A stretch of DNA of 64,000 nt from Opitutales bacterium (lineage in GTDB: Bacteria > Verrucomicrobiota > Verrucomicrobiia > Opitutales > PNEW01): NCBI GenBank assembly GCA_965197745.1, contig CBDANS010000007.1, forward strand, positions 1,024,001 to 1,088,000. Direction: 5' to 3'. Below the pieces are notes generated by a model, which was not told the origin of the DNA, made no database searches, and saw only the letters and a program-made list of their open reading frames with translations. Below are positions 1 to 64,000 of this stretch, one piece after another. The translations under genes and the position numbers were made by a program. Within the stretch, counting starts at the first letter, position 1. The number at the start of each line of letters is the position of its first letter.

Positions 1-92
1 GTCGTGAAGGTTATCGGATGATGGCGGAACGTCTCGGCGGAGTGCCCAAAACGAATTTCGACCGTGTCATTGCCATGGACTCGCGGGCGTGA
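1..92 (+). CDS. 3' end of an unknown CDS running in from the window edge
   Basis: Open frame REGYRMMAERLGGVPKTNFDRVIAMDSRA* ends at TGA 90-92, followed by an intergenic repeat cluster. Confidence 0.45.
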   Translation, partial: REGYRMMAERLGGVPKTNFDRVIAMDSRA

Positions 93-103
93 TTGAATGA
101 AAT

Positions 104-493
104 CTTCGTCTTCGCTTGCCACGGCGTAGTCTCGCGATCACGAGACGAAGACGGGTCTGCCTCTTCGTCCCTATTGTCATTGCGAGGAGTGAAGCGACGA
201 AGTAATCCAGGGGGATGTCTGTTGCGTGATCATAGTCCCTTATTATAAGGTTTCACTCAGTAGTACGATTGCTGATCTACATTATACTAAAAGTCATTCA
301 TATTTCTCAGTAGCTACGATCTGTCTTTACCCCTGTTGTCGCATTGTCTTTGTATAAATATTACTTATTTAATATTTAAATTTAAGATAGGAACCCTTTT
401 TGGAAAGATCTGCGAGGAGACTGGTGCCCATATGCACAATGACTATTTGCCTGGATTGCCGCGGTCAGCTGATAGCCTCCCTCGCAATGACAA
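104..493. repeat. Intergenic palindrome cluster: 41-nt mini-insert (115-155) plus an inverted RPE/REP-like pair (176-210, 452-493)
   Basis: TGTCATTGCGAGGAGTGAAGCGACGAAGTAATCCAG and CTGGATTGCCGCG...CTCGCAATGACA are inverted relatives; the pair recurs at 22756-22857. Confidence 0.8.
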
Positions 494-521
494 TAAGGAG
501 GAAGGGGTAACCCCCATATGC

Positions 522-1271
522 TCAATAAGTAGCTCTACCGCCGGAGAGGTCGAAGATCGCGGCGGTGTTGTAACTGGCTTCTTTTGAGACAATAAATGCG
601 GCCATCGAAGCAACTTCCTCCAGTGTGCCACAACGTTTCATGGGTATGCGGGCCATCATGTATTTTGCCTGTTCCTGATCCATGTTTTCGATCATGGATG
701 TCCAGATTAATGCCGGCGCCAGCCCGTTAATGGTTATCCCGGTATCGGTGTATTCTTTTCCCACCGCCTTGACCAGGCCAATGACACCCGCTTTTGAAGT
801 CGAGTATGCACACATGCCGGCGTTACCTTCTTTACCCGCAATGGATGCGACGAGTAAGATTCGACCGTAGTTACGCTTTTTCATTTCAACGAGCGCGTAT
901 TTAGTCATGAGGAAAGAGCCCCGTAAATTTACATCGAGGGTGGCATCGAATTCTGAAGTATCCACTTCGGTAATATTGATTCCATTAGGGCCGATAATGC
1001 CGGCACAGTTGACCATAATGTCCAGCTGACCATATTTAACGGCAACATTATTAATTCCCTCCACTACTGAATTCTCATCCGTCACATCGACAAGATATGA
1101 GTCGATCTCCAGGTTTTTCTCATTGAGTTCCCGCACTGCCAAATTCACTGCGGTTTCGTTTCGATCAAAGACAACGACGGCAGCGCCTTCTTCAGACAGG
1201 CGCTGAGCAATACTTTTTCCCAAACCTCCGGCTCCTCCTGTGACTATGGCTATCTGCTCGTCAAACCGCAT
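522..1271 (-). CDS. SDR family NAD(P)-dependent oxidoreductase (FabG-like)
   Basis: TGGAGGLG Rossmann motif, NCAG, YSTSK catalytic YxxxK, 249 aa. Confidence 0.92.
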   Translation of the reverse strand: MRFDEQIAIVTGGAGGLGKSIAQRLSEEGAAVVVFDRNETAVNLAVRELNEKNLEIDSYLVDVTDENSVVEGINNVAVKYGQLDIMVNCAGIIGPNGINITEVDTSEFDATLDVNLRGSFLMTKYALVEMKKRNYGRILLVASIAGKEGNAGMCAYSTSKAGVIGLVKAVGKEYTDTGITINGLAPALIWTSMIENMDQEQAKYMMARIPMKRCGTLEEVASMAAFIVSKEASYNTAAIFDLSGGRATY

Positions 1272-1317
1272 CTATTTAATGGGATATTTCTATCGAGAAA
1301 GTTTATCAGGGTATGGA

Positions 1318-4038
1318 TCAAGTCTCTTGCTCAATTTCTATACGCACTTCACTTAACTTGGGTGAACCACAGCCGTATAATGATATAAATTCTACCCGGT
1401 ATTGCATCCATTGAGAAGAAGAAGGAAATCCAGGAATTTCTGCTCCTGTCGTCTCATAGTATGACCCATTACCCTCGGGGCCTTGCCAATCAACCTGTTC
1501 AAGTTCCTGAGTGTCATTTCCAAAGCGCAGTTGAAATTTTAATGAGGTAGTTGGCACAATTTCGGCATTCCAATGAATGCGTATGGGTCTTTGCTTATTC
1601 AGCTCTACAGGTGGCCCGATGTAATATTCGTAAGGTTCTCGATTATAGGCATTGCCGTGGTCGCGAGTGGATGTTTCATGAGGTCCCATCCCGGGGAAGC
1701 GGGTTACACGATCGGTAGAAAATCCATCCGAGCCGTTCCAATAGATTATGGAATCGACTTGATGCCCGAGATTATTGCGGTGACAGGTAATGACGAGATC
1801 ATTATAACCGTTGCGGTTAATATCGATCATGAGCGCGGCGGTTGGCGACTCGGCGGGCAGATTCAAAGGATTCTCGAGGTCGATAGTCTTTCCGTTACCC
1901 CAGAATACTTGTGCCGGTAGTTCACGGGTTACCATTGATGAATAAGCAGGCACATATAAATCCAGGTTACCATCATTGTTCAGATCCGCTAAGGCCACAC
2001 AGTGCGCACTGTAGCCCGCCGCCATCTGCTGGGAATTTTCAAGGCTGTAACCATCCGGGCCACCATATAAAATGCAGAGCGTTTCAGGCCGGCGTATATA
2101 ATGTCCCATCATGGCGACAACAATGTCCAGGTAACCGTCCTTATTTATATCTCCCACGTTTAACATGACCCCGCGAGGAGCGGGCAGTTCAATGTCCCAG
2201 GTGCGGTCCGGGGAATAGCCATCGGGACCTCCGAGGTAGATCTTAAGCAATTCATGTTTATCGACGACGATGATATCGAGATAACCGTCATGGTTGACAT
2301 CCGCAAGTCGTGCTGTGCCGTAACAATAGGTGGGAAAGTTTTCTGATCGTTCAGTTGAAAACCCATCCTTTGAACCATAAAAGATCGTTGACGAAGCAGC
2401 CATAGTCTCTGGCCTGTCGTCGTAAGTTAAAGCCATGACGAGTAAGTCGAGATAGCCGTCTCGGTTGAGGTCGGCAACATGCACCTCAAGATTTCCAGTA
2501 AAAACGGTGTTTAAGTCATAATAATTATCAGCTCTCGGTCCATCCGGACCACCGGGAAATACGCGCAAGCCAAATCTGCTGGTGAAAACCAGTTCCGAGT
2601 AACCGTCAAGATCGAGGTCGGCCATGATATACGCATAACCACCACCTACCGGTAAATCTAATCGGCGGTCTACTGAATAATCTGCATTCTCATTGCCGAA
2701 ATAAACATAAGCGGGAAATTCGTCGTAAAATTGAGATGGCCCCCCCATCGTGCTATTGAAAATAACCTCAGGGCGTCCGTCTCCATCAAGGTCGCCCGCG
2801 GTGCACCCCATGGCTCCTGCTGTAGGTAACTTGCTGATTCGCTCGGGTGAAAACCCTTCCGGGCCATTCCAGAAGATCACCGATTCAGTCTCATAAGTCA
2901 CACGATTATCATATTTGCTGACTATCAGGTCAGGGTGGCCGTTGCCGTCCAGGTCTTCAGCATTGACCCAGGTGGCATAAGGCATGGGGAGTTTTGTCTG
3001 CACCGTATGCAAGTCATCGGTTTTTCGGATTTGCACCCCTTCTTCCGTTACAAGAATTAACTCAATTTTACCATCCCCGTCGACATCGGCGACCGTCATA
3101 TTCAAGGCTCCCTGACAGAACATCGTCGTGAACCCTTGCTCCTCAATCGTCGTATAATTTTCCGGGTCAAACACACCCCCCTTATTCCAGAAAATCCTTA
3201 CTTCATCCCCCCCGCAGAAAATAACTTCGTTAAAGCCGTCTTCATTCAGATCAGCGAGAAATACGCGCAGGGCAAAATGTGTGGGAAGAAGAAAGGGGTT
3301 TTCCGTGTCAAACCCCTGATCCGAACCCCAGTAAATATATGAATCAGTGTCATGAATATATTGATCGCGATAGTTGGCGACGACGAGATCAAGCTTCCCA
3401 TTACCGTTGAGATCGGCACACGCTACTGATACCGCAGCCATGCCGCTTAATCCGTAATGGGTGGTAGCGTTTTCAAACTCCCGAGGATTTGTTTGACGGA
3501 AAACCTGAATATCCCTCAGTTCACCGGCATTATGATGGTCGACCCAGGCTGATGGAAAGATCAGGTCGAGACGCCCTTCGCCCTGCAAGTCAACGGCGGC
3601 AACATCGTAGGCACCAACAGTCGAAAATTCCACGCGTTCTCCGGTCAGGCCCTGTGGGCCACCCCAGTAAACATAGGATGGCAACTCCGAGGTAACACCG
3701 TTTTCACCATTGGCAACAATCAAGTCGAGGTATCCGTCGCCATCAACATCGACTGCACGACTCATCCAGCCGCTATCATTGGGAAGAACCTGTTGCGGCC
3801 AGTCTTTCCCTTCTCCTTTACCGATTTTATAGATGGTGGTGGGACCACGCTCAATATAGCCATGAGAATTGGGCAGGACGATATCGACGAAACCGTTATT
3901 ATTAACATCCGTCCGGTGAATCCGTTCGATGATGCCATTTGCATTCACATAAAGGTTGCTGCCCCCGTCATCAAAACGGCCCTGGGAAAATAGATCGAAG
4001 CCCTTATGCACCCATACATTATTCTCAGGATCAGCCAT
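1318..4038 (-). CDS. FG-GAP/VCBS repeat protein
   Basis: Many DxDGDGxxDL / ADLNxDGxxDL repeats across 906 aa. Confidence 0.9.
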   Translation of the reverse strand: MADPENNVWVHKGFDLFSQGRFDDGGSNLYVNANGIIERIHRTDVNNNGFVDIVLPNSHGYIERGPTTIYKIGKGEGKDWPQQVLPNDSGWMSRAVDVDGDGYLDLIVANGENGVTSELPSYVYWGGPQGLTGERVEFSTVGAYDVAAVDLQGEGRLDLIFPSAWVDHHNAGELRDIQVFRQTNPREFENATTHYGLSGMAAVSVACADLNGNGKLDLVVANYRDQYIHDTDSYIYWGSDQGFDTENPFLLPTHFALRVFLADLNEDGFNEVIFCGGDEVRIFWNKGGVFDPENYTTIEEQGFTTMFCQGALNMTVADVDGDGKIELILVTEEGVQIRKTDDLHTVQTKLPMPYATWVNAEDLDGNGHPDLIVSKYDNRVTYETESVIFWNGPEGFSPERISKLPTAGAMGCTAGDLDGDGRPEVIFNSTMGGPSQFYDEFPAYVYFGNENADYSVDRRLDLPVGGGYAYIMADLDLDGYSELVFTSRFGLRVFPGGPDGPRADNYYDLNTVFTGNLEVHVADLNRDGYLDLLVMALTYDDRPETMAASSTIFYGSKDGFSTERSENFPTYCYGTARLADVNHDGYLDIIVVDKHELLKIYLGGPDGYSPDRTWDIELPAPRGVMLNVGDINKDGYLDIVVAMMGHYIRRPETLCILYGGPDGYSLENSQQMAAGYSAHCVALADLNNDGNLDLYVPAYSSMVTRELPAQVFWGNGKTIDLENPLNLPAESPTAALMIDINRNGYNDLVITCHRNNLGHQVDSIIYWNGSDGFSTDRVTRFPGMGPHETSTRDHGNAYNREPYEYYIGPPVELNKQRPIRIHWNAEIVPTTSLKFQLRFGNDTQELEQVDWQGPEGNGSYYETTGAEIPGFPSSSQWMQYRVEFISLYGCGSPKLSEVRIEIEQET

Positions 4039-4147
4039 GGATCAGATCATGATTTGGATATTGAATAAGGCGAGAAGAAATGACGGGCGTCCCATCGGAT
4101 GGGAATTATTCATTGACTCGCTCTGCTTTATTTTAAATTAGAAGACA

Positions 4148-5692
4148 ATGGCTGGAAATAGTGATTACGATGCACTCATCATTGGTGGTGGTCACAATGG
4201 ATTAGTCTGTGCCGGGTATCTGGCGAAGGCAGGAATGAAGGTGCTTGTGGTCGAACGACGATCGATGATTGGCGGGGCGGCTATCACTGAAGAATTGTTT
4301 CCCGGGTACCGTGTGTCCTCCTGTTCCTATATCTGCCACTTGCTTCAGCCCAAAGTGATTGAGGACTTTGAACTTCATCGTCATGGATTTGAAGTCTATC
4401 ATCTCAATCCCAAACGATTTTGTCCTTATCCGGATGGTCGCAGCTTGCTCTTGTGGGATTCAGACGAAGAATCGCAAAAACACATTGCCAGATTTTCTCA
4501 ACATGATGCCGACGCTTACCCTCAGTGGCTATCTTTCTGGAGGCGAGCCGCGGGGTTAATCTATCCTTATTTTCTCAAACCGCCTCCCGGTCTTGATGAA
4601 CTGAGAGCCAATGTTCAGGGGACCGATGATGAGCCATTTCTCGAACGATTACTCACCGTCAGTATGAAAGAGCTTGTCTGTGAATATTTTGAAGATGAAT
4701 CCATTAGAGGGTCATTTATTTCGACACAGGATGTCGGCGATCCGGCGGCAACGGGCAGTGCGTGGTGTTATAATTTTTTCATGTGCAGCCTGTTCAGTCA
4801 TCCTGAACACATGGGGGTGGTAAAAGGGGGAATGGGAAGTATAACACAGGCATTGGCATCCTCGGTAGAGTCGGAGGGGGTAACCATAATTACAGATGCG
4901 GTGGTGGAACATATTTTAATTAAAGAAAATACGGCAATCGGTATTCACCTGAATGATGGGACGGAAATTAGAAGCGAGATTGTGGTATCCAATGCGGATC
5001 CAAAGAGAACGCTCCTGACTTTAATCGATCATAAGCAACTCCCGGATGATTATTTTCAAAATGCCAAACAATTGAAGACTAATGTGAGTTATTTGAAATT
5101 TCATGCTGCGCTTAACAGGCTGCCTGACTTTTCACGCTATTTTTACGGTGAATTTGACCCCCGCTATTTAGCGATGACTAAAATTTCTCCCTCTATTAAA
5201 TATTTAGAAGAGAGTTGGAATGATGCGTGTAGCGGCAGGCCGGCAAGGGCGCCGGTCATGGAAGTGCAAATACCCTCTGTTTATGATCCGACGATGGCCC
5301 CCGCTGGACATCATGTCCTGTCGATATGGATGCTTTACGCACCTGTTCGTCTGGCGGAAGGAAGCTGGGATGAGCGCCGCCAGGAAGTTGGAGAAGACAT
5401 CATTAAGATTTTAGCTCAATATGCTCCGGATATAAATGACTGTCTGATAGATTGGTCGCTTTTTACGCCATGGGATCTTGAGCAACGTGTTGGATTAACC
5501 GACGGAAATATCCGACATCTGGATATCGTTCCCGATCAATTTCTAGATAAGCGCCCACTCCAGGGATGGGCAGGGTATAAAACACCGCTCCGTAATCTTT
5601 ATCTTTGTGGAGGAGGCACTCATCCGGGAGGTGAAGTCACCGGCGCACCGGGACATAACGCCGCGCATGTGATTTTAAAAGCGCATGCTTGA
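4148..5692 (+). CDS. Phytoene desaturase-like NAD(P)/FAD-dependent oxidoreductase
   Basis: N-terminal IIGGGHNGLVCAGYLA, GGMGSIT, C-terminal LYLCGGGTHPGGEVTGAPGHNAA. Confidence 0.9.
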   Translation: MAGNSDYDALIIGGGHNGLVCAGYLAKAGMKVLVVERRSMIGGAAITEELFPGYRVSSCSYICHLLQPKVIEDFELHRHGFEVYHLNPKRFCPYPDGRSLLLWDSDEESQKHIARFSQHDADAYPQWLSFWRRAAGLIYPYFLKPPPGLDELRANVQGTDDEPFLERLLTVSMKELVCEYFEDESIRGSFISTQDVGDPAATGSAWCYNFFMCSLFSHPEHMGVVKGGMGSITQALASSVESEGVTIITDAVVEHILIKENTAIGIHLNDGTEIRSEIVVSNADPKRTLLTLIDHKQLPDDYFQNAKQLKTNVSYLKFHAALNRLPDFSRYFYGEFDPRYLAMTKISPSIKYLEESWNDACSGRPARAPVMEVQIPSVYDPTMAPAGHHVLSIWMLYAPVRLAEGSWDERRQEVGEDIIKILAQYAPDINDCLIDWSLFTPWDLEQRVGLTDGNIRHLDIVPDQFLDKRPLQGWAGYKTPLRNLYLCGGGTHPGGEVTGAPGHNAAHVILKAHA

Positions 5693-5695
5693 TTA

Positions 5696-5735
5696 GTCAA
5701 AATGTCAAAATGTCAAAAAGTCAAAAGGTCAAAAG
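5696..5735. repeat. 8-bp tandem microsatellite (GTCAAAAN x5)
   Basis: gtcaaaat gtcaaaat gtcaaaaa gtcaaaag gtcaaaag. Confidence 0.85.
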
Positions 5736-5857
5736 GGTGCTATTCCTCTTTTGTCAGGACGTATGATTGCAAGTTGTACTTAGTCTCGCAATGACAATGG
5801 CGTTATCTGATCGCTACTGCAGGGAAGGACAAATAATAATTTAATTATTTCTCCCAA

Positions 5858-6068
5858 GCGGCCACGACGGAGCGTGGCCCTCCATTTCATTATGACAATT
5901 TACTGTGTAACGCGTTGATTGTATGACTTAGTCACGCAATCGATGTACGACTGTTGCCCCTTTGCTTATTATGCGCTATGCATGTAATATTGGGTGTTAA
6001 GTGTTAGCTTTTAGGTAGTTATTGATTTCTATCTGGAGGGCCACGCTCCGTCGTGGCCGCAGTGGCCG
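5858..6068. repeat. Inverted pair of REP-like palindromes (GGAGGGCCACGCTCCGTCGTGGCC family)
   Basis: gcggccacgacggagcgtggccctcca (5858-5884) and tggagggccacgctccgtcgtggccgc (6034-6060); more copies near 9978, 10160-10225, 22430-22640, 25126-25190. Confidence 0.85.
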
Positions 6069-6225
6069 TTTGGATTAAGAAGTTATAATTATTTAAAGGA
6101 CAAAGATGAAGACTAAGATATCATGCACAATTCTTAATATAATCCGATCGGAAATAGATACTTCGTTTAATTTAAAAATTGCGTTTGATAAATTCCGGGT
6201 GTTCCCCATGCTTTTTGCGATTATT

Positions 6226-7689
6226 ATGAGTGAACAGAGCCAGGAAGACACCCACGACCTTTATGCTGTCCGTTTGAAGAAGCTGCAATCAATGCGGGAA
6301 GAAGGCTATGACCCTTTTCTCGAAAATTGTGAACAGACACACACATCAGCCCAAGCGCAGGTAGTATATACGGATGACGAAGACAACAGCCCGGTGGTAA
6401 AAGTAGCGGGCCGGATGACAGTATTTCGACTCATGGGAAAAGCTGCCTTTGTCAAAATTCTCGATCGTGATGGTCTCATTCAGCTCTATTTTAAGCGCGA
6501 TGAGGTAGGGGAGGACGCTTACCGAGAATTCAAGAAGCTTGATCTCGGTGACATTATCGGAGCGGAGGGTCCCTTATTTAAAACGAAGACGGGAGAAATT
6601 ACAGTCCGCGTGCAAAGCTATAAACTGGTTTGCAAAGCCTTACGCCCTTTGCCCGAAAAGTGGCATGGTTTGACCGACAATGAACAGGTTTACCGGCAGC
6701 GCTATCTCGATCTCATAGTCAACCCGGAATCACGCGAGCGTTTCGTCAAGCGCAGCAAGATCGTCTCCTGTATTCGACGCTATCTTGATGACCGGGGATT
6801 TCTCGAAGTGGAAACACCGGTTCTACAGGTCGAGGCAGGAGGAGCGGCGGCTCGCCCTTTTACTACTCACTTCAATGCTTTGGATTGTGACTTTTATCTT
6901 CGCATTGCCTTGGAGCTGCATCTCAAACGCTTGCTCGTAGGAGGATTTGACCGTGTTTATGAATTAGGGCGTTGTTTTCGCAATGAAGGGTTATCCCGGC
7001 GCCATAACCCCGAATTTACGATCCTGGAAGTTTACCAGGCTTACACCGATTACCGGGGAATGATGGGTCTTATCCATGATATGCTCCTCACTATCTGTGG
7101 GGAGGTGTTAAATGCGACACAATTTGAACGACCCGATGGTCAGATTATAGATTTAAACGGAAATTGGCGCGAGGCTTCCTATAAAGATTTGATCAGGGAA
7201 TATACCCATGATCCGGAATGGTTTAACCGCAGCAAAGAGGAAATGCTCGCAAAGTGTAAGGACCTCGAAATTGAAGTAAATCCCCAGCTCGAAAATTTTG
7301 AAATTACCAATAATGTTTTCGAGAAAGTTGTAGAACCCACGCTTATTCAACCGACATTTGTTACACATTTACCAAGAGAGCTTGTTCCCCTGGCCAAGCT
7401 TACTCGTGGTGATGAAAGCACGATCGATGTTTTTGAATTATGCCTTAACGGGCAGGAAATAGTTCCCGCCTACTCGGAACAAAATGATCCTTTAATGCAG
7501 CGCGATATGTTTGCCTCCCAAGCTGGGGAAGAAATTCAAAAGATCGACGAAGATTTTATCACCGCTTTAGAACACGGTATGCCACCCGCCGGAGGGATGG
7601 GGGTTGGCATCGATCGGCTGCTTATCCTTCTCTCTGGCGCGCCGAGCATTCGCGACACCATCCTTTTCCCTTCGATGAGGCCGATTTAA
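6226..7689 (+). CDS. lysS: Lysine--tRNA ligase (class II)
   Basis: OB-fold anticodon domain, YRQRYLDL, GGAAARPF, FRNEG...HNPEF, GMPPAGGMGVGIDRL; likely start ATG 6226. Confidence 0.97.
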   Translation: MSEQSQEDTHDLYAVRLKKLQSMREEGYDPFLENCEQTHTSAQAQVVYTDDEDNSPVVKVAGRMTVFRLMGKAAFVKILDRDGLIQLYFKRDEVGEDAYREFKKLDLGDIIGAEGPLFKTKTGEITVRVQSYKLVCKALRPLPEKWHGLTDNEQVYRQRYLDLIVNPESRERFVKRSKIVSCIRRYLDDRGFLEVETPVLQVEAGGAAARPFTTHFNALDCDFYLRIALELHLKRLLVGGFDRVYELGRCFRNEGLSRRHNPEFTILEVYQAYTDYRGMMGLIHDMLLTICGEVLNATQFERPDGQIIDLNGNWREASYKDLIREYTHDPEWFNRSKEEMLAKCKDLEIEVNPQLENFEITNNVFEKVVEPTLIQPTFVTHLPRELVPLAKLTRGDESTIDVFELCLNGQEIVPAYSEQNDPLMQRDMFASQAGEEIQKIDEDFITALEHGMPPAGGMGVGIDRLLILLSGAPSIRDTILFPSMRPI

Positions 7690-7783
7690 ATATTCAGGCT
7701 GATTATATGCCGCGAGGGATCATTATTTAATTAGCCTTTTCTATAATAACTATGCGGCCAATCGAATAAAGCCGGTTACAACA

Positions 7784-9016
7784 ATGCCCTGGTACCTTTA
7801 TCTAGCCCTCAAACAGCTGTTCCCTTCGGGAAGGCGGGTGTCCTTCTTTTTTCTTATTGCCGTCTGTGGAGTCATGCTTGGGGTTATGCTCCTGGTAATT
7901 GTGCAAAGTGTGATGGGTGGGTTTGGACAAATATACCGGGAAAAAATTGTCGAGACTAACGGGCACATTCGCATCGAATCCGGGGAGGTCATGTATGATC
8001 ATGAAAACCTCCTGGATATTCTCTCAGGGAGGCCCGAAGTGGCGGCCGCTTTGCCCTACGCGCATGGAGTCGTGATGCTTCAACATGATAGCCGTCCAGC
8101 ATTTCCTGCGGTACGAGGAATCGATATGGAACGCGAAGGTGAAAGTGTCATACCCATTGAAGATTACCTTATCCTGGGCGGACTCAGTGATCTTGATGAT
8201 GACGCGGTATTTTTAAGCAGAAGCCTCGCATCCTCTATCGGTGCAACCCTGGATTCAACGGTTGAGGTCTATACACCTCTAATTATTGATAAGCTGAACC
8301 AGGAGGAGTTAATTCTCCCTCGAGAGCTGAAAGTAGCCGGAATATACGAAACGGGATGGCATGAGTTTGATAGCAATACGATGCTCACGACTTTACGTCT
8401 CATGCAGGAACTCTATAATTTGGAGGGGGGTGTCCATGGTGTGGCCGTTCGTCTAAAACCCGGTTACGACGAAGAAAAAGTTGCCGCGCTATTAAGAGAA
8501 AAAATTTCCCCTCCTAATCGACCCATGACATGGCTGGATATGTATGAAGATCTTCTCTGGATATTGAAGCTGGAAAAGAATATGCAATTTTTCCTTCTCC
8601 TCTTTATCGTAATCGTTGCGGCATTCGCGATTTCCAATGCTCAATTGCATACGGTGGTCAGAAAAACACGTGAAATTGGTCTTCTCGGCGCCCTTGGGGG
8701 GCAACCACGTCAACTCATTACCTGCTATTGTTTTCAAGGATTCTTCATCGGTGTGTTTGGCACCCTGTTGGGTGTCATCGTTGGACTTGTCGCCCTCCAT
8801 TTTCGCAATGATATTATTCATGGGTTTGCCAGGTTGACGAAAAGCGAGGATGTCCTCGTCAGGTTTTATCAATTTGCTGAAATTCCGGTTCATTACACAG
8901 GAAATGATTTTATCGCCATATGCGTAAGTGTTCTTTTCCTGACTACCCTGGCCGGAATGATTCCCGCCTGGTACGCGGCACGCATGAAACCCGCCGAAGC
9001 ATTGCGCAATGAATGA
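7784..9016 (+). CDS. lolE: Lipoprotein-releasing ABC transporter permease (LolC/E family)
   Basis: MacB/FtsX topology, REIGLLGALG, PAWYAARMKPAEALRNE; follows lysS and overlaps the ATPase gene. Confidence 0.85.
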   Translation: MPWYLYLALKQLFPSGRRVSFFFLIAVCGVMLGVMLLVIVQSVMGGFGQIYREKIVETNGHIRIESGEVMYDHENLLDILSGRPEVAAALPYAHGVVMLQHDSRPAFPAVRGIDMEREGESVIPIEDYLILGGLSDLDDDAVFLSRSLASSIGATLDSTVEVYTPLIIDKLNQEELILPRELKVAGIYETGWHEFDSNTMLTTLRLMQELYNLEGGVHGVAVRLKPGYDEEKVAALLREKISPPNRPMTWLDMYEDLLWILKLEKNMQFFLLLFIVIVAAFAISNAQLHTVVRKTREIGLLGALGGQPRQLITCYCFQGFFIGVFGTLLGVIVGLVALHFRNDIIHGFARLTKSEDVLVRFYQFAEIPVHYTGNDFIAICVSVLFLTTLAGMIPAWYAARMKPAEALRNE

Positions 9017-9701
9017 TACTCAGATGATTTTAAAAGTTGATACTCTGACGAAATCTTTTCGCAGTGGCAGTAGAACAATTGAAGTATTGCGGGGAATTGA
9101 TTTGAGTCTGCAAAAGGGTGAGAGTGTAAGCATCCGTGGAGAGTCCGGCAGTGGTAAAACGACATTACTCAATTTAATTGCCAACCTGGAATCTCCCGAT
9201 GAGGGAGCGGTATATTGGGGTGAGACTTCTATGTTTAAGCTGTCCGCTTCATCTCAAGCCAGGCAGCGAGCGGTCTACCTGGGTATGGTTTTTCAAGCTT
9301 ATTATCTTATTCCCGAGCTCAATGCTGTGGAAAATGTATTAATGGCAGCTCGTATTCTTGGCCCTCCGGGTCGAAAAGAAAAATCGCGCGCCCTCGAATT
9401 ACTTGAGCGTGTTGGTCTGAATGAGAGACTGTATAGTGATACCCTGAAACTATCGGGAGGGGAACGCCAGCGTGTGGCTGTAGCGCGTGCGCTGATGAAC
9501 AGGCCGTCACTTATTCTCGCCGACGAGCCCACGGGAAACCTGGACGAAAATACCGGTGAAGGAATTATTAATATACTCCTGGAAATATGCCGTGAAGAAA
9601 ATGCCAGTCTTGTTCTCGTCACGCATAACCCGGAATACGCAATGCGAACGCAACGACAGCTCCTACTCCATTTGGGTAAACTGCATCAAAATGGGGACTG
9701 A
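9009..9701 (+). CDS. lolD: Lipoprotein-releasing ABC transporter ATP-binding protein
   Basis: GESGSGKTT, LSGGERQRVAVARAL, ADEPTGNLD, VTH. Confidence 0.88.
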   Translation: MNDTQMILKVDTLTKSFRSGSRTIEVLRGIDLSLQKGESVSIRGESGSGKTTLLNLIANLESPDEGAVYWGETSMFKLSASSQARQRAVYLGMVFQAYYLIPELNAVENVLMAARILGPPGRKEKSRALELLERVGLNERLYSDTLKLSGGERQRVAVARALMNRPSLILADEPTGNLDENTGEGIINILLEICREENASLVLVTHNPEYAMRTQRQLLLHLGKLHQNGD

Positions 9702-9729
9702 TACGGAGTGTGATGCCATTAAAAGAATA

Positions 9730-10362
9730 GCTTCGTCTTCGCTTGCCTCTTGTTCTTCGTCTAGGATCAAGATAGCCACAAAAGGCACATAAAGCACAAG
9801 AGATACAAAAGACACACGATGGAAGAATGGAAGGGTGGATGATTGGATGGACGAAGTAATTATCATAAATCAACAAAGCTTCGTCTCTACATGCCACGGC
9901 GTAGTCTTGTAGTCGCGGGACGAAGAATTCACGCGTTGTCGTGAACGTCATAAAATATTTAAAACAAGGGATTAAAATGGAGGGATGCGCGTTGTCGCGT
10001 CCGCTTTGCAGCACGATTATGCAATAGGTCGATAATTAGAGGACTAATGCAGTAATCTTCGTCTTCGCTTGCCACGGCGTAGTCCCGCCACCGCGGGGCG
10101 AAGACGGGTCTGCCTCTTGGTCTTCGTCCTTTAATTTGCACTATATTTTGTCTCTCCCAGCGGCCACGACAACGCGTGGCCCTCCAATTTATTTTTCTGG
10201 AGGGACGCACTCCGTTGCGTCCGCTTAGGAGTATGATCATGGAAATTTAATAGAATAAAAGTAAGCCTCAAAACACTTTCTTTTTTTGTGAATTTTGTGC
10301 CTTTTGTGGCTACATTAATCAAGGACGCAGACGCAGACGCAGACGAAGACCAAGACGAAGAT
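9730..10362. repeat. Composite intergenic repeat field (GACGAA simple repeats, REP pairs, 41-nt mini-insert 10068-10108, inverted GCCACAAAAGGCAC pair)
   Basis: gccacaaaaggcac at 9775 with its inverse at about 10297-10310; REP copies 9978-10003 and 10160-10225. Confidence 0.8.
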
Positions 10363-10437
10363 TTATATATAATCTGAATAACCTTTATGTAATTGACGGC
10401 TTGTCAGGAGGTAGCATGTCGGTCTTTAATATCGAAG

Positions 10438-11385
10438 ATGGGTAACTCAAAAAAAATTAAATGTGGGGTTGTCGGTGTAGGCTACCTTGGCCAGCACCAT
10501 GCTCGAATTTACAATGAGTTGCCCGACTGTGAATTTTTGGGAGTCTATGATATTGATAAGGATCGCGCCCGAAAAATTGAAAAAAAATTTAAATGCGAAA
10601 ACTTCACCTCATTGGAGAAACTGGGAGATTCCTGTGATGCGGTAAGTGTGGTCGTCCCTACCGACAGCCATTGTTCCGTCGCCTTAGCATTATTGCAATC
10701 GGACTGTCATCTCCTCATTGAAAAACCGCTTTGCTCAGGTATAGATGAAGCAGAAAAAATACTTACTGCCGCGAAGAGAGCCAATACGGTTGTGCAGGTT
10801 GGTCATGTCGAGCATTTTAATCCCGTTATGACATTTCTCGAAAACGCGGTGAATGATCCAAAATATATAACCGCGGACCGTCTCGCCCCCTTTAATAAGC
10901 GTGGCACCGAAGTCGGAGTCGTCCTTGATCTAATGATTCATGATATCAGCATCATTCTTGAACTGGTGAAATCACCGGTAAAAAAAGTGGATAGTATTGG
11001 GGTTAGCGTATTATCAACAAGTGAAGATATTGCCAATGCCCGGATTACCTTTGAAAATGGTTGTGTTGCAAATATCAACACGAGCCGGGTCAGCCGGAAA
11101 AAAGTACGGGAGATACGGGTGTTTCAACCCAATGCCTACCTCTCGCTTGATTTTATGAATCAAAAAGGACACTTATTGCGCAAGGAGGGGCTGCGACTGG
11201 AAAAGGAGAAGATACCCATAGCTAAAGGCGAGCCCCTGATGTTGGAACTGGATGATTTTATAAATTGTGTGGCGAGCTACAAGGAACCGAAAGTTGGCGC
11301 CATTCTCGGAAAATCCGCTCTCGAAATTGCGATTTTGATAACCGAGCAAATACATAAGATGGATGTCATTGGCGAATCAAAGTAA
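10438..11385 (+). CDS. Gfo/Idh/MocA family oxidoreductase (possibly GnnA-like, lipid A pathway context)
   Basis: GVVGVGYLGQHHAR, IEKP, GHVEHFNP, DLMIHD; directly upstream of lpxB. Confidence 0.88.
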   Translation: MGNSKKIKCGVVGVGYLGQHHARIYNELPDCEFLGVYDIDKDRARKIEKKFKCENFTSLEKLGDSCDAVSVVVPTDSHCSVALALLQSDCHLLIEKPLCSGIDEAEKILTAAKRANTVVQVGHVEHFNPVMTFLENAVNDPKYITADRLAPFNKRGTEVGVVLDLMIHDISIILELVKSPVKKVDSIGVSVLSTSEDIANARITFENGCVANINTSRVSRKKVREIRVFQPNAYLSLDFMNQKGHLLRKEGLRLEKEKIPIAKGEPLMLELDDFINCVASYKEPKVGAILGKSALEIAILITEQIHKMDVIGESK

Positions 11386-11408
11386 ATGCCCGTAAAGCGA
11401 TCGCTAAT

Positions 11409-12605
11409 ATGACCGAAAAGCCCGCATATCCATTAGGATTGCCACCGCCTGAGGTTGAAAAACCGGACCTTTTAGTAATTGCCGGCGAGCATTCCGGTGA
11501 CCAGCACGCCTCCCTTATGGTAGCTGAGCTCAAAGATCAAAATCCCGATGTAAATATTGTCGCATTGGGCGGTGCCGGGCTTGAGCAGGCAGGCGCTCAA
11601 TTACTATTTAACTTAACCCATTATTCTGTAGTGGGTTTTCTAGAAGTTGTGAAAAGCTATGCTTTTTTCAAGGAGCTGTTTGAGGCTCTGATTAAATGGA
11701 TAAAAAAATATAAACCGCGTCATATCTGTTTGGTCGATTACCCGGGATTTAATTTAAGGTTGGCCGAACGGTTATTTCGGGAAAAAGTAAGTCGAAAAAG
11801 CGGAGGAGATGTGGGGGTCCACTATTATATCAGCCCTCAAATATGGGCTTGGAAGTCCGAGCGGCGTTTCAAAATGGCGCGCTTTCTCGATGGGTTGGGC
11901 CTTATCTTTCCGTTTGAGTTAGATATCTATAAGGACACGCGTTTACCCGTTCGTTTTGTCGGTCATCCTTTTGTCTCACCTGACTATCAGCTTCCGGTTG
12001 CGTATGAGGCTGACGCTCCCGTCTTATTACTCCCTGGCAGCAGACGTATTGCCGTCTCACATATTCTTCCGCCGATGGTGGATGCTTTTGCGCTCTTGTT
12101 GGAACACCGGCCTCATGAACGTGCGATTATCATTTATCCAAGCGATGAAATACGAAGTGTAATTGAAGGTATTATTTCAAAGAAGGGTAAGGCAGCCAGC
12201 CATATAGACCTCCGAATGATTGGTCACAATGTGAAAGGCAAAGCGGCATTGACGAGTTCCGGTACGATATCACTGGCCTGTGGACTCGCGGGTATTCCCG
12301 GGGCTATTGTTTATCGAGCGCATACACTCACCTATTGGTTTGCCCGGTTTCTTATTCGCGTTCCATATCTCGGTATTGCCAATCTCCTCCTGGAAAGACC
12401 GTTCTATAAAGAGTATATTCAAGGTCGTGTCACACCCAATCGTTTGGTCAGGGACCTGGAGGAAGCGATTGGTTCAGAAGAAAGAATCAGCGCCGCGCAA
12501 ATTGCCGCTCAACAGTTGCAAGAAATTTTAAGCAGCAAGAGCAGTGAATCAGCCGCTACCTGGATATCAGAACAGATGATAGGCGATCAGGATGTGGTTC
12601 CCTGA
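11409..12605 (+). CDS. lpxB: Lipid-A-disaccharide synthase
   Basis: AGEHSGD, VDYPGFN, YISPQIWAW, FPFE, FVGHP, LLPGSR. Confidence 0.95.
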   Translation: MTEKPAYPLGLPPPEVEKPDLLVIAGEHSGDQHASLMVAELKDQNPDVNIVALGGAGLEQAGAQLLFNLTHYSVVGFLEVVKSYAFFKELFEALIKWIKKYKPRHICLVDYPGFNLRLAERLFREKVSRKSGGDVGVHYYISPQIWAWKSERRFKMARFLDGLGLIFPFELDIYKDTRLPVRFVGHPFVSPDYQLPVAYEADAPVLLLPGSRRIAVSHILPPMVDAFALLLEHRPHERAIIIYPSDEIRSVIEGIISKKGKAASHIDLRMIGHNVKGKAALTSSGTISLACGLAGIPGAIVYRAHTLTYWFARFLIRVPYLGIANLLLERPFYKEYIQGRVTPNRLVRDLEEAIGSEERISAAQIAAQQLQEILSSKSSESAATWISEQMIGDQDVVP

Positions 12606-13630
12606 TGGTTAAAGCCGAGCCATAAGGATTTTGATTTTTCATGGAGATATTGACGGCATCGGTCAATCTCAGCGGTGCGTGACTTAATATTTTCGTTAGC
12701 AATTTCTGATAAATCATCGAGGTTATAGAGAAAAACATTGGGGATATTCGCGACACGGATATCGATATCGCGCGGCATTGCCAGATCTATGAGAAACATT
12801 GGCCGATCGGGTCGCTCTCTTATCGCAGATTCAATAGTCGAAAATGAAATAATGGGCTCAGTTGATGCCGTCGAACATATGATTATATCGAAGGAGGTAA
12901 GTGTTTCGGGGTATTCTTCAAACAATATTGCCTGCCCTCCGATAGCGTTTGCAAGCGCTACAGCGTTATCGTGGGTACGGCTGGAAATAGCGATGGATCG
13001 GGCGCCACGGCTTTTAAGCGCTTTTAGTGTTTTTTCGCCTACTTCACCGGTGCCAATGACAAGGATCCGGCTAAGATTGAGATCGCCGAAAATGCGAAGG
13101 GCAAGATCAACCGCGACGTTGCCAATGCTTATCTGGCCTCGCCCTATGGCCGAGTTGCTCCGCACCCATTTAGCGGCCTGAAAGCTTTTTTGAAATAACC
13201 GGTGGAGAACCGGACCCACCGTTGATTTTTCCACCGCGGACTGATAAGAGCTTTTTACCTGACCGGTGATCTCCGTCTCGCCTACAATTTGTGAGTCGAT
13301 TCCTGATGATACTTCAAATAGATGATTGACCACATCGTGATTTACTTTCCAGAAGCTGTATTTCTTAAAGAGCTCGCGGTCGAAGTCATGAAATTTGCAA
13401 AAGTAGTGCTCAAGAGCATTTTTGATTTCATCATCATGAGAGACAGCATAAAGTTCTATTCGGTTACAGGTATTCAGAACCAGGCACTCCTTAAGAGTCT
13501 CGATTTCATTTAAACCTGAATAGAGGGAGGCCATCTTCTCTTCTCCGACGGTTATTTTTTCCCGGATTTCCAAGGGAGCAGAACGGTGGGTGCTGCCCAG
13601 TAGGAATAAGTTATCTCGAGTTTGGTTCAT
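12587..13630 (-). CDS. hemA: Glutamyl-tRNA reductase (short form, apparently lacking the C-terminal dimerisation domain)
   Basis: TCNRIE, SGIDSQIVGETEI.GQVK, GTGEVG, IDLAMPRDI; likely start 13630. Confidence 0.93.
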   Translation of the reverse strand: MNQTRDNLFLLGSTHRSAPLEIREKITVGEEKMASLYSGLNEIETLKECLVLNTCNRIELYAVSHDDEIKNALEHYFCKFHDFDRELFKKYSFWKVNHDVVNHLFEVSSGIDSQIVGETEITGQVKSSYQSAVEKSTVGPVLHRLFQKSFQAAKWVRSNSAIGRGQISIGNVAVDLALRIFGDLNLSRILVIGTGEVGEKTLKALKSRGARSIAISSRTHDNAVALANAIGGQAILFEEYPETLTSFDIIICSTASTEPIISFSTIESAIRERPDRPMFLIDLAMPRDIDIRVANIPNVFLYNLDDLSEIANENIKSRTAEIDRCRQYLHEKSKSLWLGFNHQGTTS

Positions 13631-13637
13631 GATCTCG

Positions 13638-14486
13638 TCAGGGTACTTGAACAGATGATTGTTTCTCATCGAATGCCCTGCTTGATTCAATGGGCCACAG
13701 TGATAACAGTGCGGCGGTAAAGAGGACAAGGCAGGTCCAGGCAAAATTATTACTGAGTAAACGGTTGAGTTTTCTCAGGACCAAAACGATGAGGTATGCC
13801 AACCAGACAGCCAGGGTGATAATTAATTTTGGGTTTTGAATTTGCCCGACTTCTCCGACCCAATTGACGATACCTACGATGAGAGCAAAAGTGAGGACGA
13901 CAACGCCGGTGAATAAGAGTCGATTATTCATGTGGTCTAATTGCAGGATAGAGGGTAAATAAATAAACATACCCTTAAATCGTTTGTGTTTAAGACCGTA
14001 ATTCTGGACAAGATACATCATTGACGTTAGGGTGAGTGTGGCGAAGACACCATAGCTGAAAATAGCCATTGAGGCATGCGTTTCAATCCAGGGATTGTTA
14101 CCGAAGGCACTGGTGTCGTACGGGTAGTCCCATTTTTTAACGAGCAATGAGATTATTCCCAGTGTTGATGCCAGGCCCGCACTGAAAAACCCGAGCAAGC
14201 TCATGCGGAAAGCCGGTCCAATAACCAGATAGATAAGAATGATCGTCCAGGATATAAATTGAATTATTTCGAAAGGATTCCCCAGCGGACAGCTACCTGT
14301 TTCCAAACCACGTTGGTAAAGCCCCAAATTTTGGAAAATAAATCCGGTTACAATAAGCGTGAGGAGGATTATGTGGGAATAACGTTTAGACCTCGCGAGG
14401 GCAATAAGTCCGAAAATAAAGGCAAGACTAAAAGAAAGATTGGCAGTCCAGATCAGGAGTCGTTCATCTGTAGCGAGAAAGTTCAT
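13638..14486 (-). CDS. Cytochrome c biogenesis CcsA/HemX-like membrane protein
   Basis: About 8 hydrophobic helices, WIETH, LPSILQLD; sits next to hemA. Confidence 0.82.
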   Translation of the reverse strand: MNFLATDERLLIWTANLSFSLAFIFGLIALARSKRYSHIILLTLIVTGFIFQNLGLYQRGLETGSCPLGNPFEIIQFISWTIILIYLVIGPAFRMSLLGFFSAGLASTLGIISLLVKKWDYPYDTSAFGNNPWIETHASMAIFSYGVFATLTLTSMMYLVQNYGLKHKRFKGMFIYLPSILQLDHMNNRLLFTGVVVLTFALIVGIVNWVGEVGQIQNPKLIITLAVWLAYLIVLVLRKLNRLLSNNFAWTCLVLFTAALLSLWPIESSRAFDEKQSSVQVP

Positions 14487-14529
14487 TTCAATATTTTGGC
14501 TGGAGCGATAAATTAATGAAAGTTATAAA

Positions 14530-15549
14530 TCAATTATCATCCCGGTCCCATTGGTTAATTTTATCCGCTAAATATTGAATAAAAGCCGGATGGTTGTTCA
14601 GGCAGGGGATGAGTTCCAGATTCCCGCCACCTGATTCTTTAAATAGTTTTTTTCCATCGATAGCAATTTCCTCAAGTGTTTCCAGACAGTCGGACACGAA
14701 AGCCGGGCACATGACCAGAACATTTTTCAAACCCATTTGACCCAATTTTTTTATCATTTCGTCGGTAAAGGGCTGCAGCCAGGGTTCACGCCCCAAGCGG
14801 GATTGAAACGAGAGACAGTACTTATGCGATTGCAGGTTCAAACCTTTAACAAACAACTCCACGGTTTTAAAACATTGGTGACGATAACAGGTAGCATGAA
14901 CCGAATTATCAACTTTGCAACAATCCGGTTCCATTAAGCAGTGACGGTGTGATAAATCCGCCTTTCTTATATGCCTCTCAGGCAATCCATGGAAACTGAA
15001 AATGACTTTGTCATAGTCCTTTTGCAGGTAGGGTAGAGCATTCTCGATAAGGGCATTGATATAATCGGGGTCATTGTAGAATGGTGATAGCAGGGTAGTA
15101 TGCATTTCAGGTTTATGGCGCGCGATTTCCTCCTTTACTCTAACGGCGACGGTTTCATAGCTGGACATGGCGTACTGGGGATAGAGAGGCATGATGAAAA
15201 TATTAACAATGCCTTGATCTACCAGGTCAGCTATAACATCCTTGATTGCGGGTTTTCCATATCGCATCGCTGATACCACGGGGATGTTAACTTTTTCCGC
15301 CACATTATTTTTTTGCTCCCGGCTGATAATGAGAAGAGGGGAACCTTCCGGTTGCCATATCCTACGATAGGCTGCCGCGGTTTTTGGGGGTCGAAAGGGA
15401 AGTATAAATAAATTTACTATCAAGCCGCGAAGCGGTGAATCAATTACCCTGGGGTCTGTGAGAAACTCTCTTAAGTAGCGTCTAACGTCTCCGACATCTG
15501 TTGAATCGGGAGATCCTAAATTCAGCAATAAGGCTGCTTTTTTTGACAT
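14530..15549 (-). CDS. hemH: Ferrochelatase
   Basis: LLNLGSP, PLYPQY, FSFHGLP, FQSRLGREPWLQP, FVSDCLETLEEI. Confidence 0.96.
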   Translation of the reverse strand: MSKKAALLLNLGSPDSTDVGDVRRYLREFLTDPRVIDSPLRGLIVNLFILPFRPPKTAAAYRRIWQPEGSPLLIISREQKNNVAEKVNIPVVSAMRYGKPAIKDVIADLVDQGIVNIFIMPLYPQYAMSSYETVAVRVKEEIARHKPEMHTTLLSPFYNDPDYINALIENALPYLQKDYDKVIFSFHGLPERHIRKADLSHRHCLMEPDCCKVDNSVHATCYRHQCFKTVELFVKGLNLQSHKYCLSFQSRLGREPWLQPFTDEMIKKLGQMGLKNVLVMCPAFVSDCLETLEEIAIDGKKLFKESGGGNLELIPCLNNHPAFIQYLADKINQWDRDDN

Positions 15550-15904
15550 GAACTGAACTGATTATCGCGATCTCTTCAAGATTAACACGCGGATCGCGTC
15601 ACAATATAAATGAGAGGTCACTGTAATGCGCAGAAATGTGTCATCACGCAGCCCCTGAAGTCAAGTACGGCTTATCTCAATAAATGAAAAGGAATAAAAG
15701 TTAGTTGGCACTTATGACCCACGAGTGGGTCATAATAAATTGATCCCATACCCTATTAAACCATAAGCAAAATGGGGGGAGAAAGAAGAACTCGTTTTAT
15801 AGCAGGCTTTGATATACACTACTCTTCAATTATAAACATAATTCGCTGACACGTGAGTGAGATGGAAATTCAGGTTATGACCTGCCCGTAAAGTTAATTT
15901 ATAT

Positions 15905-18900
15905 ATGCAACGTTTATTCTATCATTGGGGTGCGTTCATTGTATTGACGTTTATTGGATTAGGATCAATAGCGAGTCTATGGTTTCTGAGCCAGGAAAAG
16001 AGCGAAGCGGTCACTGAAAAAAATACTGCTGCCAAGAGCCCGGTGTCAGCAGTTGATCAGGGAGCCATCAATAGTCAGGGGATTGACGGTATTGCCGATC
16101 AAAGTAATTCCGATAATCGAGCAGCCTTTATAAGACCTCAGCGGTCAACTGTGGATAATATTTCAGAATCCTGGCCTGACGCCGAGCACCTGCTGGAGGA
16201 AGTGTCAAAACCGGATGAGAACGGACATTATCGACGCATCACCATACTTCAACCTAGAGATTTGCCCTACAAAGTACGTATCGAAAAAAAAATTGGCATC
16301 GACCCGGTGACAGGTGAAGAAAAGATACTAAGCGAAAATGAAATGGTGGCTGATCAGGTTATCATTAAGTTAAAGCCGGGCCAATCAGAGGGAGCAATAG
16401 CGGACGTGATCTCAGATCTTGGAGGGGTGCTTCACCACCCCTTTCAGGATTGCGATTTTATGATAGTAAAGCTGCGTGATCTCAAAATCGAAGCAGTCCC
16501 CAATGCTCTAGAGGTTCTATTAAGCCATAGGGAAACACTTGAATATGTTGAACCCGACTACATTGTTCGCGGGGCTGTATTGCCTGATGACCCACGATTT
16601 GTCGACGGCTCTCAATGGGGATTAAATAACATCGGTCAGAAAGGAGGTGTTGATGACGCTGATATTGATGCCCCGGAAGGTTGGGAGATTAAACATGATG
16701 CCAGCGATGTAATCGTTGCGGTTATTGATTCAGGCACTCGTTACACACATGAAGATCTGGCCGAGAATATGTGGGTAAATACGGGGGAAATTCCGAATGA
16801 TGGTATTGATAACGACGGTAACGGGGTGAAAGACGATGTTTTCGGTTTGAACAGTATAGAAGACACCGGTGACCCCAATGATGACAATGGCCACGGCACA
16901 CTCGTTGCAGGAATTATCGGGGCCATTGGTGACAATGGGATCGGGGTTACCGGTATTGCCTGGAGGACTCAATTAATGGCATTAAAATTTCTTAGCGAGG
17001 ATGGTAATGGGGTAGTATCCGATGCGGTTGAATGTATTCATTATGGCCGCAGGCATGGCGCACAGATTATGAACGCCAGTTGGTCGGGCGGCGGTTTCTC
17101 CCTTACACTGCTTAACGCCATAGAAAACACACGCAATTCCGGTATATTATTTGTCACGGCTGCTGGAAATTTTTCCAGTGATAATGACATCGTCCCCCTA
17201 TTCCCGGCTAATTACTTCCTTGATAATATTGTCAGTGTAGCGAGCACGACACGCGCTGATAATATTTCAGGTTTTTCAAATTTCGGAGAAAGTACCGTTG
17301 ACATTGCTGCGCCGGGATCTGCGATACTGACTACCTTTAACCGGAGTAATTCCGACTATGTTACGCGTAGCGGAACTTCCATGGCTACACCCTACGTAAG
17401 CGGTGTTCTTGCGCTTTTGAAATCAAATTATCCCGATGAAGACTACAGGACTCTGATCAACCGACTCCTCGCTGGAGGTGATAAAATCAATGAGACCGAA
17501 AATAAAGTTCGATCGAGTGCCCGGCTCAACCTTGCCACTTCACTTAACCTCGATCCTATACCGGAGCTCCCCGAATTTACCGAACCTTTAAGAACTCAGG
17601 TAGCAGGAGAAAATGGAAGTGTGGTTTTCAGGGTGGAGGTAAAAGGGGATCCCCCATTTATATACAGTTGGTCTAAGGACGGTCAGACTATTCCCGGGGC
17701 CACACAAAATTTCCTCATTGTCGATAATATCGATGTAAGCAAAGAAGGGATCTACAAAGTAAAAGTCTCCAATCCCTTTGGAAAAAACAGCAGTAGCGCG
17801 AATCTTTTTGTAGCTACCGTAAGGCCGGAATTGGCCTTAGCGCTGGATGCGCGGGAACATACCTGGCATAGCGTGGGCTTTGCCCTTTGGCTGAGTCAGC
17901 CCGATGTCACTCGTGATGGAATTGATGCGGACGCAAGCGGATTAATCTCGGACAATCTTATCACCCAATTTCAGACGACCATTAATGGACCCGGCACCGC
18001 CTCATTTTGGTGGCGATCTTCTTCAGAGGTACTCTATGATTTTCTTCGTTTTGCCATCGATGGTGAGCAGCAAATATCTATTTCAGGAATCAATGATTGG
18101 AGCCAGGAAGTCATTTCTTTAACCGAGGGTGAACATGTATTAGCCTGGAGCTACACCAAGGATGGAAGCTTATCCATTGGAGATGACCGAGGTTATGTTG
18201 ATAATTTTGTTTTCAGCCCTGAAGATTCCATAGCGCCGGTCATCGTTTCAATAACCGAGAACAAAGTAATACCACCCGGCTCAAATGTCGGTTTTAAAGT
18301 CGTGGCGACGGGAACCCCTTCCCTCCGGTATCAATGGGAAAAAGATGGAGTACGCTTAGCAGGGGAGACGCAGACGCAGTTAAATCTTACTGAGGTTTCA
18401 TTTTCTGATTCTGGTATTTATCGAGTGGAAGTTTCTACCCCATCAGCTTCAATCTTGAGTGATGCATTTAACCTTACCATTCAAGATTCGGACAATGCCC
18501 TGTCACTGGCATTGGATAATGAAACAACACCCTGGAGTAGTGGTGGCAGCAATCAATGGTTTAACCAGTCTACCGTTGCCCTTGATGGGGTCGACGCTTT
18601 GCAGAGTGGCAACATTTCTGATAGTGAGACTTCATTTTTTAATACTGCCGTAACCGGGCCTGGAGTAGCCTCATTTTATTGGAAAGTATCTTCCGAAGCG
18701 GGTAATGACGTCCTGAGCTTTTTTATTGATGACACGCTTCAAGAATCAATTTCTGGAAATATTGATTGGAAGCAGGTTAATTTCGCTGTTCCTGCCGGAG
18801 CACAAATTCTGCGATGGGAATATGAGAAAAATGATAGCATTTCGGAAGGCACCGATGCGGGATGGGTAGACCAGTTTCAATTCCAATCAACAGATCCCGA

Positions 18901-20387
18901 ATTACCGGTTATCATTCGACAACCGATCAATACTCTGTCCACAGAAGGTGATAGTGTGCGATTTACGGTTAATGCATCCGGGCAGCAGCCTTTAAATTAT
19001 AAGTGGCGCAAGGATGGATTCGATCTACCCGGAGAAACAGGTGAAGAACTGAACCTTATTTCGGTAAATTCATCTGACGCAGGTATTTTTTCCGTTCAAA
19101 TAGCTAACGATTTTGGAAGGGTCATAAGTGATCAGGTATCACTCGTTGTGTTTAAAAGTGGAGATCCCTTAGGGCAAGCGCTTGAGCTCTTTAATCCTTC
19201 TCTAAGCACGTGAGGGAACAATGACTGGTTCCCCCAGGCGATCATTAATCGGGATGGTGAAGATGCCCTCCAAAGCGGACCAATAGAAGATGGCCAGTTC
19301 TCTGAGTTCAGCTTAAATTTAGAGGGACCGCGCACCTTGTCATTCTGGTGGAGAGTATCATCTGAAGAGGGACGCGATTTTCTCCGCTTATATTTTAATA
19401 ACGATCTAAGAGCCGAGATTTCGGGGCTGATGGATTGGCAGCAACGCCATATACCCATTCCAGCCGGTTTGCATGAACTACGCTGGGTGTATGAGAAAGA
19501 TTTCAGTGGATCGAAAGGATTAGATACGGCATGGGTGGATACTCTTTCTTTTGCCCCGGTTTCTGAGACATTTAATCCCGCCCTCGATACATTGGGACTG
19601 GTTTGGAATACAGATGGTGATGCCTCCTGGTTTCAGCAGGAAATAATAACTTTCGACGGAGAAGATGCTTTGCAGAGTGGAAATATATCCGATGGCGAAG
19701 AGACATGGGCAGAGACTACCGTTTTGGGTCCCGGGACCCTTGCTTTCTGGTGGCGCGTAGAGTCAGAGCCGGAAAATGATACGCTTGGCTTTTACTTTGA
19801 TGATGAACTGATTGAAGAAATTTCAGGAAACAGCGGGTGGCAGCGTAAAAGTTACAGTTTTGGAAAAGGCGCTCATAACCTGCGCTGGCGCTATGCTAAA
19901 AACGCATCAATTAGCAAGGGGTTGGACGGCGGTTGGCTGGACCAGGTAGTCTATGTCGGTGCGGTCAGACCATTTGATGCCTGGCGCGCGGAGCATTTTA
20001 CGGCATCCGAACTAAATGATGATATGATCAGCGGTAATTTTGCAGACGCAGATAATGATGGAGTGGCAAATATCCTGGAGTATGCAGTAGGTCAGAATCC
20101 GCGTCTGTCTGACAGGTTTGGACTGCCAACCGTTGCGGCCATAGATGTCAATGGTTTGAACTATTTAACCCTGACCTATCAACGCAACAAGTTGGCAACT
20201 GATATAATTTATAGCATAGAAGTCTCGAGTGATCTCATAGAATGGGATTCATCATCAACTGCGACCCGTCGAAGTCGGTGTGACAAATCTCGATAATCAG
20301 TCAGAGCTGGTCGTTGTGCGTGACACCGTATCAATTGATTCAGTCTCAAAGCGCTTTATGCGACTGCGGGCGAAAGCGCTTGATTGA
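15905..20387 (+). pseudogene. S8 subtilase with Ig-like and repeated beta-sandwich domains; in-frame TGA at 19211-19213 and frameshift near 20266
   Basis: Triad motifs VIDSG, HGT, GTSMA. The frame continues past TGA (STxGNNDWF) into the 19337 ORF. Dropping one C at ACCCGT gives the tail ...VRDTVSIDSVSKRFMRLRAKALD*. Confidence 0.85.
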
Positions 20388-20397
20388 TGGTTGAAGA

Positions 20398-20460
20398 AGT
20401 GAACAGTGAATAGTGAACAGTGAACAGTGGAAGAATGGAAGGATGGATGATTGGATGGGA
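20398..20460. repeat. Heptamer (AGTGAAY) and GGAAGAAT/GGATGATT-type simple repeats
   Basis: agtgaac agtgaat agtgaac agtgaac, then ggaagaatggaaggatggatgattggatgg (also at about 9820-9850). Confidence 0.8.
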
Positions 20461-20658
20461 ATGATATCATTAATAATCTTCGTCTTCGCTTGCCACGGCG
20501 TAGTCCCGCAATCGCGGGGCGAAGACGGGTCTGCCTTGCTCACGTGAGCACGCTAATCGGATCGTCTTCGTCGCTTTATTTATTTACAATAATATTACGT
20601 GTTTATCCCCTTGACATACTTAAAAATATGTGGTATTGTTTATTTAGAAAGGTAAAAA

Positions 20659-21512
20659 ATGACAACGTTTTATAAATTCCAAAAGCAATTCCCAGACGAT
20701 AACGCGTGCTTGCATCAAATTATGATTTCTCGCTATGGGGGAACACGATTTGATTGCCCTAAATGTGAACATCCCAGCAAGTTTCACCGCATGAAGGAAC
20801 AAAGAAACTATGTTTGCCAAAGGTGCGGACATCATTTGTATCCATGTGTCGGCACTCCGTTTGAACGCTCTCGCACATCTTTGCATAAATGGTTTTATGC
20901 TATGTATCTGTTTGCCACATCCCGCCACGGGGTTGCCGCTAAGGAACTTCAACGGCAACTTGGCGTAACTTACAAAACAGCATGGCGTATGGCGCACGAA
21001 ATCCGCAAATATATGGCTGAGGTGGATGGGGAAAGTCCTTTGAGAGGTATTATAGAAACTGATGAGACTTATATTGGAGGAAAAAGCTCTGGAGGAAAAA
21101 GAGGACGAGGTGCCCTAACAAGACAGTAGTTTTCGGCATGTTGGAACGCGATGGGGAAGTAATGACCAAGGTTGTCCCTAATGTCAGAAAGCGAACTCTT
21201 CAACCAATTATGAAAGAAAATGTTGAACCTAAAAGCACTGTTCATACCGACGAACTTCGATCTTATTCTGGACTGGCCAAAGATGGTTATATCCACAAGA
21301 CTGTCGATCATGGATCGGGTGAATATGTAAAAGGTAATTGCCATGTCAACGGGATTGAGGGATTCTGGGCTCGTTTGAAGCTTTCGATTTGCGGGACGCA
21401 TGTTCATGTTTCTGGGAAGCACCTTTTGAAGTATGTAAAGGAGTTTGAGTATCGTTACAACCGCCGGAAGGCTCCCGCTTCGATTTTCGCTGATCTGGTG
21501 GCCTGCCTCTAA
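20659..21512 (+). pseudogene. IS1595-family (ISXO2-like) transposase, frameshifted near 21115
   Basis: CPKC...CQRC zinc ribbon, ETDETYIGG, HTDE, HVNGIEGFW, EFEYRYN; one base missing in G-A-(P)-N-K-T-V-V-F-G. Confidence 0.9.
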
Positions 21513-21550
21513 CGATCATCGCTTCTAGCAGAGCATTGAATCTGTTCATA

Positions 21551-22192
21551 TTATCCATCTTCTTGATTAGAGGTCGGCGGAGCATCCTGCCATTGTATCT
21601 CCGGAATGCCACCTTCTGCAGGATATTTAAGCAAAACCTTCTTTTGCCCGGTTAGAATGTAGGGCAACTTTTGTCCCTCTCGACCATATGATATCTTGAA
21701 CTTAATTAACCCTTCAATCATTTGTCCCAGCGGAAGTGATTCTAGTTTAATAAAATGGTCATCAAACCATGCATTAGAACGTGGGGGGATCGTGACCCTA
21801 TCTAGCTCGTATTTTTTCTTTGGCGGATAACATTCTCCTATCTGGGTTGAAACTTCTTGAATTTTTGAAACAATTGGAAACGATGCAAAATTGCGGACTT
21901 CTATACCTATACCTAGCTCTTTGATAACTTGTCCATTATCTGGTTTTTTAGCAATAACTCTAACTCCTGCAAATGAGAGCTTGTATTCTGGCGTAATTCG
22001 ATCTTTCCACTCACTAAATCGCAAGAGTCCAGTAACGGTCAGTGTAAACAGTGCCACCATACCAATGTAGAGGTAAAACAAGGGAATACCACTTAACCAT
22101 CCAATCACAGCACCGATCCCTGTAACCACTGTTGGGGTAATCAAACTGCGAACGATTTCCAGCAACGTTTCTTTTGCAAGAAATTTCCACAT
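21551..22192 (-). CDS. Hypothetical membrane protein (IS1595 passenger)
   Basis: 213-aa ORF with two N-terminal hydrophobic segments, lying inside the IS inverted repeats. Confidence 0.75.
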   Translation of the reverse strand: MWKFLAKETLLEIVRSLITPTVVTGIGAVIGWLSGIPLFYLYIGMVALFTLTVTGLLRFSEWKDRITPEYKLSFAGVRVIAKKPDNGQVIKELGIGIEVRNFASFPIVSKIQEVSTQIGECYPPKKKYELDRVTIPPRSNAWFDDHFIKLESLPLGQMIEGLIKFKISYGREGQKLPYILTGQKKVLLKYPAEGGIPEIQWQDAPPTSNQEDG

Positions 22193-22248
22193 AAGATTAT
22201 GTTAGATTTTATTACTAAGTATGTCAAGGGTATAAACACCTAATATTA

Positions 22249-22985
22249 AGGTGGAACGCGCTGTCCCTAGCGCGTTCGATTATGTTGTAATAAAAGAAGC
22301 GTGCTAGGGACAGCCCGCTCCACCATGGGATGCAAGATTTATGATGTAATATTGATTAATCTTCAGGACGAGGACGAAGATGACCCTAATCAACTATACC
22401 ATAAGGCTCCAGCATGTCGACCATAGCCTCGGCCACGACGAAGCGTGGCCCTCCAGAAATTGTATAAGAGAAAGGGCCAATATGGAACATGCGAGTCCAA
22501 ATGAAATGGAGGGCCACGCTCCGTCGTGGCCGTAACCATCATTTATAATGTGAATAATAAATGATACACATGTTAAAACGGACGCAACGGAGTGCGTCCC
22601 TCCAGAAAAAAAATGGAGGGCCACGCGTTGTCGTGGCCGCTGTGTAGAATGAGCTATAATTCTATATATAATTAAAGTACTAAAACCCTGCCCAGACGAA
22701 GCTTACTGTTTATCAAGATACAAGAATACATCGTTATCATCTTCGTCCCTCTTTTCATTGCGAGGAGTGAAGCGACGAAGCAATCCAGGCGGTTAAGGTT
22801 ACGCTACAGACATTCCCCTGGATCGCCGCAGTCAGCTGCGACTTCTTCGCGATGACAAAAATGGATTGAATCACAGCAAGGGGTGAAGCTCGACATGTCC
22901 AAAATTGCCTATCACCTCAACAGCGCGTTCCACCATGAGTTTTAAGTAATTGAAGAGGCAGACGAAGACGAAGATGATCCTAATT
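22249..22985. repeat. Intergenic palindrome field (GGTGGAACGCGCTG pair, REP copies, RPE-like pair)
   Basis: ggtggaacgcgctgtccctagcgcg...cgtgctagggacagcccgctccacc; REP copies at 22430-22640; RPE-like pair at 22756-22857. Confidence 0.8.
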
Positions 22986-22991
22986 ATTTAT

Positions 22992-24728
22992 TTATTTTCG
23001 CTTCGGGGCTACATGCTCCTTATACAAGTGGGGGCCGGAAGTAATGTTCCATCTCGTGTTGTAAAATACTCCAAGGTCAACATCGGTCAATATAGGGTAG
23101 GGTTCTTTTCTGCTTTCATCTAATACTAGTGATATGATATTTCTCCCTTGATGGAATAAAGTAAGATCGTCAATTTGCATCTGCCAGAATGCCTGGGCTG
23201 GAGGTGTTATGGCGGATTCTGCAATTATCGAAACCGAGCTTTCGACCTTAGGATCACGAATTTCAGTGAGATGAACACTTGCCGGGCCATAAAATAATTG
23301 TTGTCCGTTAACTTTGACCGTTATTTTTTGATCGGGATCAAGTTCACGAAATCCCAGTCTTAAACCCGTATACCGCAAATCGAATACTGTTGATCTGTCT
23401 TTAAAATCTTCTCCGATCAACAGACTGAAATCATAGGTATTATTACCCTTTAATTCTACTGAGAGTTGCCTGTCATATATTTCAGGTTCTTCTCTATCCT
23501 GATAGTACCCATGGGTAATACGATAAACCTTAGACTGACGATTGAGACTGGCAGGGCTGTAAAAGTAGGGGAGTAACCGGGGATCTCCCGTTCCCATATT
23601 AAAGGTATACATGCCCTCAACACCCAGGGCCCAATAGTTGGATGCCGCTGCGCGCATCAATTCCGGTGTAATTCTATTCGTTGGTTTTGTTGCGTAAGTG
23701 TCGGAAGAGGGATTTTCGCTGAATGGATACGCCCAACCCATTGTTTGATTAAGGCTGGGGTATACGACACTGCCTGCGTTGTGTGCGAGGGTTATGATAG
23801 CTTCTATCTGCATATCAAAGGTGGTTCCCATCCTCGGGGCGGGAATGAGAACATCAACCAGCTGTTTCTCCATCCAACTTCGAATATCCAGGCCGATCCA
23901 ATCGCATCGCTTTAATGAAGACGCGATGCGGGCCATGAGATAGTATTTCTTTCCATTTTTCTCTCCCACGCTATTGAGACGACGGCGCGCTTTTTCAACC
24001 AGGTCGGTAATAAGGTGACTTTTTTCAAAGCCTTCATTGTAAGGGAAGTAATAAAAGGAGCGTGTAAAATCCAACTCTACACCGTCCATTAAGTCCTGGT
24101 AACGATCGATAACTTCATAAATAACTTCCAGACGATGCTGGCGGACTTCTTCGTGACTGTAATCAAGCAGGTTAGCATAGTTCGGATTGCTTTTTAATGG
24201 AGACTCCCCATTCGCTCCTATCCTGAGATGGGGATTTTGCATCCAGAACTTGCCCGTCGTCGGGTTATTAGGGGGATCAATGTTAACAAAATGGCCGTCA
24301 TTCATACGATAACTGGGAAAGAAATAAAGACCAAGCTCCCTGGCGCGTTCACCGGCTACGCGCGGACCATCAAAACCCGCTTTGACCAATGCTTTTCCTG
24401 ATCGCACCCTGAAGTTGAAAAATGGATGGCTGTCCATTGAGGTTTCTCTCCATCCCCAATGCACACCGACCTTTGAAGGATACTGTAAAAGGTCGGAGGT
24501 TGAGCACACACAATAGGCAAGGGTCCTCAACGGTTTACCCGCGGCGGTATCGATATGATATTCAATTCTACGGGCTGCTGTATTCGGATCTAGGCTGCTA
24601 AATGTGATCCCTCCATCAATATTAAAGATTACCCCGAAGTCCGGGAGTGCATTTTGTGTTTCAGCCGTGGACAGGTTGAGTGGGAGAGTAATTAAAAAGA
24701 CAATGATACATTTATTCAGTACATTCAT
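22992..24728 (-). CDS. Secreted protein with putative glycoside-hydrolase-like TIM barrel (GHL10-like)
   Basis: Signal-peptide-like N-terminus; PSYRMNDGH, LDYSHEEVR, DGVELDF, GVEGMYTFN. Confidence 0.65.
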   Translation of the reverse strand: MNVLNKCIIVFLITLPLNLSTAETQNALPDFGVIFNIDGGITFSSLDPNTAARRIEYHIDTAAGKPLRTLAYCVCSTSDLLQYPSKVGVHWGWRETSMDSHPFFNFRVRSGKALVKAGFDGPRVAGERARELGLYFFPSYRMNDGHFVNIDPPNNPTTGKFWMQNPHLRIGANGESPLKSNPNYANLLDYSHEEVRQHRLEVIYEVIDRYQDLMDGVELDFTRSFYYFPYNEGFEKSHLITDLVEKARRRLNSVGEKNGKKYYLMARIASSLKRCDWIGLDIRSWMEKQLVDVLIPAPRMGTTFDMQIEAIITLAHNAGSVVYPSLNQTMGWAYPFSENPSSDTYATKPTNRITPELMRAAASNYWALGVEGMYTFNMGTGDPRLLPYFYSPASLNRQSKVYRITHGYYQDREEPEIYDRQLSVELKGNNTYDFSLLIGEDFKDRSTVFDLRYTGLRLGFRELDPDQKITVKVNGQQLFYGPASVHLTEIRDPKVESSVSIIAESAITPPAQAFWQMQIDDLTLFHQGRNIISLVLDESRKEPYPILTDVDLGVFYNTRWNITSGPHLYKEHVAPKRK

Positions 24729-24761
24729 TGGGATCGTTGAGTATTATGGAAATTGGTAAAG

Positions 24762-25290
24762 CTTCGTCATCGTCTGCCTCTTCGTCAACGTCCCTTTAAT
24801 TATTTACAATAATATTGAGGTGGAACGCGCTGCTTGTCCGACATAGTCCCGCCACCGCGGGACGACGGCTGGTCCCTAGCGCGTTTGATTATGTTGTAAT
24901 AGAAGAAGCGTGCTAGGGAACAGCCGTCGCTGTATATTGCTAGGCTATGGCCGTCAGGCAGCCCGCTCCACCTTGGGATGCAGGACATATGATTCAAATT
25001 AGTTAAATGATTCTGGACGCAGACGAAGATTATTATCCATTAACATACCCATTGCTTACGCAGAGGACTAATTATGTGTAGCCCCCTCCCCGGGGTTTCG
25101 TCGTTAAGATAATCATATTTCCAAACGGACGCGACGGAGCGTGGCCCTCCAAAAAAGATTAAATGGAGGGCCACGCTCCGTCGTGGCCGCAAAGAAGCAG
25201 GAAAAAACGAAAAATTATTTTGAAATATTGAATCAGTATTATTTATAAAATCATTCATTTACAGAATAAGAAGACGAAGAGGCAGAACCG
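24762..25290. repeat. Intergenic palindrome field including a doubly mini-inserted palindrome (24819-24972) and a REP pair (25126-25190)
   Basis: Matches 22250-22324 except for two ~40-nt inserts. Confidence 0.8.
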
Positions 25291-25659
25291 ACTATGGACG
25301 GGACTTAGAAATGCCTTATAAGTTGTTTATTAATAATAAATTACACTTAAATAGTGATATTAAAACAATTTATGTTTTCCTTTGATTTCCTGGCATTGCC
25401 TCAAAATGTTTGGCAGGAATGGGCAGGAATCATACTTTTTTTGGGAGGTTCAGCCAGGAACCGGGCAAGAAATTTCAAGCGAATTTAATAATGTCGATTA
25501 AGTTGCACCATGTCATGAAAAACAATAAATTTATACGCCCTGTAGTGGCACCTCCAAATTTCCCGGTGAAGCCGATTCAGTCAGACTCAGATTTAAACCT
25601 CTACAATATGTAATGCTATAATAGCATTTTGATGTGAATTGAACCTGCCCTTATGTAAC

Positions 25660-27010
25660 TGGAGTGACCCCCAAAAATGGTATCATTAACAGAGAGAGGT
25701 TATCGGGATAAACAGATAACCTCAATGAAAAGAAAAAGATATACAACAGAACAGATCATAGCAATACTGCGGCAGCCCGATACGGGCAAAACCGTGCAGG
25801 AAGTCTGCCACGGCAACAACCTAAGTGAACAGACCTTCTATCGCTGGGGCAAAAAGTATGGCAACTTGGAGCTGGCTGATGCGAAGCGATTTAAAGAGCT
25901 GGAAAAGGAGAATACGGAGCTGAAGAAGATGCTCGCTGATCAAATGCTCAAGCTTCGGGTGTTGGAGGAAACGCTCTCAAAAAAATGGTGAGCCCAAAGC
26001 AGAAGAAGCGAGCAGTAAAAGATGCGGCTGAGAAGGGGCTGTGCTCGTTTTAGAGGGCTTGTGCTTATCTCAGCCTCAGTTGGTCAACGTACAGCTACCG
26101 ACCCAAGCAGGCCAGTAAGAAGGCTCAGCAATTGGCCGAGCGGATTTTGACCTTGTCCTGGGAACATCCCCGTTACGGTTACCGGCGCATTCGTGCCTTG
26201 CTGGTGAAAGAAGGTTGGGCGGCAAGCAGGAAATTTGTACAGGCAGTGCGACGTTCTTCGGGCTTACAGGTAAAGCCACCAAAAAAGCGTAGACACCGTC
26301 AGGGGATCTCTACTGGGCTCCCTACTAAAGCAACCGGTCGCAATCACGTCTGGTCCTGGGACTTTGTCCATGATCGTACAGACAATGGCGGTATGCTAAA
26401 GATGATGACCTTGATCGATGTACCGAGGAGCTGAAAGCGACGACACTCAAGCGAAGCGAAGACATATACGCGTAAATGTTTACGCATCCGGGTAGCTCGA
26501 CAGCTCACCTCAACCGATGTTCTCTCGGTACTCAGCGAAACCATCGATGAAGAGGGAGTTCCTAGCTATATCCGCAGTGACAACGGCAGTGTTCCGAGGA
26601 GCGAAGCGACGACATGCGAAGCCATTCATTGCTCATCAGGTGCAGCAGTGGTTGTCCGACAAAAAGATCAAGGCGATATATATCGATCCGGGCAGTCCCT
26701 GGCAAAACGGTTTCATCGAGTCGTTTCACAACCGCTTACGCGATGAGTGTTTGAACCGTGAAGTGTTGCTCAGCGTGGCTGAAGCACAAGTTGTAATAGA
26801 ACAATGGCGTCAGACCTATAACAATGAACATCCCCACAGTCGATTAGGCTTTAAAAGCCCACAAGAGTTTGTCACATTCCTTTCCGCTCTTGGCCGCGTT
26901 CGGGCTACGCCCTCACTGCGCCAAGATCTCTCATATACATCAATCCTAAAACCATTAATACCCGGTAACTCTCTCACATAATAATTGGTACGAAAAACGG
27001 GGTCCAATCA
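25660..27010 (+). mobile_element. IS3-family element, copy 1 (orfA 25725-25991; orfB disrupted)
   Basis: Ends TGGAGTGACCCC... and ...GGGGTCCAATCA; orfA MKRKRYTTEQII; A-run frameshift window CAAAAAAATGG; orfB RYGYRR, WSWDF, PGSPWQNGFIESF. Confidence 0.92.
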
Positions 27011-27049
27011 TAAGTGCTTAATAATTAATATAAAGTATTAATATATAAG

Positions 27050-27080
27050 TGGTTCCAGTGGGAGAGTTGAACTCCTATCC
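27050..27080 (-). other. Degenerate tmRNA/tRNA 3'-end-like sequence (possible att relic)
   Basis: Minus strand GGATAGGAGTTCAACTCTCCCACTGGAACCA: T-loop GTTCAA and CCA end, with no 5' half present. Confidence 0.45.
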
Positions 27081-27114
27081 AAAGGCACTATACTTGGATT
27101 TTGTCTAGAGTTAG

Positions 27115-27211
27115 CTACCAATTTTATACCAATATCTACCAATTTGGTAGAATTGGTTGACTTTTTTTGGATTAACTACCAATTTGGTAGATATTGGTAT
27201 AAAATTGGCAG
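27115..27211. repeat. Long inverted repeat built of TACCAA units upstream of the Fic gene
   Basis: ctaccaattttataccaatatctaccaa vs reverse complement of ttggtagatattggtataaaattggcag (1 mismatch). Confidence 0.85.
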
Positions 27212-27239
27212 TTATAACACCATACACTTGAAGGACATA

Positions 27240-28583
27240 ATGAGAATCCCACAATCACCAAAGCCTTTTTTGGACATTATTAGTAAAATTAGTAAATCTG
27301 GTCTTGATAAATTTAGGAAAATTCTCTCAGAAGAATCAGAACCTTTAACTGCTGAAGAATACATTCACTGGGATGATCTTCGCAGACGTATCCCCCCCAA
27401 AAACTTGCCTCACGAAGAATGGTGGGCGGCCATAAAATTCAAAAGAATGTCTACTTTAAAAGAAATTCCTTTAAAAGACAAAAAAGGTAACGATTTTCTT
27501 TTTACTACACCTGAAATGGTTAATGAGCAGTTGCATAACATCGATATGTATTCTGGTGGAATGGTTGCAATGGGAGAGCCTATAACGAACCCACAAACTC
27601 GTGATAAATATCTCGTCAACTCACTTATTCAGGAGGCAATTACATCCAGTCAACTTGAAGGCGCGGCAACTACGCGAGAAGTGGCTAAAGAAATGATTCG
27701 GAGCGGTAGATCACCAAGGGATAAAAGTGAACAAATGATATTTAATAATTATTTTACAATGCAACGAATCATTGAACTAAAAAATCAACCATTAAGTTTG
27801 GAACTTATATTTAATCTACATAAATTAGTAACAGATAAAACACTAGATGATCCTACAGCAGCAGGACGATTTCGTAATACTGATGAAAACATATATCTTG
27901 AAGATTCATATGGTGAAACTGTCCATATTCCTCCCGCGGCAGACGAGCTTATTGATAGAATCAATTTGATGTGTAAATTTGCGAATGAAAAGGGGGGGAA
28001 GTATTTCATACATCCTGTAGTTCGTGCGATTATATTACACTTTTGGCTAGCATATGATCATCCGTTTATTGATGGAAATGGGAGAACAGCGAGAGCATTA
28101 TTTTACTGGGCTATGCTTAATAAGGAATATTGGCTATTTGAATACATTTCGATTTCGCAAATTCTGATAAAAGCTCCAATTAAATATGCGCGGTCATTTC
28201 TCCTTACCGAAACTGATGAAAACGATACAACATATTTTATAATATACCAAATAGAGGTAATAAAAAGAGCCATTAAACTTTTAAAATCTTATATTAAAAA
28301 TAAAACTAAGGAAATTAGCGAAACTGAAATATTGTTAAAAGATATAGAATCACTTAATCACCGGCAATATTCAATTATAAGCCATGCTTTACGTCATCCA
28401 CGTCACAGATATACTATATCTAGTCATCGAAAAAGTCATAATGTTGCTTATGATACAGCAAGGCATGATCTTTTGAAGTTATCTAATTTAGGGTTTCTTA
28501 ATCAGAAAAAAATGGGTAAGAAAATATTATTTGATGTTAAAGATAATTTATTAGACGTCATCAGAGATACGTCATCAGAGTGA
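27240..28583 (+). CDS. Fic family protein
   Basis: HPFIDGNGRTAR Fic motif, SSQLEG inhibitory-type motif, C-terminal wHTH-like region; RBS AAGGA before ATG 27240. Confidence 0.93.
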   Translation: MRIPQSPKPFLDIISKISKSGLDKFRKILSEESEPLTAEEYIHWDDLRRRIPPKNLPHEEWWAAIKFKRMSTLKEIPLKDKKGNDFLFTTPEMVNEQLHNIDMYSGGMVAMGEPITNPQTRDKYLVNSLIQEAITSSQLEGAATTREVAKEMIRSGRSPRDKSEQMIFNNYFTMQRIIELKNQPLSLELIFNLHKLVTDKTLDDPTAAGRFRNTDENIYLEDSYGETVHIPPAADELIDRINLMCKFANEKGGKYFIHPVVRAIILHFWLAYDHPFIDGNGRTARALFYWAMLNKEYWLFEYISISQILIKAPIKYARSFLLTETDENDTTYFIIYQIEVIKRAIKLLKSYIKNKTKEISETEILLKDIESLNHRQYSIISHALRHPRHRYTISSHRKSHNVAYDTARHDLLKLSNLGFLNQKKMGKKILFDVKDNLLDVIRDTSSE

Positions 28584-29927
28584 TCGGACCCCGTTATTCG
28601 TACCAGTTTAAGTGAGAAAGTTACCGGGTGTTAATGATTTTAGGATTGATGTGTTGGAGAGGTCTTGGCGAAGTGAGGGCGTAGCCCGAACGCGGCCAAG
28701 ATCTGAAAGGAATCAGACAAACTCTAGTGAGCTTCTAAAGCCTAAAGGACTGTGGAGATGTTCATAGTTATAAGTCTGACGCCATTGTTCGATTACTACT
28801 TGCGCTTCAGTCACGCTAAGCAACACTTCACGATTTAAATATCCATCGCGTATGCAGTTATGAAGCGACTCGATGAAACTGTTTGTTATTCTCGATCTAG
28901 TTCGTTGAAGTGTCGCTTAGCTCTGTAGCCAGGGACTGCCCGGATCGAAATATATCACCTTGATGTTTTGTCGGTCAACCACTGTTGCACTTGATGAGCG
29001 ATGAATGGCTTCGCATGTCGTCGCTTCGCTCCTCGGAACACTGCCGTTGTCACTATGGATATAGCTGAGAGTTCACTCTCTTTCAATGGCCTCGCTATTG
29101 AACAGAGAGAACATCGTTTGAGGTGGGCTGTCTAGCTACCCGGAGACGCAAACATCTACGTGTGTATTCATCGATTAGAGTCATCATCTTTAATGGACTG
29201 CCATTATCAGTTCGATCATGGACAAAGTCCCAGGACCAGACGTGATTGCGATCATTTGCTTTAGTGAGACACTCTGTTGAGACTCCTTGACGATGTCTAC
29301 GTTTTTCGGTGGCTTAACCTGCAGACCCTCTGAACGTCGCACCGTATGAACAAACTTCCTGCTTGTTGTCCAGCCTTCCTTTACGAGCAAGGCACGGATA
29401 CGCCGGTAACCGTAGCGGGGATGTTCCCAGGACAAGGGTACAATCCACTCGGCCAACCGCTGAGCTTCCTGCTGCCCTGCTTGGGCTGGTATCTGTAAGT
29501 TAAACAAGCTGAAGCTGAGATAAGCACAAGCCCTCTAAAACGAGCACAGTCCTTTCTCAGCCGCATCTTTTACTACTCGCTCCTTCTGCTTTGGGCTCAC
29601 CCCTTTTTTGACCGCGTTTCTTCCATTACCTGACTCTTGAGCATTTGATCAGCAAGCAACTTCTTCAGCGCGGTGTTTTCTTTTCCCAACTCCTTAAATC
29701 GCTTCGCATCGGCCAGTTCTAAATTGCCATACTTTTTACCCCAGCGATAGAAAGTCAGTTCACTTACGTTGTTGCTACGGCAGATTTCCTGAACCTTTTT
29801 ACCGGTAACGGCTTGCCGCAGTATTGCGATGATCTGTTCTGTTGTGTATCTTTTTCTTTTCATTAAGCTTATCCGTTTATCCCCATAACCTCTCTCTGTT
29901 AATGATTCGATTTTTTGGGTCACTCCA
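28581..29927 (-). mobile_element. IS3-family element, copy 2 (decayed, related to copy 1, inverted)
   Basis: Ends TGATCGGACCCCG and GGGTCACTCCA; orfA MKRKRYTTEQII; orfB with multiple lesions. Confidence 0.9.
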
Positions 29928-30390
29928 CCTACATGCACACCTTTTCCAACTGAGCAGTCGAGAATTGGAGGCTGAGAGGAGAGATTGCCAAGGCCGTCCG
30001 GCAATTGTGCTACCGGATGCGGGGCTATGATCGGAAAGCAGAGAAGTATGGGGTTATATTCGTATTCAGGACACCACTTGGGAGGGAATCTCCTTTACTT
30101 TCGCTACCGAAGGGCTGACAAACCTGGATGATTATGTGCTGAAAGCCTGCCTGGAAATCGCTGAGCCGCTGCTTGCGCGGTTTTTGCAGAAGGGACATAG
30201 AATTCGTGGTATCGGGCTACATACGATTGAAATGGATGCGACCAACCAGCTTGAACTCTTTTTTCGCGAAGACGAAAAGTTAGCGCGGATGTACTTCGCG
30301 GTGGACAAATCAACAACCGCTTTGGCCTCGACACCATCATGCAGGCTTCCATGAAGTACGCCGTTAAGGGAAAAACTCATTTTCTGGAAC
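29928..30390 (+). pseudogene. C-terminal remnant of a Y-family DNA polymerase (DinB-like), cut by IS3 copy 2
   Basis: YMHTF...VRQLCYRMR...RIRGIGL...QLELF...AVD/INNRFG across frameshifts. Confidence 0.65.
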
Positions 30391-30696
30391 GGAATGTTTA
30401 AAGCAATGATCGTTCTTTTTTACTTCGATTGATTATTGAACTGATCGAAAATGTGGCATGATGGTTTTATTTCGCCAGATCGATGCTCTTGTCAGTATTA
30501 CCCTATTTCTTCAGCTTGTCGTTATCTCTCCCACTGGTTTGTAAGAAACGGGTTCTCACGTTAAAAAGCAGCAACATAAAAAAGAGAGGGAGTTTAAGTA
30601 TTTTTTGGTATTTAATAGGCATGAATAATTTCAACTATAGCGCTCGTCTGTAATTTGATAATGGTTAGGTTGGAACTCTAACCTAACCGACAAGTA

Positions 30697-33081
30697 ATGC
30701 TTCGAAAGCTCATATTTTTTGCGGTGACTGCTATAATGTTAAGCAGTTTCCAATTTCTTTACGCACATAATGTGTCTTTTCCTTTACCCAGTGATAAGAT
30801 CAATGAATACCCTTTTAACATGGTGGGAAAAGTTTCCTCGAGAGATTTCGTTGGTTCTGGCACAGCAATATCACAAAAGGTTGTTCTCTCCGCAGCACAT
30901 GTTTTTTTTGATATTGAGAATCTAGATTGGCATCCAAGCCCTTTTAGGTGGAACTTACGCCATTCTCCATCCGATCGAATTTTTGATATAAGTGCGCGAT
31001 CTTACAATCATTTTAGCGACTTTGCTTTAGCCACACGCCGTTTTCAACCTGATGATCCGGCTTTCAACTCATATGAACAATTTAATCGCGATGTCATTAC
31101 TCTTATATTTTATGAAGATGTAGCTAATGGAGGCCATGCAGGACGGGGTAGCAACCGAATCACCGATAACTCTGATAAAATGATCGTCGGATATCCTAAC
31201 CTGAACTACCCCGATTATGATCAGAGAAGAGACACAATGCATTCGACTAGTCTTGATGGGAGTCCTGCCAAATATGAACTGATAGACTACTATGACCGAC
31301 AGGGTTCTATAAGTCGACTTTATGAAACTTACGATTTGTCTACAGGTCCAGGTAATAGTGGGGGTCCGGTATACGGGTTAATTAGATTTGCGAATGGTAC
31401 TGTTGATTGGGGTGTAGTGGGTATAACTGTTGGTGGCCGTACAGGCGAGTCTTCCGTGGCGGTAGGTATTGACCAAGCTATTTCTGATTTAATCAAAGAG
31501 GCGGAATCCACTTTTGATACTATCTCATCCGACGACCATGGATATACTCGCAGCACAGCGACCACGGTAGAACTTAATCGCTCTATTGCGGGCAACTTAG
31601 ATACAGTTGGTGATATTGATTATTTTCGTTTTGTAATAAAGAGCGATGGAACGATAAATGCATATACAACAGGTGATACCGATACCCTTGGAACATTACA
31701 GAATAATTCAGGAAACGTTATTACGACAAAAGACGGTAGTGGTTCAGGGGAGAATTTTTTAATTACACGGGTACTCAATCCGGGAACATATTACATCGCC
31801 GTCAGCAATTTCTCTTTTGAAAAAACAGGTAGATATTCTTTTCGCGTTGATTTTACTGAGACCATTAAATTACCAGACTTAGCGGTTGATTTTATTAGCG
31901 TAGACAGAAGGTCAGTAGTAGCAGGTGAATCGGTTCGTGTTGGTTTCAATAGAAGTAACACGGGGGATAAAAATTCTGGTATATTCGCTCATGGGATCTA
32001 TTTATCGGGGGATAAAATTATTACAACCAGAGATACACGATTGTTAAATTTGAAAAATATAAGTATGAATGTGGGTGCTTCAGGAAGAATCTCTTTTAAA
32101 GTAATTATACCAACGAATACAATTCCGGGTATTTATTACCTAAGTTATATTCTCGACTCTGATATGAAGATTAAAGAAACCGATGAGACTAACAACACAG
32201 GTTATGCTGAAATTACGGTATCGGAACCTATTTCAGACGATGATGGAGACTTAGTGCTTGGTGGCTTTGGTGATATAGCTGGAAAGGATATTCAGCACCC
32301 TAATGGAAACGTCTTTGACCAAATTTTGCTCACTGGACCATTCATAAAGCTCAAGGCGAAGCCAGGTCAGATCACGAGGGCATCGTTTATGGATGAAAAC
32401 GAAGACATTGTCCAGGTAGAGTTCTCAGGCAGCGGTACCTTTACCGTGACATTAGACCCGACCACTTTTTTACCTCCCGCTTTACCCCCACGCTATAACC
32501 AGCAGGTGGAGTACGTCACCGGCAAGCCCAGCGTGGTGATCGAAGGAGCAGACTCCTCGACCTTCTTCAGTATCTTCACGGTGGGATCGATCAACGCGGT
32601 GAACCAGACGTTGTTCCCCGAGGGACAGGTCTATGATGCGCAAGCGGATGTGACTCTGGTGGAGGTAATTAACTCCACGGGTACCGGAGGGATGCAGTTG
32701 TCGAACACGGTGTTCAGTGGAAGCACGGGCAACGTCGGGGTGATTGCAAGAGTGGTGCCGATTGCAGTACGCTTAACAGTTGGTGATATCGATGCTGATG
32801 GCGATGCAGTGCCGCACCTCTTGTTCGGAGAAGGTTCGTTCACGGTGCCATCTGGCAATCCCGGGTTGCGCATCACCGGTGGAGACTTGAAGCAAACAAA
32901 CAGTGCTTCAATCGTGATCGCGGAGAGCAGATCGACAACTCCCGGGTTTGAGATCCTGATCTCTCAGAATAACTTCAAGTCCGATGGAATCCCTCAGCCC
33001 GCTCAAAGTATAGATGCTACCTTTGTAAACGAGGACGGAACTGTGATCCCCGTAACTGTGGATAATTTAACAATCGAATAA
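30697..33081 (+). CDS. Secreted trypsin-like serine protease with PPC- and CARDB-like domains and a C-terminal module
   Basis: Signal peptide, LSAAHV, GNSGGP, DDHG...DIDYF...PGTYYI (PPC), PDL...ETDETNN (CARDB). Confidence 0.82.
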   Translation: MLRKLIFFAVTAIMLSSFQFLYAHNVSFPLPSDKINEYPFNMVGKVSSRDFVGSGTAISQKVVLSAAHVFFDIENLDWHPSPFRWNLRHSPSDRIFDISARSYNHFSDFALATRRFQPDDPAFNSYEQFNRDVITLIFYEDVANGGHAGRGSNRITDNSDKMIVGYPNLNYPDYDQRRDTMHSTSLDGSPAKYELIDYYDRQGSISRLYETYDLSTGPGNSGGPVYGLIRFANGTVDWGVVGITVGGRTGESSVAVGIDQAISDLIKEAESTFDTISSDDHGYTRSTATTVELNRSIAGNLDTVGDIDYFRFVIKSDGTINAYTTGDTDTLGTLQNNSGNVITTKDGSGSGENFLITRVLNPGTYYIAVSNFSFEKTGRYSFRVDFTETIKLPDLAVDFISVDRRSVVAGESVRVGFNRSNTGDKNSGIFAHGIYLSGDKIITTRDTRLLNLKNISMNVGASGRISFKVIIPTNTIPGIYYLSYILDSDMKIKETDETNNTGYAEITVSEPISDDDGDLVLGGFGDIAGKDIQHPNGNVFDQILLTGPFIKLKAKPGQITRASFMDENEDIVQVEFSGSGTFTVTLDPTTFLPPALPPRYNQQVEYVTGKPSVVIEGADSSTFFSIFTVGSINAVNQTLFPEGQVYDAQADVTLVEVINSTGTGGMQLSNTVFSGSTGNVGVIARVVPIAVRLTVGDIDADGDAVPHLLFGEGSFTVPSGNPGLRITGGDLKQTNSASIVIAESRSTTPGFEILISQNNFKSDGIPQPAQSIDATFVNEDGTVIPVTVDNLTIE

Positions 33082-33332
33082 GATCGGTATTAATTAACGT
33101 AATTCATGGCTTTGTAAGGTCTTACCAGGTATTCGAAAATTCCTTCTGATTTCTTTGCTTTACTATTTTTAATCATCCCATTCCTTGATAGATTATATTC
33201 GAGTATGGAAAGTCTTAGAATGGCTTGGGATCGCCTTGAATTAAAAACCGGTAGGACCCCTTTATCGCCCTAGCCTGTACTTTGCGTTACCCCGGCCGTT
33301 GCAGGTGTCTAGCTATTGATATTTATTCCCTC

Positions 33333-33572
33333 CTATAAATAGCTACTCTCACTTGCCATACGGGAGAGCCCAACATCGTCGCATAGTTCAAGCTGCGATT
33401 TGTCCCGGAAGGTAAAAGTATCTTCTTGATAGGTGATATTTTCGCGACAACTCTGCGCCTCCCTCCGGTTGTGTTTGTCGATGACGTCTTGTCTGGTGCC
33501 ACGGTGTTGCCAGAGCAAGGACAAGCCAATCAAAGTAAAGACCAGAAGAAAGCAAATAAGAACGATAACCAT
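33333..33572 (-). CDS. Small hypothetical protein with N-terminal hydrophobic helix
   Basis: 79-aa ORF MVIVLICFLLVFTLIGLSLLW. Confidence 0.35.
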   Translation of the reverse strand: MVIVLICFLLVFTLIGLSLLWQHRGTRQDVIDKHNRREAQSCRENITYQEDTFTFRDKSQLELCDDVGLSRMASESSYL

Positions 33573-34103
33573 GAGAGTAACTTTATACGTGGTTCTCTGG
33601 TTGTGACTAGTTCAAAAATCTCATATCTTAACATTAGAAGCAAGACGCACGTCGTTTGGATAGGTCCTGGACAAATGCATTTTACAGTTTCTTATGACAG
33701 ATTTCTATTTCGAGACAGGGACAGGGAAATCTCGAGCTTCCTGAATCTAAGAGCGGGACAGAGGGGGGCGGTTTTTTTTGCGTTAGGTTGACGCCGTCAT
33801 GATGCCTTCAATATATAAATTTATAACTTTTCTTTTGTTTGTTGTTTTGCGCGCGCAAGTTGTAAAAACAGGACTTCAATCTTATCTGTAGACACACTTA
33901 AAAAAGAGAGGGAGGATCGACACGATTCTCTCTTATCAAGCTGTCCATTAATTAATGGATATTTTAGGTTGTCCGCAATGAAGACCAACCTGTGGACACA
34001 CTAAAAAAGTGATCTATCGTTTCTGGGTTGCTTGAGCAGACCGTTATTGGCGGTAGTGTGCGCGGACCAAAAGGGGATACCCTAAAAGGAGATCTTAGAA
34101 GGA

Positions 34104-34131
34104 GACCCGCACAATCGTTATTATGTCCAGT
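34104..34131 (+). other. dif-like XerC/XerD recombination site
   Basis: GACCCGCACAA-TCGTTA-TTATGTCCAGT has the 11-6-11 layout; matches E. coli dif arms 7/11 and 8/11. Confidence 0.6.
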
Positions 34132-34399
34132 TGATTTGTAAATAATTGATATTCAACATATTAAATTTATACATAAAATTCCTAACGGTCTTAGAACGAC
34201 GCTAATTAAGGGGTAAGCCCCAGTTTAAAACCCTAATTAAGCCGGGGTTGACATACTATTGTTACACGCACTGCGCCCCATAATTCAGAGTATCCCTATC
34301 AAGAAAACGTTCGCCGTCTGACATCGCCGGTGTCCGCTAATTTGGGAATAAACCAATCTGGGAGCAAATCAGGTTACAGAGGGGCGGGGGGGTGCGATC

Positions 34400-35235
34400 G
34401 GAAGACCGACCCTTAGTCCATATATCGATTTACTCACCGGAAAATATTTTTACAAAGGGCAAAGTTTGGGAGCAAAATAATTTAAAAAGACCCTGCTTAA
34501 ATTGGCTTTTAAATGTACGATTCCCCTCCGTTATGAAACCCCCTTTCTCGAGGCTCTCAGACCCCTTCACGGGCAAATCAAATCAAGCTTCCAGGCTTCA
34601 AAAAATCCCCTCGGACACAAACCCATTCAAGCGAGCGTACGAAAGCACGCATTATCTTTTAGAATATTTCCCCGCAGTAAAATCTGTTCCTTAAAGATAT
34701 TGTCTGTGTCTGCTTGGGACAGCTCATTTCAAATATTAAAATGTCCATTGATAAAAAACATGTAGGTAACCAAATTAAATCTTGGTTGCTTTCGAGGTTT
34801 TATTATTACGGTTTTAATCAGCAGATCGACCGGGGGTCCCCCAATTAATTTACTCACCGTAAAATATATTTACAAAGAGGGATGTAAGGGACCCAAAAAA
34901 TAAAGCCACAAGCATTAAATTGGCTCTAAAAGGTACGATCACCCTTCGTCATGATATACATTATGCCTTAAGATACAACCGCCCTTTCTCGAGGTATTCA
35001 GCCCTCTTGAAGAGCAAATCAAATTAAGCTTAGAAGCTTTAAATATTCCCCCAGCCTTGAAAACATTCAATCGAGCGTACGAAAGCACACATTTTTATAA
35101 CTTAAACTATATTCCCCAGACAATGTCACCGTACTAAAATAGTATAGAAGAGAATTTGCCTACATTGCTCGTTTATTTATAAATGCATTAACAAAAAAAC
35201 ATAACGGGTAACCAAATTAAACTTTGGTTACCCCA
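34400..35235. repeat. Two diverged ~420-bp non-coding tandem units
   Basis: Shared blocks ATTTACTCACCG, TTAAATTGGCT, CCCTTTCTCGAGG, GCAAATCAAAT, CGAGCGTACGAAAGCAC, GGTAACCAAATTAAA. Confidence 0.85.
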
Positions 35236-35390
35236 ATGTTCTTTAATATCTATGTTCTTATCAACCTTGTTCTTCGTACAAGTCTGCACCCTGTGCTGGT
35301 TTTATCACAATAAAGATGTCCAGGGTGCATGTATAAGATCGATAAGGTGTCCAGTATGCATATTTATTAAACCTGTGCATAAAACTATTT

Positions 35391-35625
35391 CTGATCGATC
35401 AGGATTTGCATTTTGGCATCATTTTCGTGATTTTTCGTAATCCTGATCGATCAGAACTTGTGTTTTTGTGTCATTTTCGCGATTTTTCGTAATCCTGATC
35501 GATCAGAACTTGTGTTTTAGCATTATTTTTGTGATTTAGCCTTTTTCGTTTTAGCAAGACTTACGTTTCAGGGCCATTTTGTGATTTTTCATGATTCGCT
35601 TTTGCGAGATTTGCATTTTTCCCCA
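35391..35625. repeat. 52-bp-period tandem repeat with CTGATCGATCAG palindrome (3 good units, 2 degenerate)
   Basis: CTGATCGATCAG at 35391, 35443 and 35495. Confidence 0.9.
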
Positions 35626-35972
35626 CGCCCGCACCTCGTAAAGAGGTTAATGATGCGGCGATAGCTACAGAGCCGACGCTACTCCAGGCAAACTTACTAG
35701 CATGTTTTTATTGATGACCTAAGTAATGGTTTTACTTAAGTAGAAGATGAACCCCGACCTGAATGACCCGGGGAATCCAAAAGAGTGGAAATAGTATTTT
35801 TTTTGCATGGATCATCTTTTTAAAACGACCGGTAAATATATTTACAACTCAGACCCTTATCCCTCAGACAATATTTTCGTACTTAAATACCATACAAAAG
35901 AATTTGTCCGCAATGCCCGTTAATAAAAAAGCTGATGCTTGAGGGAAGGGGGTGTTACCAAGCACCCCCTTT

Positions 35973-36557
35973 TTATCTTGTTTTTGGAAAGTATTCCTTT
36001 CCAGCCAACCATAAATAAGTATCAATCTCTCTAAGCGAAAAACCGGTTAGCTTATAAAACATCTGAAATTTCTTAATAACATCTGAAAATATCTTGTAAG
36101 TCTTTAATTCATATCTTTTAAACTCAGCAAATTGATACATATTTCTAAAGTGCCATAGCATTTCACTTACGTGATGATCATAAATCGAATAAACATTTGG
36201 TTTATGATAACTGTAGTATTTTGTCGCGAAAGAATAATTATTCCGGGATTTACCACCTATCTCGACTGAAGCAATTTCGTTTATTAAATCTCCTTTCCCG
36301 CTGTTCAAGTCTTCATCTATATCTGAAACATAGATATGGTTCGATACTGAATAAATATCAAATATATTGGTTCCGGAGAGTCGGTTTAATGCTGTAGTCT
36401 TCAATAGAACAAATCTTAAATCGTTGTTTTCTGGACATAGTTTAGTAAATAAGACTTTCAATGCATCTTCTTGATCATTGTATTGTTTCATATATCTCCA
36501 TTTCTTGAGATAAGATTTAACAATTCTTTTACTTGGTTTCTCAACTGATCTTTTCAT
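35973..36557 (-). CDS. Hypothetical protein, possibly HhH/DNA-glycosylase-like
   Basis: SFATKYYSYHKPNVYSIYD and LREIDTYLW motifs; RBS CAGGAG before ATG 36557. Confidence 0.6.
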   Translation of the reverse strand: MKRSVEKPSKRIVKSYLKKWRYMKQYNDQEDALKVLFTKLCPENNDLRFVLLKTTALNRLSGTNIFDIYSVSNHIYVSDIDEDLNSGKGDLINEIASVEIGGKSRNNYSFATKYYSYHKPNVYSIYDHHVSEMLWHFRNMYQFAEFKRYELKTYKIFSDVIKKFQMFYKLTGFSLREIDTYLWLAGKEYFPKTR

Positions 36558-36595
36558 TGTTCTCCTGGTCGTGACCATCCAAACCTAAATGACTA

Positions 36596-38031
36596 TGGTC
36601 GGGTGATCGGGTTACGTAAACTGGTCCACCGAGAGAGTTAGTCTGGAGAGGTTAATGTTGAAGTTAAGTTGGTAGAGGAAGTCAAGGCTTGGGCGCAATG
36701 AGGGCGTAGCCCGAATGGAGCACGAGCCTTGTTTATAGGCGTCCAAAGCGAAGCGTCTCGGTGTAATGTTGCCGAGACTGCGGTGTGGGCGAACGTTGTT
36801 ATAAAGCCAGCGCCAGTCTTCGATAACGACACGCGCTTCGGTCAATGTCCATAATTGCTCGCGATTTAAGCACTCCTCGCGAAACCGGGCGTGGAAGGAT
36901 TCAATGTATCCGTTGTTATTCTCGCTATCGCTCGTTGAGGTGTCGCTTCGCTCGGTAGCCAGGGACTTCCCGGTTCGATGTAGATGGTTCTGATATTCAT
37001 GGCAGCAAGCCAGGTCCGCAACTGCGTTTCTATTAAATGGCTTCGCATGTCGTCGCTTCGCTCCTCGGAACCGAACCGTTGTCGCTGCGGATATATGGTG
37101 GAGGTCCCTATTGCTTGATCAGCTTCTGCATGACAGCCCGTGCGCTCTGTGCATTGATAAGACGATCGACAGGGATGAACAGGCACTCGCGCGTATAGGT
37201 CTTCGCTTCACTTGAGTGTCGTCGCTTTCAGCTCCTCGGTACATCGAGTATCGTCAGCATCTTGAGACGGCCACCGCGGATCGTCTTATCGTGGATAAAA
37301 TCCCAGCTGAAAACGTGGTCAGGATATTCGGCGGCAGTCAGCAAGCCGGTGGAGACACCCCGTCGCCGGCGTTTCGGCCTTGCGCGGGGCAATGGCCAAA
37401 CCTAACTCGCGACGCAAGCGTTGCACCAAGCGTTTACCTACCTCCCATCTTTCGTCCTTCAACAACTTCGTGATCCTGGTATAGCCCCCAGCTGGCATAT
37501 TGCCGGGATAACCGCCGTATCGCCGCTTTCAGCTTCATTAACCACACGCATCAGATTGCCTCGTCTCATAGACATACGTGGGACGGTGGAGGAGAAAATA
37601 TCGGCACGCTCCACGCATCGAACATCGGCCCCGAGCTGCATATCTTTCCGCCACCTGAGGTTTGTGCCCAGGGCTTACTACCGAGCGTATGCGACATCTC
37701 CCATTTTTTTTCGAGGGTCTCCTGCAGGATCTCTATCCCTAGCAGCTTGTCCGCCAGCATCCGCTTTAACCGCGTGTTTTCCTTCTCCAGTTCCTTCATC
37801 CGCTTGGCCTGATTCACATCAATCATCACAAACTCCCGTTTCCAACGGTGGAAGGTCTGTTCGCTGAGGTTATTCTCACGGCACACTTCCTGGGTCGACT
37901 TGCCTCTGTCTGCTTGCCGCAATATCCGTATCTTCTCTTCGGTTGTATATCTTTTGCCTTTCATTGTCTGAGTCCTTTCCAGGTTACCCAGAATAACTTT
38001 TCAAGGGGCTCAGTTTCCGTGGTCTCGACCA
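36596..38031 (-). mobile_element. IS3-family element, copy 3 (second lineage, decayed)
   Basis: TGGTCG ends with 4-bp target duplication ACTA (36592-36595, 38032-38035); orfA MKGKRYTTEEKIR; orfB fragments EPGSPW, YNNVRPHRSLG. Confidence 0.9.
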
Positions 38032-38162
38032 ACTACTACCTTCTTGAAATAGAAGCAAAGCCTCGTGGATATGAGAATACTGTAGTCCATGCTTATTCGA
38101 TTCCAAAACAACAGCTTTATGAAGTTTATCAATCGCTAACAAAGCATTTTCAGCCAAAATAG
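38032..38162 (+). pseudogene. Remnant of a homolog of the 60750-61106 protein, split by IS3 copy 3
   Basis: Rejoined HPNLNDYYLLEIEA...LYEVYQSLTKHFQP resembles HPDLDGSYALVIEA...LYQVLQSITKHLKP. Confidence 0.6.
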
Positions 38163-38336
38163 TTATATCACATTCTTCTTTAGTTAATGAGGGTTTATCA
38201 CAAGTTTATATTAGTGTTTCCATAGTTGTATCTTTATATAAGTCAGTGTTTATTATTATTTTTTAGTTAAGATCTAATTCTAGGAAATTCCGTTAATAAA
38301 TTCATAAACACATCATTAAGTGTCTCATGTGTCTTT

Positions 38337-38918
38337 TTAATTATGACTTATGTTTTCGATGTCATCTTCCACTTTCTCATCGAACTTAATTAAAGACTTT
38401 TTCCAGTCAAATAACGCTTCCCATTGGCCAGTCGAGGGATTTTCTCTTTTCCAGTTATTTTTCTCTTGTAGTTCCCAAAATGAGTCAGCAGCTCTTTCGT
38501 CAATACCCATAGCATCGCAAATATCGATGAACTCATCGTAATTTTTCGGAAGAGGACGGGGTGAAGGAAGGGCTCTTTGCCTCTCCTGCGCTGCGGGGGT
38601 CAATAAGGTGTAAGTATTATATACTCTCCTGCCTCGACCTGATTCTATTTTCAGCAACGTTATAGCGCTTAATATTTTAAGCACAGCGGAGGTTTTACTT
38701 TTCGATAAACCCGCGCGGTAAGCGATCAATCCGATCGAAGCAGAGAAGGGACGAAATTGATCTCCATGATCATTAGCAATCCAGTTCAGGGCACTGTAAA
38801 CAGAAATTGTAAATGAAGCGTTGGTCCCCAGTACTTCCTGTAAAATAATTATATGCGCATCCTTATAATTTCGGTAATAGGAGAGCTCTTTACTTTGACC
38901 TGCTGGATTTTCAGGCAT
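38337..38918 (-). CDS. Putative replication initiator / replisome-organizer-like HTH protein
   Basis: N-terminal HTH (SIGLIAYRAGLSKSKTSAVLKIL, NTYTL) and C-terminal FW...NNWK...DWK motif. Confidence 0.6.
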   Translation of the reverse strand: MPENPAGQSKELSYYRNYKDAHIIILQEVLGTNASFTISVYSALNWIANDHGDQFRPFSASIGLIAYRAGLSKSKTSAVLKILSAITLLKIESGRGRRVYNTYTLLTPAAQERQRALPSPRPLPKNYDEFIDICDAMGIDERAADSFWELQEKNNWKRENPSTGQWEALFDWKKSLIKFDEKVEDDIENISHN

Positions 38919-39180
38919 GTCTCTTCCTGTGCTTGCGGGCTGCTGTCTGCTGATTCTCCAACTTTTCCAAAGTCGTTAAGAGCGTCTCCCGGCGGTATAA
39001 CTTTCTGCCTCCTATGCGAATCGGTTTAAGCAGTCCGCGCCTGTCGTAATTTCGTACTGTGCGAATGGAGACCCCGAGTATTACTGCGGTCTCTGACTCC
39101 CTCAGCAACAGGGGCGGGTCGATACGAACTGAATTGAGTGTAGATGGGGTATCCATGGTGCCTTGTAATTTAAGGCACAC
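38911..39180 (-). CDS. MerR-type HTH excisionase-like protein
   Basis: LLRESETAVILGVSIRTVRNYDRRGLLKPIRIGGRKLYRR. Confidence 0.8.
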   Translation of the reverse strand: MCLKLQGTMDTPSTLNSVRIDPPLLLRESETAVILGVSIRTVRNYDRRGLLKPIRIGGRKLYRRETLLTTLEKLENQQTAARKHRKRHA

Positions 39181-39246
39181 ACTATACCATCACATTTCTC
39201 GATTTTTCCTGTAATCGCATACAGTAACTTTAGAAGATACTGTATG

Positions 39247-40246
39247 TTAATGGAGAACAGGTGAATTCCCTCTTTCAAGAGCGATTTTAATTATTTCTGT
39301 GACTGAAAAAACGTTTGGATAAACACGTTGTATCAACCCATTTTGATCGGGACAATCTTCGTTGCTATTATCTATCGCATCGGCTTGTCCCTCAATACGG
39401 GAATAGTATCGCCTTTTTCGAAGAACCGGGTTAAGGTTTTTACCAAATCCCCGCTCAACAATCGCTTTCTCAATTGCATCAGCCCGTGGTAGAGATTCAG
39501 ATGTGCGAAAGTGCTCAACAGCCAGAAAGGATTTCCACTGCGCCTCTGTCCCAAACAACTGGACTTTTGTGGCGGGGAATCCTCTTCCAGTTTTTCGGTA
39601 ATAAGCTTGATGATTTTATCACGGGAACTTTTGTCTCTCATAGAGACACGAGGGACGGCAAATAAACGATAAGTATTAACTGTCCAGTGCCAATACAGTG
39701 CCGTATCCGAAAAACAGCTCTCAAGAGCTGCTTGCGAATGGTCTTCGTGGGGCAGCGCAGGGGCTATTTCTATATCAGGAGGTATTGCATCTTCGTTGGG
39801 ATATAATCCTGAAGGGACGATCTCGCAAATATCCGCCGTATAGTCCGCCCAATAATCTCTGTACGCCTTCTGAAATCCTCGCGGGGTATTGAGCCAGGTT
39901 GAATCAAGCTTTAAAGGGGCACGCCCTTTTTTCTTATCCTCTTTGTATTCTTCTAAAAACTCAACCTGGTCCTCTTCTATCCTCGGACCTACTACCTGAC
40001 GATGTCCTTCTTTGGGCCCAAGCCCACGTGGGATTATTACTGGTTCATGCATCCAGTTCCAGGCCGCTCCCGCAAAATAATTACGGTCATCTTGAACGAA
40101 CCTGAATTTTTCCCATCTTCCCTCTTTGCCCTGAAGACTATGCTAAGCTCCTTTGTTTTTTCTTGAAACGCTTTATTGCGTCGAAGTAATTCCCATATCT
40201 TCGCCGGTATGCCGTCCTCACAGGGATTGTAGATTGATAAGCTCAT
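39247..40246 (-). pseudogene. Hypothetical regulator with WELLRRN (DUF6499-like) N-terminus, two frameshifts
   Basis: Three overlapping ORFs; the 5' two are colinear with the single ORF 62071-62841. Confidence 0.7.
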
Positions 40247-41040
40247 GCACGCTAACGGTCTAATGGTTTAAATGTGACCACCCTTGGAATTCCATCCTTC
40301 ACTCCTTGAAATGGACACAGCCCAGCGCTTCAATTGCTGGAGATGATCCCTGTTTATTTGCAATAACGTTAGCCCTCACAACTTCGCGAACGCAAGGTGC
40401 AATTTGAGATTTACCCGGTATCGTTCTCCCCGCCATGTTTGAAATTCGACTGGAAGCACGCTGGCTAATGTATCTCCCGCGACTCTCCCACTTCCTGCAC
40501 CGACAGATCCTCTGGGGTGTTTCTATCCCTGTCCCTTAGCTGTCATGAGCGCTGTCCCGTGCGTGAGTTTCCCTGCCCCCGAACTGCGATGAAAAATTTC
40601 CTTGCCCACGAGGTTCCGTCCTTCCGCTCTAACTTATGCACTGGCGCAACCTTATGGCTGATTTCCCGCTCGCCCGTATCCAACACTACGACGCACGTAA
40701 CAGGCTGCTTGCCATCGCGGGAATGTTTTGCTCTCTCCTTCACGATGAAAAATTATGACACAAAATCGGCGCGGTGCAAACGCAATATTTTTCAAACTGA
40801 CCCACTAACGGTAACCGTTAATCTGGCCAACCCCCTCGCTGGTGAGGCTGAAGATGTCACCCAAAGTAATCATGGAAAACTTTAAAACCCCTCTCAAATC
40901 TATAAGCGAAAATAGGATCGATAAGTTGGACTGCTGTTCGGCAATCAGGGCACAGATAGCGGTTGAAGGTTTGGAATCGAGTTGTTTTACAGCTAAATTC
41001 GCTGCTTAAGGGTATCATGAACCCGGATGGCAATACCCCA

Positions 41041-42327
41041 TCAATCTAATGGTTTAAATGCGACAACCGATTGCTCTGCATTTGCCGGGAGAATTGAGAA
41101 ATATTTTTCCCCCTCTGTTCTGCTAGCAAGACTCCGGTAATGATCAAACAGTACCTGGTCACTCGAACGATGGCCCAGCATCGCTGCTGTCTTGCTTGAA
41201 TCACTGGTCAGGGCATAATAGTAGCTGCCGAAGCTGTGGCGCATCGCATTGCTGTAGTTTCCCCCCCAATGGGGAAAGCCCGCTTGTTTGGTTAACTTAG
41301 CAAAGTTTATGTATGAATTTGCGGGTGCAACTTTACCCTTTTTATTATGACATAGCTGCAACCATGCCACACAATTGTCCATAAGATCCATGACTCTTAA
41401 CTGGCGCTTTTTAGCTATCTGTGGGCCAACCGTCAGTAACTTGCGCTCCAGATCAATAACCGACCAGTCAAGCCGGTAAATCTCAGTGCTCCTTAACCCT
41501 GCGAACAGCCCTAGTGCCACCAATGGGAGCAGCCCCATATCTTCATCTGTCTTTGCCGCATGCAAAACCAAATCTTCTGCTTGAGTGACTTTGAGAATGA
41601 CAGGGGGCTTCCAGTCTATTTTTGGGATTGGAATTTTCTTCACGGGGTTATCGACCCGAAATCCCTTGTTCACCGCATAGTTAAAAAAGCTGCTTAAGCA
41701 TAAGCGGTAGTTTATAATGCTTCTCACAGAGAGATCGGTAAAGTTATTGAGCCACTCCTCTATTTCCGTTTGAGAAATCTCCTTGACCACTCGGCTCCCA
41801 AAGTTTCTAGAGAAGATTCCCAGCCGGGAGCGGATATCATTTATGGAGCGCGAGCGCAGATTCCGGTTTTCTTTTTCCTCAATCAATGTTGCCGTTAATT
41901 CCAGAACCGTAATATCACCGGCAGGGGGATTCAAATGCAGCTTGGCAAACTCCGCTGCCTGCAAGAGGGTAATGTCGAAACCTTCCAGTATTTCGAATGC
42001 GTTGAAAGCGTCCTTGGACTGGTACCCGGTCAGGTTATAATGATGCTGCCCGTGTTGAAGCAATTGTTCGTGTTGTTCTTTTGCCCAGGCAAAAGCGACC
42101 TCTTTATCCTTGAACTGTCTTCTCATTCGCTTGCCCGCGAACTTCGCGGGAATCAAAACCTGGTAGGAAAATCCGTAATCATCGCCAGCGGTTCGATTGA
42201 TAACTTCCCTGATTGTGATAGCACTTTTTTTAGGGTGCTCCCAGCTATTAAGGGGACTCGATTTTTTACGTTTTCCTTTAGTTGCCTCCATCAAGCAAAC
42301 TAATGCCTCAATCAGGTTTACTTGCAA
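41041..42327 (-). CDS. Tyrosine recombinase/integrase
   Basis: SAM-like core-binding region; GLRSTE, AKKRQLR, NAMRHSFGSY, LGH, FDHY. Confidence 0.93.
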   Translation of the reverse strand: MQVNLIEALVCLMEATKGKRKKSSPLNSWEHPKKSAITIREVINRTAGDDYGFSYQVLIPAKFAGKRMRRQFKDKEVAFAWAKEQHEQLLQHGQHHYNLTGYQSKDAFNAFEILEGFDITLLQAAEFAKLHLNPPAGDITVLELTATLIEEKENRNLRSRSINDIRSRLGIFSRNFGSRVVKEISQTEIEEWLNNFTDLSVRSIINYRLCLSSFFNYAVNKGFRVDNPVKKIPIPKIDWKPPVILKVTQAEDLVLHAAKTDEDMGLLPLVALGLFAGLRSTEIYRLDWSVIDLERKLLTVGPQIAKKRQLRVMDLMDNCVAWLQLCHNKKGKVAPANSYINFAKLTKQAGFPHWGGNYSNAMRHSFGSYYYALTSDSSKTAAMLGHRSSDQVLFDHYRSLASRTEGEKYFSILPANAEQSVVAFKPLD

Positions 42328-42394
42328 GCTTTATTGACAATAATAATACAGGAACATTACAAGTCATTGATATATTTATATATAAACGATTCGA

Positions 42395-43412
42395 TGATCC
42401 GTTCTGCCAAGGGCTTGCTGGTTCGATATAGAGGGTATTGATTTTCATCGCAGTTAGCCAGGCTCTCAATTCACTTCCAATAAATGGCTTCGCATGTCGT
42501 CGCTTCGCTCCTCGGAACCGATCCATTGTCGCTGCGAATATATTGTGGCGGCCCATGACGGTCGAGCAGTTTTTGCATGACCCCGCGCACCTTCTGCGCA
42601 TTGATATGGCGATCGACATGGATCACCCGACACTCGCGGGTGTACTCGTCGAGGACGGTCAGCATTTTGAGATTCCCACCGCGAGCCGTCTTATCGTGGA
42701 TAAAATCCCAGGTCCAAACAGGGTCGGGATGTTCGGCCTTGGTCGGCAGCCCGGTGGAGATACCCCGGCGCCGACCTCTTGGCTTGCGTGGGGGGATCGC
42801 CAGACCCAGTTCACGTCGCAGACCTTGCACGAGACGTTTACCCACCTGCCAGCCTTCGTCCTTCAACAGCTTCGTGATCTTCGGATAGCCCCACCTCGCC
42901 TATTGCCGTGATAACCGCCTTACTGCCGCCTTCAGTTTCGTTAGCCAGGCATCCGGATACTTCGCCCGATACGCATAGGTGGAGCGGTGCAGGTGAAAGT
43001 ATCGGCACGCTCCACGCATCGAACACTGGCCCCGGGCCACAAGTCTCTCTGCCACTTGCCGCTTGTGCCCAGGGCTTACCGTTTTTTTTCGAGGGTCTCC
43101 TGCACAATCTCTATCCCCAGCAGCTTGTCCGCCAGCATCCGCTTTAACCGCGCGTTCTCCTTCAAAGAGTTCCTTCATCCGCTTGGCCTGGTTGACATCG
43201 ATCATTCCAAACTCACCCTTCCAGTGGAGGAAGCTCAGTTCGCTTAGGTTGTTCTCACGGCATCCTCTTCCTGGGTCGATTTGCCTCTGTCTGCTTGCCG
43301 CAATATACGTATCTTCTCTTCGGTTGTGTATCTTTTATCTTTCATTGTCTAAGTCCTTTTTAGGTGGCCCAGACCAACTTTTCAAGTGTCACAGTTTCCG
43401 TGGTCACGACCA
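42395..43412 (-). mobile_element. IS3-family element, copy 4 (related to copy 3, 3'-truncated)
   Basis: End ...CCGTGGTCACGACCA; orfB WTWDF, LDEYTRECR, YIRSDNGS, EPASPWQNG, then truncation. Confidence 0.88.
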
Positions 43413-43677
43413 ATAATATCCCTAGAACTAATATTATATGCATACTTAGAGGTAATATATTACCGATTACTTCTTTCACTTCCATTGTAATTTTCCTTTC
43501 TGTTATTTGTTTATCTGAATTGTGACTTTTGTATATAATTCCCTAATTTAGCTTAATTTCTCGTTCTCATTGGATCATGGTCCAAACTCAACAAATTGGT
43601 TCAACCGGACTTGTTTGACGAATGGAAGCAAGCTTCACGTTTGGTCTGGCTGAAATCGAAAGCGGATATAGGCGGAC

Positions 43678-45885
43678 TCACTGCTGGCGGGGCAGAGTTT
43701 CCGCGATAGCTGGCGATGAGGTCGTGGGTAGCTCGATGATCATCTCGGTAAATGCAGCGGGTTCGGATTCCACTAGTATGCTTCCCCCGTGTTCGCGTAC
43801 GATATCATTGGAGAGGGCAAGGCCCAGCCCGGTGCCCTGATTCGTCGGCTTGGTCGTGAAGAACGGGGTAAATATCTTCTTGATGACATCGGGCTTTATT
43901 CCGTTTCCATTGTCGCGAATGCGGATTTGGATACAGTCCGTCATGCGCCGGGTGGTGAGCCGCAGAATGGGCTCGTAGTGCACGGTCTTTTTCCCTTCGG
44001 TGGCGGACGAATCGGGAGACTTGCCGTTACCCGCCTCGACGGCGCGCCGCTTCTCGTCAGTGGCATAACAGGCGTTGCTCGCCATGTTCAGGAACACCCG
44101 GCCCAGTTTCTGTTGAATGACGTCGAGTTCCCCCACCTCAGAGTCAAAGTCCTCTTCGATTTTCAGGCAGAATGTCGGGTCAGTGACCCGGGCGCTGTGG
44201 TAGGCAAACAGGGTGTGTTTGGAGAGCAGGGCGTTGATATCCGTCGGCTGCCGCTCGCCAGAGTGCCTACCCATCATAAGCATGCTTTGTACGATCTGGT
44301 TGGCCCGTTCGCCGTGCTCGTGGATGCGCTTGAGGTTGTCGGTAAGATCGCCACTGATCTCGTCGATCAGCTCGCGGCTTTCTTCACCGCCTTCACCAGT
44401 GGATTTTGGGATCTCCTCCAGTAGTTCTTCCAGTAGTTCCTCCGAAACCTCCGAAAAGTTCTTAATAAAATTCAGCGGGTTCTTGATCTCGTGGGCGACG
44501 CCAGCGGTCAATTCGCCGAGCGACGCTAGTTTTTCACGCATGATGAGTTGGTCCTGAGCCCGTTCCAGGTCGGCCAGTGCGCCCGCGAGTTGATCGTTCT
44601 TGCCCTTGAGCTCTTCGGCTAGCTTTTCCACCATATTCAGCCGTTGGACTTCCAATGCGTGGCGGCGAAAGACCTCAAGTGCCGCAGCCATATCCGCTAT
44701 CTCATCGTTCCCACTGATATCGACGGTTGCCTCCAAGTCACCCTTAGCCATGCGGCGCATTCGATCCGACAGCTGTCCAAGCCGACGTGACAGCACCCGG
44801 CCGACATACAGCCAAGCGATCAGTACCGCTCCGACGACGCTGATGACGCTCAACGCGAACAAGAGATTGCGTCCGGTAAGGATCGTTCGAGCGGATGTGA
44901 GGGAGGCATCCCGTACGCTTGCGTGAGCCGCACTTACCAGGCTTTCGACCTCGGACACGAGTTCTATGGCAAGAACACGATTATGGGTAAGCAAGTCTCT
45001 CTGGTACTGGTCAAGCGCGAGTTCCCGTGAGCGGAGGTTGAAACCACCCTCCGGCCCAATGCCCAACTCAATCAACCGGGTGAAGAGAGGCGAGAGTTTC
45101 TGGCGCATCGCTGTTGATCCGAGTATGGACAGGCGCCGCTCGATACCGGAGGCGGTGGACTCGAAGCGCTCCCGCAGCGGTTCTAGCAGGGGGATGTCCG
45201 AGACATTGAAGGCGGTTGCCAGAATCTGATCCCCAATGGTGGCATCAGCCTGTAACTCGGCAAGGTGGCGATAGCGATTGAACTCCGCTTGCGAGAAATG
45301 CTGTGCTCGGGGTGCGGGCATATCGTTAAGGTTGTCGTAGCCCGTCATTGCATAGAACAATTGATCGTCAATCGATGGAATCAGGATGTTGGTCAACTTG
45401 CTGCGCAGCGCCGCCAGTTCTCTGCGCAGCGCCTGTTGCAGGTTGGTCAGCGCGAAGTGTCCCTCCACCGAATCCTCAATGGCTTTGATGTTTGTAATCA
45501 GAGCATCACCCCGCGCACGGATGCGCTTTGAGCGTTTCGCTTCCCCGCCTTTCCGTGTCAATGCGGCCAACTGCGTCTCGAAGGCCTTTCGATCCTCGTC
45601 GATTTTTCCAACGACGCGGGCCAAGTCCTCCGGCGACACAGCGGTAGTCAAGCGCAACGCGGCGTCTACGAGAGCGCCGCTTTGTTGCGCGGTACCAAAG
45701 GCGGCCGCCATCTTCGGGACACTATCCTCGTTCACGCGGCTCTGGACATCACCCACCCGGGCGAAGGATACCCAACCGACCAGACTGGCGACGATGGTGA
45801 GGGCAACTCCGCCGCCGATACCTATATAGAGCTGCGTCGAGATTAGGAAACGGCTTTCAAATAGGCGTTTAAGTAGGTCTTTCAC
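43678..45885 (-). CDS. Sensor histidine kinase (TorS-like periplasmic domain, HAMP, HisKA, HATPase)
   Basis: Two transmembrane helices, DEIADMA, AHEIKNPLNF, DNGNG, FFTTK, GTGLGL. Confidence 0.92.
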   Translation of the reverse strand: MKDLLKRLFESRFLISTQLYIGIGGGVALTIVASLVGWVSFARVGDVQSRVNEDSVPKMAAAFGTAQQSGALVDAALRLTTAVSPEDLARVVGKIDEDRKAFETQLAALTRKGGEAKRSKRIRARGDALITNIKAIEDSVEGHFALTNLQQALRRELAALRSKLTNILIPSIDDQLFYAMTGYDNLNDMPAPRAQHFSQAEFNRYRHLAELQADATIGDQILATAFNVSDIPLLEPLRERFESTASGIERRLSILGSTAMRQKLSPLFTRLIELGIGPEGGFNLRSRELALDQYQRDLLTHNRVLAIELVSEVESLVSAAHASVRDASLTSARTILTGRNLLFALSVISVVGAVLIAWLYVGRVLSRRLGQLSDRMRRMAKGDLEATVDISGNDEIADMAAALEVFRRHALEVQRLNMVEKLAEELKGKNDQLAGALADLERAQDQLIMREKLASLGELTAGVAHEIKNPLNFIKNFSEVSEELLEELLEEIPKSTGEGGEESRELIDEISGDLTDNLKRIHEHGERANQIVQSMLMMGRHSGERQPTDINALLSKHTLFAYHSARVTDPTFCLKIEEDFDSEVGELDVIQQKLGRVFLNMASNACYATDEKRRAVEAGNGKSPDSSATEGKKTVHYEPILRLTTRRMTDCIQIRIRDNGNGIKPDVIKKIFTPFFTTKPTNQGTGLGLALSNDIVREHGGSILVESEPAAFTEMIIELPTTSSPAIAETLPRQQ

Positions 45886-47063
45886 GGGTGTGCCGAATCC
45901 CGGAGTGTCTTGATCGGGTAGTAGCGACCATCTGCGCCGATGACAGTGAGGAAAACCGCGTCCGAACCTTGGTTGTCGTTGTCGCTATAGTGGAGCTTGA
46001 ACCCGTCGAGGTCAATGATATCGACGCGGCGCAGACTATCGAGAAAACATGCCCGGTCAGGCTCTCGTCCGCAGAGTTCAAGGGCGACAATAGCCAGACG
46101 GCCGGCCAAGTAGCCTTCGAAAGAGACAAAGCCGGGAAGTGCGCTGGGGGCATGAGTTTTTAGGGCCCGGCGGTAAGCCGCCGCGATGGAGGGTTCATCC
46201 GCTGTCGGGAAGGGCACCACCTGTGTGACAAAGACTCCAGTGCCGTCGGGGCCGAGTTCTCGGATCAACGCGTTGCTGCCTACGAAGGATATTGTTATAA
46301 AAGCCGGTTCGAACTTGATGTGTCGCGCCCAGGCGATCAGGGCCGCGACTGGCTGATAAGCCCCGACCAGAATCACTGCTTCAGGATCTCCGTCGCGCAG
46401 ATCCAAGAGGGCCGTTTTTACGGCCGTGGTATTGCGCGGGTACACCCCGATTGCCGCCGGTTTCAGATCGCGCCTCCCGAGGGCGCGGCGAACGCCGCGG
46501 TAGCCTGCCCGACCAAAGGAGTCGTCCTGATACAACACTGCGATGCGGTAGATACCCAGGTCACTGATTATACGGGCTACCATTTCCTCGGTTTCTTGGA
46601 AGTAAGAGGCGCGCAGATTTATCACATTTCGCCACTTCGCTTCGCGAAGGAAAGCGGCTCCGGTAAATGGCGCGATATATGGAACGTCTGCAATCGCGGC
46701 GACCGGAGCAGCGGAGCGTGATGTCGGTGTTCCAACGGCTCCTATCAATGCAAAGACCTCTTCCTCCTCGATCAGCCGACGGGTGTTGGCGATAGCGGCT
46801 TCCGGTTCGTACGCATCGTCGAGGGAAAGAAGCTCAATCCGGCGCCCATGGACGCCACCCCGCCCATTTACCTCCCGGAAAGCCGCGTCGATACCGAGCC
46901 GCATGTTTTTGCCGAGATCCTGAGCGGGGCCGGTGAAGGCGGCGGACTGGCCGAAAAGGATACGTTGGGCGGAAACCCCGAACTCACCGGAGATCGGCGT
47001 GTTGCCCGCGCTGAGTACCGCGACAAGCAGAAAGGCTCCGTACCGCGGCAGCGACCCCTTCAT
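45882..47063 (-). CDS. Periplasmic substrate-binding protein (branched-chain amino acid type)
   Basis: Signal peptide, FGQSAAFTGP, LDDAYEP, GAVGTPTS, NLRASY. Confidence 0.88.
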   Translation of the reverse strand: MKGSLPRYGAFLLVAVLSAGNTPISGEFGVSAQRILFGQSAAFTGPAQDLGKNMRLGIDAAFREVNGRGGVHGRRIELLSLDDAYEPEAAIANTRRLIEEEEVFALIGAVGTPTSRSAAPVAAIADVPYIAPFTGAAFLREAKWRNVINLRASYFQETEEMVARIISDLGIYRIAVLYQDDSFGRAGYRGVRRALGRRDLKPAAIGVYPRNTTAVKTALLDLRDGDPEAVILVGAYQPVAALIAWARHIKFEPAFITISFVGSNALIRELGPDGTGVFVTQVVPFPTADEPSIAAAYRRALKTHAPSALPGFVSFEGYLAGRLAIVALELCGREPDRACFLDSLRRVDIIDLDGFKLHYSDNDNQGSDAVFLTVIGADGRYYPIKTLRDSAHP

Positions 47064-47482
47064 CCGTTCCTCCGCTTAATTAAGGTTAGAAGGTTCTTGC
47101 CGCTCTCCCGCCGATAGTGCACCTCATCCATCAGGGTGCGCACCAGATGGATGCCGAGCCCGCCCACGGGGCGGTCTTCGAGAGACGCGTTGATATCGGG
47201 TGGGGGAGTATCGGTCAGTGGATTGAACGCACGGGCGTCGTCGGTGATCTCAACGGTGATTGTATCCATGTCCGAGACGATCTGGATTTCGACCTCGTGG
47301 GGGCCATCGTCGCCGTGCCCATGATTCACGATGTTGATGCCTATCTCCTCGAACACGAGCTTAACCTGAAATTCGAGCTCGGGGGACCAGCTCTCCGTCC
47401 GCGCGAACTCTTCGATCGATTCGTCGATTCGTCGAAGCTCGTCGAGCGTCGTTTCCATGCGAAGTGATAACTTGGCGCTCAT
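47060..47482 (-). CDS. Anti-sigma factor / Ser kinase (RsbW-like HATPase_c)
   Basis: EEIGINIVNHG, DDARAFNP, GGLGIHLVRTLMD. Confidence 0.9.
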   Translation of the reverse strand: MSAKLSLRMETTLDELRRIDESIEEFARTESWSPELEFQVKLVFEEIGINIVNHGHGDDGPHEVEIQIVSDMDTITVEITDDARAFNPLTDTPPPDINASLEDRPVGGLGIHLVRTLMDEVHYRRESGKNLLTLIKRRNG

Positions 47483-48678
47483 ATGTCCCCTCCGCATCGG
47501 TGAAGCGTCAAACAGGTGATGTCGTCGAATTGGGGAGCGTCGTCGGCGAACGATTTCACCGCCTGGAAGACAGCAGTGGTGATGTCGTGGGCGTCCCCCG
47601 GCGGCAAACCGGCGAAGACCTCGCGCAGACGGTCGATCCCAAACTGCTCGCTCGCGTTGTTCTCCGCCTCGGTTACGCCGTCGGTATAGAGCACCACCGT
47701 GTCGCCCGGCGATAGACTCATGACACGCTTACCGTAGGGAAGATCCGGAGCGACCCCGAGGGCAATCCCGCCGGTCAACGGCAACAGCGTCGAGGTTCCA
47801 GCGGCGTTAAAGATGATTGGAGGATTATGTCCTCCGTTGACGTAAACTAGTTCATCACTCGCGGGATCGAAAACCGCCAGGAAGACGGTGACGAACATCA
47901 AGGAGTCGTTGTTCTCACAGAGCAAATGATTGGCCTGGCGTAGTATTTCGCTCGGATCTGAATGGCTAACGGCGGCCCCTTTGATCAGCGTGCAGATGGA
48001 CATCATGAAAAGGGCGGCGGGGACGCCCTTGCCCGAGACGTCAGCCACAACGAGGCCGATACGCCCGTCAGGCAAGCGCAAAACGTCGAAAAAGTCGCCG
48101 CCCACATCGCGAGCTGGCTCCATGCTCGCGAATACCTGATAGTCTGTGGCCTCGGGAAATTTAGTTGGCAGAATCGACTGCTGCATTCTGTTGGCTATGT
48201 CGAGCTCGTTCTCCAGTGCGACCAGTTTGTCTCGAGCCTCAAGGGCCGCACGCCACTGGGCGAGGTGTTCAAGGGTCCGTCTGATGGTTAACTGCAGATC
48301 TTCGAAGTCGATCGGCTTGATGACGAAGTCGAAGGCACCCCGGTTCATCGCCATGCGGATGTTCTCCATATCGCCATAAGCCGAGACCACCACTGCATGG
48401 ATATCGGGGTTGACGGTCGGGATTTGCTCGAGAAGTGTGAGCCCGTCCATTTCGGGCATGTTGATGTCGGAGAGGACCATACCGATATTCTGGTCCTTAT
48501 TCAGCCGATCAAGCGCCTCTACACCATTTCGGGCGAACACGAACTCATACAAGCCTCTACGAATCTCGCGGCGCATACGCTGGCGCACGAGTTGTTCCAG
48601 ATCTGGCTCGTCGTCGACTACCAAAATCTTGTGGGGCTCTTGCATTATCACTTCTTCTGATTTTCCCTCACACCGCAT
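47479..48678 (-). CDS. Response-regulator PP2C phosphatase (REC + SpoIIE, RsbU/RsbP-like)
   Basis: ILVVDDE, SDINMP, KP; VGGDFFD, ADVSGKG, YTDGVTEA, DDITCL; start may be 48645. Confidence 0.92.
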   Translation of the reverse strand: MRCEGKSEEVIMQEPHKILVVDDEPDLEQLVRQRMRREIRRGLYEFVFARNGVEALDRLNKDQNIGMVLSDINMPEMDGLTLLEQIPTVNPDIHAVVVSAYGDMENIRMAMNRGAFDFVIKPIDFEDLQLTIRRTLEHLAQWRAALEARDKLVALENELDIANRMQQSILPTKFPEATDYQVFASMEPARDVGGDFFDVLRLPDGRIGLVVADVSGKGVPAALFMMSICTLIKGAAVSHSDPSEILRQANHLLCENNDSLMFVTVFLAVFDPASDELVYVNGGHNPPIIFNAAGTSTLLPLTGGIALGVAPDLPYGKRVMSLSPGDTVVLYTDGVTEAENNASEQFGIDRLREVFAGLPPGDAHDITTAVFQAVKSFADDAPQFDDITCLTLHRCGGDI

Positions 48679-48728
48679 ATAGTATACTATCCGGTCTCAA
48701 TCGACAAAAGCAGCCCCCTCGATTCACG

Positions 48729-49106
48729 TCAAACGCTGGGAGGCGGTTTTGTAATAGATTTCTGATCAAGGGAGGCGAGCACCTTGGCTCGGGATTCAAA
48801 GATTGCAATGATCTGGTCGAACCCGCTGATCTCAAAAATTTCCTTGATCGAATCCGACAGAGAATAGAGAGCAAACTTGATGTTCTGTTTCCCAAAAGTC
48901 TTGGCAATCAAGAGGACCGCCCGAAGGCCTGCGCTGCTGATGTAGGTAATCTTTTCAAAGTCGATTATCACGGTATAATCATTTTCCGTAATTGAGGTTC
49001 TGACCGCCTCCTCGAACTCACGTGCATTGGCGCCATCAATGCGCCCCTCCACCCTGATGGTCAAGATGGTGTCTTGTCGTTCAGATTTCAACTGCATCGC
49101 TGTCAT
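48729..49106 (-). CDS. STAS anti-anti-sigma factor (RsbV-like)
   Basis: GRIDG, YISSAGLR, IFEISGF. Confidence 0.9.
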   Translation of the reverse strand: MTAMQLKSERQDTILTIRVEGRIDGANAREFEEAVRTSITENDYTVIIDFEKITYISSAGLRAVLLIAKTFGKQNIKFALYSLSDSIKEIFEISGFDQIIAIFESRAKVLASLDQKSITKPPPSV

Positions 49107-49276
49107 CTCCTAAGTTTGTTCATGCCCCCAACTATATTTCCACTTGCACGGTGATTATACTTTGAAACACACTTCTATAATGTAGGGTAGAATATAATTT
49201 GCAACTATAGTGGTAATGTTGCCTATATCAAGGTTTTTTGACAGCGCCCGCTATCTGAAAAGATCATATTAAATGC

Positions 49277-50662
49277 TTATTTGTCCTCCTCCGGCATCAG
49301 AACGAATTCAGGGTAGGCTTCTATACCCAGTTCCCCCACGTCTTGGCCAAGGCCCTCGATAGACGGTGCGATCCGGGCTCCCAGAGTTTTATCGATGATT
49401 AGCCAGACAAGTAACGAAGTGAAAAATGTAAAGGCCCCGATGGCTGCGATGCCGACAATCTGCACTAGGAAATTACCACCGGCCGCAATACAGGTCGCAA
49501 GCGTTCCCCAGATGCCTGTAAAAAGATGGGCTGGAACCGCACCGACCACGTCATCAATCTTTAAGCTCTCCATCACTTTTATCCCGATGAAGCAAATCGC
49601 TCCGCCCACTGCCCGAATGATAACAGCCCAGTAGTGCACGACAATGTCGGGGGCTGCGGTGATCGCGACAAGACCGGCGATTACACCGTTCAGGCCCGCG
49701 AACAGGTCGACGCGTCCTAAAATGGGCCGCGACAAGCAGATCGCGGTCATAACCCCCGCTGCCGCCGCGAGATTGTTGTTGGCAAAAATATTGCTTATAG
49801 CCACGGCATCTGCCGCGCCGCTCATGGCAAGTTGCGAGCCTCCATTGAAACCAAACCAGCCCATCCAGAGGATGAAGACGCCGAGCATCACGATGGGCAC
49901 ATTCGAGGGCGGTGTCATCTTCACGGTGCCATCGGCGCGAAATTTGCCTTTCCGTGCCCCAATAACGATGGTCCCTGCGAGCGCCGCCCAACCACCGGTA
50001 GAGTGTACGATTGTCGATCCGGCAAAATCCTTGAATCCCATTTCGGAGAACCATCCGCCGCCCCATGTCCAGGCACCAACGACCGGGTAAATGATTGTCG
50101 TCAACAATGTGATGAAGATGAAAAAAGACCATAGCTTCACTCGTTCGGCCAGGGTCCCGGACACGATCGACGCGGTCGTCGCTACGAACACCATCTGGAA
50201 AAACCAGTTCGCCATTGTGGATTTACCGCTCCTTAAGACGGCCTCAGCGGCGGCATCGTTTCCAGACAGCAACGCAATCTCCTCTCCTGTCGGCCCATAC
50301 AGGAACTTGAACGACCCGAACCAGTCGTCGACATACATGATATTGTAGCCAACTAGGTAGAAGGTAAGTCCCGCGATGGAATAGAGCCCGACATTCTTCA
50401 GACAGATCATTGATGCGTTCTTGGTGCGCACGGAACCCGCTTCGAGCATGGTGAAGCCCGCGCACATCCACATTATCAGAACCCCCCATACTAGGAGCAT
50501 GAAGCTGTTCAGAACGAATTGCGTTTCGCGATCAACGGCTGCGTACGCGTCCGTTGGGGAAATCAACAGAAAGAGAATGGCTGCAACGGCGACGAATCTG
50601 GCCGTATGCCAGCAGTGCGCACCAAGACAGGCACCAAATAATCCGGTTTCGTTTCTACTCAC
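49277..50662 (-). CDS. amtB: Ammonium transporter
   Basis: AGFTMLEAG, FFQMVF, AER, DFAGSTIVH, GWFGFNGGS, DDVVGAVPAH. Confidence 0.93.
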   Translation of the reverse strand: MSRNETGLFGACLGAHCWHTARFVAVAAILFLLISPTDAYAAVDRETQFVLNSFMLLVWGVLIMWMCAGFTMLEAGSVRTKNASMICLKNVGLYSIAGLTFYLVGYNIMYVDDWFGSFKFLYGPTGEEIALLSGNDAAAEAVLRSGKSTMANWFFQMVFVATTASIVSGTLAERVKLWSFFIFITLLTTIIYPVVGAWTWGGGWFSEMGFKDFAGSTIVHSTGGWAALAGTIVIGARKGKFRADGTVKMTPPSNVPIVMLGVFILWMGWFGFNGGSQLAMSGAADAVAISNIFANNNLAAAAGVMTAICLSRPILGRVDLFAGLNGVIAGLVAITAAPDIVVHYWAVIIRAVGGAICFIGIKVMESLKIDDVVGAVPAHLFTGIWGTLATCIAAGGNFLVQIVGIAAIGAFTFFTSLLVWLIIDKTLGARIAPSIEGLGQDVGELGIEAYPEFVLMPEEDK

Positions 50663-51028
50663 TTCCCTCTTACCTCCCAGGTATCTTTTGATCCAAGGGT
50701 TTCACGAAAGACTGAAACCACCAAAGAGCATACCACCCTGCTCCAAACAGGTGATCTAGGCTCATTTTCAGGTGTTGTTAAGGTGATCATGCAAGGCTTC
50801 TGCATCAATCCATTTATAAAATAATATTAACTGGATTTATGCTATTATTACATGCACATCCCAGCTATAAGTCAATGTCATTCTTGATCCGTTTATTGGT
50901 TCGAAAAATCTGGCGATCGTCCATCCCGGACGCGTCAGCAACGGCGACAAGGGTACCATTCGGGCATGTGGTCCTGGGTATCCTTCGGCCGCTTATCTAG
51001 TCAGCAAACACCGACGGGCCGAGCGCAT

Positions 51029-53480
51029 TCAGAATAGCTTGCGCAATGTCACGCCGAAGGTCCGTGGTTCGCCCAGGAAGGCGTTAAAGGTCTGAGTCGA
51101 GTCCGGCCCCAGTTCCCCTACCTTGTAGCGGCGCGTCAAAGGCAATTTGAATGTAGTTTTTGGCGAACAGGTTCTTGGCCCACAGCTCCAAGCTCCAATC
51201 CCCGTTGATGCTCCCTATGCCAATGCGCCCATTTACCAAGGCAAAACTATCTTGAAGTTTCTCAACATCCAAGTCTGAACCGGTGTTATAGCTACTCATG
51301 TATCGCAGATTCAGATGCAGGAAACCGAGTAAGGCCCCGTTGAGATCGCGTTCATAGGTGGCAGCACCGGTAACAGTCCATTCAGGCGCGTTGGTGAGCT
51401 GTTGTCCCGCCAAGGATGCATTGGAAATGTTCGCGCCGTACTTCGTATCGGCGTAGGTTAGACCTCCACGCACCGTCAGACCCTCTGATAGCAGGGCTGT
51501 CGTTTCCAGTTCAAGCCCCCGAGAGGTCACCTCATCCAGATTCTCGACTATAAACTGGATTCCATTGAAGGTGTTAAGCTGGAAGTCTTCGAAGTCCATG
51601 TAAAACATCGTCGCATTGACAGTCACACGCTGGTCGAAGAGGCCAAACTTGCCGCCAACCTCGAAGGAGTCCACTGTCTCCGGCTCGAATTAGAGATCCG
51701 CGATCGAAGGAATGGCGCCCAAGAGTGGATTGGACAGACCGGAACGGTCAAGATTGAAGCCGCCTCCCTTGTAGCCGTGCGCATAGTTGGCGAAGATCAA
51801 ATCGTCATCACCGAAGTTATAGGCTATACTGAAGGTGCTGGACCATTCTGTCTCCTCGCGGTCGCCAGTGTATGCACCATCATTGAACGGATTGGTAGAT
51901 GGCAGACACACAAGCCCTATAATGGTGGGTGCCATTTCCGCTGGAATTAGTCCCGAAGCGACCGCCTGTTGCACATTAGTGACGAAAGAAGGGGTACAGG
52001 CACGGTTATTGCTTAGCAAGCTTGCATCGAGATCTTTGGTCTCTTTGGTGTAGCGCAATCCCACAGTGAACTCAAAGTCATCCGCGAAGGTCAAGGTATT
52101 ATGAGTGAATATGGCCGAGCTCCTCGACTGCTGAAAAAATTCGTCCTGAACTACACCGTCACCTTCCAAGAACACGGTGCCAGGCGCCAAACCCGTGAAC
52201 TGAGAGTAAAAACCACTGAATGGATCTCCGGAAACAAGGCCGTTGATGTAATTCTCATAGTGGGCCCCCGTACGGATGGCGTCTCGAAAAGCAAGGTCCT
52301 CCTTACTGTAGAAAAACCCCACCAGCCAGTCCACCATTCCGATTTCGCCCTGGGCCCGAAGTTCCTGGGTAAATGTCTCGAACCCTTGGATAAAACTATC
52401 CTCGTCTCTGTACAGAATATCCACGTTGGTAAAGTCGACATCCTGGCTACGAGCCACCTGCCAATCGCGGTAGACTGTAATTGGGGTAACCGTGGCAAAC
52501 TTTGCATCCCAGTTGATCTCAGCTGACAGTCCCCATTCTTTCACATCCTGTTGATAGCCGCGATCAGCATCGACAGCGCTCTTGCGCTCGAACGGATCGC
52601 CAAGCAGTGTGCCGCCGAGGGCCTGTATGAGGCCAAGCGTCGGTCCAGGCACCCAAGTGACAGCACCGCAACACTGTTCATTGCGGTCGGCGTAGTCGCC
52701 GATCATGCGGACGCTGATAAAGTCGTCCGGTTCCCAAAGCAACTGGCCACGGAATAGCACACGGTCCCGATCGTTGTAATCTCGTTCCAACTCAATATCT
52801 TCCAGAAATCCGTCCCGTTCACTGAACACGGCATCAATGCGCGCTGCCAAGACGTCTTTAATTAAGCTCCCCGTAGCGCCACCTGTCACCCGAATATTGC
52901 TATAATCGCCGTAACCGACTTCAGCGTACCCGTTGCCTTGGTACTCTGGTGCCTTGGTAATGACATTGATCAGTCCTGCCGAGGTGTTGCGCCCAAACAG
53001 GGTTCCTTGCGGGCCGCGCAGGATTTCGATGCGCTCGACCTCGCCGAGTTCGGTCAAACCGACGTTGTTGCGGTTCCGGTAGACGCCGTCGACAAAAATG
53101 CCAACTGCGGATTCGAGGCCAGGGTTGTCGCCCGTGGTACCGACACCGCGGATGCGCGCTACTGCGCCCGCGGATTCCGACCCGGAGCTAGATAAAAACA
53201 AGCTCGGCGAGATGGCCATGAGTTCGCGGATATCCTGAACACCGGCAAACTCAATCTGTGTCTCCGAGTAGGGCGTAACGGCAATGGGCACTTCTTGGGA
53301 TAAGCGTTCCCGCTTTGTGGACGTCACCACAAATTCCTCCATATCTATCACCAGGATCGATTGTTCTTCCTGTGCCTCAATCTCCTTCCCTTGTCCGTTA
53401 TCTCCATCAAGGGGCTCATGGATCCTTGCAACAAAGAAAAGGCAGATTACAAAATACCTACCCTTATTGTTAAATGTCAT
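51029..53480 (-). pseudogene. TonB-dependent receptor with in-frame TAA (51690-51692) and frameshift near 51100
   Basis: Plug motif ERIEILRGPQGTLFGRN; DL*FEPETVDSFE read-through; shifted tail TFNAFLGEPRTFGVTLRKLF*. Confidence 0.88.
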
Positions 53481-53660
53481 ATATTCTTCCCTCTCGCCTG
53501 ATTTGGAGCCCGCACAGAGGTCCAATTAGAACAGTCTACTTTTAAGTAGACTCACATATTCCAGTGGAAATCAAGCAGGATAAGTGGTCTAGTCCACAAA
53601 ATTCATAATTTTGCGATTGCCTGGGTAGTTGAATTACATTAAGATATTTTCTGTCAACAA
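53384..53660. repeat. Copy A of a ~280-bp direct duplication (TonB receptor 5' end and promoter); copy B at 55356-55653
   Basis: Near-identical sequence at both loci. Confidence 0.92.
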
Positions 53661-53831
53661 GATATCGTATAATCTCACCATCCTACACACAATTATATGC
53701 GGTGTAATAACCCTATTGGAATTTCAAGCTTTAGCGAGGCGAGAGGGTTGCCGTTAAGAGAATTTGGAAATAAAAAGGCGATTGAGCTAGTGTTTCATAG
53801 ATTCTCGTGGACAAGGGTTTGTTGAATCAAC

Positions 53832-53990
53832 CTGCAACTCGGCGAGGTGGCGATAGCGATTGAACTCCGCTTGCGAGAAATGCTGTGCTCGGGGTGCGGG
53901 CACAGCGTTAAGGTTGTCGTAGCCCGTCATTGCATAGAACAATTGATCGTCAATCGATGGAATCAGGATGTTGGTCAACTCGCTGCGCAC
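53832..53990 (-). pseudogene. Duplicated internal fragment of the histidine kinase gene (source about 45250-45408)
   Basis: LTNILIPSIDDQLFYAMTGYDNLN...RYRHLAELQ nearly identical to the kinase. Confidence 0.9.
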
Positions 53991-54017
53991 CTTGACCAAT
54001 GACCACGATCCGACTGG

Positions 54018-55271
54018 CTAGAAATTGTAAATCAGGTTTAACTCGATGAAGCTGTCGCGTCGTAACTCATAGTCGAGAGCTGCTCTGTCGATACCGAGAA
54101 GAGCGATTACCTCCAGGTGTAGAAACCACTGTTCAGAGATACGCCGGTTCAATTCGACAGCCATTACACGTGAAGTCATGTCCAAGTCTTTCAGGAAACT
54201 GGTGAGAATCTCTGTGCTTTGGGGATCGTTAAACGAAACGCGCGTGCCAAAGAATAGATCATTCTGGAAGATATTGGTCGCATTTCGGTCACGCTCATCG
54301 TAAGTCCATTCGCCGAGCAGGCTGATATCGGTAGTCGAACCCCATACGGAATAAAACGTATATTCACCGCCAAAAGCGGTAGCAACGTAATCCTCTTCCA
54401 GGCCGAGCCGGTTTCGAGTGCCGGAGCGCTGAATAGCCTCAAGCTTGAACAACCAGGAGCCGATAGTTAGCTGGGTGTCCAGCCCAAACTGGCGGATCTG
54501 CTCGTAGTGCGGAGCGAAGACCAGCGCGCCACTGCGGTCTCTGCTCGGCAGTAGTAAAGGCTCCCGGCTGGTACCATCGAATACGCTCAGACCAATATCC
54601 AAGGGTCCTAAACTGTGGCTGTAGCGGGCAGCGAGATCCAGATGCCACTTCTCGGCATCGCTCTCATAAGAGGTCTGCTCAGTGTCCACGACTAGTGGAA
54701 AGCGCAGACGGCCAAATCTGCTCGGAAAGGTGCGCGCGCGGTGGTAGGTCAGACCAAATATTTCTGCCACACCCCAATCTCCGGACCAAGTGAGATGGGC
54801 CATGGGTTGACCTAGCTTAGGTTCTTTGTATGGGTGTTCCACCAAGTCGATCTGGTTGATGATATTTACTAGGTGGCGGGATTCGGTAACTCCCCAGAAT
54901 ACCCGGTCAACGCCCAGGCGCAGTTCCCATTCATCATTGCCGATTTCGCCGAATAGCAAAAGGTAGGCTTCACGCAGATCGGCATGCGTGCGGTGTGGAT
55001 CCCAGGCGTCGTAACGAAATAACGGCGCCAGAGTGAGGCTTCTACCCTCGACGTCCTCAAGATAGAGTTTTAGCTCCGCAACAAAACCGCTGGCATGCGA
55101 GCGCTGGTCGGAATGAGCGGCGGCTTGGGGATGCCACCGGCTTCCAACACTCAAGCGTCCAGAAAACTCGCGGTTAACGATCTCAGCACGTACTTCGACG
55201 GGTAAGACCAAGGCCAAAATCCAGACGGTGCTGAGAACCGTGCTTTGAAGAATAACACGAATCAGCATCAA
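54018..55271 (-). CDS. Putative outer-membrane beta-barrel protein (typical MMPL/LolA-like operon partner)
   Basis: Signal peptide, LREAY, VFWGVTES..LVNIINQ, C-terminal YNF. Confidence 0.75.
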   Translation of the reverse strand: MMLIRVILQSTVLSTVWILALVLPVEVRAEIVNREFSGRLSVGSRWHPQAAAHSDQRSHASGFVAELKLYLEDVEGRSLTLAPLFRYDAWDPHRTHADLREAYLLLFGEIGNDEWELRLGVDRVFWGVTESRHLVNIINQIDLVEHPYKEPKLGQPMAHLTWSGDWGVAEIFGLTYHRARTFPSRFGRLRFPLVVDTEQTSYESDAEKWHLDLAARYSHSLGPLDIGLSVFDGTSREPLLLPSRDRSGALVFAPHYEQIRQFGLDTQLTIGSWLFKLEAIQRSGTRNRLGLEEDYVATAFGGEYTFYSVWGSTTDISLLGEWTYDERDRNATNIFQNDLFFGTRVSFNDPQSTEILTSFLKDLDMTSRVMAVELNRRISEQWFLHLEVIALLGIDRAALDYELRRDSFIELNLIYNF

Positions 55272-55358
55272 CTTACTCGTCTCAGCCCTGTTTGGGTGAA
55301 ATCGCAGTCATTGAGTTCAGTTCGGAACTGATAATCCGTCCAGGTCAACACGGTGCTC
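55268..55358 (-). pseudogene. 3' remnant of a second LolA-like gene
   Basis: STVLTWTDYQFRTELNDCDFTQTGLRRVS* vs STVMTWSDYQFRTQLDASDFSQTGLRRTR* at 60.6 kb. Confidence 0.8.
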
Positions 55359-56211
55359 CTTCCCTTGTCCGTTCGCTCCATCAAGGGGCTCATGGATCCT
55401 TGCAACAAAGAAGAGGCAGATTACAAAATACCTACCCCTATTGTTAAATGTCATATATTCTTCCCTCTCGCCTGATTTGGAGCCCGCACAGAGGTCCAAT
55501 TAGAACAGTCTACTTTTAAGTAGACTCACATATTCCAGTGGAAATCAAGCAGGATAAGTGGTCTAGTCCACAAAATTCATAATTTTGCGATTGCCTGGGT
55601 AGTTGAATTACATTAAGATATTTTCTGTCAACAAGATATCGTATAATTTCACCATAAAGGTGTCTTCCAGAATCTTAAGTGCAATCTCAAGGCTTACCAG
55701 AAGCGGTCCAATCTGGGGCTAGAGTGGCCATTCGGGGACCGCAGGCCATACGTTTTCCACACTGACTGTTTCGATGTAACCGTTGTACTCTCGCCGATCA
55801 TCGCCAGCTGCGGACGCTGAACGTGAAAAGTCTGGATTGTGGTCCATTGGATAGGAAAGAGAAGTGTATACTTAATTAACAAACCTCCTCTTTTTTCGCA
55901 TAGCGCTGACAATCTCGTTGGCTGAAAAGTGCCTGTCAAGATCCGATGACACTAAATTGACTGGTTTCTTGGTAATGTAGCACCCTGCACCGTGGCCCTG
56001 TTACATTGCAATTTGGCACTTGTCGATCATTGCATCCAGAACTGGCTTCATTTGCTAGGGGACAAGACTCTGGATATTACGGTTGAGCCCTTCACCATGG
56101 ATGGGAAGCGAACGCCCGACAAGCAGCCGCCGTTCAAAGGCGTGAGGCTCAGCCCCTGATACATATTACTATTGACACGCCAAAGAAATATCGACAAATT
56201 GAAAATTTGAG

Positions 56212-57366
56212 ATGGTTAAAATACCAACGGCATATACGGAAAGTTATGCGAAGGCCTGTCTCGTCGACCCTACGGCGGCTGATAACTATATCAAGCACAC
56301 CCTGATTGGGGATCCTGAACTTGACCCGGTGATGGAGGAACTCTCCTCGTTGCCTCCTGGGGACCTGCACCGGTTCATCGAGGCTGGCATAGAGCAGCAG
56401 GATGATGTCCTGCCCACTGCGCCGCGGGTACTGCGCGATTACTTCGAAAATTTTAAAGATCCTCCCTGGCTCGACTACGAAGCCTTTCGTCCAGGGATTC
56501 GCGCCTTCCACGCAAACGTAAACCTCATGCTCGTTGCATTCGTTACGGGGGTGCTAGTGGAAGGCTTTTCGACGCTTATCGCGAAGTCTTTCAATATTAC
56601 CGGGCGGGTGGCCTCGACGAAAAGACGACTCCAGCAGAATAACCGCCACATGATGGATATTTTTTTCCCCGGTGGATTGCTAAGAAATGGCGATGGATGG
56701 AAGCTGTCCACGCGCATTCGCTTCATTCATACTCGGATAAGGAACCTGTTGGCGAAATCCGACGATTGGAATCACGAAGCTTTGGGCATGCCGGTAAGTG
56801 CTGCGCACTTGGGATTTGCCATATCCGTATTTTCCCAGCGCTTGGTAGAATACTCGTTGTTGGTGGGCGCGTTACTTAACAAGGAAGAACAAGAGAGTGT
56901 TATTAATGTTTGGCGCTACACCGGTTATCTCATGGGGATACCTGAAACAATCCTGTATACCAGTCGCGCGGACGCGGTAAAAATGTACAAAATCGGGTAT
57001 CTGTGCGAGCCGCCGCCGGACTCCGATTCGGTGACTGTGGCGAATATGTTGATTCAGTCCATTCCTTCAGTTGCGGATATAAACGATCCCGTTGAAAAGA
57101 AAAACCTAGTAAAATTGGCCTACCGTCTTTCACGAGCCCTCATAGGAAACCGAATCGCCGACCAGTTTCAGTTCCCCAAGACCTCTACCCTAGGAACCCT
57201 GTGGATTTACCGGATGAAACAACGCTTCCAGCGATTCCTGAAGAGCAATCAGATCCTTAGGTCGGAGAATTTTTCTCAACTTCTGAAAATCTCGGTGTAC
57301 GACGATCAAGGACTAAGTTACAGGATGCCCAACCACGTCCACACAGCAAAATCAATCGACTGGTGA
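56212..57366 (+). CDS. Oxygenase of the MpaB / rubber oxygenase (Lcp-like) family
   Basis: GDPELD, PPWLD, TGR...RRL, RIRFIHTRIR, W...GMPVS, WRYTGYLMGIPE. Confidence 0.8.
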   Translation: MVKIPTAYTESYAKACLVDPTAADNYIKHTLIGDPELDPVMEELSSLPPGDLHRFIEAGIEQQDDVLPTAPRVLRDYFENFKDPPWLDYEAFRPGIRAFHANVNLMLVAFVTGVLVEGFSTLIAKSFNITGRVASTKRRLQQNNRHMMDIFFPGGLLRNGDGWKLSTRIRFIHTRIRNLLAKSDDWNHEALGMPVSAAHLGFAISVFSQRLVEYSLLVGALLNKEEQESVINVWRYTGYLMGIPETILYTSRADAVKMYKIGYLCEPPPDSDSVTVANMLIQSIPSVADINDPVEKKNLVKLAYRLSRALIGNRIADQFQFPKTSTLGTLWIYRMKQRFQRFLKSNQILRSENFSQLLKISVYDDQGLSYRMPNHVHTAKSIDW

Positions 57367-57543
57367 AGATGCTTAAGGCTGTTGTACAACCAACTTCGAA
57401 TGGCACCCGTTTCCGTCTGGTAACAGGAAACAGGGATTTGGCCATTAGAGGGAACAAAGGTATCTGTAGTCGGCAGTGTCGATAGCACTACGCAATCGAG
57501 TCGGCGATTCAGTCGCAGCTTGCAGCCCAGGAGCGTCGAGGCT

Positions 57544-59835
57544 ATGAATCCTTTGCAATTGGACCGCTACATTGCGACCATTGTGAGCCACCGGTGGCTG
57601 GTCGCTGCTCTGGCCGTGTTGGTCATGGTGGTGATGGCGGCGGGCGTACGCTTTATTTCCGTGACAAACGATTACCGAATCATGCTGGGTGAAGACAATC
57701 CGCAACTCGCGGCTTTTGACGCCCTGGAGAACACCTATTCGGTATCGAACAAGGCCCTGATTGCCGTCGCCCCTCAGGAGGGCTTGGTGTTCACTCGCGA
57801 GGCGCTTGGGGCGATTGAGGAGCTGACCGAAACCGCGTGGCGTGCCCCTTATTCCAATCGGGTCGACTCCCTGAGCAACTACTCCCATAGCGAGGCCTCC
57901 GGGGATGATTTGATTGTCGAACCGCTCGTCGATAACGCGCAATCGCTGAGTGATGCTGACGTGGCGCGGATCGAGACGATCGCGCTGAACGCAATCGAGA
58001 TTGCGGGGCGTCTGGTCTCCCATGACGGACGTGTGGGCGGGTTGGTGATCAATTTCGTACTGCCCGAAAATCCGGATGCCGCGGTGGTCGAGATAACCGA
58101 TTATCTTGATGCCCAGCTGGAAAAGGCGCGCGCGCGCCATCCGGATGTCGCTTTTTACCTGACCGGCGATGTTATCATGAACCGCGCTTTCGCCGACGCC
58201 ACCCAAGATGATTTGAAGACCCTCGTACCGGTCGTGTTTGTGATCATCACAGCCGCTGCAGCCTTTCTGCTGCGTTCGGTATGGGGCACTCTGGCCATCG
58301 TTGTCGTGCTGGTGTTCGTGGTCAACACCACTATGGGGTTCGCCGGCTGGCTCGGCACGGTGTTCAACCCCGCCAATTCTGGCGTACCGCTCATCGTCAT
58401 GGCAGTCGCCGTCGCGCATTCGGTGCATATCGTCTTAACCACTTTACAGCGCATGAGCCATGGTCTGGACAGGAATGCGGCGATTGCGCAATCGCTTCGT
58501 AGCAATGCCTATCCGGTGTTTCTTACCACCCTCACGACGGCGATCGGGTTTCTCAGCCTGAATGCATCGGATTCGCCACCTTTTCACGACTTAGGCAATT
58601 ACGTGGCCTTTGGCGTGTTATGTGCCTTCGTCTACTCCATGACTCTCCTGCCAGCGATGCTTTCGCTCCTGCCATTGCGTGCGCCTCCTGTCCGCCCTGA
58701 ACGGCCTGTCTTCTTCGACCGCTTCGGCGCCTTTGTCGTCGAATACCGCAGATTCTTGCTTTGGTTCGTCGTCCTTCTGGCCGTGTTGCTGGCCATGGGC
58801 ATTCCCCGCAATGAACTGAGCGACAACTGGACGCGGTATTTCGATGATCGTTATGAGTTTCGGCGCCACACAGACTTCGTCATCGAAAACCTGACGGGTT
58901 TGGAAACGCTGGAATACTCGCTGAACACGGGGTGCGAAGGCGGTATCACCGATCCCGAATACCTACAGACAATTAATGGTTTCGCCGAATGGTACCGGGG
59001 GCAACCCGAAGTGGTCCATGTCCAGGCCTTTCCGGACATCATGAAGCGTCTCAACAAGAACATGCACGGCGACGACCCGGCCTTCTATCGGTTACCTGAC
59101 AATCCGTCGCTCGCTGCGCAATATCTGTTGCTCTACGAGCTTTCACTTCCGTTCGGCAGTGATCTCAACGACCGTATTGACGTCGCCAAATCCGCAACGC
59201 GCATGACCGTCGTGGTCCGCGGTTCGTCGGCTAGGGAGCAGCGCGAGCTTGATGCGCGTGCGCAGGTTTGGCTCCGCGACCATGCGCCCGACCTTACGAC
59301 CGCAGCATCGGGCATCAGTATGGTCTTCGCTCACCTTTCCAAACGAAACATCGACAGCATGCTACGTGGCACGATCATGGCCATGGCCCTCATTTCGCTC
59401 ATCCTGATCTGGGTTTTCAAAAGCGTGCGCCTGGGCCTCGTCAGCCTGATCCCAAATTTCCTTCCCGCAGTCATGAGCTTCGGTCTGTGGGGCTATCTCG
59501 TCGGCCGTGTGGGCATTGCCTCCTCAGTCGTCACCGCCGTCGCCTTCGGCATTATCGTGGACGATACCATTCATTTTCTGACCAAATACCTAAAAGCTCG
59601 CCGCGAGGGCCTCCAAGCGTCCGAAGCGGTGCGCTCGGCCTTTCGCACTGTAGGTCAGGCGTTATGGACCACGACCGCGGTCTTGTCGGCGGGCTTCCTG
59701 GTGTTCGCTTCATCGGGATTCGAAGTCAGTTGGGCGCTTGGTCTTCTGGTCACGATCACCGTCATCTTCGCGCTCCTCACCGATTTCTTTCTTCTGTCCA
59801 CTCTGCTGATAGCCATCGACCGGGAGAAACCATGA
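57544..59835 (+). CDS. MMPL/RND family transporter
   Basis: Two MMPL halves, TTAIGFLSL, GIIVDDTIHF. Confidence 0.9.
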   Translation: MNPLQLDRYIATIVSHRWLVAALAVLVMVVMAAGVRFISVTNDYRIMLGEDNPQLAAFDALENTYSVSNKALIAVAPQEGLVFTREALGAIEELTETAWRAPYSNRVDSLSNYSHSEASGDDLIVEPLVDNAQSLSDADVARIETIALNAIEIAGRLVSHDGRVGGLVINFVLPENPDAAVVEITDYLDAQLEKARARHPDVAFYLTGDVIMNRAFADATQDDLKTLVPVVFVIITAAAAFLLRSVWGTLAIVVVLVFVVNTTMGFAGWLGTVFNPANSGVPLIVMAVAVAHSVHIVLTTLQRMSHGLDRNAAIAQSLRSNAYPVFLTTLTTAIGFLSLNASDSPPFHDLGNYVAFGVLCAFVYSMTLLPAMLSLLPLRAPPVRPERPVFFDRFGAFVVEYRRFLLWFVVLLAVLLAMGIPRNELSDNWTRYFDDRYEFRRHTDFVIENLTGLETLEYSLNTGCEGGITDPEYLQTINGFAEWYRGQPEVVHVQAFPDIMKRLNKNMHGDDPAFYRLPDNPSLAAQYLLLYELSLPFGSDLNDRIDVAKSATRMTVVVRGSSAREQRELDARAQVWLRDHAPDLTTAASGISMVFAHLSKRNIDSMLRGTIMAMALISLILIWVFKSVRLGLVSLIPNFLPAVMSFGLWGYLVGRVGIASSVVTAVAFGIIVDDTIHFLTKYLKARREGLQASEAVRSAFRTVGQALWTTTAVLSAGFLVFASSGFEVSWALGLLVTITVIFALLTDFFLLSTLLIAIDREKP

Positions 59836-60647
59836 TCCACGTCTATCTCACTCGATCGGCATGCTTGTTTCTCGTCCCCTGCCTGGCTTATCTGGGTACG
59901 CCCTCCCTCGCCCGTTCAGACGACGCCACTGCCGAGGAAGCTGGGCTGAAAATCGCGGTTGAAGCACGCGATCGTGCAAAGGGTTTTGGCAATTTTACGG
60001 CTCGCCAGACCATGGTGCTGCGCAACAGGCAGGGACAGGAGAGTCAGCGCGAACTGCGCGTAAAGGTTCTGGAGGTTGACGGTGACGCCGACATGAGCAT
60101 GTTCGTGTTCGATCATCCGCGCGACATCAAGGGGACCGCACTTCTCATCCACGCCCACCGGAAAGGGGCGGACGACCAATGGCTCTATCTGCCCGCCCTG
60201 AAACGGGTCAAGCGCATCAGTTCCTCGAATCGTTCCGGTTCCTTCATGGGCAGCGAATTTGCCTATGAGGACATGAGCGCCCCGGAGGTGGAGAAGTTTA
60301 CCTACCGCTACCTGCGCGACGAGCCTTACGGCGAGTTGACATGCACGGTCTCCGAACGCGTCCCCGTCGATAATAAATCGGGCTACACTCGCCAACTCGT
60401 CTGGCGCGACAAGGACGAGCTTCGCGTCTTGAAAGTGTATTACTTCGACCGCAAGAATGAACACCTGAAGACTCTCACCATGAGCAACTACGCGCAGTAT
60501 CTGGATCGTTACTGGCAGGCGGGCACGATGACAATGGTCAATCATCTCACCGGTAAAAGCACCGTTATGACTTGGTCCGATTATCAGTTTCGTACCCAAC
60601 TCGATGCCTCCGACTTCTCCCAAACCGGCCTCAGACGCACGCGTTGA
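59832..60647 (+). CDS. Outer membrane lipoprotein-sorting (LolA-like) protein
   Basis: PRDIKGTALL, DDQWLYLPALKRVKRI, SFMGSEFAYED; ATGA overlap with the MMPL stop. Confidence 0.88.
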   Translation: MIHVYLTRSACLFLVPCLAYLGTPSLARSDDATAEEAGLKIAVEARDRAKGFGNFTARQTMVLRNRQGQESQRELRVKVLEVDGDADMSMFVFDHPRDIKGTALLIHAHRKGADDQWLYLPALKRVKRISSSNRSGSFMGSEFAYEDMSAPEVEKFTYRYLRDEPYGELTCTVSERVPVDNKSGYTRQLVWRDKDELRVLKVYYFDRKNEHLKTLTMSNYAQYLDRYWQAGTMTMVNHLTGKSTVMTWSDYQFRTQLDASDFSQTGLRRTR

Positions 60648-60749
60648 TCCCTACCCCTCCTCATCACGCGCGCACCTTTTCTTGGCCGTCTGCGTTTCCG
60701 GCAAGATAAAAATTAAGGGGACAATATACAATGCTAGCCAAAAGTAAGA

Positions 60750-61106
60750 TTAAAGAGATTTCTTCTCAAGAAGAGACAGAATCTGATCAAGTTTCTCGTC
60801 TATCGGTTTTAATCGATCAAAAATCTGATCTTGAGAAGCTGGCTTTAAATGCTTTGTTATCGATTGAAGAACTTGATATAGCTCTACAGCGTGAATCTGA
60901 CAGGTTAAAGTCACAGGGGTATCCACCTGAGGATTGTAAAACGTTCTCCATGTTGCTTCGATCACTAGAGCGTAGGAACCATCTAGATCCGGATGGGGAT
61001 GACATGATATGTCAATTACGCGAAACGAATAGTCGTGTCTCCTTAATAACTCTCGCAACGAATCTGGTTGCATGGTATCGTCGTGGTTCTCCTTTGAATC
61101 GTTCAT
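60750..61106 (-). CDS. Hypothetical protein
   Basis: 118-aa ORF with a homologous remnant at 38032-38162 and a shared leader motif. Confidence 0.6.
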   Translation of the reverse strand: MNDSKENHDDTMQPDSLRELLRRHDYSFRVIDISCHPHPDLDGSYALVIEATWRTFYNPQVDTPVTLTCQIHAVELYQVLQSITKHLKPASQDQIFDRLKPIDEKLDQILSLLEKKSL

Positions 61107-61224
61107 AAGTTTTATATCTTTCGTTTGTTGTTAATCATTAAATAGTTAAAATATGATATTTATGTTTATACTCTTACAGGTAGTGTTTTATCTAGGGATC
61201 TCGGCTTTGTTTTTTATACATCCT

Positions 61225-61527
61225 CTAAGAAGCCCCCCTCCCTCTTCCAGCGAACCAGAAAGCAATTATACTGCTAGCTATCGGGAGAATTGTTGTGAAC
61301 AGGTTCTTAGCATCATCGAGCTTATCGATATAAACAAGGAAACCAATAAAGAGGGGTCCTCCAAAAAAGAGAAACAAAGTTGCGGCCAAGCTAATAATGA
61401 TACGAACCCAACTTCTACGAATCTCCAATAATTCTAATCGTTGATTAACAGATAGCGGTTCTGTCTCACATAATCTTTCCCACCAACGCAATCTGATAGG
61501 TTTTTCTAGTAGTTCGTCGTTTCCCAT
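61225..61527 (-). CDS. Small hypothetical membrane protein (two helices)
   Basis: Two hydrophobic segments; same leader motif as the 61106 gene. Confidence 0.6.
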   Translation of the reverse strand: MGNDELLEKPIRLRWWERLCETEPLSVNQRLELLEIRRSWVRIIISLAATLFLFFGGPLFIGFLVYIDKLDDAKNLFTTILPIASSIIAFWFAGRGRGAS

Positions 61528-61612
61528 GTTTATACTTTCGTTTATTGTTGATTATTAAATAGTTAAATAAGAAAAAAATGAAATGTGTATTAAGTCAGCC
61601 TCGTACAGGGGG

Positions 61613-61677
61613 AGCAGGCGGTGGAAATTATCTAACGATCAATGGATATTCACCAGCAGGCGGTGGAAATTATCTAA
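61613..61677. repeat. 23-bp direct repeat pair
   Basis: AGCAGGCGGTGGAAATTATCTAA at 61613 and 61655. Confidence 0.85.
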
Positions 61678-62070
61678 GAGAACTTAAACGTGATAACGGA
61701 AGCACCCTTCGGAATGTTGAATTCTTTAATGTCTTGGATAATCCCAAGATCGCGAGCACGTTTAGGGAGCAAGATATCACTTTTACTGAATAATCTATTC
61801 GCTTGGTTCTTGGTGACTTTAGTCCTTTCGACCAGTATTGATTCTGCAAAGTTTTGGCCGGCGTTGAGCTGATTAACCATCTCGATAAGTTCATTCTGTC
61901 TATAGTTAAGGGGATGCTCGATAAGAGATTGACCTACAAAGGATTGGTATCTTAAAGGGGCTTATACCAAAAAAACCAAAACTTATTGAACCAGTAAAAG
62001 GAACTTTGAAACAAGTAGTTAAGTCTATCTTTATAAAAGACTTAAAGCCTAAGAGGGTTAAGAAAAAGAA

Positions 62071-62841
62071 TTAATTTTGGCTAGCATTGTATATTAGCCC
62101 CACTTTTGGTTCCGGTGAGCCCTCTTTCAGTTTTTCGGTAATAAACTCGATAACTTTATCGCGGGAACTTTTTTCTCTCAAAGAGACACGAGGGACGGCA
62201 AATAAACGATTAGTTTTAACTGTCCAGTGCCAATACAGTGCCATATTCGAAAAGCAGCTCTCAAGAGCTGCTTGCGAATGGTCTTTGTGGGGTAGTGCAG
62301 GGGCTGTTTCTATCCCAGGGGGTATTTCATTTTCGTTGGGATATAATTCTGAAGGGACGATCTCATGGACATCCGTATAATCCGCCCATTTCGCCTTGAA
62401 TGCATTCTGGAATCCCCGGGGAGTATTGGGCCAGGTTGAATCAAGTTTTAATGGGGCACGATCTTTTCTCTTATCCTCTTCGTATGCTTCTAAAAACTCA
62501 ACCTGGTCCTCTCCTATCCTCAGACCCAATCTTTGAGGCTGTCCTCTTTTGGGCCCAAGCCCACGTGGGATTATTACTGGTTCATGCATCCAGTTCCAGG
62601 CCACTCCCGCAAAATAATTATTTTCTTCTTTAACGGACAGGAATTTTTCCCTTCTTCCCTCTATGTCCTGAAAACTATTAAGCTCCTCTGACTTTTCTTT
62701 AAACGCTTTATTGCGTCGAAGCAATTCCCATACCTTTGCCGGTATGCCATGATTACAGGGATTGCAGTCTGATAAGTTCATGCGCACTATTGCTTCTTCT
62801 AGTGGTATTAAATTTAACAAACGTTTGGACTCATCCTCCAA
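62071..62841 (-). CDS. WELLRRN (DUF6499-like) protein, second copy, probably 3'-truncated
   Basis: Colinear with about 39560-40246; similarity stops at EPKV. Confidence 0.7.
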   Translation of the reverse strand: MEDESKRLLNLIPLEEAIVRMNLSDCNPCNHGIPAKVWELLRRNKAFKEKSEELNSFQDIEGRREKFLSVKEENNYFAGVAWNWMHEPVIIPRGLGPKRGQPQRLGLRIGEDQVEFLEAYEEDKRKDRAPLKLDSTWPNTPRGFQNAFKAKWADYTDVHEIVPSELYPNENEIPPGIETAPALPHKDHSQAALESCFSNMALYWHWTVKTNRLFAVPRVSLREKSSRDKVIEFITEKLKEGSPEPKVGLIYNASQN

Positions 62842-63482
62842 TACTTAAAGTAGGCACTTTAGCCAGCGCTTCAATTGCTGGAGATGATTCCTGTTTATCT
62901 GCAATAATGTTAGCCCATACAACTTAGCGATCGCAAGGTGCAATTTGAGATAACCCTGTATCGTTCTCCCCGCCATGTTAGAAATGCGACAGGAAACACG
63001 CTGGCTATTGTATCTCCCGTGACTCTCCCATTTCCTGCACCGACAGATCCTCTGGGGTGTTTCTATCCCTGTCCCTTAGCTGTCATGAGCGCTGTCCCGT
63101 GCGTGAGTTTTCCTGCCCCTGAAGCTTCGCCCTTCTGCCCGAACTTATGCACTGGCGCAACCTTATGGCTGAAATACCGCTCGCCCTTATCCAACACTAC
63201 GAGGCACTCGACAGGCTGTTTGCCATCGCGGGAACGTTTTGCTCTCTCTTTCACGACGAAAGACTATGACACAAAATCGGCACGGTGCAAACGCAATATT
63301 TTTCAAACTGACCCACTAACGGTAACCGTTAATCTGGCCACCCCCCTCGCTGCTGAGGCTGAAGATGTCACCCAAAGTAATCATGAAAAAAGGCACAGAT
63401 AGCGGTTGAAGGTTTGGAATCGAGTTGTTTTACAGCTAAATTCGCTGCTTAAGGGTATCATGAACCCCGATGGCAATACCCA

Positions 63483-64000
63483 TCAATCTAATGGGTTAAA
63501 TGCGACAACCGATTGCTCTGCATTTGCCGGGAGGATTGAGAAATATTTTCCCCCCTCTGATTTACGCGCAAGACTCCGGTAATGATCAAAGAGCACCTGG
63601 TCGCTTGATTTATGCCCGAGCATGGCTGCCGTTTTACTCGCATCGCTGGACAGGGCATAATAGTAACTGCCGAAACTGTGACGCATCGCATTGCTGTAGT
63701 TTTCTTTCCACTTGGGAAAGCCCGCTTCTCTGGTAAGTTCTGCAAAGCTTTTGAATAAATTGGTTGGTGCAATACGCCCTGTCTTTTTAAAGCATAACTG
63801 TAACCAAGCTACACAATTGTCCATAAGATCAACAACCCTTAATTGGCGCTTTTTAGCTATCTGCGGTCCAACCGTCAGTAACTTGCGCTCCAAGTCGATC
63901 GCAGACCAGTCAAGCCTGGATATTTCAGTGCTCCTTAACCCTGCGAACAGTCCTAATGCCACCAATGGGAGCAGCCCTATATCTTCATCTGTCTTTGCCG
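63483..64000 (-). CDS. Tyrosine integrase, second copy (5' part outside window)
   Basis: GLRSTE, NAMRHSFGSY, LGH, FDHY; close paralog of 41041-42327. Confidence 0.92.
   Translation of the reverse strand, partial: AKTDEDIGLLPLVALGLFAGLRSTEISRLDWSAIDLERKLLTVGPQIAKKRQLRVVDLMDNCVAWLQLCFKKTGRIAPTNLFKSFAELTREAGFPKWKENYSNAMRHSFGSYYYALSSDASKTAAMLGHKSSDQVLFDHYRSLARKSEGGKYFSILPANAEQSVVAFNPLD

Follow-up and report, generated by a model that had tools for sequence, protein, structure and literature searches.

Group I introns, inteins, and the collaborative or intronless homing carried out by free-standing GIY-YIG and HNH endonucleases have conserved genes as hosts and lie within the most conserved motifs of these. 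In homing, an empty allele becomes filled from a filled template, the insert disrupts the recognition site, and flanking markers can be co-converted. The SDR4-6 repeats of Nostoc/Anabaena, described by Elhai et al. in 2008 in Genome Res 18:1484, are reportedly mobile-looking 21-27-nt repeats that interrupt IS elements and MITEs in otherwise identical copies, with no duplication and no known enzyme; they come from another phylum and have other sequences than the blocks analyzed here.

Small GIY-YIG "Ssn" ssDNA nucleases are bordered by CGTC/TGTC-tagged REP-type hairpin repeats and by the Ssn-related motifs, SRM/NTS (Di Nocera et al. 2013, PMC3733652; Nat Commun 2025, PMC11893778). In the later paper the Ssn enzymes are nucleases, and they are not known to move DNA (PMC11893778); its Supplementary Data 4 lists an ssnA homologue for Opitutus terrae, a member of the Opitutales in which REPs lie inside ORFs (PMC3733652). 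REP/REPIN-RAYT and IS200/IS605-derived palindrome elements are tiny non-autonomous hairpin units (PMC3116915, PMC6006769), and their assumed movement as ssDNA with a trans-acting enzyme and no target duplication resembles what is considered below. Coding genes can also tolerate selfish palindromes, namely REPs and the Rickettsia palindromic elements (PMC3733652); these are 100-150 bp or REP dimers, in frame, and translated, whereas the blocks described here break the IS3 transposase genes to which they are confined.

The window that we analyzed, a 64,000-nt stretch of an Opitutales genome, contains four IS3-family copies interrupted by short blocks. Copy 1 (25660-27010, + strand, 1351 nt), assigned to lineage L1a by clustering, carries two blocks, both in Glu codons. 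In D-[E]-Y-T-R, block B (26421-26464, 44 nt including the final A) has taken the place of AA, and in D-N-G-S-[E]-F, block A (26592-26624, 33 nt including the final A) has taken the place of AR; an in-frame TAG was read in the orfB of copy 1. Copy 2 (28581-29927, - strand), a decayed L1 singleton (cluster 11, "-AC-"), contains block A (29006-29038, an exact match read in place) and a degenerate block C (28884-28927) in P-W-[Q]-N-G. Copy 3 (36596-38031, - strand, ends approximate) is the singleton lineage L3 (cluster 12, "BAC-"). It carries block B (37199-37241, one substitution, then C instead of A, read in place), block A (37038-37070, an exact match read in place), block C (36915-36957), and a reverse-oriented block F. 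The 43 nt of this block C replace AG of the Gln codon, as judged against the empty site TGG CAG AAC GGA of copy 4. Block F (37679-37703, + strand, antisense to copy 3) is a 25-nt block of the generic type TACCGAG-hairpin-CGACATCTCCCA that immediately follows the A8 slippery (frameshift) run of copy 3; comparison of filled and empty paralogues shows that AG or CG is replaced at this site, which is filled in 3/37 copies of the L2 alignment. Copy 4 (42385-43412, - strand, L2, 3'-truncated with an approximate 3' limit) has block A alone (42485-42517, an exact match read in place, flank type GGATCGG), and its B and C sites are both empty.

The original prediction, made from the letters of the window, had listed four identical copies of insert A. 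We recovered these as exact matches (26592-26623 on the + strand; 29007-29038, 37039-37070, and 42486-42517 on the - strand), with none in 100 dinucleotide-preserving shuffles. When read in place, insert B (26421-26463 and 37199-37241), insert C (36915-36957, with a degenerate copy at 28885-28927), and the intact empty B and C sites of the remaining copies were likewise as described. Inserts A to C thus stand, and block F had been overlooked; in place of the two IS lineages that were proposed, clustering gives three, L1 (copies 1 and 2), L2 (copy 4), and L3 (copy 3).

Comparison of filled and empty paralogues revealed a common rule, in which a block of the form TWCCGAG...CA takes the place of the dinucleotide AR in an S-AR-T site. 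This replacement was seen as filled/empty pairs at 7 target contexts, a sister genome provided one further case (a 29-nt block replacing AA), and alignment of reads to block A returned, unprompted, "skips 33, letters between AG". Where the original prediction had the insert usually take the place of the middle A, the better description is that the last two bases of the codon (AA/AG) give way to a block ending in A. Blocks A, B, C, and D (the last absent from the first reading) are 33, 44, 44 (43 in copy 3 of the window), and 37 nt long and add a net +31, +42, +42/41, and +35 nt, respectively; A and D shift the orfB frame, and B and C bring in-frame stops. By sequence logic, AA and AG at the replaced position encode the same residue (GAR, Glu; CAR, Gln). 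The opposite strand of each module reads TGTCG-hairpin-CTCGGWA. In the generic module, the two sides of the stem change together so that pairing is kept (GGGC/GCCC, GGAC/GTCC, GAGC/GCTC, GTCCCGC/GCGGGAC), and the stems in A, B, and D are 2-3 bp only. The emphasis originally placed on mini-hairpins found little support, as inserts with their flanks folded no better than shuffles under DNA parameters (z +0.19 to +1.13, 6/6); the special stability described for the GCGAAGC hairpin (PMC13037366) may escape the folding parameters used. A search of the blocks against Rfam gave no match.

A genome-wide search with each insert, as had been suggested, showed that every subtype is confined to one codon and does not occur at random sites. 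All 73 genome copies of block A (4 of them in the window) are at DNGS[E]F of IS3 orfB, all 33 copies of block B are at D[E]YTR, and 12/13 copies of block C are at PW[Q]NG, the 13th being a deletion derivative; block D has 14-17 copies, with 14/14 at RD[E]CLN. Among the genome copies of A, B, C, and D, none was found at another subtype's site or at other S-AR-T sites. With IS3 loci defined by blastn, 116/123 A/B/D-like cores fell within them, and of the other seven, one was a stray match, three lay in tRNA remnants, and three occupied the D site of additional IS3 remnants. When 24-nt windows are ranked by conservation between L1 and L2, the four orfB sites come in the top 1.5-14%. IS3 lineage L4 (9 loci) has G-AG-T at the same codon and is filled in none, so more than S-AR-T is required. 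The blocks are not assembly artefacts, as the same blocks fill the same sites in two independent assemblies of a sister genus (block A, 12 and 14 copies; block B, identical in 19/19 loci), and also in Logan contigs from the sequencing runs of several studies.

The blocks differ from the surrounding IS3 sequence in their degree of conservation. Identity was 32/32 for block A versus 57/120 for its flanks (Fisher p = 2e-9), 32/36 versus 53/120 for D (p = 9e-7), 37/43 versus 59/120 for B, and 33/43 versus 53/120 for C; between L1 and L2, flanks are near saturation and dS is not computable. Sublineages that share blocks have diverged under purifying selection (dN/dS 0.11-0.31, dS 0.19-0.38) with the blocks unchanged; for example, L1a and L1b, both BA, show 0 differences in B and A at a dS of 0.37 and a dN/dS of 0.15. 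The bases beside block A are lineage-specific (GGCAGTG, GGTTCCG, GGATCGG, GGTTCGG), and the junctions are exact. Variants of block A at CpG (A') account for at least 14 copies. Because blocks that are ∼100% alike lie between flanks that are ∼50% alike, and because sublineages that share them have diverged under purifying selection, we conclude that the blocks are recent arrivals in the diverged IS3 lineages and that their junctions were exact. This fits homing-like spread and not plain inheritance, in line with the preference of the original prediction for repeated site-specific insertion or homing-like conversion. Compared with introns and inteins, the blocks are 25-44 nt long, contain no ORF and no ribozyme, are kept in the product, and occupy several different target sites, and the endonuclease that would cut their empty sites is a candidate only.

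The occupancy data bear on the number of insertion events. Block A is carried by 33/37 L2 copies (4 are empty), 25/29 copies of cluster 1 are BA, and 0/37 L1 copies lack all blocks; filled IS3 copies have multiplied to 13-17 per subfamily, with 4-bp target duplications in 6/29. Occupancy crosses diverged lineages, as originally stated, but follows IS subfamily at shallow depth, from which it follows that much of the copy number is amplification of already filled IS copies and that few insertion events are strictly required. Such a distribution could also arise, with no homing or dedicated insertion mechanism, if single old insertions passed down by vertical inheritance and IS copies exchanged them through ordinary homologous recombination or gene conversion. 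A chimeric copy (C7:1673744), in which the switch from L1 (left half) to L2 (right half) falls exactly on block A, demonstrates that IS copies do recombine there. Filled and empty sites coexist within L2, which supports site-specific insertion: the block, the adjacent AGTTT/ATTC, and three columns near the 3' end are all that separates the consensus of the empty copies from that of filled L2b. The TTT to TTC change in L2b, the one case of flank co-change beside A, suits co-conversion from L2a and is explicable also by ordinary recombination between L2 subfamilies. Inheritance with reshuffling is nevertheless unlikely, given the identity of block A across L1 and L2 and the unchanged blocks in sublineages that have diverged. 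With lineage-specific bases adjoining the block, conversion tracts would also have to stop at its borders repeatedly and in several lineages.

We propose that the blocks are probably members of a lineage-restricted family of ultra-short non-autonomous DNA modules, 25-44 nt in length, that spread from site to homologous site. Every module starts with a constant TWCCGAG at the 5' end and finishes in CA; between the two come a short hairpin that varies, CGAC(G)ACA, and a tail that differs by subtype. Modules replace AR of S-AR-T(A) on one DNA strand without target duplication, and each subtype would be copied only to the homologous site in another copy, with no random scattering; modules spreading in this way would build up in dispensable multi-copy DNA with local sequence conservation. 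Modules are found in four IS3 orfB codons (A-D), just after the IS3 frameshift run (F), at one constant position within the ends of small GIY-YIG (Ssn-like) nuclease elements, and in the T-loop of partial tRNA copies. As the block breaks orfB, filled copies would multiply as non-autonomous elements via transposase made elsewhere. We infer that copying could be seeded at an empty site by a nick, a break, or fork ssDNA, with a filled paralogue as template. A counterpoint is that copying between 50-60%-identical flanks would usually drag donor bases along, which is seen only in the L2b change beside A. In addition, the generic module is split 25 vs 24 between replication strands, which lends no support to a lagging-strand ssDNA route. 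Site-to-site spread of these modules points to undescribed site-specific spread of oligonucleotide-sized DNA within a bacterial genome; we found no published description of these modules.

The family extends beyond IS3. Among 151 TGTCAT-tagged ends, the GC-AA-TCCAGG site is filled by the generic module in 41 and empty in ∼83, and 27 are unclassified, some of which are degenerate filled ends; the T-loop of partial tRNA copies is filled by related modules. Inverted tag pairs flank 4/8 GIY-YIG hits, and the nuclease in the tagged elements is a single-domain, Ssn-like protein of ∼97 aa. Close homologues of this nuclease are present in G000, G001, G002, and G015, which have 50, 76, 93, and 6 copies of the generic module, respectively; G028 has 1, and G040 has 7 with no close homologue of the nuclease found with the query used. 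No generic module was found in the other 35 relatives. The 97-aa Ssn-like ssDNA nuclease might supply the cut, a tentative assignment in view of a link to the blocks that consists of neighborhood and co-occurrence among kin only. Like the published SRM/REP-Ssn repeats, the modules are short hairpins in which the single-stranded arms are conserved and the stems vary in a compensating way, lie in inverted tagged repeats around a single-domain GIY-YIG gene, and are mostly extragenic. Unlike them, the blocks are shorter, have the minimal stems noted above, replace two target bases, and are fixed at one codon per subtype across diverged IS3 lineages. The published SRM pattern matched 0/151 tags and no block, and we found no published account of REP/SRM units homing to homologous sites or of Ssn moving DNA. 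Comparison of G001 with G002 gave no clear case of a new insertion into unique DNA, as their orthologous intergenic regions are too rearranged.

A host device that writes stop or frameshift blocks into catalytic motifs to silence IS3 transposases, one of the roles originally suggested, is very unlikely. It would account for the location of the four orfB sites in conserved motifs, for the break or stop introduced by every block, for the absence of block-free L1 copies, and for the depletion of modules outside IS3 in open frames (22/106 within frames of at least 150 aa, compared with 83% of the genome covered by such frames). Against it, GIY-YIG element ends and tRNA remnants are also filled, the intact L4 loci are untouched despite the same codon context, and broken copies have multiplied within their subfamilies, which would make silencing ineffective at best.

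There is similarly little to recommend the idea that an HUH (Y1/RAYT) or IS110-type enzyme freely transposes discrete single-stranded mini-elements that read the target themselves. The exact junctions, the lack of duplication, and an orientation that is strand-defined relative to AR are in its favor, and the genome encodes one Y1_Tnp gene and six IS110-family hits. However, subtypes are absent from each other's sites, and inspection of the blocks revealed no internal guide that could pair with their flanks. The blocks also lack the GTAG tag of REP/REPIN-RAYT units, and their 5' flanks are variable, unlike IS200/IS605 targets. HUH and IS110 insertions are not known to delete two target bases. 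The original prediction suggested looking for a gene for a reverse transcriptase or an HUH enzyme bordered by such hairpins; there are no modules within 500 to 700 nt of the sole Y1 gene, and no reverse transcriptase or TnpB gene was found in the genome.

Least probable are intron-like or bypassed blocks (the excisable switch of the original prediction), which would be lost from the RNA or DNA or passed over by the ribosome, with transposase still made: the L1b, L2a, and L2b consensus orfB frames are fully open once blocks are removed and are under purifying selection, G000 has no block-free L1 copy among 29 near-identical copies, and the replaced AR is synonymous, but removal could mend the frame only if two bases were put back, in-frame stops lie in B and C, Rfam and folding were negative, B and D are kept in RNA-library contigs with no block-skipping joint (a weak argument, as rare forms are invisible in contigs), identity across saturated lineages and the A' variants suggest recency over constraint, and abundant empty L1 A-sites in run X1 (depth 280 vs 203) indicate that block-free L1 copies exist in related populations.

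The window also contains an inverted TGTCATTGCGAG tag pair (175-186, + strand; 481-492, - strand) of the kind found at the ends of the GIY-YIG/Ssn-type hairpin element family. Further TGTCATTGCGAG tags of this family, which hosts the generic module elsewhere in the genome, are located at 5785-5796 and 22846-22857, both on the - strand.

The window comes from a 7-contig genome of 4.45 Mb (G000), in which it occupies positions 1024001-1088000 of contig C7. All four occurrences of the 32-nt insert A in the window were confirmed at their predicted positions, and this sequence had 0 matches in 100 dinucleotide-preserving shuffles. Reading of the four IS3 copies also bore out insert B in copies 1 and 3 and insert C in copies 2 (degenerate) and 3, with the B and C sites elsewhere in the window copies empty and intact. 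The genome-wide search that had been proposed for each insert found every type confined to its own site, and no subtype was placed at a site of another. Insert A occurs 73 times in G000, each time at the E codon of D-N-G-S-E-F in IS3 orfB; B occurs 33 times, each in D-[E]-Y-T-R; and C occurs 13 times, 12 of them in P-W-[Q]-N-G and the remaining one as a deletion derivative. A fourth type, D (36-37 nt), lies in R-D-[E]-C-L-N in 14 cases, or in 17 when the threshold is loosened, and a fifth type, F (25 nt), is oppositely oriented and directly follows the A8 frameshift run, at 37679-37703 in window copy 3 and in 3/37 copies of IS3 lineage L2.

Insert A had no match in scans of metagenomes, and a scan of a genome-contig database recovered a single carrier, the Opitutales MAG OY829953.1. 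In the sister genus, B is identical in 19/19 loci and A in 9/10, even though the identity of the IS copies to copy 1 is 78-89%. Literature searches returned no published description of these blocks.

The junctions were defined from alignments of 37 L2 and 37 L1 copies and by an automated screen for paralogues with a common left flank but no insert. Each site is represented by clean paralogues of both states. Without a block it reads S-AR-T(A) (for example, G-AG-T, G-AA-T, C-AA-A, or C-AG-T), and with one it reads S-[TWCCGAG...CA]-T, with no target duplication. Based on this comparison, a block takes the place of two target bases; its length is 33 nt for A, 44 for B, 44 for C (43 in window copy 3), 37 for D, and 25 for F and a generic module described below. 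The replacement alignment for A was recovered independently when contigs were aligned, as a contig of sequencing run X1 skips 33 nt with AG in between; an RNA-library contig likewise has the 37-nt D block where two bases stood. The same rule fits a 29-nt block in orfA of a sister genome. This orfA insertion, at native AA-TACCGAGCTG, is a 28-29-nt block that ends in CA and takes the place of AA; it was seen in a 1345-nt family of ∼35 copies in the sister-genus genome G002 (L037, one copy read) and in one copy of the L1 alignment of G000 (block 366-394).

The transposase of the host elements matches the IS3 family model NF033516 at 240.3 bits against a cut-off of 160, and an A7-8 run was seen in 4/4 window copies. 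At our end calls (TGGAGTG...ATCA), direct repeats of 4 bp were present in 6, and of 2 bp in 1, of 29 L1 copies, with none in 22. Once the blocks are removed computationally, orfB is fully open in the consensus sequences of L1b, L2a, and L2b. An in-frame TAG interrupts orfB of copy 1 at 26052-26054 and lies at the homologous place in copy 2. It replaces an Arg codon (CSF*RAC) in several singletons and in each of the 16 L1a copies, compared with CSLRRAC in L1b; since the whole of L1a bears it, a dead subfamily still multiplied. L2 copies have one extra base in the coiled-coil region of orfA (L204:134-1345, that is, G000:C7:1901333-1902544; ∼43160-43230 in window copy 4), which puts the leucine-zipper stretch out of frame and lets a single 403-aa ORF extend, with no frameshift, from the start of orfA across the A8 run into orfB. 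In an empty L2 copy, this ORF matches the Pfam families HTH_Tnp_1, rve, and rve_3.

Occupancy was scored on 76 full-length copies plus the two halves of a tandem pair. Block A is present in 33/37 L2 copies, and the block-free copies number 4 (1286 nt); in the 37-copy L1 alignment, 34 copies carry A, 30 carry B, 11 carry C, and 9 carry D, and 0 are block-free. The original prediction held that occupancy cuts across IS lineages; on the IS3 subfamilies, this stood insofar as blocks are common to diverged lineages, but within recent bursts occupancy is uniform (cluster 1 is 25/29 BA and 4/29 BACD). This uniformity shows that copy number mostly reflects amplification of already filled copies.

Between lineages, block sequences agree far better than their surroundings do. 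Block A is identical at 32/32 positions, whereas its flanks agree at 57/120 (Fisher p = 2e-9); the corresponding values are 32/36 versus 53/120 for D, 37/43 versus 59/120 for B, and 33/43 versus 53/120 for C. Sublineages with the same blocks differ by a dS of 0.19-0.38 (dN/dS 0.11-0.31), divergence between L1 and L2 is saturated, and L1a and L1b have no differences within B or A. The bases adjoining A are lineage-specific (GGCAGTG, GGTTCCG, GGATCGG, and GGTTCGG). One account of this pattern is conversion among IS copies, in which tracts moved blocks between lineages, but each such tract would need to stop precisely at the block borders. Four empty L2 copies are nested within the filled L2b clade and have a consensus that departs from that of L2b only in the block, the AGTTT/ATTC next to it, and three columns close to the 3′ end; the flanking change beside A in this pair could be co-conversion from L2a. 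Insert divergence that tracked IS divergence had been named as grounds for abandoning the original prediction, and instead the blocks are nearly identical where the flanks have diverged. Because of this disparity, the dS between sharers, and the lineage-specific adjoining bases, these sequence comparisons lead us to regard neutral vertical descent of the blocks as excluded. A 20-kb comparison of the sister-genus genome G001 with syntenic G002 met intergenic spacers too rearranged to reveal de novo insertion in unique DNA.

Recombination between lineages also left a chimeric IS3 copy (G000:C7:1673280-1674708) that is L1 to the left of block A and L2 to the right, so the exchange occurred within the shared 32-nt block.

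The target requires more than three bases. A further IS3 lineage, L4 (9 loci with open frames, such as C7:976714-977526 and C6:671600-672412 of G000, with motifs VDQYTR, VDNGPEF, and LRDELL), has G|AG|T at the homologous codon and is never filled. The 24-nt windows around the four orfB sites rank in the top 7.4, 13.6, 13.6, and 1.5% for L1-L2 nucleotide identity (p ∼0.006 when the ranks are combined by hand with Fisher's method). On inspection, block tails showed no consistent guide-like complementarity to the flanks. That a subtype never occurs at another subtype's site matches what templated copying from a site to its homologous site predicts, unlike the prediction of free transposition. Taken together, the blocks probably spread in a homing-like manner, with oligonucleotide-sized modules copied strand-specifically into homologous S|AR|T sites of multi-copy DNA that is dispensable.

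A generic module of the form TACCGAG-hairpin-CGACATCTTCCA(T) occurs 50 times in G000 under a strict pattern, 76 and 93 times in two sister-genus genomes, and 6, 7, and 1 times in three other relatives at the order level, with 0 in the other 35. Its stems vary with compensating changes, and it has no replication-strand bias (25 versus 24). Matches to a loose pattern in metagenomes (at least 120) were set aside as chance, as the TW prefix was present in 6 of the 119 listed and a stem of at least 3 bp in none. Outside IS3, modules avoid open frames, with 22/106 inside frames of at least 150 aa, which span 83% of the genome. The main home of the generic module is GC|AA|TCCAGG, a fixed position within the ends of a palindromic element that bears the TGTCATTGCGAGG tag; G000 has 151 such ends, 41 of them filled and ∼83 empty. 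The A-, B-, and D-like blocks resemble the first hairpin unit of these tagged ends (for example, TTGCGAGGAGCAACGCGACGAAGC versus TTCCGAGGAGCGAAGCGACGACAT).

Inverted TGTCATTGCGAGG tags flank 4/8 GIY-YIG matches in G000 at a distance of 94-144 nt on either side, and the best-preserved of these elements has a filled left end and an empty right end. The gene, at C7:1541992-1542282, encodes a 97-aa protein with a single domain (Pfam GIY-YIG only); among solved structures, its best relative is UPF0213 protein 1zg2 (E = 1.5e-5). Close homologues (at least 65% identity) are present in G000, G001, G002, and the order-level relative G015, all of which bear modules; G040 has 7 modules and no close homologue. 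A single-domain GIY-YIG ORF between inverted tags matches the architecture outlined for Ssn nucleases, in which a small GIY-YIG gene lies between hairpin repeats (PMC11893778). The hairpin motif (SRM) pattern published for that system, HGTCWY..RNCYNB, differs in that it fits none of the tags or blocks tested here: 0/151 tags start inside a match, it matches 0/3 example strings (block A with flanks, a consensus-like generic module, and a consensus-like tag end), and its 12 matches on contig C7 compare with 6-12 in 5 shuffles.

An Ssn-like ssDNA nuclease is the prime, albeit unproven, suspect for the initiating cut. More tentatively, we consider it possible that the 25-44-nt cassettes act as a gene drive inside multi-copy DNA through an Ssn-type nick and templated copying (“micro-homing”). 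A small hairpin-guided nuclease would nick the empty site, and a filled paralogue would then be copied in with base-exact borders and replacement of AR; each cassette subtype would thereby bear its own address, and the IS3 transposases would be knocked out at catalytic motifs as a by-product.

Removal of the blocks at the RNA level, by which a filled copy would still be expressed, is unlikely. The net lengths of +31, +42, +42/41, and +35 leave the frame broken after excision unless AR is rewritten, and B (frame 0) and C contain in-frame stops, with A readable in the +1 frame without stops. RNA-library contigs retain B and D, in a form of data that cannot show rare forms. The suggested search for reads or transcripts without inserts was made on four runs, all as Logan contigs in which rare excised or spliced forms are not detectable; no RNA contig skips a block, but X1 yielded an empty A-site. 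The depth of this empty L1 A-site is 280 versus 203 for the filled L1a junction, and its sequence occurs only twice in G000. Because X1 holds the empty L1 A-site in abundance, related populations contain intact IS3 relatives that can supply transposase. Read-through, frameshifting, and bypass during translation were considered by hand and rejected, since no take-off/landing pair restores the lost codon.

The predicted HUH/Y1, RAYT, or reverse transcriptase gene flanked by the same hairpins failed to appear in G000. Around the single Y1_Tnp match (C6:163380-163706), modules and tags are absent within 700 nt, as are TWCCGAG, CTCGGWA, and TGTCAT within 500 nt, so HUH/RAYT enzymes were rejected as drivers. 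Unlike REP/REPIN-RAYT systems, the blocks lack a GTAG end, and unlike IS200/IS605 elements, their 5′ flanks vary (AGTG, TCCG, TCGG, GATG, TGGC, GACG, and TTAC), with no constant tetranucleotide. Neither TnpB (PF07282) nor reverse transcriptase (PF00078) had a match in G000, which is 92% complete, and on these grounds TnpB and retroelement-templated insertion (group II intron, retron, or DGR) were dismissed. Four identical IS110-family (DEDD) transposase genes are present in G000 (C5:450796-451230, C7:658515-658949, C7:1406596-1407030, and C7:2015553-2015987) along with two weaker matches, of which C6:564538-564885 directly adjoins an IS3 L1 copy. A known structured RNA or self-cleaving ribozyme was rejected, as Rfam over 24000-45000 (E up to 5) gave no relevant match, with chance-level ones at an AT-rich hairpin near 27.1 kb, and neither strand of A, B, or C folded better as ssDNA than shuffles did (six z values, +0.19 to +1.13). 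TCCGAG resembles the 8-17 DNAzyme core and the hammerhead layout, but either identity is dismissed by the absence of the required stems and conserved bases.

The blocks are akin to known kinds of repeat and homing element, the closest being CGTC/TGTC-tagged REPs, Ssn motifs, and, as a concept, intron and intein homing. The small dispersed repeats of cyanobacteria are another close kind. The blocks come with a candidate enzyme and with a junction rule that is unusually open to testing. The means by which REP-like and other very small repeats of bacteria multiply have long been in question, and we know of no clean filled and empty sites or insertion rule for most small-repeat families. This system supplies dozens of natural filled/empty pairs with an exact rule (AR to TWCCGAG...CA), strict pairing of subtype and site in diverged targets, and a candidate enzyme of only 97 residues that is physically linked, so that oligonucleotides and a two-plasmid conversion assay could test the mechanism directly. 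If spread is by nuclease-seeded templated copying, homing would extend down to inserts of 25-44 nt, the newly described Ssn nucleases would gain a role in genome dynamics, and no known homing element would be smaller than these cassettes, which would also set a precedent in nature for template-directed insertion over a short patch. For annotation, the blocks make otherwise intact IS3 genes look like pseudogenes, and this will distort tallies of active transposases in genomes of Opitutales.

Two further features were observed. The AT-rich long hairpin (window 27059-27215) lies directly right of IS copy 1, and its Rfam matches, to unrelated families of miRNA and stem-loop, are sub-threshold (best 39.6 bits versus a gathering score of 90). 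In addition, an A-like subtype, E, takes the place of AA in the T-loop GGTTCG|AA|TCC of partial copies of tRNA 3′ ends (L202, G000:C6:355395-355700; L203, G000:C5:236400-236620). These copies sit downstream of tRNA-Asn and tRNA-Gln genes and have a weak RtT-like Rfam match of 23.7 bits.
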